The notes under the pieces were generated by a model that saw only the letters and a list, made by a program, of their open reading frames with translations, made no database searches and was not told where the DNA came from. DNA of 37,729 bases from a virus (lineage: Duplodnaviria > Caudoviricetes), in the IMG/VR virus record IMGVR_UViG_3300022862_000013, positions 1 through 37,729 of that record; one strand, given 5' to 3'. A program made the translations under genes and the position numbers. Shown in pieces: positions 1-37,729 of the stretch; position 1 is the stretch's first letter; each line of letters begins with the position of its first letter.

Positions 1-127
1 AGGTAGGCATGCCGCGCTTGGCGATAGGCGTTCAGATACTCCAAAGCGTAAACGTCCAGGGTGACGGTCAGCGGCTCGGTCAGCAGCGCCGGCGGCTCGG
101 TGCGGATGTACTTATGGCGGGTAGCGG
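1..127. repeat. 127-bp terminal direct repeat identical to 37603-37729 (circular assembly overlap)
   Basis: First 127 nt equal the last 127 nt; an ORF reads through the junction. Confidence 0.97.
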
Positions 128-169
128 TCATGGGCGGGGCTCCTTTGCAATTAAAAGGGGTGGGTTTGG

Positions 170-439
170 TCAGGCGTCGGCGGCATCGGGCGCAATCCGC
201 GCCTTCTCCAGCTCCATGTCCAGGGCGGCCTGCAGGTAATTGCGGATCGTGCCGCTGATCAGGTTGCGCTGCTCCAGATCGGCCACGTAGGTGGCCAGGT
301 CCTCGCGCGCGGCCTGCAGGTGTGCGGCCAGGGTGTGGCCAGGCTCGCGCGCCGCGACACGCCGGCGAATCTCGGCGCGGGCCTGCTCGATCACCTCGGC
401 GCTGTCGTAGGTGGCGGGCTTGTTCAGGTAGTCGCTCAT
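170..439 (-). CDS. Hypothetical protein (89 aa)
   Basis: ATGA overlap with the upstream ORF; part of a tight leftward operon. Confidence 0.8.
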   Translation of the reverse strand: MSDYLNKPATYDSAEVIEQARAEIRRRVAAREPGHTLAAHLQAAREDLATYVADLEQRNLISGTIRNYLQAALDMELEKARIAPDAADA

Positions 440-912
440 AGGGTGGGGTCCTTTCCATCGGCGTCATCAAGGTTCATCAGCTCGGTCTGCAGATCGCTCA
501 TGCAGTTGGTACAGATGCCACAACCAGAATCAGGGTTGAGCGCACCGAACAACGTAAAGCACTCGCGGCATTCCGTAGTCGGTGTCAGCTTCACCGGCGC
601 AGGGTCTTTGGCCGGCTCGAAGTCCCAGCGCTCACCACAGGCCTGGCAGGCCGCCCGCAGAGAACCGGAGCGCGCCTGTTTCAGTACGCCGCCGCAGGCC
701 TCACAGGCACAGCTAGCCAGCTGCTCAGCCATAGCTTGGTCGACCGCCGAGTGATCTTTCTTGGGCTTGCGTAGCCCCTTACCCAGCGCTGCCTTAACCT
801 TGCGATATTCGCGCACCATGTTCTGGCCGCCTTCCTGCAGGTGCTCGCCGCGCTGCATGCGGCACTCCAGGCCGTGCAACTGCAGCGCCAAGTAGTCGTC
901 TTGATCACTCAT
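436..912 (-). CDS. Hypothetical protein with several CxxC pairs (putative Zn-ribbon)
   Basis: CEAC, CQAC, CREC and CGICTNC motifs; operon context. Confidence 0.75.
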   Translation of the reverse strand: MSDQDDYLALQLHGLECRMQRGEHLQEGGQNMVREYRKVKAALGKGLRKPKKDHSAVDQAMAEQLASCACEACGGVLKQARSGSLRAACQACGERWDFEPAKDPAPVKLTPTTECRECFTLFGALNPDSGCGICTNCMSDLQTELMNLDDADGKDPTL

Positions 913-924
913 CCCGATACCCTG

Positions 925-1464
925 TCAATCGGCCACGTCGGCCGAAGGCTGACCCAGTATGCCAACCAGGTCAGCGGTGATGCTGGCCAGCTGGGTCTGA
1001 AGGCGCCCGTTCTCGGCAGTAAGGCGCTTACTCTCAGCACGCAGGCGCTCGTTATCGTCCCATGCCGTGCCGCGCTCTCGAAGCGTCAAAGCATACTCCT
1101 GCTCATCCCGACTCTGCTTGGCGCGCAGGGCCGCCAACTCACGCTCGGCCACCTCTAATGCACTCTGCGACTTGCTCAGCGCCGAGCGGACCGACAGCAG
1201 GTCAGCGACTTCGGCCTGCAGCTCATCCGCCACGCCGCCAGGCGAGAGCTTGGCCAGCAAGGCGGAAACATCGGACTGGGGTCGTAGTTGCGCCAGAAGG
1301 TGCAGCGCCGCTGCCAGCTGGCAGCGCTCATCCGGCGTTACGTGTAACGGCTTAACGCCGGTGGCCTTGCGCAGCTCGCGTAACTTCTTCTGCCGTTCGG
1401 CCGGCGTCATCGCCCGAGGCGACAAGGCCAGTGCAAAGGTTTCATGGTCGAAGGGGTCAAGCAC
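925..1464 (-). CDS. Putative DNA-binding protein with a basic N-terminal helix (MTPAERQKKLR) and long C-terminal coiled coil
   Basis: GGAGA RBS, GTG start, heptad-rich C-terminus. Confidence 0.7.
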   Translation of the reverse strand: MLDPFDHETFALALSPRAMTPAERQKKLRELRKATGVKPLHVTPDERCQLAAALHLLAQLRPQSDVSALLAKLSPGGVADELQAEVADLLSVRSALSKSQSALEVAERELAALRAKQSRDEQEYALTLRERGTAWDDNERLRAESKRLTAENGRLQTQLASITADLVGILGQPSADVAD

Positions 1465-1498
1465 GTCAATTCTCCCAAGGGCGTCATGCCATGGTCGA

Positions 1499-1551
1499 AT
1501 TATATGTTGATTTGTAGATATCTACAATTGTTGTTATCTACATTTGTTGCG
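1499..1551 (-). promoter_or_regulatory. Promoter TTGTAG-N17-TATAAT overlapped by six 8-bp ATCWACAW-like units (array 1)
   Basis: Units at 1504, 1512, 1520, 1528, 1536 and 1544 in mixed orientation; -10 at 1499-1504, -35 at 1522-1527. Confidence 0.75.
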
Positions 1552-1944
1552 CATCACGTCGGCCGGCGACAGCCCGGAGTAGATGGACAGTAGGCGCCAC
1601 ACGGCATACGGCACTTCGCTGGCACCGCCCGCCCACTTGCCGATCTTGCCCGGCGACACGCCAACCAGGCGGCCCGCCTCGCTGCGGCTCAGCTGCGCAA
1701 TCCGCATCAGCTCGCGAAACTCGGCGGCACTGGGTGGCTGCCAGTCTTCGGTATACCCCTCAAACAGACCGGGGCGACCCAGGTTCAATTCATCCAGGGC
1801 CAGTGCATACGCCATTTTGCGCGGTGGGTCGCCGGCAATCTCCAGGTGATCGGCCCGGGTGCGCACCAGGGTTCGCATGGCTTCGTCCAGGTCCTTGTCT
1901 TCAAGCGGTACCCGGGTTCCGTCGTGCAACACCAATGCAAACAT
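1534..1944 (-). CDS. KorC-like HTH transcriptional repressor with N-terminal extension
   Basis: WQPPSAAEFRELM...EAGRLVGV...KWAGG..EVPYAVWRLL resembles IncP KorC; GGAGG RBS. Confidence 0.7.
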   Translation of the reverse strand: MFALVLHDGTRVPLEDKDLDEAMRTLVRTRADHLEIAGDPPRKMAYALALDELNLGRPGLFEGYTEDWQPPSAAEFRELMRIAQLSRSEAGRLVGVSPGKIGKWAGGASEVPYAVWRLLSIYSGLSPADVMRNKCR

Positions 1945-1984
1945 TCACAGCCTCCAATGCTCTACGGCGGGGTTTCCCGGCCTG

Positions 1985-2011
1985 AAAAGGCAAAGCGCGC
2001 CGAAGCGCGCT
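1985..2011 (-). terminator. Hairpin/attenuator in the leader of the korC-like gene
   Basis: AGCGCGC-TTCG-GCGCGCT followed by TTGCCTTTT on the minus strand. Confidence 0.5.
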
Positions 2012-2046
2012 AAGCCGTACTGGGGCTGATCGCCCGCAAGGGCGTG

Positions 2047-2075
2047 ACATTAAAACGCCGTCACCCCCTCGTCAA
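2047..2075 (-). promoter_or_regulatory. Sigma70-like promoter TTGACG-N17-TAATGT
   Basis: Read directly from the minus strand. Confidence 0.55.
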
Positions 2076-2395
2076 TTTGGCGCCGCTTGGACTCGGTTCG
2101 GGTGGTACTGGATCAACACGGTGTGACCGTCTTTCCAGCACGTCCAGCCCGAGGGCGACGACAGCAGCCCCACACATGCATAGTCGTGACACTGGTAGAA
2201 GCCATGAGTTTCGAGAAAGGCGCCGGCCTTCACCAGAAACACACGATCAGGGTGCATAAGGTTCGCCAGGGACGGTATGGAAAGGTACAGGCAGGGCCGC
2301 AACGGCCCGGCGGCTTCGCGGACATTGGCGCGTAGGTTGAAGTGCGCGTGAAACGCCCGCTTTAACGCGGCCACATGAGGGGCTTGCTTGGTCAT
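2072..2395 (-). CDS. Hypothetical protein (107 aa, MTKQAPH...)
   Basis: GGAG RBS before ATG 2395; promoter just upstream. Confidence 0.7.
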   Translation of the reverse strand: MTKQAPHVAALKRAFHAHFNLRANVREAAGPLRPCLYLSIPSLANLMHPDRVFLVKAGAFLETHGFYQCHDYACVGLLSSPSGWTCWKDGHTVLIQYHPNRVQAAPN

Positions 2396-2447
2396 CGGTA
2401 GAAACTCCGGTGTAAGCGGTCTTGGCGAATGCCCGACCTTGCCGCCG

Positions 2448-2503
2448 ACTCTAACGGCGACCGCTCCACGCGTCAACATTTCTACAAATCAACAATTCAA
2501 CAA
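2448..2503 (-). promoter_or_regulatory. Promoter TTGACG-N17-TAGAGT with four direct 8-bp units over and upstream of -35 (array 2)
   Basis: GTCAACAT TTCTACAA ATCAACAA TTCAACAA at 2472-2503. Confidence 0.75.
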
Positions 2504-2869
2504 AGCCGCAACCGACTTCGGAAGCCCCCACACCGCCGCAGAAGCGCCCACCGCGTCCGGTTTCGCGCGCACGGCAACCCGCCGCCTTGCCCTGGGCTGC
2601 TCGGGAACTCGCTCAGGAAGGCGCCGCAGCGCGTGCAGGACGGCAAAGAACGCGAGGCGCACCCCCTGACCTGTCCACTGGACGCGTAGCGTCCCTACCA
2701 GGCCAGCGGCCGGCGCGTGAAGAAGCGAAGGGCCGTGCGCTGCGCTTGTGTCGGGATTGGCCTTAAACGGCCCACAGCGACTGGAAGGCGCCTCACTGGA
2801 GGAACGGCGGCGGCACCGGCGGCGACCTCTGAGCCCGCGCCTACAGGCGCGAAGTGGCTCAGGCATCAT

Positions 2870-3160
2870 TGGCATAGGAGGGGTAGTTATACACATGGCA
2901 TGGTCTATGCGCTTTAAAGACCCTTTCTTAGCTCCTTCGGTACCACTCCACAGCATGTTTTGCATATGTTTAAAACCCGATCAGCTCGGGTTGGGCTCGC
3001 GCGCGCGATCGGGGATGCCCCCGCCGCCGGCAGGGGGTAAGCGAGGGTGAAAATGAGGGGTGTGCAGGTGGTGCGAGGGGGAATATGGCGGTAAATCGGG
3101 GGGAGGTTTGCAGCAGACGTGCGAAAGCACCGCCGGTGGCGGTGCAGCTCGACGCGGGCG
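2870..3160. other. Putative replication origin and CIS-like spacer downstream of repA
   Basis: DnaA box TTATACACA at 2887-2895; AT-richer tract ~2885-2975; C-rich, G-poor minus-strand tract ~3030-3110. Confidence 0.6.
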
Positions 3161-4060
3161 TCAGGTCTGGATAGGGTGTCGGGCGAAGTGCGGATACTTC
3201 TTGACGAACTCGCGGCTTAGCTGCGGCTCACGCAAGCCAGTGTCGACGATGAACGCGGCAAACGTGCGCTGCCACTGCTCGTTGTAGTCCGCCTGGATGC
3301 CTTGCTGCTCACGGCGATCACGCTCTTGCCGGGCGCGCTTGGCACCTTCATGGGATTGTTTGCGCTCACGGGCGCCGGCCAGGTCGGCCAGGGCTTCGGC
3401 CTTGGCCACGGCGCTGTGCTTGTCCACGGCTTTCTTGAGCTTGGCCTTCATGGCGGTGCGCGCCTGGGCCAGCAGGTGCCCCAGGCCAAGGTCGATGAAG
3501 AACTGCGCACGCACGTTAATAGTGGTGCGGGTGATCCATTGCTTGCCGTTGTGGAAGATGCGGCGCTGCTTGCGGCGGATGTACTTCGCCGCCTCCAGGT
3601 CGCCCAGCAGGCGCGAGACGGTCCACTCGTTAACCCCGGAGTCCTCCGACAGGCCGCGCTGGCGATTCAGCCGGTACTCACCGTTCTGGTAGTAGCCCAG
3701 GATCATGGTCGACAGGTCCAGGCGAGCCAGCAGCGGCCCGGCGATGCGCGCCAAGGTGTCCCACTTTTGCTGATAGGTGCGGTAGCCTGCCGGGCTTAGG
3801 CAGTCCATCCGGCGCAGCCAGCGGGTCTGACGGTTCTTGGCTTCTTCTTGGATGCGCTCTTCGGCCTTGCCCAGCAAGCCGTCAAAAACGAATTTCTGCT
3901 TGTCCGAGAGGCCACGCAGGCGCCGTGGCTGCTGCGCACGGTCGACGGTGCCCACCGGCTTGCGGCGCTTGACGGAACGCGGGGGGATGTTGGCCAGGCC
4001 ATTGAACTGGGCGCCCCGCACCGAGTTGGCGAGGACGGTACGCACGGGCGCGAGCTTCAT
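3161..4060 (-). CDS. repA: Plasmid replication initiator, IncFII RepA-like winged-helix protein
   Basis: HTH-like QRGLSEDSGVNEWTVSRLLGDLE and TTINVRAQFFIDLGL motif; flanked by antisense RNA, leader peptide and origin. Confidence 0.7.
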   Translation of the reverse strand: MKLAPVRTVLANSVRGAQFNGLANIPPRSVKRRKPVGTVDRAQQPRRLRGLSDKQKFVFDGLLGKAEERIQEEAKNRQTRWLRRMDCLSPAGYRTYQQKWDTLARIAGPLLARLDLSTMILGYYQNGEYRLNRQRGLSEDSGVNEWTVSRLLGDLEAAKYIRRKQRRIFHNGKQWITRTTINVRAQFFIDLGLGHLLAQARTAMKAKLKKAVDKHSAVAKAEALADLAGARERKQSHEGAKRARQERDRREQQGIQADYNEQWQRTFAAFIVDTGLREPQLSREFVKKYPHFARHPIQT

Positions 4061-4179
4061 TCGCTCACCCCATGCAGCAGACGCGCGTTACGCGTCACGG
4101 TATCCGGGCGGTTCCCGGGCCGGTTACAGGTGCACGGAATGGCCGCGCAGCCTGCGAGAGAGGCCTTGCCAAACATCAT
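4057..4179 (-). CDS. 40-aa leader peptide translationally coupled to repA (Tap-like)
   Basis: GGGGA RBS; MMFGKASLAG...LLHGVSE; its TGA overlaps the repA ATG (ATGA). Confidence 0.7.
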   Translation of the reverse strand: MMFGKASLAGCAAIPCTCNRPGNRPDTVTRNARLLHGVSE

Positions 4180-4198
4180 GTTTCCCCATATCTGGGGC

Positions 4199-4227
4199 TT
4201 GCCTAAAACATGATCGACGCTTAGACT
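4199..4227 (+). promoter_or_regulatory. Promoter of the antisense RNA, TTGCCT-N17-TAGACT
   Basis: Direct match; counter-oriented to repA. Confidence 0.75.
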
Positions 4228-4233
4228 CTCACC

Positions 4234-4311
4234 TTGTCGCGGTCGAGAACCTATATGGTTGCTCCGATCTCAAAACCCCGAGGATGCCAGTCCTGCGGGG
4301 TTTTTCTTTTT
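4234..4311 (+). ncRNA. Counter-transcribed copy-number control RNA (~78 nt, CopA/Inc-like)
   Basis: Promoter, 5' stem-loop, intrinsic terminator AAAACCCCG-AGGA-loop-TCCT-GCGGGG-TTTTTCTTTTT (4272-4311); lies in the rep leader. Confidence 0.75.
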
Positions 4312-4387
4312 AAGCCTGCCTTGAATTCCATTCTTTTTGCGTTATCTGGTGCTGTCCAGCCCTCTAGCGGGGCGGTCAACGGCGCTC

Positions 4388-4427
4388 AGGATAACGCGGT
4401 CTAACGTGTCAGTCCACTAATTGTGTA
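4388..4427 (-). promoter_or_regulatory. rep promoter TGGACT-N17-TATCCT with operator TCCACTAATTGTGTA (4413-4427) over -35
   Basis: Operator matches those in the cI/cro interval. Confidence 0.6.
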
Positions 4428-4611
4428 AATTACCACAGCGCACAAAACGCGTGGCGCCCAGCGCCATTTGCAGCTGGTAAACCTCACCTGGGTGCGCCTG
4501 GGGGTCCAGGTTCTTTTGAATTACCATCCACTCCAGGTGCTTACACAATGCATCGATAGTAGACGCTTGGTCTGGATGGATCAAAGGGTTTGCGTTCTCC
4601 GCGTGCGACAT
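4417..4611 (-). CDS. 64-aa protein under an SOS box; candidate antirepressor
   Basis: AGGAGG RBS at 4621-4626; LexA box upstream; function inferred. Confidence 0.7.
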   Translation of the reverse strand: MSHAENANPLIHPDQASTIDALCKHLEWMVIQKNLDPQAHPGEVYQLQMALGATRFVRCGNLHN

Positions 4612-4668
4612 GGGGGTGTCCCTCCTACTGATGCCGGCTTTTTCGCATTCTAGCCGGAAGCCATTTAA

Positions 4669-4684
4669 CTGGATACACATACAG
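4669..4684. promoter_or_regulatory. LexA (SOS) box CTGGATACACATACAG
   Basis: CTG-N10-CAG with alternating core, matching the gammaproteobacterial consensus; intergenic. Confidence 0.8.
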
Positions 4685-4769
4685 TGTTCCAATGTAAGCG
4701 ATTGAATCTGTTAAGTGCGGAACCAGCCTAGCGCGGCACCTGCAGGCGCCGCACCTCAACCCCGTGCAG

Positions 4770-5033
4770 TTACTGGCAGGCCTCCACTGCGGCGGCCAAC
4801 TGGCCGACGTAGCCTTGGCGCTGCAGGCGCTCGGCCAGCAAAGCGCGCACCTTCACCTCCAGGCTGTCCGACCGCCTCAAGCGATCAGCTGCCCAGGCCG
4901 GCGGGGCGATCTTCTTCACCCTGCAGGGCACCTGCACTGGCACCTCGACGCGCACGGTGCGCACCTCCGCCGGCGGGGCCTGCCCGGCGCAGCCGGCCAA
5001 CAGCGCCACGGCCATGATTAACCCGAACCTCAT
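4770..5033 (-). CDS. Outer-membrane spanin (o-spanin lipoprotein)
   Basis: Lipobox LLAGC; Pro-rich; follows the i-spanin. Confidence 0.8.
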   Translation of the reverse strand: MRFGLIMAVALLAGCAGQAPPAEVRTVRVEVPVQVPCRVKKIAPPAWAADRLRRSDSLEVKVRALLAERLQRQGYVGQLAAAVEACQ

Positions 5034-5401
5034 AACTGCAACTCCTGATCTATGACGGCCTCGGCCGCAGCGCAGGCATCACCCGTGCCGCGTTCCTGCT
5101 GCACCCGGTTGGCGGCGGCGTACTTGTCCTGGGCGCGCTCGGCGGCGAGCGACTGCGCCAACTCGGCCTTGGCTTGGCGCTGCTGCTCGGCGTGCTTGAG
5201 CGCGCGCATCTGGTCGTTCTGCTCGACCACTTGCGCCTCCAGCCCGCCACGGCTCGCCGTGCAGCTGGACAACTGCCGGCCCGACTCAATGAGCTGCGGC
5301 CCATAGTGCAATGTCGCCCGCCACCAGCCGACCGTCATGCCCAGCAGCACCACCAGGACGGCGACCACGAAGGCCGCCACTCCCCGCTCCAAGGTCGTCA
5401 T
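5030..5401 (-). CDS. Inner-membrane spanin (Rz-like)
   Basis: N-terminal TM helix plus coiled coil; directly after the endolysin. Confidence 0.8.
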   Translation of the reverse strand: MTTLERGVAAFVVAVLVVLLGMTVGWWRATLHYGPQLIESGRQLSSCTASRGGLEAQVVEQNDQMRALKHAEQQRQAKAELAQSLAAERAQDKYAAANRVQQERGTGDACAAAEAVIDQELQL

Positions 5402-5850
5402 GCCAAGGCCCGCCGAATGCCCTCATTGAACACCGCGTCGGGGTAGCGGTAATTCGCGCACTCATGGGCGATGATCGCGCCGACGAACACGCGCAGGGTC
5501 TTGGCGTCCTTGATGTTGATCACATCGTTGGCCTTGACGCCCAGCTTGCTGGTCACTGCCGCGATGTAGGCTTCGGTGTTGTTCTCGTTACCCGGTGCCC
5601 AACGGCTGACGGTTTCGCGCACGGTGTCGATGCCGGGACCGCCCACGCCGGGCATGCCGTCCTTGCCCCGGTAGTTGATCAGCAGTTTGCCCAAGGCACG
5701 AATGCCGTTTTCCGGCGAGTCGAAGCGGGCAAAGCGCGGCTTATCCACGCCAAGCTCCAGCCCAAGCTGGCCATTCCAAGCATTGCGTGGGTTGTAGTCG
5801 ATATTGCCGGGGTTAAAGTTGCGCACGCCGCGCGGTAGTACTGCCGCCAT
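5398..5850 (-). CDS. Putative endolysin (RGxRNxNPGNI lysozyme-like family)
   Basis: PRGVRNFNPGNI and WAPGNENNT motifs; upstream of the spanins; GGAGGA RBS. Confidence 0.8.
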   Translation of the reverse strand: MAAVLPRGVRNFNPGNIDYNPRNAWNGQLGLELGVDKPRFARFDSPENGIRALGKLLINYRGKDGMPGVGGPGIDTVRETVSRWAPGNENNTEAYIAAVTSKLGVKANDVINIKDAKTLRVFVGAIIAHECANYRYPDAVFNEGIRRALA

Positions 5851-5864
5851 GATTTCCTCCAAAC

Positions 5865-5889
5865 AAAAAACCCGCCTCTAGGGGCGGGT
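5865..5889 (-). terminator. Intrinsic terminator upstream of the endolysin
   Basis: ACCCGCC/GGCGGGT stem plus T run on the minus strand. Confidence 0.75.
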
Positions 5890-6171
5890 CGGGTCGTGAT
5901 GGATAAAAGGAGTGGAACTTGTATGCTGTTGCGCAACAGGCCGGCGCCTGCAGGCAGACGCCGGCCGCCCATGAAGACGAGAGAGTGAAACGATGCGCAC
6001 AGAAGAGACACAACGCGATGACACTATTCCCGAGGTTTTCACACCTGCGCAGGAAAAGCGGCTACGCCAGATTATTCAGGAAGAGATTCACAACGCCAAA
6101 GTGGCCGACGCCGAGGCCGGTTTTGAAGATGACTGCTGCTCGTCGTAACCCCGCCTCAGCCTAGCGGCCTG

Positions 6172-6951
6172 TTACAACGGGCCGACCACAACACCGTGGG
6201 TGGCCAGATAAGGCTTCACGCACTGATAGATCAGTTGCAGCTCTTCCGGGCTCAACCGGCGGTTGTACATCGCCGCGAAGTAAATGCGCCTAGGGTTGTT
6301 CACCCAAGTGGTGTTGGGCGTTGCCCCGATGTAGATCGGGGTTACCGCCCGGTCTACCTGATCAGCGATAGGCGGCCGCTCACCGGATGCACCCGTGGCC
6401 AAGTTATAGGCTTTGACGATCTTGTCGCTCTCGTCAAATGTCATCGCCAGGAAGGCTGGCTTGGTTATGTCCAGACTGGGCAGCGATACATAGTTCAAGC
6501 CAGATCCCGAACCACTGACGCCCGTGAATCGGGCCACGCTTGCGCGCACCTCGAATACGCCAGGGTTCTCGTCATTGAACCCGCAGTACAGCGAAGCACC
6601 AAAGGAAACACCACCCAACCCATTCGGGCGGCCGCCGGAATAGTTGGACATGAACATGCCGACTTCGGCGCCGTCAGTCACTGGATGGCCAACCACAATC
6701 CAGGTGAACGCCCTGCCCTGCGTCAGCCCGGTGTTGATGTAGTTAGAGCCATCGACAATGGCGCCCTTGTTGTCCACCACCGGCGAGCCGACAACCGCCA
6801 CTTGCGCGCCGTCCGGCGCGAAATTCTTGCTGAAGTTAGCAAGCGAACCATTGGGGAAACCCCAGTACAGCAATCCATCCTCAACCGGCGGGATGTATTC
6901 AACAGCTTCACTTTCAAAATCGTCGTCAAGAGAAATCGAGACAATACCCAT
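6172..6951 (-). CDS. LamG/concanavalin-like beta-sandwich protein (tailspike partner or receptor-binding)
   Basis: Beta-rich; IYIGA...IYFAAMYNRRLSPEEL C-terminal motif; follows the tailspike. Confidence 0.65.
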   Translation of the reverse strand: MGIVSISLDDDFESEAVEYIPPVEDGLLYWGFPNGSLANFSKNFAPDGAQVAVVGSPVVDNKGAIVDGSNYINTGLTQGRAFTWIVVGHPVTDGAEVGMFMSNYSGGRPNGLGGVSFGASLYCGFNDENPGVFEVRASVARFTGVSGSGSGLNYVSLPSLDITKPAFLAMTFDESDKIVKAYNLATGASGERPPIADQVDRAVTPIYIGATPNTTWVNNPRRIYFAAMYNRRLSPEELQLIYQCVKPYLATHGVVVGPL

Positions 6952-6954
6952 GGA

Positions 6955-9006
6955 TTAAACCCCTACAGTTGGAATGTGGAACGCAATGCACCAGTTGTGC
7001 AGCGGATACGGCTTGCCAACGAGGCTTGGAATGTTCTCGTCAGCGTATTGGCCGGTGCCGGCGGTGTACTCGTACACGTCGTCACTCATGGTTGGGTCGC
7101 TGTCGCGCAGGCAGCCATTGCCTTGGTGGTGCGCGCTGTCGGCATAACGGATAAAGACCGGCCCCACCGGGTCGCGGGCCAGTCGCAAACGCACAACACA
7201 GTCAGCGACGATGCTTGCACTCAGCACGCCGATATCCCCGCTGTCGTCCAGGGCGCTGAAACCCTTGCTCGGGTAGTCCGTTGGAGTTCGGCCGACAATC
7301 GGCTTGTCGAACACCAGCGGCGGATGGGGGACATGTAAGGACAACAGCACTTCGCGGCCCTTGATCTGCGCTTGCAGCGGCGAAAGCGGCTTCCAGTTCT
7401 GCCCCTGCTCAACAACCCGGTGCCACACCTTCGCGAACTGCTTGCCCACCCAGCGATAGCCGTTGGCGGTCAAGTGGCCACCCTTATCGGGATAGGGGTA
7501 AACCGGCGTTGCCATCACCCAGTTTTCGCGCTCTTCGGCCAGCTCCCACTGCGCCATGCCGATGGCTAGATCATTGGTGTCGCGGGTGTACGAGGCGCCG
7601 GTCTGGTAGGTGAGGAACAGCGGGGGCTGTTGCTGTCCGGCAATGGCCGAGACCACTTCGCTTTCCACATCCGAATACAGTGTGGCGAGCTTCGCCTTGT
7701 ATTCGTCCTTGGTCGCGACACCGCCCCAGTTGGTGCTGTAGTTGAACTCACCCTGCAGGAAGGTAACGGCCACGATGCCGTAGCTTTTGCTTTCAGCCTG
7801 CGCGGCCGCCTTCACCTTGGCTGCAATCTGAGTCAGGCGAAGCCAACGATTGGTCGAGTCGCCTTTCATAAGCCGCTCAATCGGCTGTCCGGCTACACCG
7901 CTGCAGCTGGCGACGAAGGTTCGCGACGTGTCGTTCTCCTGCTGCGCACGCTGGTTATGCAGTTTCTTCGACATGTTGGTCATGCCGACGACGGTGCACT
8001 CACCTTCATTCCCTGCGCCTGGGGCCAGCCCTGCGACCTCGGCATCGGTCAGAACAGTGGCGCCGGTAGCAAGGTCTTGGACCACGGCTTTCAACGGGGT
8101 CAGGATGGGGCCGCCGATGGGGGTAAACGCCCCGGCCGTTTTCGAGGCCGGCCGCACCGATTCGCCCAGCATCACGTTGCCATACTTCGGCGTTCTCGAC
8201 AGCGCCGGCCAGCCCTCAAAGCCCGTCGACAGCGATTGGCCGTATTCCATGAAGTGGTTGTAGTCCCAGATCGGCCGGGCCACTTCGGTGTTGTATTCGC
8301 GCACCACATTGGCCGACGACAGCAAGCCTTGCTGGTTCGCCTTTAGAATGTCATCTGCATTGAAATCGGCAGAAGACCCACCGCCAGAGTTACCACCTCT
8401 GCCAATGTAACTTCTCACAAACCCGAACCTGTCTGCCTCAGCGAAAGCGAATCGGTCCGTTCGTTTGATAACGTTGTTGCCAAACCTTACGCGATCAGTA
8501 GAAACCTCAACGCCCGGTGCCTTGATCAGACCGTTTCGAACTAAGAAAGCGATATGTCCCACTCTATCGCCGGCCGCGAAGATAGGTCTTTTGCTCTCGC
8601 GAAAGCGCCGCGTAACTTGCTGAATTTCTTCTGCACTAGAATCCTCGGACTGTAGAACCGAAGTATCCGCATTTATACGCTTGTAGAGCTGACGGCTGAT
8701 CTTCGAGTTAGGGCCCTTAACGTAGAAAAGCTTCCCGTCAGCAACCGCTAGCCTGCCTTCCGCCTCGGTGTCATGAATGCGCCCGTCTGCCATCTGCGCG
8801 CTTAGTTCGTTCGCGGCATCTGGAACAGCCTCGCTGTACAGCCGCGCCTGCTTGGCAAAGCTGGGGACCAGGCCATTATCCGTGACAACATCGGTATGCG
8901 CGTCACCGTGCACAATCTCGTGCTGAACCCCGGATGCCGCCTTCGACTTCGCCGCCGCTTCGGCCAGCTGCCCGGCGTAAGCCTGCAGCGATTCAACTTC
9001 TGCCAT
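6955..9006 (-). CDS. Tailspike with SGNH/sialate O-acetylesterase-like domain
   Basis: YGQSL, FLQGE and DKGGHL blocks; N-terminal anchor-like segment HEIVHGD...VPSFAK. Confidence 0.75.
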   Translation of the reverse strand: MAEVESLQAYAGQLAEAAAKSKAASGVQHEIVHGDAHTDVVTDNGLVPSFAKQARLYSEAVPDAANELSAQMADGRIHDTEAEGRLAVADGKLFYVKGPNSKISRQLYKRINADTSVLQSEDSSAEEIQQVTRRFRESKRPIFAAGDRVGHIAFLVRNGLIKAPGVEVSTDRVRFGNNVIKRTDRFAFAEADRFGFVRSYIGRGGNSGGGSSADFNADDILKANQQGLLSSANVVREYNTEVARPIWDYNHFMEYGQSLSTGFEGWPALSRTPKYGNVMLGESVRPASKTAGAFTPIGGPILTPLKAVVQDLATGATVLTDAEVAGLAPGAGNEGECTVVGMTNMSKKLHNQRAQQENDTSRTFVASCSGVAGQPIERLMKGDSTNRWLRLTQIAAKVKAAAQAESKSYGIVAVTFLQGEFNYSTNWGGVATKDEYKAKLATLYSDVESEVVSAIAGQQQPPLFLTYQTGASYTRDTNDLAIGMAQWELAEERENWVMATPVYPYPDKGGHLTANGYRWVGKQFAKVWHRVVEQGQNWKPLSPLQAQIKGREVLLSLHVPHPPLVFDKPIVGRTPTDYPSKGFSALDDSGDIGVLSASIVADCVVRLRLARDPVGPVFIRYADSAHHQGNGCLRDSDPTMSDDVYEYTAGTGQYADENIPSLVGKPYPLHNWCIAFHIPTVGV

Positions 9007-9022
9007 TGATATCTCCTGGCAT

Positions 9023-9044
9023 AAAAAAACCCGCCGGGGCGGGT
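9023..9044 (-). terminator. Intrinsic terminator between tail fibre and tailspike
   Basis: ACCCGCC/GGCGGGT stem plus T run. Confidence 0.7.
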
Positions 9045-9067
9045 GTGGTGGTAGTTATAGTTTGACG

Positions 9068-9796
9068 TTAGTAGCCAGGGGCTTTTCCAATCGCGCGCCA
9101 ATGGATGGTCGCGGGGAAGTTAGCAGTGTCATTGAACAGCTTGTATTGCGTGGCACTGATGAAAAAGGCGCCTGCAGCGTTGCCATCACCGTCCTCGGCG
9201 TTAGGCGAAACTTTGTTTCCGAAACAGTTGTAGACCTCGGCAAACGGCCTCGGGAAATCAATGGCCGCGCTGGTAGCGTCTGCTGCCACTACCCCGCTCC
9301 CCCATTGCTCGAGGAACCCCGTGGCCTTGTCCAGCCGCCAACCGGGCGCGGCCATCAATGCTGTGTTTTTGTCCTGTTTGGTCGCGGCAAGGTTATCGAC
9401 AGCGGTCTGCAGAGCACTGACCAGACTGTCTACCGCCACCTTGGTATAAGCATCACCAATGCCGTAGCCACCGAGGGTGATGGCATTGTTCGCCTTTTGA
9501 GCCAACATCCCATCGGTCTGAGGCTTAGTGTAGGCATCCACAATGCCATAGCCGGCCAAGGTCGTAGCTTTCACCGCGTAGGCCGCACCGAAGGCACGGA
9601 TGGCCTGCAGTAACTGGGTATCGTCGGCTTTGTCCAGAGCCGGCAAGTAGGCCAAGATGAAGTTAGCCAGCTCTTCCTGAACCATGTTCAACCACTCAGC
9701 CTTGAGCGGGGTAGGTGCCACACCGCCGACAACGGTGCCATAGCGAAAGCGACCCAGGACGCCAACTAGGTCAGTCCAACTTGAAATGCGCTGCAT
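9068..9796 (-). CDS. Short tail fibre protein
   Basis: AEWLNMVQEEL anchor, TLAGYGI repeats, EQWG...WRAIG C-terminal domain. Confidence 0.85.
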   Translation of the reverse strand: MQRISSWTDLVGVLGRFRYGTVVGGVAPTPLKAEWLNMVQEELANFILAYLPALDKADDTQLLQAIRAFGAAYAVKATTLAGYGIVDAYTKPQTDGMLAQKANNAITLGGYGIGDAYTKVAVDSLVSALQTAVDNLAATKQDKNTALMAAPGWRLDKATGFLEQWGSGVVAADATSAAIDFPRPFAEVYNCFGNKVSPNAEDGDGNAAGAFFISATQYKLFNDTANFPATIHWRAIGKAPGY

Positions 9797-9798
9797 AA

Positions 9799-10440
9799 CT
9801 AATCCTCGTAGCCAGCCACCGAGGCCGGCAACACGTAATGAACGGCGTGAAACAACTCATCAACACAGGCCGCAATGCCTTCAACCTCGGCACGGCCATA
9901 GCCGATTTCAACGTCGGTATATTCGGGCGCCTCAAGGCGCAGCCTGCATTCCATGGCAGCGGCTTCGGCGGTGCCATATGCCGCCAGCGGTGCCGAGGCG
10001 ACCCATGCCCACGGCCAGCCATCGCCATACAGAAAATCGCCGGTGACAGTCGGGCCGACCCGGGCCGGGCGGAATTCTTCAATCGTTACCGTAACGCCGG
10101 CCTGCTTGGCCAAGCGGCGGTAGTACGCCACTTGAGGCGCGCCAGAGGCAGTCAGTTTGTCCAGCACGGCCTGCCGGCGCTGCTCAAGCGTCTGCGATCC
10201 CGGAACGGTGCAGGCGTCCGGCAACTCCAGATAGTCCTCCCAGTCAGTCAGCAGCGCGCTGACCGTGGCGGGGTTCATCTCCAGTTGCAGCTCATCCAGC
10301 GCCACGTCAACCCGTGCCAGCTCAGGCGCCAGGCTGTCCAGCAACTGCGCCACATCAGGCTGCAATTCCGGGTCAAAGGCTGGCCCAGGTGGCAGCAGTC
10401 CGCGCAGCCCCTCGCGGTAGTCATCCTCGGTCATAGCCAT
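9799..10440 (-). CDS. Baseplate wedge protein (YmfQ/DUF2313, Mu gp48-like)
   Basis: LLPPGPAF and LLTDWE..LELPD motifs; synteny. Confidence 0.85.
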   Translation of the reverse strand: MAMTEDDYREGLRGLLPPGPAFDPELQPDVAQLLDSLAPELARVDVALDELQLEMNPATVSALLTDWEDYLELPDACTVPGSQTLEQRRQAVLDKLTASGAPQVAYYRRLAKQAGVTVTIEEFRPARVGPTVTGDFLYGDGWPWAWVASAPLAAYGTAEAAAMECRLRLEAPEYTDVEIGYGRAEVEGIAACVDELFHAVHYVLPASVAGYED

Positions 10441-11474
10441 GTAATCACCCCCAGTACCGCCACCTGGTTGTTCGCCACCGGTACATCCTCGGTCGGCACG
10501 GCCAGCTTGTGATCCGTCTCACCCGGGGCATTACTGATGGCAGCGCGGATATGGCTCACCGGAATCAGCGAGCCCGCGCCCCCTTCATCGCCAATCAAGT
10601 CGGCCAGAGCCTTGGCAACGGCCTGCCGCACTGCCGTAGTGTCCGGGGTCAGCATGATGTTCAGGTCAATGGCACGGCGCTGGGCGGCGAATACATAAAC
10701 TTCACTGGTGACCGGCCGCTTGCGCTCCAGATAGGCCTGCACTTCGGCCACCTTCGCCTCATTGGGGAAGATATCGGCGTCACCGTCGCAGACGAAGGTC
10801 AGCCCGAACGTGCCCGGCCCCATCCAGCGCGGCAGCGCCCAAGCCCGCGTCACCCCAGGCACTTCCAGCGCCCATTCCACAAAGTCTTCGGCGTTGCCGA
10901 CCTTGCTCGGGTTCTTGAAGGCGGCACGAACCCGGCCGCGTAGCGCTTCGATTTCCTCCTGTTCAGTGCCGCCGACGATACCGCCGGGGCCAATGACCGC
11001 CGTCGAATTCACGCCGAGCACCGGGGCCACAGCGGTCAGTTCGCCGGCCTCGATGTTGCCGCTTGGCCCTAATTCCTCTGCGGCCAGCTGCAACTGGGCA
11101 GCACCGTCAACCAAGGTAGCGGCCACCTTGACCACATAGCGGCGGCCATCTTTGGCCTGATACACCGTCCCGGCATCTACCGGGAACCCCGTAGATCCGG
11201 TGACCGTGGCCAGTCCGGTCGCCGCCACGGCAGGTTTGCGCCCATCCTCCAGGCGCCAATCCGCCCAGCGCAGCACCTGCTCTTCATCGCAGGTCGCCGG
11301 GTGCGCCTGCCTGGCCACCCAACTCTGGTAGCCAAACAGCTGATAGGCCGCACCACTGAGCGCGCGAGCCCCCACCTTGGCATCCGAACGGCGCAAGGCG
11401 TCCGGGGCGTTGCGCTCAAAATCGGCCTCGGTGCGAGTGATCAGCGCCTGCAACGTCGGAATTTCATACGGCAT
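10431..11474 (-). CDS. Baseplate J/gp47 protein
   Basis: WALEVPGVTRAW motif; synteny. Confidence 0.9.
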   Translation of the reverse strand: MPYEIPTLQALITRTEADFERNAPDALRRSDAKVGARALSGAAYQLFGYQSWVARQAHPATCDEEQVLRWADWRLEDGRKPAVAATGLATVTGSTGFPVDAGTVYQAKDGRRYVVKVAATLVDGAAQLQLAAEELGPSGNIEAGELTAVAPVLGVNSTAVIGPGGIVGGTEQEEIEALRGRVRAAFKNPSKVGNAEDFVEWALEVPGVTRAWALPRWMGPGTFGLTFVCDGDADIFPNEAKVAEVQAYLERKRPVTSEVYVFAAQRRAIDLNIMLTPDTTAVRQAVAKALADLIGDEGGAGSLIPVSHIRAAISNAPGETDHKLAVPTEDVPVANNQVAVLGVITWL

Positions 11475-11850
11475 TGATCAAGCTCCATGTGTCTTCAAAG
11501 GCCAGCTGCAGGGTTTCGCCGTTCGACTCGGTAAGCCGCACCTGCAGGTTGACCCGGTTAATGTCTTGCCGCTCGACCGTGACCGTAACGGCGGTGACAA
11601 TCTCGTCCTCGGTCATCCAGCGCAGCGCCTCTTCGGCGTATTCCTGCGCATCGCGCAGGGTGTCCGGGGTGATGGCCCGGCGCTGCAGTAGCCACAGTCG
11701 CGAGCCGATCTGATCGCCAGGCGCTGTGGGCACGCTGTCTCCCCACCAGCCCTTGCGGTCGGCATCGTCCAGCTGGTCGTCAGCACCGGCGCGGCGCCAG
11801 GTGAAAAGACTGATGGTCACCGCCCTGCGCAACAGCGCTTCGCGGCTCAT
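11464..11850 (-). CDS. Mu gp46-like baseplate protein
   Basis: GWWGD and IGSRLWLLQR motifs. Confidence 0.9.
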   Translation of the reverse strand: MSREALLRRAVTISLFTWRRAGADDQLDDADRKGWWGDSVPTAPGDQIGSRLWLLQRRAITPDTLRDAQEYAEEALRWMTEDEIVTAVTVTVERQDINRVNLQVRLTESNGETLQLAFEDTWSLINAV

Positions 11851-12359
11851 GCCCCACCCCCTACAGGCTTGTTGGTGCTGCCCTCACCGTTCAGCACGCC
11901 ATCGTGCACATGCTCGATCTGGCTGATGCCGGCGGCTACCTGATCGCCGTCCGACTCGATGCGGCCGGTGGTGCGGATCACGGGCGTGTTGAACTCCACC
12001 GCCGCGTCGGCCTTCACCTTGAGCGTGACCGTCTCCAGCTCGATAACCCGGCCACGCTTGAACTGCAGGTAGTCGCCTTCGTCGGTGTACAAGGCCACTT
12101 CGCCGGGCTTGAGGCCCTTAAGGCGGAAACGCCGGTCTGCCACCATGATTACCACCCCGTGGCTACGGTCACCGAAAAATCCCACCAGGGCTTCGGCACC
12201 AGACAACGGGCAGGATGTGAGACCGTAGGGCTCCAGGTGCTCGATGTCGTCTTTGACTTCCCCGGCGGTGATGCGCAGCTGCAGGCTCTGCAGCTTGCGC
12301 GCCGAGTTGGCCAGCACGACCACGCCGCGTGCCAGCACGCTCGCTAGGGGGTTTCTCAT
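11847..12359 (-). CDS. Baseplate spike (Mu gp45/gpV-like)
   Basis: EHLEPYG, LKPGEVALY and C-terminal HVH motifs. Confidence 0.9.
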   Translation of the reverse strand: MRNPLASVLARGVVVLANSARKLQSLQLRITAGEVKDDIEHLEPYGLTSCPLSGAEALVGFFGDRSHGVVIMVADRRFRLKGLKPGEVALYTDEGDYLQFKRGRVIELETVTLKVKADAAVEFNTPVIRTTGRIESDGDQVAAGISQIEHVHDGVLNGEGSTNKPVGGGA

Positions 12360-13465
12360 GGCTTGTAGTCCGCTGGAATGAGGTATTCAAAGTTGTCGGT
12401 CTTCTTGCCCTTCTTGAGCTTGCGGCTCTCGTAGGCGTCGTTCGGCTCGGGCAGGAAGCCATCCGGCGGGGCCACGGTCATACGGGTAAAGGTGCCCGTC
12501 TCGCCCAGCTCGTAGGTGATTTCACTGATCAGCATGTCGCGGTCCAGACCGATCAGCGGGTCAATCACCCGCACGATCATGTTGTGCCGCCACAGCTCGC
12601 CACTGCTCTGCCGCCAGCCCTGCACCGTGTAGTTGATTGCCATGGCCTTACTGAGGGCATTGGCGCGCTCCCACTGCACGCGGTCGCGCGCCATCTTTTC
12701 GGTCAGTTGCCCCGACTGGCTGATCACCTTCACCCGCCGGCGCGCCACCCGGTCATCACCTATGCGCGCCTCCACTTCGGACACGGCCGGTCCGAACGAA
12801 ACGTCGGTGCCACTGCGCTGCCCTCGACTGATGTACTCGGAAAACACATTGGAGAAGTCCAGCGCGGTGTCACCGGCGAGAATGTTCTTGCCCAGTTCCA
12901 AAGCGTCGACCGCCCGCCCAGCCGTGCCCGGCGTGGCAATCACCAGGCGGCCACGCCCATCGTCGGTACTGAACAGCCGGGAAAGCGTCAGTAGGCGGTC
13001 GATACTCTCGAACGCGGTTTCGCCCGGCTCGATGGTGTGATCGTCCAGCCCGAGCGTGACAGAGGCCTCGTTGATTACCTTGATGCCGTATTCACCGGCC
13101 AAGGCCTCGACGATTTTCTGCACACTTTGGCCGCGCCACTGACCGGGCGAATTGATCGCCGCGCAGTCCACCAGGTCGGCGGTTTTCGAACGCCCGGCAA
13201 TGCTCAGGGTGATGGACGTGCCGTCATAGTGAATCGGCGTACTGAACACATAACCGCTCAGCAACAGCTCTTCGCCAATGCGCACTTCAACTTCTTCACC
13301 CTGGCGAATCCGTACCGGCGCCTCACCGCCGCCGGGCCACTGCCAGGTGATTGACACCGTAAAATCGCGCGCTTGCCGCTCCAGGCCTGCACTGATGCTT
13401 ACGTCTTTCCAACCGGCGTAGTCGTGCCCGCCAGCGCTCAGGGTGACGGTGTTATCTGGCTCCAT
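12356..13465 (-). CDS. Baseplate hub (Mu gpP/gp44-like)
   Basis: GRSKTADLVDC and IEPGETAF motifs. Confidence 0.9.
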   Translation of the reverse strand: MEPDNTVTLSAGGHDYAGWKDVSISAGLERQARDFTVSITWQWPGGGEAPVRIRQGEEVEVRIGEELLLSGYVFSTPIHYDGTSITLSIAGRSKTADLVDCAAINSPGQWRGQSVQKIVEALAGEYGIKVINEASVTLGLDDHTIEPGETAFESIDRLLTLSRLFSTDDGRGRLVIATPGTAGRAVDALELGKNILAGDTALDFSNVFSEYISRGQRSGTDVSFGPAVSEVEARIGDDRVARRRVKVISQSGQLTEKMARDRVQWERANALSKAMAINYTVQGWRQSSGELWRHNMIVRVIDPLIGLDRDMLISEITYELGETGTFTRMTVAPPDGFLPEPNDAYESRKLKKGKKTDNFEYLIPADYKP

Positions 13466-13468
13466 GGC

Positions 13469-14728
13469 TTAACTCTTGGCAACTTGAAGTTCTACGGCAG
13501 GCACAAAGCCCGGGTGGCGAATCGCATTGCGCGAAACGATTTCAGCGCCGCGCAAGGCGTCGCCATACAGCTGATGGGCCAGCACCAATGACGACACCAT
13601 GGCGCGCGGCTGATACGGCCGCAGCCAAACACCGCTACGCGCCACTTCCGTCAGATGCCGATCTAAGGCCAAACGCGCATCACTGAGCGCGCCGAAGTGC
13701 TCAGGCGTGCTTTCCCCGGCCACTACCCACATTGCCTCACTGATCGCATCCCTAGCGGCCAGAATGTCATCCGCGACCGGTACGCCGTTATCCATCACGC
13801 TACCGGGCTCGACCGTTGCGCCCTGCTGCTCAAGCTGGACGCTCAGAGCGGCCGGCTGATCGACGCTCTGCACGCTGGCCACCGGCACCTCCGCCATGTC
13901 CAGCAACAGGTCGACAATGGCGGCATCCTGCACCAGACCAATGACAGCCGCCTGGATCAAGGCAATGTCGGGATCGTCCGTGGCTGCGCGCTCAGTGGAC
14001 AACGCCACGATGGCATCGGCCTTGCTCTTGGACGATTGCAGCGACCCTGTGGAGCCGTACCCACTAAACCAGCGCTCAACACTCGCCAGATCGCTCAACA
14101 GGCTGGCCGACAGAGCGTCGGGCGCATTAATCACCGACTGCACGAACGCGCCCAGGTCGGCTGCCAGCGAGGTCAGCGGCTTAAGGAAGTTGATGGCAAA
14201 GGCATACGCACTGGAAATAGCCCTGCGCACCTTGTTGACCTGCTGCCGTGCCCAGTCCACCTTCGCCATGACCGCATCAAACCGCGCCTTGATCCGCTCC
14301 AGCAGCGACGGCACATGGGCCGCCAGCTGGCGACGGGTGTTCACCCGCTGCACCGGGAAGGTCAACATGCCGTCGATAAACGCCAGATTGAACCGCACCA
14401 TGCCCAGCTCGTCGCGGGAGTGCGATAGTTCGCACTTGCCGGCTGTGACGGTCAGTCGCCCGAACCACGGGTGCACCAGCTCCCCCGGCCCAGGCTTATC
14501 CAGCGCTTCCAGCAGGCGGTCACGCTGGTCGATAAAATCGCTACCGACCACAAAGCCTTCGAACTTGTACTCCCGGGTTTGCCGGCCCATGTCCTCGACC
14601 ATGGGCTGATCGCGCTTAGGGTATTCGTGCAACTGGGTGCGCCGGCCGACCGGCACACTGTCGCTGTCCACCCAAAATGGCACGCCGCGAAACGATGCCT
14701 CGCGGCGCAGGTCACGCCACTCACTCAT
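13469..14728 (-). CDS. DNA circularization/tail protein (Mu gpN-like)
   Basis: ASFRGVPF, HEYP, GELVHPWFG and IRHPGFVP motifs. Confidence 0.9.
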   Translation of the reverse strand: MSEWRDLRREASFRGVPFWVDSDSVPVGRRTQLHEYPKRDQPMVEDMGRQTREYKFEGFVVGSDFIDQRDRLLEALDKPGPGELVHPWFGRLTVTAGKCELSHSRDELGMVRFNLAFIDGMLTFPVQRVNTRRQLAAHVPSLLERIKARFDAVMAKVDWARQQVNKVRRAISSAYAFAINFLKPLTSLAADLGAFVQSVINAPDALSASLLSDLASVERWFSGYGSTGSLQSSKSKADAIVALSTERAATDDPDIALIQAAVIGLVQDAAIVDLLLDMAEVPVASVQSVDQPAALSVQLEQQGATVEPGSVMDNGVPVADDILAARDAISEAMWVVAGESTPEHFGALSDARLALDRHLTEVARSGVWLRPYQPRAMVSSLVLAHQLYGDALRGAEIVSRNAIRHPGFVPAVELQVAKS

Positions 14729-16646
14729 TGGTGCCTCCCATGGTCCGACGACCAACGTTCTGCGGCGTTACGGTCACGCCAGGTTGACTACTCTTGGCCC
14801 CCTCCAGCCGCGTGCCCGGTGGCGCGCCCTCAAACAGCACACGCAACTCACCGTTCAGCTGGGTTTTTCCGGCTGCCGCCGAAGACTGCCGAAGCAGCGA
14901 ACCCGGATCGGGCAGCTGACCCGGCGCCTTGAGCAGCGCACCGGGGGTGATGCCGAATTGCTGGGCGCGTTGCTCCTGGGCGGCCTTGACCTTCGCGCCG
15001 GCATTCGCCACCAGGAAATCGCCCGTGCCGCCACCTTCACCTGCATTGCGGCGCTTCTGCGCATCGGCCATTTGCGTCACCCTTGCGGTGATACCAGGCC
15101 CGCCATCTTCCAGGCCCATGAACTTCAACAGCGGCTCAATGTAGGGCTTGATACCCTCCCACAGCTCTTTGAACCAGGCACTGATTGGCCCCCAGTGCTT
15201 GATGATCTGACCTAATGGCGTCCATTCAAAAAAGGTCTTCATCATGTCCATCACTGGCACCGCCGCTGCCCGGATCAAATCCCACAAAGCAGTGAAGAAA
15301 GGCCCGACCTTCTCCCAGTTGGCGACGATCAGGCCGGCGGCGGCCGCGATACCTACCGCGATCAGACCGACCGGAGTAGCCGCGAAGGCCACGCCCAGCA
15401 AGCGGGTGGCCACTGTGGCGGCGAATACCGCCGCGCGCAGTGCGGTAAACGCCGCGCCGGCGATGACGATGCCGCGCACCAGCTGGGGGTTGTCCCGCAC
15501 CAATTGCGCCGCCTGCGAGATCCAGGGGCGCAGCTGGTTAACCACAGCGTTAATGCCCGGCAGCAAGGCGTCACCGACCTCGCGGGCCACACCCATCACG
15601 CTATTGCGCAGCAGCTGCAGGTTGTTCGCCGTGGTCGCGGCCCGTGCCGCATATTCCTTTTCCATGGAGCCGGCGTATTTCTGCGCGTCGCTGACCTTTT
15701 CCAAGTTGCCGCGCAGCAGCTCCAAGTTGGTCAGCAGCGGCGTGATGGCCCCAATGGACTCGGTACCGAACATTTCGGCCAGCAGCGCCGGACGCTTAGC
15801 CGCATCGACCTGACCGATACGCTTGAGCAGGTCCAGGGTGGTGCCCTGGGCGTCCTTCTGCATGTTCTCGGCCACCGTCTTGGAATCCAGCCGAAGCGAC
15901 TTGAATGCCTGCGCTTGGCCCTTGGTGGCCGCCGTTCCTTTGGTCATGGCCAACATGAAGTTCTTGATGCCTGTGGCCGCCACATCCTGCTTGACGCCTA
16001 CCCCGGCCATGGTTGCACCGATGGCCGCCACCTGGGCTGACGACATGCCGGCCACTTCGCCCAGCGCGCCGACCTCGGTGACAATGGCGGAAATCTGTTT
16101 GGTGTTGGCCGGGCCGGTGTTGCCGAGGTAGTTGATACGGTCAGCCAGTCCGATCACCTCGGCCTGATTCATGCGAAACGCGGTTCGCCACTTGGCCATC
16201 ATGTCGCCGGACTCGTCGGCAGTCTGGTCGAACGCGATGCCCATCTTTACCGCCGCGTCGGCAAAGCCCAGCAGCTCATTGCGGGCAATGCCCGATTGCC
16301 CCCCGGCCGCGACGATCTTGGCAATGTCCGTCGCGGCCATGGGTAATCGTTCAGACATCCGGCCAATGTCGTCGCCCATCTTCTTGAACTGGTCAGGTGA
16401 ATCGAAGTCGACCACCTTGCGCACGTCAGCCATCTGCGACTCGAAGTCGATAGCCGCGCGCGCACCGGCAATAAACGGGGCCGCCATGGCCCCACCGGTG
16501 ACGATATCGCTCCAGCCGATCTTACCCAGGCCAGTGCTTTCCAAGTTCTTGCGGAACGCGGCAATGTTCTTACGCGCCCCCGCCAGGGTCGGTGACAGCT
16601 TGTCGACGCCGGTGATCAGCGCTTTGAGCTGAAACTTGTCAGCCAT
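14721..16646 (-). CDS. Tape measure protein
   Basis: AIDFESQMADVRKVVDF; long helical Ala-rich protein; synteny. Confidence 0.92.
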   Translation of the reverse strand: MADKFQLKALITGVDKLSPTLAGARKNIAAFRKNLESTGLGKIGWSDIVTGGAMAAPFIAGARAAIDFESQMADVRKVVDFDSPDQFKKMGDDIGRMSERLPMAATDIAKIVAAGGQSGIARNELLGFADAAVKMGIAFDQTADESGDMMAKWRTAFRMNQAEVIGLADRINYLGNTGPANTKQISAIVTEVGALGEVAGMSSAQVAAIGATMAGVGVKQDVAATGIKNFMLAMTKGTAATKGQAQAFKSLRLDSKTVAENMQKDAQGTTLDLLKRIGQVDAAKRPALLAEMFGTESIGAITPLLTNLELLRGNLEKVSDAQKYAGSMEKEYAARAATTANNLQLLRNSVMGVAREVGDALLPGINAVVNQLRPWISQAAQLVRDNPQLVRGIVIAGAAFTALRAAVFAATVATRLLGVAFAATPVGLIAVGIAAAAGLIVANWEKVGPFFTALWDLIRAAAVPVMDMMKTFFEWTPLGQIIKHWGPISAWFKELWEGIKPYIEPLLKFMGLEDGGPGITARVTQMADAQKRRNAGEGGGTGDFLVANAGAKVKAAQEQRAQQFGITPGALLKAPGQLPDPGSLLRQSSAAAGKTQLNGELRVLFEGAPPGTRLEGAKSSQPGVTVTPQNVGRRTMGGTNE

Positions 16647-16815
16647 CCTCCCCCCTCAGCGTTTCCGCTATGCGTTGGCTGTGCATGATGGCCTCCAGAA
16701 CTACGTCCAAAGGCCGACCCATGATTTGCTCAGGGTCCGTTTTCCAGACCCAGGCAAGGTCGTAGGCAACCGCTATCAGCTCGTCGACGGAGCTGATGCC
16801 GGCTTCATGAAAAAA
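16639..16815 (-). CDS. -1 frameshift extension of the tail assembly chaperone (GT/E'-like)
   Basis: Slippery T TTT TTC at 16809-16815 leads into the open frame FHEAGISSVDEL...RGEDG. Confidence 0.8.
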   Translation of the reverse strand, partial: FFHEAGISSVDELIAVAYDLAWVWKTDPEQIMGRPLDVVLEAIMHSQRIAETLRGEDG

Positions 16816-17072
16816 CCGACAATCCGCCACGCCGCGCTGTTGAGGTCGGCAAGATCCAGCTGGTTGACCGACGACGGTGGGATGTGCCCGCACAAGGCGA
16901 TGTACTTGGCGGCCACGTCCATGTCCACGGCCACCGAATCCTCCGCGTCAATCTTGTACGGCAGCGCCTTCATCTGGCGCACCTCGACCACTGTGGGTCG
17001 GCGCAGCTCCAGCGTTTTGACTTCTTCGCCGTGCGCCTGAATCGGCGCGGACAGCTCAATCACTTCTTTCAT
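16776..17072 (-). CDS. Tail assembly chaperone
   Basis: Lies between tube and tape measure; LELRRPT motif; ends GFF at the slippery site. Confidence 0.85.
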   Translation of the reverse strand: MKEVIELSAPIQAHGEEVKTLELRRPTVVEVRQMKALPYKIDAEDSVAVDMDVAAKYIALCGHIPPSSVNQLDLADLNSAAWRIVGFFMKPASAPSTS

Positions 17073-17416
17073 TGCCATACTCCCTTGCTGCCTTCCCAGC
17101 GAATGTCGATGGTGCCGTCTTCGCCCTTGGCCGCCGGCTCTTCCACCACGTACGCGCCGGACAGTACGTAGACGCGGCCATTGGCGAACTCGGTGGTTAC
17201 GGTCGCGTCAGTGGCCGCCATCAGCTGCGCGATTGGCAGGTCAGGGTCATCGACCACCGTGGCCGTGGTATAGGGCACCAAGTCTTCTTCTTTGAAGTAC
17301 CCCGGCGCGACCGACTCGCGCTTTCTGTCACTGAGCGGGGCTTCAACCCCGCCCGTTACGGTGAACTGGGCACCGTCTGCTTTGACGTAGCAGGTTCCCG
17401 CGACTTTCTTGCCCAT
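17069..17416 (-). CDS. Tail tube protein (Mu gpM-like)
   Basis: VAGTCYVKADG and EFANGRVYVL motifs. Confidence 0.9.
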   Translation of the reverse strand: MGKKVAGTCYVKADGAQFTVTGGVEAPLSDRKRESVAPGYFKEEDLVPYTTATVVDDPDLPIAQLMAATDATVTTEFANGRVYVLSGAYVVEEPAAKGEDGTIDIRWEGSKGVWQ

Positions 17417-17429
17417 GGGCAACTCCTAC

Positions 17430-17455
17430 AAAAAAGCCCGCACAGTGGCGGGCTT
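17430..17455 (-). terminator. Intrinsic terminator between sheath and tube
   Basis: AAGCCCGC/GCGGGCTT stem plus T run. Confidence 0.7.
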
Positions 17456-17471
17456 CGGTGGATGGTTTTAC

Positions 17472-18956
17472 TTACACCTGATACTGCAGGCGGAACTGGT
17501 ACTGCAGCGCGAACACCCGCAACTGGTTCACCAGGTCCGGCGGATAGAGCACGTTGACGCGGGTCGGATCGGTCAGCGAGCGCTCCACCACCAGGTTCTG
17601 GGCGAAGGCCTCGGCGTTCTCCACGATGCCCATTTGCTCAAGGATGTAATACCCGGCGATCAGCTCGGCACGGATCACCGCCGGGGTGACGATGGCCTGG
17701 CCAGCACCGAAGCGGGTACCGTCGTTGGCCAGCTTGTGGCGGCCATACTTGCTGGTAATGCGCCCCTTGAGGAAGCGGATGATGTAGGCCGACTGGTGCA
17801 GTGTTTCGCTGTCCAGATAGGAGTTGTCCGCCTGCCCGTAGTCGTTCTTCTGGTAGGTGGTCACCGCCCGCTCGATGCGCTGGGTGCCGCTGGAGCAGTA
17901 CGCCGTGGCAATGCCGTGGCTCAGCAGCGATTGGCGCTCCAGCAGCATGAAGCGCTCGCCCGCCGGCGCCGGGGTAATTTTGTTCATCTCGCCGGTTTGC
18001 GTCGGTCGCGCCGGGTCCGCCGAGATAAACACCGCCTGCCGCGCCGCGTAGGCCGCCGCCTGCCGCCATACCGGGTCCGGGCTGGGTTTCTCAAAGCCGT
18101 ACACGGTGACGTGCGCGTCGTTGCGAGTGTCGCCCAAGGCCACCAGCTCACCCAGCGTGCCGCGCGAAGCCGTGTAAACATGGCCATACAGCTGCCGCGA
18201 CCAGCTCCAGCGCCCGGTGCTGTCGTTCATCAAGGCTTTCCAGGCATCCAGCGAGGTGGCATCGGCCCACGGCCCACACAGGAACTCGAACGGCTCATCA
18301 CCCAGCACGGCAATGGCGGCCGCCACATCAGGCGTCCCCACGCCGCCGGCCATGGCCGTTACGGTAACGGTCAGCCCATCCGGGGTGAATTCACCGTTGA
18401 CCCGGCCTTGACGGTTCAACTGCAGCTGAATGTCGTTGCCACTCAAGCCAGCCCAGCGGCAGGACAGGGTAACTTCACCGGTCGCCGCTACCGCCGACAC
18501 CGACAGCCCGGCCGCGTTAACCGCCGCTGCCAGCGCTGTCGCGGCGGCCGCTGCCGTGGCGCCACTGCTGATGGTGGCCCGCACGCGCTGGCCGGCCACG
18601 TACAGGTTGATCTGGCCGCCGGCCGTGGCGGTACCCACAAAGGCCACCTTTCCGGTCGCCTTGGTGCCCGTGGCCTTGACCGGCAGGCACCACACCTCCC
18701 CGGCCGGGTCAATGGCACGCCAGGTGTCGTACATCTCGGCCAGCATCGAGCCGACGCCGCCGATGCTCTTGGCCAGGCTCAGGCTGGGAACCAGCGTCAG
18801 CTTGCCGATTTCCGGGGCCACGGAATCATCGTTGACCTGACCGACGATCAGCCGCGGCATCGCACTGGTCGCCGTGTTGGCCTGGCTGTTGTCGACCTCG
18901 GCATAGAACAGCGGCACCTTGAGGTCGCTGGGAACGCTACTGAAGCTCACAGACAT
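17472..18956 (-). CDS. Contractile tail sheath (Mu gpL-like)
   Basis: VPLFYAEVDNS, DPARPTQT and PPDLVNQLRVFA motifs. Confidence 0.95.
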   Translation of the reverse strand: MSVSFSSVPSDLKVPLFYAEVDNSQANTATSAMPRLIVGQVNDDSVAPEIGKLTLVPSLSLAKSIGGVGSMLAEMYDTWRAIDPAGEVWCLPVKATGTKATGKVAFVGTATAGGQINLYVAGQRVRATISSGATAAAAATALAAAVNAAGLSVSAVAATGEVTLSCRWAGLSGNDIQLQLNRQGRVNGEFTPDGLTVTVTAMAGGVGTPDVAAAIAVLGDEPFEFLCGPWADATSLDAWKALMNDSTGRWSWSRQLYGHVYTASRGTLGELVALGDTRNDAHVTVYGFEKPSPDPVWRQAAAYAARQAVFISADPARPTQTGEMNKITPAPAGERFMLLERQSLLSHGIATAYCSSGTQRIERAVTTYQKNDYGQADNSYLDSETLHQSAYIIRFLKGRITSKYGRHKLANDGTRFGAGQAIVTPAVIRAELIAGYYILEQMGIVENAEAFAQNLVVERSLTDPTRVNVLYPPDLVNQLRVFALQYQFRLQYQV

Positions 18957-19150
18957 TATTCAGCGCTCCCAGTGGTAGCGGCCTTGGCCTTCGCCTTGGC
19001 GGGTTTAACGTCGGTCACGTCGCCGTCGTTCAGACGGCGCTGCCAGTAGATATCGAGCGTCACGGCGCGCCCTTCGGCCGGCACCGTATCGCCCATGGCC
19101 GGGTCGGGCGTGACGCGCCCGTCTACCGGGTACACGGTGATTTGAGTCAT
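18956..19150 (-). CDS. DUF2635 / Mu gp38-like protein
   Basis: GRVTPDP...YWQRRLNDGDV. Confidence 0.85.
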   Translation of the reverse strand: MTQITVYPVDGRVTPDPAMGDTVPAEGRAVTLDIYWQRRLNDGDVTDVKPAKAKAKAATTGSAE

Positions 19151-19155
19151 AGGGT

Positions 19156-19746
19156 TCACTCTTGTGGTAGTTCGGTGGAGAAACGCACCTCGGGCCGGCC
19201 ATCAGGGCCGGGCGCGGTGTGGTTGGGGTCTTTCGGGTCCAGACTGTCGTAGGTGAAGTCAATACCGGACAACGCGGGCAGGCCGTCCAGCTTCACTTCC
19301 TGCCACGTTTCCGGCGGGTCGTTCTTGCCCGTTCGACCGATCTGGCTTTCGGCCTCGAAGCCGAAGCGATACGACACGCGCGACCGATCCAAGGCCATGA
19401 GACTGCCGCCGCCATAGCTGATCGGTTCATGGTCGGCCGACTCCAGGCCGACCAGTGCGCGGAATAGCTCGGCGCGCAGCACATGCACCAGGTCAACCGC
19501 TTGCTGGCCGCGCTCGTCTTGGGTCTGCATGACCACAATCACGTCGAAACCATCGGCAAGGCGCTGCACCGTGCGGTTTTGCGCCTGGCTCTCGCCCGCT
19601 TCGTCACCGGTGTAGATGACATAAGCCGCCGGGGTTTCCAGCTTGGCCGACGTCATCACCACGTCCATGTCGATACCGCCGGCCACCCGCTTACCAAACG
19701 ACGGGCAGAAGCGCTTTACGTGCTCAATCAAAGGGGTCAAGCGCAT
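19156..19746 (-). CDS. Tail terminator (Mu gp37-like)
   Basis: CPSFGKRVAG and LRAELFRALVG motifs; synteny. Confidence 0.8.
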   Translation of the reverse strand: MRLTPLIEHVKRFCPSFGKRVAGGIDMDVVMTSAKLETPAAYVIYTGDEAGESQAQNRTVQRLADGFDVIVVMQTQDERGQQAVDLVHVLRAELFRALVGLESADHEPISYGGGSLMALDRSRVSYRFGFEAESQIGRTGKNDPPETWQEVKLDGLPALSGIDFTYDSLDPKDPNHTAPGPDGRPEVRFSTELPQE

Positions 19747-19749
19747 GGA

Positions 19750-20262
19750 TCAGCCTCCCATTGCGCGGGTGAATGCGGCCTTGAGAATGCGTTGCACATC
19801 CTCGCGGGTATCTTCCAGGGCTTCGGCCATGTAGTTGGCCCGGGGCTTGATGCGCCATTGACCAGCCTGCCTGGCCGCGATCAACTCGGCGCGCTTGCCG
19901 CGCCGGCGGCGGTTCAAACCTGGCCCGAGCCCCCGCACGCGGGCGCCACGCTTGACGCCGTAGTGCAGGAACGCCGGGTAGAATTCCTTCATGCCGCTGG
20001 TCTTCTGCGGCGCCACGCGCACCAGGAACCCCGAGCGAGACACCTTCACCTGGATGGAGTCCACCGTGGTACCGGTCCGGTTCACCGGGTAGTTGTCCCG
20101 CCCCTTGGCCAAGGCCAAAGCCAACTGGGCGCGCTGGGCGACCAGCCGGCCCGCCTTGCGCATGCCGGCCCGGACCTTGCGCTTGTCAAAGAAGTCCTTG
20201 GGCAGGTCATCAAACCCATCAACGTGCAGGTAGGGCTGCACGGTCAAGCTAGACGTAGCCAT
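19750..20262 (-). CDS. Neck/tail completion protein (HK97 gp10-like)
   Basis: FYPAFLHYGV and IKPRANYM motifs. Confidence 0.8.
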   Translation of the reverse strand: MATSSLTVQPYLHVDGFDDLPKDFFDKRKVRAGMRKAGRLVAQRAQLALALAKGRDNYPVNRTGTTVDSIQVKVSRSGFLVRVAPQKTSGMKEFYPAFLHYGVKRGARVRGLGPGLNRRRRGKRAELIAARQAGQWRIKPRANYMAEALEDTREDVQRILKAAFTRAMGG

Positions 20263-20653
20263 AAGCACCTCCATCTGGCTCAGGTGGGAACACGCCGCCG
20301 CCCGCCTCTGTCGCCTCGCCCAGCTCTTCGACCTCCAGCACCGAAAAGCGCCGGTTGTCCAAGTCACCCACCCGGCGCACGCGGTAGATGATGTCGACGC
20401 CCTCAAACGTCTCGACCACTTCGTGCGCGTCGGTGATGCCCCGGCGAAAGCGCAGGGTTATCCGGTGCGTGACGGTCACGCCGGCCTGCACCGAGCCGCT
20501 GTAAATGGCGCTGCCGACTTGCTGGACCTTGGCCCAGCACTTCGGCGCGTAGTCATACGCCGACTCGATGCCCGGCCCGTCCGTCTTGGCCGTGTCCGAG
20601 CGCACGCGCAAACGCACCTGGCGATTCAGCTCGCCAATGCTGGGTGGGTTCAT
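20249..20653 (-). CDS. Head closure protein
   Basis: IGELNRQV, WAKV and THRITLRFR motifs. Confidence 0.85.
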   Translation of the reverse strand: MNPPSIGELNRQVRLRVRSDTAKTDGPGIESAYDYAPKCWAKVQQVGSAIYSGSVQAGVTVTHRITLRFRRGITDAHEVVETFEGVDIIYRVRRVGDLDNRRFSVLEVEELGEATEAGGGVFPPEPDGGAYGYV

Positions 20654-21009
20654 AGGGTGTACCAGCGGTAAGGGCCGATCAGCGCATCCACTGCCATCGG
20701 CCGCTTGGATTGAAGGGTGTCGCTCGCCGCCTCGCGGGACTGGTACCAGTGCGCAATCAGCAGCAACTGGGCCAGCACCAGGTCACCGTCGAGCGCGGCA
20801 GCGTTTTCGGGAGAGCCCTCGGGCAGCAGCGCTTTTAGCTCGGCTGCCGTCTTGCCCTCCCAATCGCCCACATCCACCAGCTCACGGCCGGTGTGGGTTT
20901 CGACCAGACGCCACGCGGCGCGGCTGTAGGCCTTGAGTAAGACCGCCTGCGCCGCGTGCTCGTCGTCGTCCAAGCGCAGATGCTCCTGGATCAGTTGTGC
21001 ATCGAGCAT
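20650..21009 (-). CDS. Head-tail connector (HK97 gp6-like)
   Basis: EHLRLD and LLLIAHWYQSRE motifs; true start MLDAQ. Confidence 0.9.
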   Translation of the reverse strand: MLDAQLIQEHLRLDDDEHAAQAVLLKAYSRAAWRLVETHTGRELVDVGDWEGKTAAELKALLPEGSPENAAALDGDLVLAQLLLIAHWYQSREAASDTLQSKRPMAVDALIGPYRWYTL

Positions 21010-21026
21010 GCGGCCGCCCTCTGTGG

Positions 21027-22253
21027 TTAGGCCGGCTTGCCCTGCAGCGCCTTGATGGCCGCCAGGTCCTGCAGCACACAGCCGAAGCGAGTGAAGGCCA
21101 GGAAGCCGGTCTGGTCGAACTCGGCGTACTTTTCCACCAGACGCTTGAGCGCCATGTAGCGCACCTGACGAACCACAAACTGGTCGAAGTCGCCGGCATA
21201 CATGAACTTCTTGCCGGCGCCGATGCTGGAAATCGCCTGATCGATGACGTAACGGTTTTTCAGGATGGTGGCCGGGCGGTCGGCGTCGATGCCCGGCAGC
21301 CACAGCGGACGGTTCTGCGCATCCACCATTTCTTCGATCAGCTGCAGGGTGTTGTCGTTGAAGGCCAGACGGAACTGCGGCGCAGAGCGGTAGGCCGGAT
21401 CGATGCTGTGAATCAGGCCGTTGATTTCCTGCCAGGTGACGGCAGCGGCGTTGGCGGTGACCTTGCCGACCACGGTGGACACTTCCAGGCCAGCCGGCTG
21501 CACCGGATTGCCGGCGCCGGTGCCCTTGACCAGATAGAACGCCTTGCCGCGCTCCAGGCGCGAGGCGATGCGACGAGCCAAGAACGCTTCGATATCGACG
21601 CCCGAATCCTGCAACAGCTCGTTGGAGACGCGGATGATCTTCGACGACAGCTTGTGCGCGCCGAGGGTGCCGGTACCGAACTCAACGTCGCCTTCGCCGG
21701 TTTCCTGATTTTCACCCAGCAGCTCGCCGATTTCCTCGGTGCCGTCGCTGGTCGCCCAGTCGATGGCCTGGCCATTGTCGGTGGTCAGCAGGTGCGCCAC
21801 CGAGGCAATACCGCCGTAGGCCTTCTGCGCCTCGATAATTCGCGCAAGGAAGCTGGTCGGAACGGTGTAACCACCCTTGTCACCCTGACCCGCACCATTG
21901 GCCCGCGACTCTTCGTTCATGGCGCGCAGCACCTGACGTTCTTCCGCGCTCAGTTCACCCAGGCCGTGGCGCATGAAGTGATCGAACGCCGCCGAACGCT
22001 GCTCATCCTGCGAACGCTGCTCAGGGTTGCCCTGGTTGATCTTGTCCTTGTTCTTATCGACAAAATCCTGATCCAGCGAGCGCAGCTCTTCTTCACGCTT
22101 GATCTGGTCACGAACCTGGTCGTACTCGGTTTTCATCTCGTTCCACTTGGAACGCTGTTCACCGGTCATCGCGCCTTCGCCTACCGTGTCGTGCAGGCTG
22201 CGCATTTCGCTGCCAAGGGTGGCCAGCTTCTGTTGCAATTCTTTGAGGGTCAT
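21027..22253 (-). CDS. Major capsid protein, HK97 family with delta domain
   Basis: GGYTVP and RVSNELLQDS motifs; coiled-coil N-terminus. Confidence 0.95.
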   Translation of the reverse strand: MTLKELQQKLATLGSEMRSLHDTVGEGAMTGEQRSKWNEMKTEYDQVRDQIKREEELRSLDQDFVDKNKDKINQGNPEQRSQDEQRSAAFDHFMRHGLGELSAEERQVLRAMNEESRANGAGQGDKGGYTVPTSFLARIIEAQKAYGGIASVAHLLTTDNGQAIDWATSDGTEEIGELLGENQETGEGDVEFGTGTLGAHKLSSKIIRVSNELLQDSGVDIEAFLARRIASRLERGKAFYLVKGTGAGNPVQPAGLEVSTVVGKVTANAAAVTWQEINGLIHSIDPAYRSAPQFRLAFNDNTLQLIEEMVDAQNRPLWLPGIDADRPATILKNRYVIDQAISSIGAGKKFMYAGDFDQFVVRQVRYMALKRLVEKYAEFDQTGFLAFTRFGCVLQDLAAIKALQGKPA

Positions 22254-22267
22254 ACAGGTCTCCGCAC

Positions 22268-22879
22268 TCAGGCGTTCATGTCGAGATAGCGTTGCCGAGC
22301 GGCACGCTCGTTTACGTGCCGCACCATGTCTTGGTCGGCTTGGCTTTGCTTCCAGCCATCCAGCGAGCGCTGGGCGGCCTTGGCGTCCGGGTATGCAGGG
22401 AAGGCCACCGGCCCCACGTCCAGCAGCTGGTCCACGCGCAAGATGGTGCGCACCACGGCGCCGTTGGCTTCCTCGCGCCACGTGTCCTTGCCCACGATCA
22501 TCTTGATACTGCTGCCGCTCAGGTCGCCGCGCTCCAGCGGGGTCAGCACCAGGTCGCGGATGGTCTGGGTGTTGGGCGGGTCGATTTCGTAACCCAGTCC
22601 GCGCCCGTCCACCCACAAGCGCAGGGTCTTGCTGCCGATGCGGCCCAGCAGGTAATTGGCGTCGTGGTTGAACAGCCCGCGCACATCCTGCGTCAGCACG
22701 CCATCGAAGGCGCCGGGGGCAAACTCCTCGTAGAACATGCCGGCGATCAGGTCGCTACGGGTGTCGAAGACCGCGCCATAGCCGACAATCTTGGGCGGGC
22801 CATTGGCGCCGTCGGCCAGTGGTTGCGCGCGCAGCTCGCAATGCTGCGCCGCGAGCATGCGCAGCTCTACATCACTCAT
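22268..22879 (-). CDS. Prohead protease, HK97 family
   Basis: GYGAVFD, LFNHD and DVGPVAFPAY motifs. Confidence 0.95.
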   Translation of the reverse strand: MSDVELRMLAAQHCELRAQPLADGANGPPKIVGYGAVFDTRSDLIAGMFYEEFAPGAFDGVLTQDVRGLFNHDANYLLGRIGSKTLRLWVDGRGLGYEIDPPNTQTIRDLVLTPLERGDLSGSSIKMIVGKDTWREEANGAVVRTILRVDQLLDVGPVAFPAYPDAKAAQRSLDGWKQSQADQDMVRHVNERAARQRYLDMNA

Positions 22880-24092
22880 TAGGGTTGTCCTTCGGTTGGG
22901 GAGCGTTCAGCTCCGAGGGCAGCCGGGCGTTGACGCTGATCAGCATTTCGCTCAGGCCTTCACGCGGATTGAGGTCTTCCATCACCCGAACTTCGTTTCG
23001 GTCCAGCCAGCCGTCGGTGATGCCGTAGTGGTAGAACTCGCCGCGCTCCTTGGGGGTGCCGCGCAGCAGGCCGGCGAGGTTGAAGCGCACGTAGTAGCCG
23101 GCGGCGCGCTCGGCACGGGTGAAAATCTTGCGGTTCAGCTCCTCTTCCCAGTCGCGAATCACCGGCATCATGGTGTGCCGCACGAACTGAATGGCCTGCT
23201 CGCTGATGTTGGAGAAAGTCGCTTTCTCCAGGTCGTTGATCATGTGCGCCGGCACGTTGAAAATGCCGGCGATTTCCGAACGGGTCAGCTTGCGGGTGTC
23301 GAGAAACTGGGCGTCTTCCGGGGCAATGGTCAGCGCCTTGTAGTCCAGGTCAGCCGGCAGCAGCAGGGTCTTGTTCTCCGACTCGCGCAGCCGGTTGGTG
23401 GCCTGCTTCCAAGCCGCCTTCAACCGCTCCCATGACGTATCGGTCAGCGGCGTACCCTTGCTAGTGACCAACCCGGTCGGCCGGCCGCCGCCCTCGAAGA
23501 ACTCGCGGCCGTAACGCACCGCAGCCATACCGAGGCCAATGGTTTCAGCGTGCTGCCGGATCGGGCTGATGCCGACCCGGCGTTTCGAGCCGAAGGCACG
23601 GATATGCACCATGTCTTCGGGCGCCACGGCCAGCGGCCGGTCGTCGGCATCCAGCGTGGCGTAGACCCAGCGGGTGCCGTTCTGCACCAGACTGGTTTCC
23701 TGCGGCAGGTGCATTTCAATGCGCTGCAGCTCGCCACGCCGCGAGCGCACCAGACTGCTGTAGCCGTTGCCCCAGCCCATCACGTGGCCTTGCTTGGTTT
23801 CCCGCCACTTGTAGGAGGTGTGCCACGGGTTCGGCTCGACGCTCAGCAGGTCATGCGCCGGGTGATCGGTGCCCGGCTCGATGCGGTCTTGGGTTTTTCG
23901 CAGCACCATCAGCGGCAGCTGGGCCACCGAGCTGGCCACCACGTAGATACAGGAGTACACCGCCGCCAGTTTCAGCGCCGTCTCCGGGTTGATCATCACG
24001 CCCTGCCGGGCACTGATCCATTCGGCAAACTCGGCGCTTGATCGCTGGACAATCGGCGCGGCGGCGCGCGACTCGAAGGCATCGAAGATCAT
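22872..24092 (-). CDS. Portal protein, HK97 family
   Basis: AVYSCI, WGNGY and FSNISEQ motifs. Confidence 0.95.
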   Translation of the reverse strand: MIFDAFESRAAAPIVQRSSAEFAEWISARQGVMINPETALKLAAVYSCIYVVASSVAQLPLMVLRKTQDRIEPGTDHPAHDLLSVEPNPWHTSYKWRETKQGHVMGWGNGYSSLVRSRRGELQRIEMHLPQETSLVQNGTRWVYATLDADDRPLAVAPEDMVHIRAFGSKRRVGISPIRQHAETIGLGMAAVRYGREFFEGGGRPTGLVTSKGTPLTDTSWERLKAAWKQATNRLRESENKTLLLPADLDYKALTIAPEDAQFLDTRKLTRSEIAGIFNVPAHMINDLEKATFSNISEQAIQFVRHTMMPVIRDWEEELNRKIFTRAERAAGYYVRFNLAGLLRGTPKERGEFYHYGITDGWLDRNEVRVMEDLNPREGLSEMLISVNARLPSELNAPQPKDNPNE

Positions 24093-24265
24093 CCGCCACC
24101 TCCAGTGTCACGGCGGGCCAGACGGCGCGCCGAAAGGAACGCGCCCACCATTAGCAGCGGGCCGCCGACCATGAGGGCGACGGCAACACCGAATCGCAGG
24201 TGCAGGCCGATCAGCAGCAGGCAAAAGCCGGCCACCCCCAGCACATCAGGGATATGTCGTTTCAT
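24089..24265 (-). CDS. Small two-TM membrane protein (58 aa) between terminase and portal
   Basis: MKRHIPDVLGVAGFCLLLIG...; ATGA overlap with portal; below the ORF-track cutoff. Confidence 0.8.
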   Translation of the reverse strand: MKRHIPDVLGVAGFCLLLIGLHLRFGVAVALMVGGPLLMVGAFLSARRLARRDTGGGG

Positions 24266-24269
24266 GGGC

Positions 24270-25976
24270 TCACATGACCAGTAGGTCGTCAGGTTCGAGG
24301 GTGTCGAGCACCGAGGTGGGCAGGCCGTCGGCCAAAATGGAGCGGTTCATGGCCATGAGGATGGCCACCATGCCGTCGATCTTGTTGCCCTTGGATTCCT
24401 TGGTGGGCATCAGGCAGCCTTTGAATTCATGGGCCACCACGTTGCCGGCCATCCAGGCCAGCACCGGGTCACCGTCATGGCGGATACGGCCGGACAACAA
24501 CGCCGCTTCAAACTCGCGCATGGCAATGTTCATGGTCTGAATGCCGCCGCCGACCTCGACCACCTGCGCACCGTCCTTCTGCAACTGGTGCGACAGCTGG
24601 GTGGCACGCCACTTGTCATAGGCGACTTCGACAATCTGATGCTGGCCGGCAATCTCGCGGATTTCCTCGCGGATCACGTCAAAGTCAAGCTCTTCACCCT
24701 CGGTGGTCAGCAGCCGACCTTCGTTGACCCAGCGCTCATAGGCATCCTGATTGACACCTTCGTCGCTCTCCACCGCCCCTTCGGGCAGGTAGTGGCGGAC
24801 AAAGAACGTCCAAATGTCCCGGCCGCGACTGTCTTTTTCCCGGTGCACCAGGGCGACACAGGCAATGTCGCACTTGCTGGCCAAGTCCATGCCGAGGTAA
24901 CAGCGCTTGCCGTAGTAGTCAGCCACGGTAAGGCCTTCGACCTTGGCACGGTCCCAGTGCAGCAGGTTGAGCCAGGCGTTTTTCGCATGCACCCACAGGT
25001 TGCAATGCTTGGTCTTGAACGCATTCTGCCGTGACGGGTAACGCGTGGCGTTGGCCAACTGCCGCTCCAGGTAGTCCGCATTCACGGAAACGCCGAAGTT
25101 GGGGTTGGCCTTCTTCAAGGCCGCCAGGTCGCGCCAGTCGTCCTTCTCGTCCAGCGTGTAGATGATGCCGAACAGCTCGTCGTTGGCCGGGCGCTGATCG
25201 AGCATGGCAATGACCTGCCGGCGCTTCTCGTAGCACGGCCCGGCAATGTTGTTGCCCGAGGTGGTGATGGTGAACATCAACGGCTGCTCACGGGCGCCCA
25301 TGCCGGTCAGCATGGTTTCGTACAGGGCATCGCTGTCGTGCTCGTGGTACTCATCCACCAGCGCGCAGTTGGGCGACGATCCGTCGCCGGGGTCGCCAAT
25401 GACCGGTTCCAGGCGGCTGCCGTCATCCGGGCAATACAGGCTGCGCGCGCGCACCTCAATGCCGGCGTCTTCGGCCAGCTCTTCGGTACGCTGCACCATC
25501 AACTGAGCCGGGCGGAACACTTCCCACGCCTGCTTCTCGGTGGTCGCACCGCAATACACTTCGGCGCCGAACTCACCGTCGGCGCACAGCATGTATAGGG
25601 CCACCCCGGCGGCAATGACCGACTTGCCGTTCTTGCGCGGAATCTCGCAATAGACTTCGGTGAAGCGCCGTAGGCCGGTCTTTTTACTGACCCAGCCGAA
25701 CACGCAACAGAAGATGAACTGCTGCCAGGGCTCCAGCTTGAGGCGCAGTTTCATGCGGCCCCACTTGCCCTTGGTATGCGGCAGCTCTTGCACGAACAGA
25801 CACACCCGCTCGGCTTGGGCCTTGTTGAACTTCCATTTGAAGCCCTTGGCCTTGCTCGCCTCCAGGTCGTCCAGGTGCCGCTGGCAGGCTTGGCGCACGT
25901 ACTTGCACGCCTCGATCTTGCCGGCCACCACGTCACGGGCGTACTTGTTCGCGCCATTGACATTGACGTTGGCCAT
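24270..25976 (-). CDS. terL: Terminase large subunit (cos type)
   Basis: PRKNGKS Walker A, LVDEYH Walker B, GMDLA and KIDG nuclease motifs. Confidence 0.97.
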   Translation of the reverse strand: MANVNVNGANKYARDVVAGKIEACKYVRQACQRHLDDLEASKAKGFKWKFNKAQAERVCLFVQELPHTKGKWGRMKLRLKLEPWQQFIFCCVFGWVSKKTGLRRFTEVYCEIPRKNGKSVIAAGVALYMLCADGEFGAEVYCGATTEKQAWEVFRPAQLMVQRTEELAEDAGIEVRARSLYCPDDGSRLEPVIGDPGDGSSPNCALVDEYHEHDSDALYETMLTGMGAREQPLMFTITTSGNNIAGPCYEKRRQVIAMLDQRPANDELFGIIYTLDEKDDWRDLAALKKANPNFGVSVNADYLERQLANATRYPSRQNAFKTKHCNLWVHAKNAWLNLLHWDRAKVEGLTVADYYGKRCYLGMDLASKCDIACVALVHREKDSRGRDIWTFFVRHYLPEGAVESDEGVNQDAYERWVNEGRLLTTEGEELDFDVIREEIREIAGQHQIVEVAYDKWRATQLSHQLQKDGAQVVEVGGGIQTMNIAMREFEAALLSGRIRHDGDPVLAWMAGNVVAHEFKGCLMPTKESKGNKIDGMVAILMAMNRSILADGLPTSVLDTLEPDDLLVM

Positions 25977-25982
25977 GGCGGG

Positions 25983-26468
25983 TTACCGATCCTTAGGAGC
26001 CAGCAACCCGGCGAAGCGGCCCTTAGCCTTGTTCTTCGGCACGGTCAGGCGCGCCCGGCTGGCCGGGTCAAGGCCAAGCGAACTGCCGTAGCTGGTCATT
26101 TGCCGCATGGCCTCATTGGCCACGGTACAGGCGGGGTTCTTGCTGCGACCCATCGGCGTCTTAATCGTGATGCCGTTACGCGTAACGTCTTCTTCGGCTT
26201 CACGCCACCGACCATAGGCCGAACAGAAACCCTCCAGCACGTGCAGGTCGGTGCGCGTCAGAACCTTGGACTCGACCAGCTCGGGTGCGAGCTTGGTCCA
26301 CATCTGCTGCGCGTATTCGCCCATCCACTCGGGCGGCGGTGGTGCGATCACCAGGGCGGTGTAGTCCGGCTCGGCATCGTTGAGCTTGCGTTTGCCGGGG
26401 TTGCCGGCGGCGCGCTTCTGCGCGGTCGGCTTAGGTTTTCGGCCTCCGCCGGGGGCGCGCGTCGCCAT
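25983..26468 (-). CDS. terS: Terminase small subunit, P27 family
   Basis: GRKPKPT, GNPGKRKLN and LGLDPASRARL motifs. Confidence 0.95.
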   Translation of the reverse strand: MATRAPGGGRKPKPTAQKRAAGNPGKRKLNDAEPDYTALVIAPPPPEWMGEYAQQMWTKLAPELVESKVLTRTDLHVLEGFCSAYGRWREAEEDVTRNGITIKTPMGRSKNPACTVANEAMRQMTSYGSSLGLDPASRARLTVPKNKAKGRFAGLLAPKDR

Positions 26469-26474
26469 GCTTTC

Positions 26475-26522
26475 ACCAACAAATCAACATTTCTACAAAT
26501 CAACATAACGACAAATCAACAC
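26475..26522 (+). repeat. Six direct 8-bp ATCWACAW-like units (array 3)
   Basis: ACCAACAA ATCAACAT TTCTACAA ATCAACAT AACGACAA ATCAACAC. Confidence 0.85.
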
Positions 26523-26539
26523 CTAAAAAGTCGTTACCC

Positions 26540-26635
26540 CAAATTTTTTATTTCGCGGCCGCGTGGAAAGCACTGGGCGTTCGGTGCCGTAAGTCAAAAG
26601 CTGCAGAGATTTACCCACCCCCGGGGGGATGGGCA
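26540..26635 (-). other. Putative cos (packaging initiation) region
   Basis: Lies between HNH and terS; GGGGGTGGGTAAATCTCTGCAG...CCGCGAAATAAAAAATTT layout typical of HK97-type cos regions. Confidence 0.65.
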
Positions 26636-26656
26636 CCAAATCGGTGCATTTTCTGA

Positions 26657-27046
26657 TCAGGTTCGCCGGGGTTCGCCAATGCTGGCCCTGAGCCCGGCCA
26701 CCCGCTCGGCGTGCGTTTTTCGGGCGTGGCAGTCGACGTTGATGGCCTGCAGATTGCTCATTTCGTCGGTGCCGCCCTGCGCTTTTGAGATGATGTGGTC
26801 CACTTCTGTGGCCGGCAGGCGCCTTCCTTTGCAATCCGGGCACTGACACAGGAAACGGTCACGGCGCAGCACTGCCGCCCGTATCTTTCGCCACTCAGCA
26901 CCGTACCCACGCTGCTCCGCCGTACCTCTCCCGGGCTTGTTCCAGCCGCTGGCTAGGTGCTTGTGATCGGCGCAGTAGCCGTGCGACTCCTGAGTGGTGC
27001 GCGGGCACATAGGCGAACGGCACCCCCGCTTAGCGCGGGGCGGCAT
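26657..27046 (-). CDS. Packaging HNH endonuclease (HK97 gp74-like)
   Basis: RGYGAEWRK and EVDHII...NLQAINVDCHARKT motifs. Confidence 0.92.
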   Translation of the reverse strand: MPPRAKRGCRSPMCPRTTQESHGYCADHKHLASGWNKPGRGTAEQRGYGAEWRKIRAAVLRRDRFLCQCPDCKGRRLPATEVDHIISKAQGGTDEMSNLQAINVDCHARKTHAERVAGLRASIGEPRRT

Positions 27047-27362
27047 CGTTCGATTCCTTCGGCAGACGCTTGTCGGCCAGTCGCATGATCCACGACCGAA
27101 CCACTTCAACACCGGCATAGCCGATCAGGCAGCCGACGAAAATGGAAAGATCGCCCGGCAGGTTGAGCCACGCCAAGCCGGGCACCGCACACCAGGTCAT
27201 GCACGCGCACAACAATGCGTCGAAACACTTCTGCCGCTTGGTGCCGCCGTAGTAGCTGACACGCAGGAACGCCACGACGCCGGACATGCCAGCCGCGCCC
27301 AACTCGGGGGCATGGGTGCTGGCCCAAGTCGCGGCGCGCTCGATGAGGTCGGGGTTATCCAT
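27030..27362 (-). CDS. Holin, lambda family
   Basis: Three hydrophobic segments; AFLRVSYYGG and DALLC motifs; basic C-terminus. Confidence 0.85.
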   Translation of the reverse strand: MDNPDLIERAATWASTHAPELGAAGMSGVVAFLRVSYYGGTKRQKCFDALLCACMTWCAVPGLAWLNLPGDLSIFVGCLIGYAGVEVVRSWIMRLADKRLPKESNDAAPR

Positions 27363-27382
27363 GGGGTGCTTCCAGAATGCAG

Positions 27383-27409
27383 AAAGCCCAGCGCTTAGGG
27401 CTGGGCTTT
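27383..27409 (-). terminator. Late-leader terminator 2
   Basis: Perfect AAAGCCCAGC/GCTGGGCTTT stem. Confidence 0.75.
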
Positions 27410-27430
27410 GAAATGGGGAGCCAGAAAGAC

Positions 27431-27457
27431 AAAACCCCCAGCTGGGGGCTGGGGGTT
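27431..27457 (-). terminator. Late-leader terminator 1 (tR'-like)
   Basis: AACCCCCAGC/GCTGGGGGTT stem plus T run. Confidence 0.7.
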
Positions 27458-27522
27458 CTGCAGGCTTCCGACTGATGGCTTACAACGTCGCGTGACGCGC
27501 TTCATTTGCCACGCTAAGGCAA

Positions 27523-27583
27523 AAGGTACGGTTTATTGCACGGCCAGTCAACACCTTTTGTGTAGAAGTACACGATTTGTGCG
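27523..27583 (-). promoter_or_regulatory. Late promoter (pR'-like) TTGACT-N17-TACCTT with two tandem operators (27550-27564, 27569-27583)
   Basis: Upstream of the terminators and holin; operators match the cI/cro-region motif. Confidence 0.7.
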
Positions 27584-27615
27584 AAACCGCTCCCCTGATC
27601 ACTCGCCGTTACGCG

Positions 27616-27996
27616 TCACGCGTCCACCGTAGGGATGCGCAGCTTCCAGGCGGTCGGTGTGTGCAGACAAGCCAGCTCCCCCTTGAATGCTCCTTTGCAC
27701 CCTTCCGGTAGCACCTTGCCGCACTGCTGGCACGGGTACTTCTGCGCATCAGCAATCTGCCCCTTGAGTCGGGCGGCATCCTCGCGGATCAGGGCTACCA
27801 GGTACTCTTCCAGCTCGTAGGCCTCCCCCACTCCCGAGCGGGTCGCCATGGAAGACTCCAGCTCACTGGCGATGGTCGGGGGCAGCTTAAAGCGAACCTC
27901 CTTCACCCCGCCCGCCTTCAACTTTGCCCGGCGCCTCTGCTGACGCTTGGTGCCTGGCTTTACCTTGTCGTTACGCGTAACGCCTTGTTCACTCAT
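27616..27996 (-). CDS. Basic helix + RHH-like protein with C-terminal Cys4 Zn-finger; candidate reader of the dispersed palindromes
   Basis: KRQQRRRAKLK-EVRFKL-helix-EEYLVALIRED; CQQC..C..C. Confidence 0.7.
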   Translation of the reverse strand: MSEQGVTRNDKVKPGTKRQQRRRAKLKAGGVKEVRFKLPPTIASELESSMATRSGVGEAYELEEYLVALIREDAARLKGQIADAQKYPCQQCGKVLPEGCKGAFKGELACLHTPTAWKLRIPTVDA

Positions 27997-28165
27997 GCCG
28001 GCCTTCCTCGACACTCACCGGCGGCAGGCTGGGCTTGTCTTCCAACAACTCCACCACCTTGGCCAGCAGTGCGGATCGGTATTTGCTCAGGGTCTGGAAC
28101 GACATAGCAAAACCATCATTGGCAATGAGCCTGCCCAGCTCGGCCACCTTTGCCAGGTCGCTCAT
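27989..28165 (-). CDS. Hypothetical protein (58 aa)
   Basis: GGAGG RBS; overlaps both neighbours. Confidence 0.75.
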   Translation of the reverse strand: MSDLAKVAELGRLIANDGFAMSFQTLSKYRSALLAKVVELLEDKPSLPPVSVEEGRHE

Positions 28166-28593
28166 GGCTGCACCCTCCGCGCCCAGGAACATACGGGGCC
28201 GTTTTCACTGTCGCAGATCGACAGCTTGAACCACCCTTCACCGGCCGGGACTTCCGGCTCCCAGCCCAAGCAATGGGCCGCGCCTTGAGTCCAATACGGG
28301 TGATCCTGCGAGCCGGACCATTCCATTTCATCCCATGCCACGCTCAGGCCCTGCCCGACAAACCATGCCTCAAAGGCTTCGCGGTCCTCCCCGAACTGGG
28401 GCAACTGCGGATGGCTCCAGTAACCCGTCTCTGGGCAGCGAACCACCTCGGTCGATTGAATAAGCTGAACCACCGAAAGGACCCTGATTCCACCAGTTGC
28501 TCGGCTGCAATGTTGGTAGTTCATCCGCACCGTGCGCTCCGATCCAGGCTTGGCCGGGTCCATGCTGGCTATGGTAATGGTCTCTGCTTTCAT
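28162..28593 (-). CDS. Hypothetical phage protein
   Basis: AGGA RBS; GYWSHP and WEPEVPAGEGWF motifs; operon coupling. Confidence 0.75.
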   Translation of the reverse strand: MKAETITIASMDPAKPGSERTVRMNYQHCSRATGGIRVLSVVQLIQSTEVVRCPETGYWSHPQLPQFGEDREAFEAWFVGQGLSVAWDEMEWSGSQDHPYWTQGAAHCLGWEPEVPAGEGWFKLSICDSENGPVCSWARRVQP

Positions 28594-28622
28594 GTCCTAA
28601 CATTCTCCCTAGTGATGGATGT

Positions 28623-29909
28623 TCAAACGGCGCTCAAGGCCGCGTGCGGGTTGGCTTGGTGGTCGGTGCCGCTTGCGGCCTGTCCCGGTGATGTCTCGAT
28701 GGCAAAAAAAGAGAGGCCATGCGTTTCCAGGCAGGCGTGCCAGCGCTGCAGGGCCTCGCGTTTCAGTACCTGGGCATGGGTGTGGATATAGGCGGCGTCG
28801 AGGTCGCGCAGCGCGTGGTTCAGCAGCAGCTCGCCAATCAGGTAATCCACGCCGAGGTCGGCCCACATCGTCCTGGCGATCTTGCGCAGGTCGTGCGCAC
28901 TCCACTCCCCGCCAAACAACGCCACCTTGTCCTGGGCTTGGCGGTCGGCTAGCGGCTGACCATCACCACGCGGGAACAGGTACACACCGCGATAGCCGGC
29001 CAGGTGCTGCCAGTGGCGGTAAGCCTTGAGCATGGCCAGCACCGGAGCCGTCAGCGGCAGGCGATGGTCAGCCCGGGTCTTGGTCTGGTCGGCCGGCAGG
29101 AACCACTCCCCGCCCTCCACCAGGTCAAAGTCACTCCACTTGGCCAGGGTGGTTTCGTGAATGCGGGTGCCATGGCAAAGCATCAGCAGCACCAACATGG
29201 CGGCCTTCACATCGCGCACCCACAGCTCGGTCGCCTTGCTGATGATTTCGGGCAATTGCTGCGGACGAATGGCGCACGGTTTCGGGCGAATCCGCACCTC
29301 GGTGAAGTCACTGAACACCACGTCGCCCAGTGGGTTGATGGTCAGCTTTTTGAGCTTCTTGGCACGCTTGAAGGCTTGTTTGAGCAGGGCAAAGGCTTGG
29401 CGGGTATAGGCCAGGCTGCGCACCTCCTGCATGGGCCAAATAAGCCGTTCATCCACCGACTCCCCGTCAACGTCCACCAGGTTTAAGGAACTCAGGCGCG
29501 GCAGCAGCTGACAGTTGATCAGTGAGCGGATGTTGTCACGGCGGTTCTTGGACAGGCCACGGTCGACGGCCGCGCGCTCATTGAACCAGGTCAGCAGGTC
29601 ACCCACCCGCACCCAACCCGCCGCACCGATCATGGCCGATGGGTCGGCGGTCAGTTCGGCCAACTTGACCGGCATCAGCTCGATGGCAGCCTTAACGGGC
29701 AGGTCGGGCCAGTTGGCGATTTTCTTCGATTGGCTCTTGCCGCCGCCATGACGCACCAGTAGCCAAGAGGCCCGGTTACGGTCACGGCCGAAGCGCAGCA
29801 TGAGGGGTGGGTAGCGAGGGTCGCGCACCTGGCGCACCTCGGGCAGGCCAGCGAGGCGCTTGATTTCGGCTTCGCTGAATTTGACGTGCTGGGTCTGACT
29901 GGGGGTCAT
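28623..29909 (-). CDS. Tyrosine recombinase (integrase/resolvase)
   Basis: Intact R (GTRIHE), K, HDLR, H and Y (AAY) catalytic set; N-terminal arm-type domain. Confidence 0.92.
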   Translation of the reverse strand: MTPSQTQHVKFSEAEIKRLAGLPEVRQVRDPRYPPLMLRFGRDRNRASWLLVRHGGGKSQSKKIANWPDLPVKAAIELMPVKLAELTADPSAMIGAAGWVRVGDLLTWFNERAAVDRGLSKNRRDNIRSLINCQLLPRLSSLNLVDVDGESVDERLIWPMQEVRSLAYTRQAFALLKQAFKRAKKLKKLTINPLGDVVFSDFTEVRIRPKPCAIRPQQLPEIISKATELWVRDVKAAMLVLLMLCHGTRIHETTLAKWSDFDLVEGGEWFLPADQTKTRADHRLPLTAPVLAMLKAYRHWQHLAGYRGVYLFPRGDGQPLADRQAQDKVALFGGEWSAHDLRKIARTMWADLGVDYLIGELLLNHALRDLDAAYIHTHAQVLKREALQRWHACLETHGLSFFAIETSPGQAASGTDHQANPHAALSAV

Positions 29910-30033
29910 CGCCGGGCTCCTTGTGCAGGTGACCCGGCAGGTGTCGGGTCGTTACAGGCGCAGCGCGCCCCTACCCACGCCAATGGGCATCAGAAGGGAC
30001 GGCACTGCGAACAGGGTCATGCGGGGTGGTCGA

Positions 30034-30645
30034 TCAGTTGTCTGTGGCTTCGGTGCGGTCGATGGCTTCGATGGCGGCCAGAATCAGCGCACCGGCCTTG
30101 ACCAGTGTTTGCCGGCGGGTAGCCCCCGGCTTGAACGAGGACGGGTGAAACGGCCAATACAGATCCAGGCGCGCCCGTGGCAGGCCAGCGGCATGACCGA
30201 CATAGCCGACGGCAGCACGCTCCAGCTGATACTTGCTATAGGCCGCGTCATCGTCGGGGGAATGGCCCTCTTCCACGATCTGCCGCACACGCTCTTCAAT
30301 CACGCAATGGGCCGCCTCGCGGATGAAATCACCCACCGCACCACCCAGCAGGTCAGCAAGCGGCGAAGCCGGCTCAGTGGCGACCAATGCGGTTTCGGGC
30401 TCGCTCGGCACGGGACCGGCAGGCGCGGGCAACTCGGTGGTCAGCTCGCTAGCGGGTTCGGGCTCTTGGGTGCCGGTCGATTGCTCACCGCCGGCACCGT
30501 CGATGGGGGTGGGTTGATCGCCGATCTTCACCACCGCCGCGCCGGCAGTCTCGCTGACTTGGGCATTGTTCTGGCCGTTGTCTTGCTGATCGTTGCCGGA
30601 TGGATCGGCGGCCGGGGTTTTGGCGCGCGGGGTCTTGGCAGCCAT
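30034..30645 (-). CDS. Hypothetical protein: low-complexity N-terminus plus helical phage domain (ERVRQIVEEG...LVKAGALILA)
   Basis: GGAG RBS; recognisable phage domain, function uncertain. Confidence 0.75.
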   Translation of the reverse strand: MAAKTPRAKTPAADPSGNDQQDNGQNNAQVSETAGAAVVKIGDQPTPIDGAGGEQSTGTQEPEPASELTTELPAPAGPVPSEPETALVATEPASPLADLLGGAVGDFIREAAHCVIEERVRQIVEEGHSPDDDAAYSKYQLERAAVGYVGHAAGLPRARLDLYWPFHPSSFKPGATRRQTLVKAGALILAAIEAIDRTEATDN

Positions 30646-30648
30646 GGT

Positions 30649-31077
30649 TTACTCCTGAGGGGTCGTTTTCGGCGAGCGGAACTGCCCGGCCGGGGTGAAC
30701 AGCGCGGTTTCAAGGTCCGCACCTTTGGCCATGCGCTTGCGCACGGTGGAAGCGGTCACGCTCAGGCCGAAGTGCTCGATCAGCTGGGCGATGGTGCCGT
30801 GACTGTCACGCACCGTGTGGCTGTACATGGCTCGGGTGGCTGCACCGGCCTTGTCGCGCACCGCGCGCAGGTGGTCCGGGCAATGGCCTTTTATGGATTC
30901 GTAATAGCGGCGCTGGTCGACACTGCGGCCGGGGCCTACCCACTGCACATCCTGCAGGGTGCTAAGGATGCGCATGAAGCGCGCGTAGCGAATGCCGAGC
31001 GCCTGGAACACGGCTGTGCGGCTGAGCCCGCGAGCGGCTGAGGCCCGCATATAGCGCTCAACTTCGGCCGTGGTCAT
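30649..31077 (-). CDS. Hypothetical HTH-like DNA-binding protein
   Basis: TVRKRMAKGADLETALFTP motif; ATGA coupling. Confidence 0.7.
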   Translation of the reverse strand: MTTAEVERYMRASAARGLSRTAVFQALGIRYARFMRILSTLQDVQWVGPGRSVDQRRYYESIKGHCPDHLRAVRDKAGAATRAMYSHTVRDSHGTIAQLIEHFGLSVTASTVRKRMAKGADLETALFTPAGQFRSPKTTPQE

Positions 31078-31508
31078 TGCTTGATCCCCAGTTTCTCGCT
31101 CAGCTTCTTGCGGGCTTCGGCCAAGCGCAGGTAATACCAGCGCAGGCCGCGATTCATGGCCAGCGCCTTGTCCATCGGGTTGACGCCCACCGGGCAGAAG
31201 CGGCCCATCTGGCGACGGCGCACCACCTCATTCCAGCCGGCGCACCACTCCAGGCGCAGCACGTCGGCACAGTCCGGGTGAGTCTTGCTCATGCGGTACA
31301 CGGCATCTTCAATGCGCGACTCCAGGCAGTTGTCCGGCATCTGCGCCGGGCGGCCACCACCACCGCCAAAGGAGAAATCACCTTGCGTGTCGATCAGCAG
31401 GGCCAAGGTGCTCACCCCGCCGCCCGGCAGGCTGACGCGGTTGTCGTTGAGCCAGCGCGCCCACAGCTCAAGGGCTTCGTCCAGCGGCCCCCACGCACGA
31501 CGGGCCAT
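31074..31508 (-). CDS. Putative late antiterminator, Q-like
   Basis: LELWARW N-terminus and C-terminal HTH-like segment; pR'/tR'-like target is present. Confidence 0.65.
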   Translation of the reverse strand: MARRAWGPLDEALELWARWLNDNRVSLPGGGVSTLALLIDTQGDFSFGGGGGRPAQMPDNCLESRIEDAVYRMSKTHPDCADVLRLEWCAGWNEVVRRRQMGRFCPVGVNPMDKALAMNRGLRWYYLRLAEARKKLSEKLGIKQ

Positions 31509-31930
31509 CAGTGCGGCCGCCGGTTGAGCAGTACTTCACACAGCGCCTCTTCGGGGTCGAGGTGTTCGCTCAGCTCGCCAAAGCGGTCAGTCACCAACAG
31601 GTCGCCGCGTTGAATGCGCACGACACTGGACAGTGGCCGCGCCAGATGCCAGACAAAGCCGCCGGCCGCGCGTAGCGCCTGCGATTCGGCTTCGCTCAAC
31701 ACGTGCGGATGCAGCAAGCCGGGGTCGCGACGGCGCGGGCGATGCTCCAGGGCGGCGCTCAATGCACGGGCGCGCACGAACTCCGAAGCGGGGCTAAAGT
31801 CAGACAAGCTCAGCGGCAGCACTTCGACCAGACCAATGTCCGGGCGCATCAGGAAGGCCGAAATTGCCCGGCGCGCCTCGAAGGTGCCGCCGGCCAGGCC
31901 GATCAACAGACGCTGACTAGCCGCGGTCAC
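31508..31930 (-). CDS. Degenerate dNMP-kinase-like protein
   Basis: LIGLAG start and E..ALRAAGGFVWHL motif, but no GK[S/T]. Confidence 0.55.
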   Translation of the reverse strand: MTAASQRLLIGLAGGTFEARRAISAFLMRPDIGLVEVLPLSLSDFSPASEFVRARALSAALEHRPRRRDPGLLHPHVLSEAESQALRAAGGFVWHLARPLSSVVRIQRGDLLVTDRFGELSEHLDPEEALCEVLLNRRPH

Positions 31931-32180
31931 TGGCCACCCCCAGCGACTGGGCACGAGCCAGCGGCTCGAAAATGCCGTTGTAGTCCACCGCCCCGCTCGA
32001 CGCCTGGACGATCTTCATGGCCGAGCGAAAGCACGGCGCGCGCTCTTGGCAGTACCAGGAATACACCGTGCGCGGGTTCTCCTGCAGCATCACCGCCACG
32101 GCTCGCGCCCCGTCCTTACCCGGGGCCTTGCCCGGATGGGTACCCGGGGCCTTGCTATCAATCCAGGCGTTTAATTCCAC
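31917..32180 (-). CDS. cro: Cro-like repressor
   Basis: HTH AVAVMLQENPRTVYSW; divergent from cI. Confidence 0.8.
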   Translation of the reverse strand: MELNAWIDSKAPGTHPGKAPGKDGARAVAVMLQENPRTVYSWYCQERAPCFRSAMKIVQASSGAVDYNGIFEPLARAQSLGVASDRG

Positions 32181-32296
32181 GATTCGTGTTCCAATACACT
32201 ATTTGTGGAATCTTAGGGCGAACTCCCTCCCACTTTCAAGCTCTGATGTGTGTGAATTACACTTTATGTGTACTCTTGCCCGCTGACCCATATAAT
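32176..32296. promoter_or_regulatory. cI/cro control region: operators at 32176-32190, 32195-32209 and 32258-32272; leftward TTGAAA-N18-TAAGAT; rightward TATAAT at 32291
   Basis: TCCAC-N5-GTGTT, TACAC-N5-GTGGA and TACAC-N5-GTGTA. Confidence 0.75.
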
Positions 32297-32350
32297 ATTA
32301 GGCAAATATTGACACGGCCCCGGATTCACCGGCCGCCTGAGAGAGTGAGC

Positions 32351-33016
32351 ATGCCAGACCTGAAAATCACCGTTGCCCAGCGATTAAAGCAGTGTCGCCA
32401 TGATCGTAACTGGACCATGAAAACACTGGTCCAGCAGCTGCAAGAACGGTGCGGCGCTGATGTTGGCGAATCGGCCTACTCCAACTGGGAGAACGCCCTG
32501 CGCATGCCGCCACCTGAAATGCTGATCAAGCTGGGCGACCTGTTCGGCGTGGCGCCCGCTTGGCTACAGGGCTTTACTTCGCACTCCAGTGCCAATATGA
32601 GCATGGCCGATTACATCACGGCAAACAGCCCGCACATCGTGACCAAAACCGGCGAAGTGCCTCTTAAGCAAGCGTCGGCCGCCACTGCTTACAACCTGGA
32701 TTACCTCAAATCGCGCAACCTGGACCGCAACCGGGTGCTAGCTATCCGTCAACTGGATTCGAGCATGGCCGGACTCATTGAAGAAGGCGATGAAGTGCTG
32801 ATCGACCAGACCCGCTGCGACATTGACGGCCGCGACCTGTATGCCATAGTCGCGCCAAGCAATGCCGTGTGGATACGCTGGATCAGCCGCGAGCTTGACG
32901 GCACCTATAAGCTCTCAGCACAGAATGACGGCCACCCTGAGGTGATTCTGCAGCCGGATGCTTTCGAGCGTATTACCGTGGTCGGCCGCGTAGCACGCAT
33001 CGCGCATGACCGCTGA
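32351..33016 (+). CDS. cI: CI-like repressor (XRE HTH + S24-like domain, apparently non-catalytic)
   Basis: AYSNWEN HTH; DSSM and VVGRV motifs; the catalytic Lys position reads Arg. Confidence 0.9.
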   Translation: MPDLKITVAQRLKQCRHDRNWTMKTLVQQLQERCGADVGESAYSNWENALRMPPPEMLIKLGDLFGVAPAWLQGFTSHSSANMSMADYITANSPHIVTKTGEVPLKQASAATAYNLDYLKSRNLDRNRVLAIRQLDSSMAGLIEEGDEVLIDQTRCDIDGRDLYAIVAPSNAVWIRWISRELDGTYKLSAQNDGHPEVILQPDAFERITVVGRVARIAHDR

Positions 33017-33033
33017 GTCGTTTCGCCACACCC

Positions 33034-33057
33034 AAAGCCCCGTTAAGGGGCTTTTTT
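33034..33057 (+). terminator. Intrinsic terminator after cI
   Basis: AAAGCCCC-gttaa-GGGGCTTTTTT. Confidence 0.85.
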
Positions 33058-33069
33058 GATGGCTCAATA

Positions 33070-33084
33070 TACACTTTATGTGTA
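33070..33084. promoter_or_regulatory. OL-like operator TACACTTTATGTGTA
   Basis: Identical to 32258-32272. Confidence 0.8.
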
Positions 33085-33126
33085 TTCTGCCACGCATCTC
33101 AGGAACGGCAGGACGGATACCTTCCC

Positions 33127-33378
33127 ATGCACGGCAGCATTACCCCAGACCCAGTAGCATCAACCCTTGTCACCTGCTCTCCGCAAGCGATCCAGGCCAA
33201 CCAACAACGACTGCTGGTGGTGCGCGAGGTCGGCAGTCTCAGCGCCGGCATCACAGCCATTGCTGACCAGTGCTGCAACGAGGGGTACGCACCCATGGAA
33301 AGCCTGGAAAACATCCTGCACCTGTCCCGGCAAATGTCGCGCGCCCTTGCCCAGCTGGGTATTGCCCTGTCCGACTGA
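33127..33378 (+). CDS. Hypothetical early protein (83 aa)
   Basis: First ORF after the OL-like operator. Confidence 0.65.
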   Translation: MHGSITPDPVASTLVTCSPQAIQANQQRLLVVREVGSLSAGITAIADQCCNEGYAPMESLENILHLSRQMSRALAQLGIALSD

Positions 33379-33404
33379 ACCACCTTCGCAAGGATGCACC
33401 CGCA

Positions 33405-33812
33405 ATGAACGCTGTCATGGAAGTCACCGGCGAAGACGTGCTGGGCCTGCCTGGCCAAACGCTGACGCTCGAAGAACTGAATACATTGGTTGGCCTGGCC
33501 GACGGCATCCCCACGGTGAAGCTGGCCCAGCAATTGGGTTTGGATGAACACACCATTGGCCAGATTGAGCGCGCCATTCAGCGCAAGCTGGGCGCGCGCA
33601 ATCGCCTGCATATGATCACCCGTGGCTTTACCCTTGGCGTACTGGTACCGCGAGCACTGTGCCTGATGCTATGCGTGATATCGGCCCTTGAGGTTGACCA
33701 TGACTTGTTTCGTCAGCGCTTCCAGCGCCGCCCGCGCACCAATAACGAAGTGGTCCGCATTGTCCGCATTTCCCCCGGTGCCAGCGCTGGCAACGCCCCT
33801 CTGTACGGCTGA
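33405..33812 (+). CDS. LuxR-type HTH transcriptional regulator
   Basis: LTLEELNTLVGLADG...LAQQLGLDEHTI...IQRKLGARNR; AAGGA RBS. Confidence 0.8.
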   Translation: MNAVMEVTGEDVLGLPGQTLTLEELNTLVGLADGIPTVKLAQQLGLDEHTIGQIERAIQRKLGARNRLHMITRGFTLGVLVPRALCLMLCVISALEVDHDLFRQRFQRRPRTNNEVVRIVRISPGASAGNAPLYG

Positions 33813-33817
33813 CGCCG

Positions 33818-33929
33818 CGCTACAAATCTACATATCTACAATTCGATAATTGTTGAACGCCATCAGGCGCAGCCCTATACTGCGCCCAATCGCTGGAATG
33901 TTGATTTCTACATTTGTAGCTATCAACAT
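33818..33929 (+). promoter_or_regulatory. par promoter TTGAAC-N17-TATACT flanked by two 8-bp-unit arrays (33818-33857, 33898-33929); putative centromere/operator
   Basis: 5 + 4 phased units of the ATCWACAW type. Confidence 0.85.
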
Positions 33930-33953
33930 GGCGCCTTGAATGGAGTTCACCCT

Positions 33954-34598
33954 ATGTCGATCCGCGTTGCTATGGCCGGCCAAAAAGGCGGCGTAAAGAA
34001 GTCTGCCACCGCGCGAGCCATTGCCGCCGCGTTTTCCACCGCTGGCATGAATGTACTGATTGCCGACTTTGACCCGCGCCAAATGACCAGCACGAACTGG
34101 AACCTGCGCCGCCAGGCACGCTTCCCCGACCTGCCAGCCATTACCGCCAAGCCCTATGCCAGCGTGGCGCAGGTGATGCGTGAAGTGGACGACTATGACG
34201 TGGTGATCTTCGACCCGGGCGCCTTCGCCTCGCAGATCATGGTGGAAGCCGCCGGCCATGCCCATTGCGTGATCCTGCCGACCGCCGCCGGACTGGATGA
34301 CCTAGAACCCACCGTAGACCTTGCCAATGACCTGGCACAGCGCGGCGTAGAGCCCCAGCGCATCGTGTTTGCCCTGCACCCGGCCGGTGACAGTGACAGC
34401 GAGCTGGCAGCCGCTCGCGAATACCTCGGCCACACCCCGTATGCGACACTAGACGGCTATATCCCACAGAAAACCATCTACAGCATGGCGCACGACCTTG
34501 GCTTGTCGGTGATCGAAGCCCGCAGCCCAGGTCCACGCCAGAAAGCCGAGAAGCTGATTCAGTCGGCCATCAACACCATAAGCGCACTGACAAATTAA
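33954..34598 (+). CDS. parA: ParA-family partition ATPase (type Ib)
   Basis: GQKGGVKKS, IADFDPRQ and VIFDPG motifs; no N-terminal HTH. Confidence 0.92.
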   Translation: MSIRVAMAGQKGGVKKSATARAIAAAFSTAGMNVLIADFDPRQMTSTNWNLRRQARFPDLPAITAKPYASVAQVMREVDDYDVVIFDPGAFASQIMVEAAGHAHCVILPTAAGLDDLEPTVDLANDLAQRGVEPQRIVFALHPAGDSDSELAAAREYLGHTPYATLDGYIPQKTIYSMAHDLGLSVIEARSPGPRQKAEKLIQSAINTISALTN

Positions 34599-34608
34599 GG
34601 AACACCCC

Positions 34609-34848
34609 ATGACTGTCGAAATCCCTAAAGCGCTCGCCAAGAAGAGCACCAAAGCATCGGTCAAGGGTACCCCGGCCAACATCAAGCCGTTGGAACCTGC
34701 GGCCGCTAAGACCAAAAGCCCGCTTAACGTCCAGCTGGATACCCAGCTGAAAACCGCCATCGCCATCGAAGCGGCGCAACGCGGCATCACCATGACCAAG
34801 CTGCTGGGCGAGATGTGGGACGCTTACGAGGAAAAGAAGCACCGCTGA
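34609..34848 (+). CDS. Ribbon-helix-helix centromere-binding protein (ParG/omega-like)
   Basis: Flexible basic N-terminus plus PLNVQLDTQLKTAIAIEAAQRGITMTKLL; follows parA. Confidence 0.85.
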   Translation: MTVEIPKALAKKSTKASVKGTPANIKPLEPAAAKTKSPLNVQLDTQLKTAIAIEAAQRGITMTKLLGEMWDAYEEKKHR

Positions 34849-34862
34849 TGCAACGCCCAAAC

Positions 34863-34888
34863 AAAAGCCCCGCAGTGCGGGGCTTTTT
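34863..34888. terminator. Bidirectional terminator
   Basis: AAAAGCCCCGC-agt-GCGGGGCTTTTT between convergent operons. Confidence 0.9.
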
Positions 34889-34904
34889 ATTACTCGCGTG
34901 ACCG

Positions 34905-35144
34905 TCACGACTCAACCTGAAACGCCATGATGCCCAGCGAGCGGGTGAACTTCTCTAGGGTGTCCAAACTGGCCCAGGTGCGCGGGCTCTCGCGCTTTGA
35001 GCGAATCGGTACCCAGTTCAGGCCACGACGCGCTGCCAGCTGCCAGCGCTGGCCGTCCTCGGTGCGCTTCACCAGGAACTCGCGCGCCGCCTGGCTCTCG
35101 ACCAGCAATGCCAGCTCGCTTTCATAGTACGCAGAACGCGCCAA
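34905..35144 (-). CDS. Small protein resembling the plasmid ParC / IncN KorA family
   Basis: RSKRESPRTWASLDTLEKF..SLGI..F.V motif, recognised by eye. Confidence 0.55.
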   Translation of the reverse strand: MARSAYYESELALLVESQAAREFLVKRTEDGQRWQLAARRGLNWVPIRSKRESPRTWASLDTLEKFTRSLGIMAFQVES

Positions 35145-35146
35145 AC

Positions 35147-35338
35147 CTAACCCCTTCGTGATGAGTGATGCCCGGCCTTGGCCGTGCCGACATGCTGCCC
35201 GCGCTTTTGCGAGCCGTCACGCATGATCACCCGATTATCGCCGTTACGCGTCACGCGTACTATCTCGGCTGTTTCATCCACCTTTCGAAAGCCCTGCTGC
35301 TCCAGCTGCTTCAGGGTCATACGCTGAATCGGGGTCAT
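35147..35338 (-). CDS. Hypothetical protein (63 aa, MTPIQR...)
   Basis: GGAG RBS; operon coupling. Confidence 0.75.
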   Translation of the reverse strand: MTPIQRMTLKQLEQQGFRKVDETAEIVRVTRNGDNRVIMRDGSQKRGQHVGTAKAGHHSSRRG

Positions 35339-35339
35339 T

Positions 35340-35774
35340 TCAGCAGCTCCATTGGTTCTTGCGCAATTCATCGCAACGCTGCTGCAGGGCTGCTTCCCAT
35401 TGGGAGCGGGCCGCACGGCAAGCATTTACGGTGATGCCGCCTACCGAATGCGCCCACATCAGCCCGGCGACACCTGCTTGGCAAACACGCATCGCCTCCA
35501 GTATTGAGCCGCAGGTAGCCAGTTGATCCGCAGGGCTTGGCTGAACCAGGCCAAGGCCGAAGGCATAGTCACGACTTTCCAGTGCATCCATGTTGGTGCG
35601 GATGCTCTCCCACTGCAGCACGCAATAGCGCCCCAGGTTGAGCTTGTAGTAGGTGGTGCGCTGCTCGTCGCAGTTCTGCCGGTCCTCGATCCACAGGTTG
35701 ATCAGCGGCCGGCCGAGGCCGCCCTTGAACAGGCGCTGCAGCAGCGTGCGGCGCGGGGGTTGGCTGGCCATCAT
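35340..35774 (-). CDS. Hypothetical protein
   Basis: ATGA overlap with the upstream ORF. Confidence 0.7.
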   Translation of the reverse strand: MMASQPPRRTLLQRLFKGGLGRPLINLWIEDRQNCDEQRTTYYKLNLGRYCVLQWESIRTNMDALESRDYAFGLGLVQPSPADQLATCGSILEAMRVCQAGVAGLMWAHSVGGITVNACRAARSQWEAALQQRCDELRKNQWSC

Positions 35775-36238
35775 TCGACACACAGCAGCAGGCCGGGGGC
35801 CTTGGTCGAGCGCAGCAGGTCGACCAGCCGGCCCTCGTCGTTACCGTCCTCGTCGCGAATGCCTTTGGCCAAGGTGTCGTCATCGACCGGCTGTACGTCG
35901 TCCAGCTCGTAGCAGTCCGGCCCGGCAATGGCCTCGGCCAGCTGCAGGGCCTGCTGGGCGCTGATCGCCGCGAAAATTTCCGTGTCGCCCACCCACCAGG
36001 CGCGCAAGTGCTGCTCCATGTACATCAGTCGCCACCAAGCTTGGCCATTGACCCGGTACACGCCGGGGCGCCAGGTGGGGTACAGGGTCCATTCCTCTTC
36101 CAGCTCGCGCAGCAAGGCCTTGGCCAACTGCGGGCCGATCTTGAAGCGGCGCATCAGCGCACCGGCGCCAATCAAGTGATGCGCGGCGACAAAGCGCTTG
36201 GCGGGCGCGCGCAGGTCCATCAGTTGCGCATGGCTCAT
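35771..36238 (-). CDS. Protein with N-terminal FtsK-gamma-like winged helix
   Basis: AGALMRRFKIGPQLAKALLRELE resembles the FtsK-gamma S.LQRRFRIGYNRAARL.E.LE pattern; AAGGAG RBS. Confidence 0.6.
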   Translation of the reverse strand: MSHAQLMDLRAPAKRFVAAHHLIGAGALMRRFKIGPQLAKALLRELEEEWTLYPTWRPGVYRVNGQAWWRLMYMEQHLRAWWVGDTEIFAAISAQQALQLAEAIAGPDCYELDDVQPVDDDTLAKGIRDEDGNDEGRLVDLLRSTKAPGLLLCVE

Positions 36239-36306
36239 GCGTGGAATCTCCTTTTGTGAATCATGACGAAAACGGGCACCGCAAGGCGCCCAGCAATGGC
36301 CTGGAA

Positions 36307-37008
36307 TCAGCCGACCAGTAATGGCAGCTGTGGCTGCTGTACCGGGCGGCCTTCATTGAGGAACGCACCCCACTGCGCGCCCATGGCGGCGGCGATACCG
36401 GGGTAGGTCTTGGAGCGTTCCAGCCAGCGATTGGCCGAGGGGGTGAGCCTGTTCTGCCCGCTGTCTGTCTGGTTGGCCCAGCGCTCGACGGTCTTGCCGT
36501 TGCGCTCCACCAGTCGACCCGGAACGCGCCGGGTCGGTACCAGCGGCGGCAGGCCGTTGAGCCAGAGGCCGGTGCTCTTGCTGGCATCGTCGCCGAACTG
36601 GTGCGGCTGGATGATCTGGCTGGGTTTGCGGATCGCCTTGCTGATGAACGACGGCGCCGGGTTCTCGATGGCCACCGGGTACGGCAGCTGCAGCAGGCGG
36701 CGGAAATTCTCCAGCGCCTCGGCCTGTGCCGCGCGGCGGGCGGCGCCCACCAGCGTGCCGGGCTTGACCTTCTGGTGGTAGGGCCCGTCCTTGAGGGCCC
36801 ACGCGGCCGACACGGTGAGGTAGGTGCACATCGGGTGCAGCACCGCCAGATCCCAGTCGTAGCCGAGCACGTCCCACACGTCGCACTGGAAGTGGTTGCT
36901 GGCCCGGTCGCGGGCCGGCAGCAGGTCGCAGGTCCAGACGTCGTGGCCCTGCTGTTCGAAGGCGCGGCGGGTGAGGGGGCAGGCGGAATAGCCGATGAGG
37001 ATCTTCAA
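36307..37008 (-). CDS. Short phage C5 DNA cytosine methyltransferase-like protein
   Basis: WTCDLLP, WDL...HPMCTYL, IENP and RSKTYPGIAAAM motifs; TTG start. Confidence 0.75.
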   Translation of the reverse strand: MKILIGYSACPLTRRAFEQQGHDVWTCDLLPARDRASNHFQCDVWDVLGYDWDLAVLHPMCTYLTVSAAWALKDGPYHQKVKPGTLVGAARRAAQAEALENFRRLLQLPYPVAIENPAPSFISKAIRKPSQIIQPHQFGDDASKSTGLWLNGLPPLVPTRRVPGRLVERNGKTVERWANQTDSGQNRLTPSANRWLERSKTYPGIAAAMGAQWGAFLNEGRPVQQPQLPLLVG

Positions 37009-37056
37009 GGTGGGCGCACATCCGTGATTGCGGGTGGGTGGGTGAACTGCTCTAAA

Positions 37057-37100
37057 CCCACTTTACATGAAAGTGGGCGCCCATTTTATATCAAAGTGGG
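37057..37100. promoter_or_regulatory. Two tandem palindromes CCCAYTTT-N5-AAAGTGGG
   Basis: 37057-37077 and 37080-37100, upstream of the MTase operon. Confidence 0.7.
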
Positions 37101-37112
37101 AATGGCGGGCAC

Positions 37113-37149
37113 AAAAAAAGGCCCCCGGACCATAACGACCTGGGGGCCT
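37113..37149 (-). terminator. Intrinsic terminator
   Basis: AGGCCCCC/GGGGGCCT stem plus T run. Confidence 0.75.
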
Positions 37150-37169
37150 CGATTTAACATATCTTCAAA

Positions 37170-37433
37170 TTATGTACATGGCGCGGGCAACTGGCCAGTA
37201 GTCCACGCGCGGTCGGCCGCCTGCTTGGCCTCATCCTGCAGCGCCAGGGCCTGCTGAACGCTCAGCAGATGGAAGGCGAGCAGCCCATTAATCCAGCCCG
37301 TGAGGTACATCACTTCGCCGTGCCGGTACTGGTCGCTGTCGCTGTCGGCCACGCGCTGCACCATTTCCTGAATCCGCCAGCGCGCCTGGGCGACGGTGTC
37401 GGGGCTGTCTTGCTCAATCTGGATCAGGGCCAT
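37170..37433 (-). CDS. Hypothetical protein (87 aa)
   Basis: AAGGAGG RBS; last gene before the terminator. Confidence 0.8.
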   Translation of the reverse strand: MALIQIEQDSPDTVAQARWRIQEMVQRVADSDSDQYRHGEVMYLTGWINGLLAFHLLSVQQALALQDEAKQAADRAWTTGQLPAPCT

Positions 37434-37466
37434 GCGGCCTCCTTGCTATCAGGGGTGGGGGTTCGG

Positions 37467-37729
37467 TTACTCGAACTCGCTCGGCTCACCCAGCTGCTGC
37501 CCGGCGCTGAACGCCAAGTACCCGGCCAAGGCTTCCGCCGCCTGGCGGCGCGCCTCGATCAAACGCCCGCGTTCTTCCGGCTCAACCCCGGCCGGCGAAC
37601 TCAGGTAGGCATGCCGCGCTTGGCGATAGGCGTTCAGATACTCCAAAGCGTAAACGTCCAGGGTGACGGTCAGCGGCTCGGTCAGCAGCGCCGGCGGCTC
37701 GGTGCGGATGTACTTATGGCGGGTAGCGG
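37467..37729 (-). CDS. Hypothetical protein, 88 aa, spanning the circular junction (ATG at 131, through 1/37602, TAA at 37467): MTATRHKYIRTEPPALL...GEPSEFE
   Basis: AAGGAG RBS upstream of ATG 131; frame stays open across the join; missed by the linear ORF track. Confidence 0.85.
   Translation of the reverse strand, partial: ATRHKYIRTEPPALLTEPLTVTLDVYALEYLNAYRQARHAYLSSPAGVEPEERGRLIEARRQAAEALAGYLAFSAGQQLGEPSEFE

Follow-up and report, generated by a model that had tools for sequence, protein, structure and literature searches.

A dispersed palindrome under DNA-level selection in a Pseudomonas-type phage-plasmid, its predicted phage-encoded binder, and a possible MatP-like role

The window analyzed here, a stretch of 37,729 nt, is a complete circular Pseudomonas-type phage-plasmid; the first-pass annotation had already taken it for a phage-plasmid. 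It contains 14 exact copies of the palindrome CGTKAC-N1/2-GTMACG, and selection acts on the DNA itself at these sites. The protein encoded at 27616-27996, here called p536, is predicted with considerable confidence to be the palindrome's binder. Together, p536 and the palindrome may constitute a MatP-like genome organizer or a shield against SMC complexes, a reading to which we assign a probability of roughly 0.4; if p536 does bind the sites, the chance of such a role would come close to even.

A palindrome under selection as DNA

A motif scan recovered all 14 copies at the starts given in the first-pass annotation, seven with a 1-nt and seven with a 2-nt spacer, and an exact-motif scan of the window for spacers of 0 or 3-7 nt returned no palindrome. 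The near-copy reported at 29774 was likewise recovered, as the sole one-mismatch site in the window across spacers of 0-4 nt. The copies occupy the reading frames originally described (VTVT in five copies, VTRN, RDSH, RYPSR and PLHVT), with two overlapping stop codons (27607 and 34897) and one lying between genes (4086), and the longest gap between copies is 5998 nt and falls at 4.1-10.1 kb, as claimed. The features are listed below, with strand given for genes only.

1336..1349, site, 2-nt spacer; inside gene 925-1464, PLHVT
4086..4099, site, 2-nt spacer; between genes, 27 nt ahead of rep
10084..10096, site, 1-nt spacer; VTVT in a gp48-like baseplate gene
11578..11590, site, 1-nt spacer; VTVT in a gp46-like baseplate gene
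14766..14778, site, 1-nt spacer; VTVT in the tape measure gene
18357..18369, site, 1-nt spacer; VTVT in the tail sheath gene
20468..20480, site, 1-nt spacer; VTVT in the head closure gene
25030..25043, site, 2-nt spacer; RYPSR, codons 312-316 of the large terminase, with silent positions frozen among relatives
26174..26187, site, 2-nt spacer; VTRN in the small terminase
27607..27620, site, 2-nt spacer; on the p536 stop codon, position conserved family-wide
27969..27982, site, 2-nt spacer; p536 codons 5-9, corresponding to the likely start codon in many relatives
29774..29786, near-copy, one mismatch, 1-nt spacer; RDRN in the tyrosine recombinase gene
30798..30810, site, 1-nt spacer; RDSH in gene 30649-31077
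34897..34909, site, 1-nt spacer; overlaps the stop codon of gene 34905-35144 and faces parG
35242..35255, site, 2-nt spacer; VTRN in gene 35147-35338
27616..27996, minus strand, candidate binder p536, 126 aa; phrog_536 family, with basic helix, ribbon-helix-helix and Cys4 knuckle predicted
925..1464, minus strand, second head-bearing protein, coiled coil predicted; translation probably starts from the ATG at 1410, and a site falls within its 5' codons
3161..4060, minus strand, likely replication initiator; residues 3-205 share ~50% identity with proteins from circular P. aeruginosa phage-plasmids
33954..34848, plus strand, ParA and a ParG-like ribbon-helix-helix protein; weak Pfam RHH_10 match
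33819..33929, CTACA-type repeats before parA; likely a separate ParG centromere/operator

Soil metatranscriptome contigs (4 of at least 24 runs) span much of 27.2 kb and are mute on expression level, strand and lysogenic or lytic state.

The number of copies expected in the window ranges from 0.022 using base frequencies, in line with the original estimate of about 0.02, to 0.057 using a 5th-order Markov model. In a genome-wide, protein-preserving control of the kind that the first-pass annotation had suggested, 2000 synonymous-codon shuffles of 55 hand-picked genes yielded a mean of 0.33 copies and a maximum of 3, compared with the 11 real copies that lie wholly inside genes. A looser 11/12-bp core was seen 12 times, whereas the shuffles averaged 1.4 and never exceeded 5. 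The valine codons GTT and GTA, described as disfavored, are in the minority in the window (97 and 67, compared with 435 GTG and 212 GTC).

Synonymous-site conservation, also suggested at the outset, was measured across 21 large-terminase genes, in which only 20 of the 209 invariant, degenerate codon columns keep to one codon; four adjacent single-codon columns (CGT TAC CCG TCA) are the palindrome site, and R/QYPS is encoded without the palindrome at 9 other aligned loci. An early caveat, that five copies encode VTVT in virion proteins, does not account for the sites, as VTVT is missing from all aligned orthologues for four of the five site-bearing virion genes and, among gp46 orthologues, is seen only along with the motif (two of five). 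The site consensus is symmetric and site positions turn over between relatives, with a spacing mildly evener than random in four of five related genomes (P 0.02-0.11; 0.50 in the fifth). The shuffles and the frozen silent codons thus bear out the suspected DNA-level constraint, a signal strong enough to rewrite virion-protein sequences.

Linkage to a phage gene and the predicted fold of its product

The p536 gene and the site co-occur across phages of several host genera. All 22 whole genomes encoding p536 hold at least two sites, and 19 carry one within 30 nt of a p536 gene end (chance 0.7-7% each; 16 of these rely on the stop or annotated start codon and three on a start codon of our choosing), the exceptions being PhiPS02, K303 and A051; the 22 genomes were chosen through p536 and are related to each other, and so are not independent. 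The site lies on or right after the stop codon of the p536-family gene in epsilon15, N15, ZF40, AH07, Yersinia 201.16, PE002A and VPHZ6, a placement shared by the family members N15 gp46, epsilon15 gp49 and phiKO2 gp45 (PHROG 536). Phages of the N15/epsilon15/phiKO2 type carry 2-5 sites, nearly all with the 2-nt spacer, whereas the Pseudomonas group has 9-20 sites that fall into two spacer classes, and encodes a further head-bearing protein. By genome, eight Pseudomonas phage-plasmids hold 9-20 sites and 14 other phages 2-5; the circular phage-plasmids of Vibrio, Aeromonas and Edwardsiella have only 2-5. Integrase-bearing phages and linear N15 have the gene too, along with 2-3 sites. The variant GTGACCGGACAC is carried by three Aeromonas phages that encode p536, one copy of which is on the stop codon in AhyVDH1, and in epsilon15 all three sites are at 3' gene ends, two of them right before annotated terminators.

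Among 50 terminase-related records (50 of 80 loci, picked for long contigs, nearly all >27 kb, with 30 left out), the two with a p536 gene hold the most two-spacer cores (6 and 5), and the 48 without it hold none (39 records), one (7), two (1) or three (1), the three-core record being a close relative that is 63%-complete. Ralstonia phage Dina, which has similar head genes, gave no p536 match and no core site. In three Pseudomonas genomes the phage holds 8, 10 and 5 cores, compared with 9, 6 and 17 in the remaining 5-7 Mb, and pPAC1.3b has 15 sites with none in its transposon segment. Host chromosomes carry 1-3 cores per Mb, fewer than a reversed-pattern control (13 scattered cores against 28 for the control in E. 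coli K-12), and the 176 kb of the IncC plasmid pSN254, which has a MatP-like gene, contain only one 3-spacer site. An unbiased scan for 4-mer palindromes showed the motif clearly in PARCL1pr alone, because degeneracy splits the 4-mer counts.

In a profile search p536 matches phrog_536 (E 2e-27), and its family member P0110 matches N15 gene 46 and epsilon15 gp49; the cysteines of the CxxC...C...C knuckle are conserved across the family, with a full-length PHROG 536 profile match. The gene is the last of a likely lytic-early cro operon, just before the holin. Mostly open-access text, without supplements, yielded no published function or site for the N15 gp46/epsilon15 gp49/phiKO2 gp45 family or for the palindrome. 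The structure model (pLDDT 89.7) predicts a basic helix (residues 14-28, preceded by only ~13 residues), a ribbon-helix-helix (RHH, ~30-84) and a Cys4 knuckle (89-110). MatP (3vea) shares the top rank among structural matches (Z 5.4, rmsd 1.6 Å, 48 aligned), level with unrelated RHH antitoxins and at a Z within the range that the tool calls common. Foldseek gave no match in the PDB at E <= 0.001 for either model, a sequence search of PDB chains matched YbiI alone, in the Cys region (E 0.0025), and an ESM Atlas search returned solely clusters without names.

Residues 11-68 of p536 align to MatP 68-122 of a MatP-like family profile (E 0.0015). Profile alignments between the two ranged from E 0.0006 to 0.0015 at an hhalign probability of just 17-29%, and the local score of 26.5 compares with a maximum of 17.7 in 100 column shuffles and with 7.5 for the phage ParG-like protein. 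The MatP alignment (A4) comprised 18 MatP-like proteins from genomes and metagenomes, one E. coli MatP and one IncC protein; the MatP relatives found for it were, among those listed, mostly near-identical E. coli/Shigella proteins, and otherwise came from 2 of 301 and 3 of 12 genomes. PF17414 did not match the window's p536 at E <= 1, nor 95 family members among the best 25 of 61 families, and PF06303 was unmatched in the window genome with a positive E. coli control. From these models and profiles, p536 is predicted to have weak homology to the DNA-reading helix and strand of MatP, and the matS likeness noted at first pass thereby extends to the predicted fold. It is not a member of the MatP family, because it has no N-terminal bundle and its site has a spacer of 1-2 nt, not 3.

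Both proteins singled out as candidates by the first-pass annotation were well chosen, since p536 co-occurs with the site and 925-1464 shares its basic-helix/strand head (hhalign against the p536 profile, P 61%, E 8e-5). Like the window, seven further whole Pseudomonas phage-plasmids encode a second-head protein (weakest E 0.012), and the gene often contains a site or is directly followed by one; a scan of 14 non-Pseudomonas genomes gave no such protein. The second-head proteins differ greatly behind the head, and the head profile does not align with MatP. The one-spacer site exceeds one copy solely in the Pseudomonas phage-plasmid group, and the expansion to 9-20 sites may be tied to the second protein, a link confounded with Pseudomonas lineage. 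An assignment of one protein per spacer length found no clean support (G001:C24, L096), G001:C24 having a second-head protein yet a single 1-spacer site. In L139, a bridging protein shares this head (P 86%), and four sites with a 3-nt spacer directly precede its own gene, an array that looks like an ordinary autoregulatory operator.

A possible MatP-like role

According to the cited papers, MatP reads matS via alpha4 and beta1 and bridges to MukE through its segment H38-D42 (PMC8669397), the matS consensus is the 13-bp GTGAC-RNY-GTCAC, with no true matS reported for enterobacterial prophages (PMC3603311), and the matS sites of E. coli and Vibrio cholerae are dispersed, coding sequence included (PMC8669397, PMC3603311, 10.1101/2024.02.08.578905). 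The phage palindrome shares the GTGAC/GTCAC half-site and the dispersal, some sites lying within genes, and the predicted basic helix, RHH and long helix of p536 resemble MatP residues 68-122. The palindrome differs from matS in its spacer (1-2 nt, compared with 3 nt), in G/T at position 3, in its flanking C:G, and in a density of ~40 sites per 100 kb compared with 3-6 for matS. Unlike MatP, p536 is phage-encoded, lacks the N-terminal four-helix bundle and ends in a Cys4 knuckle. As its alignment begins at MatP residue 68, p536 lacks the H38-D42 bridge to MukE, and therefore MatP's unloading chemistry cannot be assumed.

We propose that the palindrome marks the phage-plasmid's own DNA as a putative binding site of p536, which, as a predicted RHH dimer, would read it as MatP reads matS. 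The basic helix of each subunit would read one GT(G/T)AC half-site, with the paired strands central, and a Gly-containing linker may accommodate spacers of either 1 or 2 nt; the Cys4 knuckle could stand in for the MatP N-terminal bundle as the partner-binding part. Probably expressed in early lytic growth, p536 would bind at intervals of about 2.5 kb, coating the genome to organize it or to shield it from host SMC loop extruders. In Pseudomonas phage-plasmids 925-1464, with the same head plus a coiled coil, may also act at these sites, and the increase from 2-5 sites to 9-20 would then be explained. The few sites in circular Vibrio, Aeromonas and Edwardsiella phage-plasmids weaken any simple rule by which a circular genome must be densely shielded, and the position at the end of a cro operon, together with integrase-bearing phages and linear N15, argues against a pure plasmid role for p536.

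In its fullest form, which we regard as unlikely, the p536 family, widespread among phages and found in the classic N15 and epsilon15, would amount to a small-scale MatP that reads a matS-like code of its own, and the expanded, genome-wide Pseudomonas lattice, with one or two readers and two spacer lengths, would create a private macrodomain that excludes or unloads MukBEF, MksBEF or Wadjet, a cis-acting anti-SMC self-mark. PMC7617805 provides a precedent for phage interference with SMC complexes in T7 gp5.9, an inhibitor of MukBEF that is a diffusible DNA mimic, whereas p536 is a putative site-bound protein. MatP-like strategies against SMC complexes are anticipated in the same paper, and if the sites exclude these complexes they would represent such guarding and a route for small circular phage-plasmids to persist beside Wadjet-type defenses. 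An orphan protein of textbook phages gains a likely DNA target and a predicted fold, and the results suggest that the DNA-reading module of MatP may belong to a wider mobile-element family with spacers of 1, 2 and 3 nt.

Competing readings

The main rival to an organizing or shielding role is that p536 is a transcription regulator and that its sites are dispersed operators or elongation roadblocks timing early versus late expression, which we consider somewhat unlikely. KorB operators of RK2 and L5 stoperators are models for such a system; like N15 sopC, they occur in many dispersed copies, some in genes, with an element-encoded reader, and RHH proteins are typically repressors. The RHH antitoxin/repressor-type structural matches and the PHROG label of the family (transcriptional regulator) favor this reading, as do the conserved site ending an early operon, the epsilon15 sites at gene ends and terminators, the site before rep and the L139 promoter-type array. 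The readers of KorB operators, stoperators and sopC, however, are helix-turn-helix or ParB proteins, whereas a predicted RHH protein would do the reading here, at a palindrome whose spacer varies. Stoperators are also asymmetric, oriented with transcription and located at gene junctions, whereas the phage consensus is symmetric and 11 of 14 copies are wholly intragenic, many deep in structural genes. None of the sites overlaps the four promoter-like matches in 25.8-35.6 kb, the gene's own stop codon is an odd spot for autoregulation, and symmetric sites with shifting positions are as expected if density outweighs position.

An improbable alternative is that the dense array serves the plasmid state, with 925-1464 (in a KfrA-like position) binding it to compact, pair or segregate copies and p536 secondary. 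This would fit the presence of a second-head protein in eight of eight whole Pseudomonas phage-plasmids and none of 14 others, the often adjoining site and the restriction of multiple one-spacer sites to that group, but the second proteins vary behind a head whose profile does not align with MatP, G001:C24 has only one 1-spacer site, and the site is older than the second proteins.

Accessory sites for the tyrosine recombinase of the same operon, or packaging signals, are far less probable. The recombinase is encoded upstream of p536 in these phage-plasmids, and in several genomes the small terminase gene contains a site or has one just ahead of it; N15, however, has sites and no annotated integrase, and the site is common to phages with unrelated head and terminase modules. 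A dispersed centromere for the phage ParA/ParG, modeled on the scattered sopC sites of N15, is very improbable: although the window encodes both proteins and has one site 49 nt behind parG, sites occur in phages without annotated ParA (epsilon15, ZF40, Yersinia 201.16), CTACA repeats are already at the parA promoter, the ParG-like protein is unmatched to the p536 head, and the sites are dispersed, unlike the clustered iterons beside the par operon in type Ib ParA/ParG systems. We give equally little weight to a phage copy of a host chromosomal signal bound by MatP or a Pseudomonas analogue, for which the half-sites are those of matS and one true GTGAC-RNY-GTCAC site occurs in PhiPS02 and another in K303 (consensus from PMC3603311), since host chromosomes fall below the reversed-pattern control and the site tracks a phage gene. 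Finally, a by-product of peptide composition and shared ancestry, to which VTVT in five copies and the 1.4 looser cores expected from the proteins alone might point, is ruled out by the codon shuffles, the frozen silent positions, the VTVT-free orthologues and copies in all frames and between genes.

Palindromic sites in the window and constraint on their DNA

A motif scan of the window confirmed all 14 copies of the palindrome CGTKAC-N1/2-GTMACG (the site, whose central nucleotides form its spacer) where the first-pass annotation had placed them, and found no copies with a spacer of 0 or 3-7 nucleotides. The near-copy it reported at 29774 is indeed the only one-mismatch site in the window, so the site consensus is sharp. 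Markov models predict 0.022-0.057 sites in the window. In the codon-shuffle check proposed with the original observation, synonymous shuffles that keep every protein, with gene starts picked by hand, gave a mean of 0.33 and a maximum of 3 copies (n = 2000), as compared to 11 copies lying wholly within genes. Of the remaining three, two overlap stop codons and the third is found 27 nt upstream of rep. The palindrome observation is real.

The annotation had also suspected that the constraint acts on DNA, and both a peptide comparison and frozen terminase codons support this. VTVT, a peptide encoded at some copies, is missing from every aligned orthologue of the sheath, tape measure, gp48 and head-closure genes, and among gp46 orthologues it occurs in 2 of 5, with the motif present in both. 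Among 209 invariant, degenerate codon columns in the large-terminase genes of site-bearing relatives (21 genes), 20 are fixed for a single codon; four consecutive columns of this kind, with CGT and TCA among them as minority codons, are the site. Silent positions of the terminase site are frozen in these relatives. R/QYPS is encoded without the site at nine other aligned terminase loci, and the p536 gene described below was absent from the four tested (L005, L010, L012 and L020). An origin of the sites as a by-product of encoded peptides is unlikely. In the element pPAC1.3b, which has different head and tail modules, 15 sites lie at other places and the transposon segment has none.

Association of the site with the p536 gene

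The candidate site-binding protein, p536 (phrog_536), is encoded by window gene 27616-27996 (minus strand) and belongs to a family of 143 clusters at 50% identity that includes N15 gp46, epsilon15 gp49 and phiKO2 gp45. A site was found at the 5' end of this gene in 19 of 19 viral loci, and in most also just behind the stop codon. All 22 whole genomes examined that encode p536 carry at least two sites, and in 19 of them the distance from a site to one end of the gene is at most 30 nt. Three of the 19 hinge on our choice of start codon; the exceptions are PhiPS02, K303 and A051. Aeromonas 32 and AhyVDH1 had zero sites at first scan and count through 4 and 3 copies, respectively, of the variant GTGACCGGACAC, admitted post hoc after being seen in these genomes. 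In a set of 50 of 80 records selected by terminase rather than by p536, the two records with the p536 gene hold 6 and 5 cores (the 12-bp looser form of the site) and the other 48 hold 0-3; occupying the top two of 50 by chance has a probability of 1 in 1225 (hand calculation), with one of the two being closely related to the window.

Eight Pseudomonas phage-plasmids carry 9-20 sites of both spacer classes, as compared to 2-5 sites, at most one with a one-nucleotide spacer, in 14 other genomes. A second protein (window 925-1464, minus strand) shares the p536-type head, a basic helix/strand. Proteins combining this head with long, variable tails occur in the window and 7 other whole Pseudomonas phage-plasmids; a scan of the 14 other genomes found none. 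Several of their genes have a site inside or just behind them. These proteins may explain the rise in site number, an association confounded with lineage.

In three Pseudomonas genomes, the phage holds 8, 10 and 5 cores and the remaining 5-7 Mb hold 9, 6 and 17, while reversed-pattern controls gave 52, 30 and 42. Core depletion on these chromosomes is tentative, as the reversed-pattern control is not matched in composition. In E. coli K-12 the cores number 13 and are scattered, versus 28 for the control, 3 of the 13 within what we take to be the terminus region. The palindrome is a self-mark of phage DNA, and copying of a host signal is unlikely. A description of the site/p536 pairing was not found in the literature searched, which lay mostly outside subscription papers and supplements. 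True matS is reported to be absent from enterobacterial prophages (PMC3603311), and MatP-like guarding by pathogens has been anticipated (PMC7617805).

The Vibrio phages PhiPS02 (L110:14562) and K303 (L112:19491) each carry one true matS-consensus site, and related 3-spacer sites occur once each in PE002A, VPHZ6, and the plasmids from Edwardsiella and Aeromonas veronii. On a chromosome (G003:C7, ~80-102 kb), a copy of the window phage type that seems to be truncated keeps 7 sites; no rep, par or repressor matches were found in it.

Predicted fold of p536 and its possible role

The p536 model (95 sequences, pLDDT 89.7) predicts helices at 14-28, 40-54 and 62-84, with conserved cysteines behind them. 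Its top structural matches are mostly ribbon-helix-helix proteins, with MatP, the E. coli chromosome organiser that binds matS, joint first at modest scores (Z 5.4, rmsd 1.6 A, 48 residues); for an earlier, weaker model the MatP alignment was the longest, also with modest scores (81 residues, Z 3.9, rmsd 5.5). Profile comparison aligned p536 11-68 with MatP 68-122. This alignment outscored every one of 100 shuffles, its reversed form and 32 out of the 33 other window proteins compared; the head-sharing protein 925-1464 was the exception. The aligned MatP segment would include alpha4 and beta1, which enter the major groove (PMC8669397); MatP also bridges MukE through H38-D42 (PMC8669397), whose counterpart is absent from p536, and the domain layout of MatP is given in PMC12756933. 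One further protein links the p536 and MatP-like profiles:

L139:1333-1835 (G426:C2), 123-aa protein with a p536-type head but lacking the Cys knuckle

Its match to the p536 profile has P 86%, and that to the MatP-like profile E 0.004. Four GTKAC-N3-GTMAC sites form an operator-like array ~55-135 nt upstream of its gene. The p536 system probably resembles MatP/matS in recognition mode but falls outside it, having another spacer and no PF06303 match in the window genome.

We consider it very probable that p536 dimers dock on the sites. Docked p536 would then act as a MatP-like organiser or as a shield against SMC complexes, a reading to which we assign an overall probability of roughly 0.4, because the sites are intragenic, position-labile, mildly even and about ten times as dense as matS, and because of the structural link to MatP. 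Phage and plasmid matches come from enterobacteria, Vibrio, Aeromonas and Pseudomonas, hosts with Muk/Mks-type SMCs. The density of matS is 3-6 per 100 kb (10.1101/2024.02.08.578905). Against the organiser or shield, the p536 gene is last in a likely lytic-early operon and is also found in integrase-bearing and linear phages, p536 has no MukE bridge, and sites are few in circular Vibrio elements. A strong rival reading, only somewhat less probable, is that the same sites are dispersed operators.

IncC plasmids harbour a MatP-like gene that is not annotated (L133:2899-3273; pSN254, NC_009140.1:150008-150382), with no matS-like enrichment in pSN254. When E. coli MatP was used as a tblastn query, 761 plasmid records matched at E <= 10; most of the matches listed showed ~33% identity over residues 39-119. 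PF17414 (MatP_C) matches occur at L118, L119 and L128, in three genomes that belong to the same small order of gammaproteobacteria, that at L119 near resolvase-like and transposase-like ORFs.

The element and its host

With its 127-nt terminal repeat, the window represents a complete circular genome. It encodes an HK97-type head and a Mu-like contractile tail, together with a repressor, a tyrosine recombinase, ParA and a ParG-like protein. A role of the sites as a centromere or as recombinase accessory sites is unlikely. The host is likely Pseudomonas, as the likely Rep shares ~50% identity with proteins from P. aeruginosa phage-plasmids that are circular.

A 233-aa ORF (36307-37008) resembles a DNA methyltransferase fragment by eye, with no Pfam match at E <= 0.1. 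In two RNA-library runs, short contigs at ~4286-4700, between rep and the spanins, stand out by their depth (118x and 39x), itself a poor measure, and possibly reflect an abundant small RNA or small gene 4417-4608. CTACA-type repeats before parA (33819-33929), with related sequence downstream of rep (2479-2495), are a candidate ParG centromere/operator. Here and in related phage-plasmids, the recombinase gene (28623-29909) lies within the cro operon rather than at an att site, and its product is possibly a lytic-phase resolvase.
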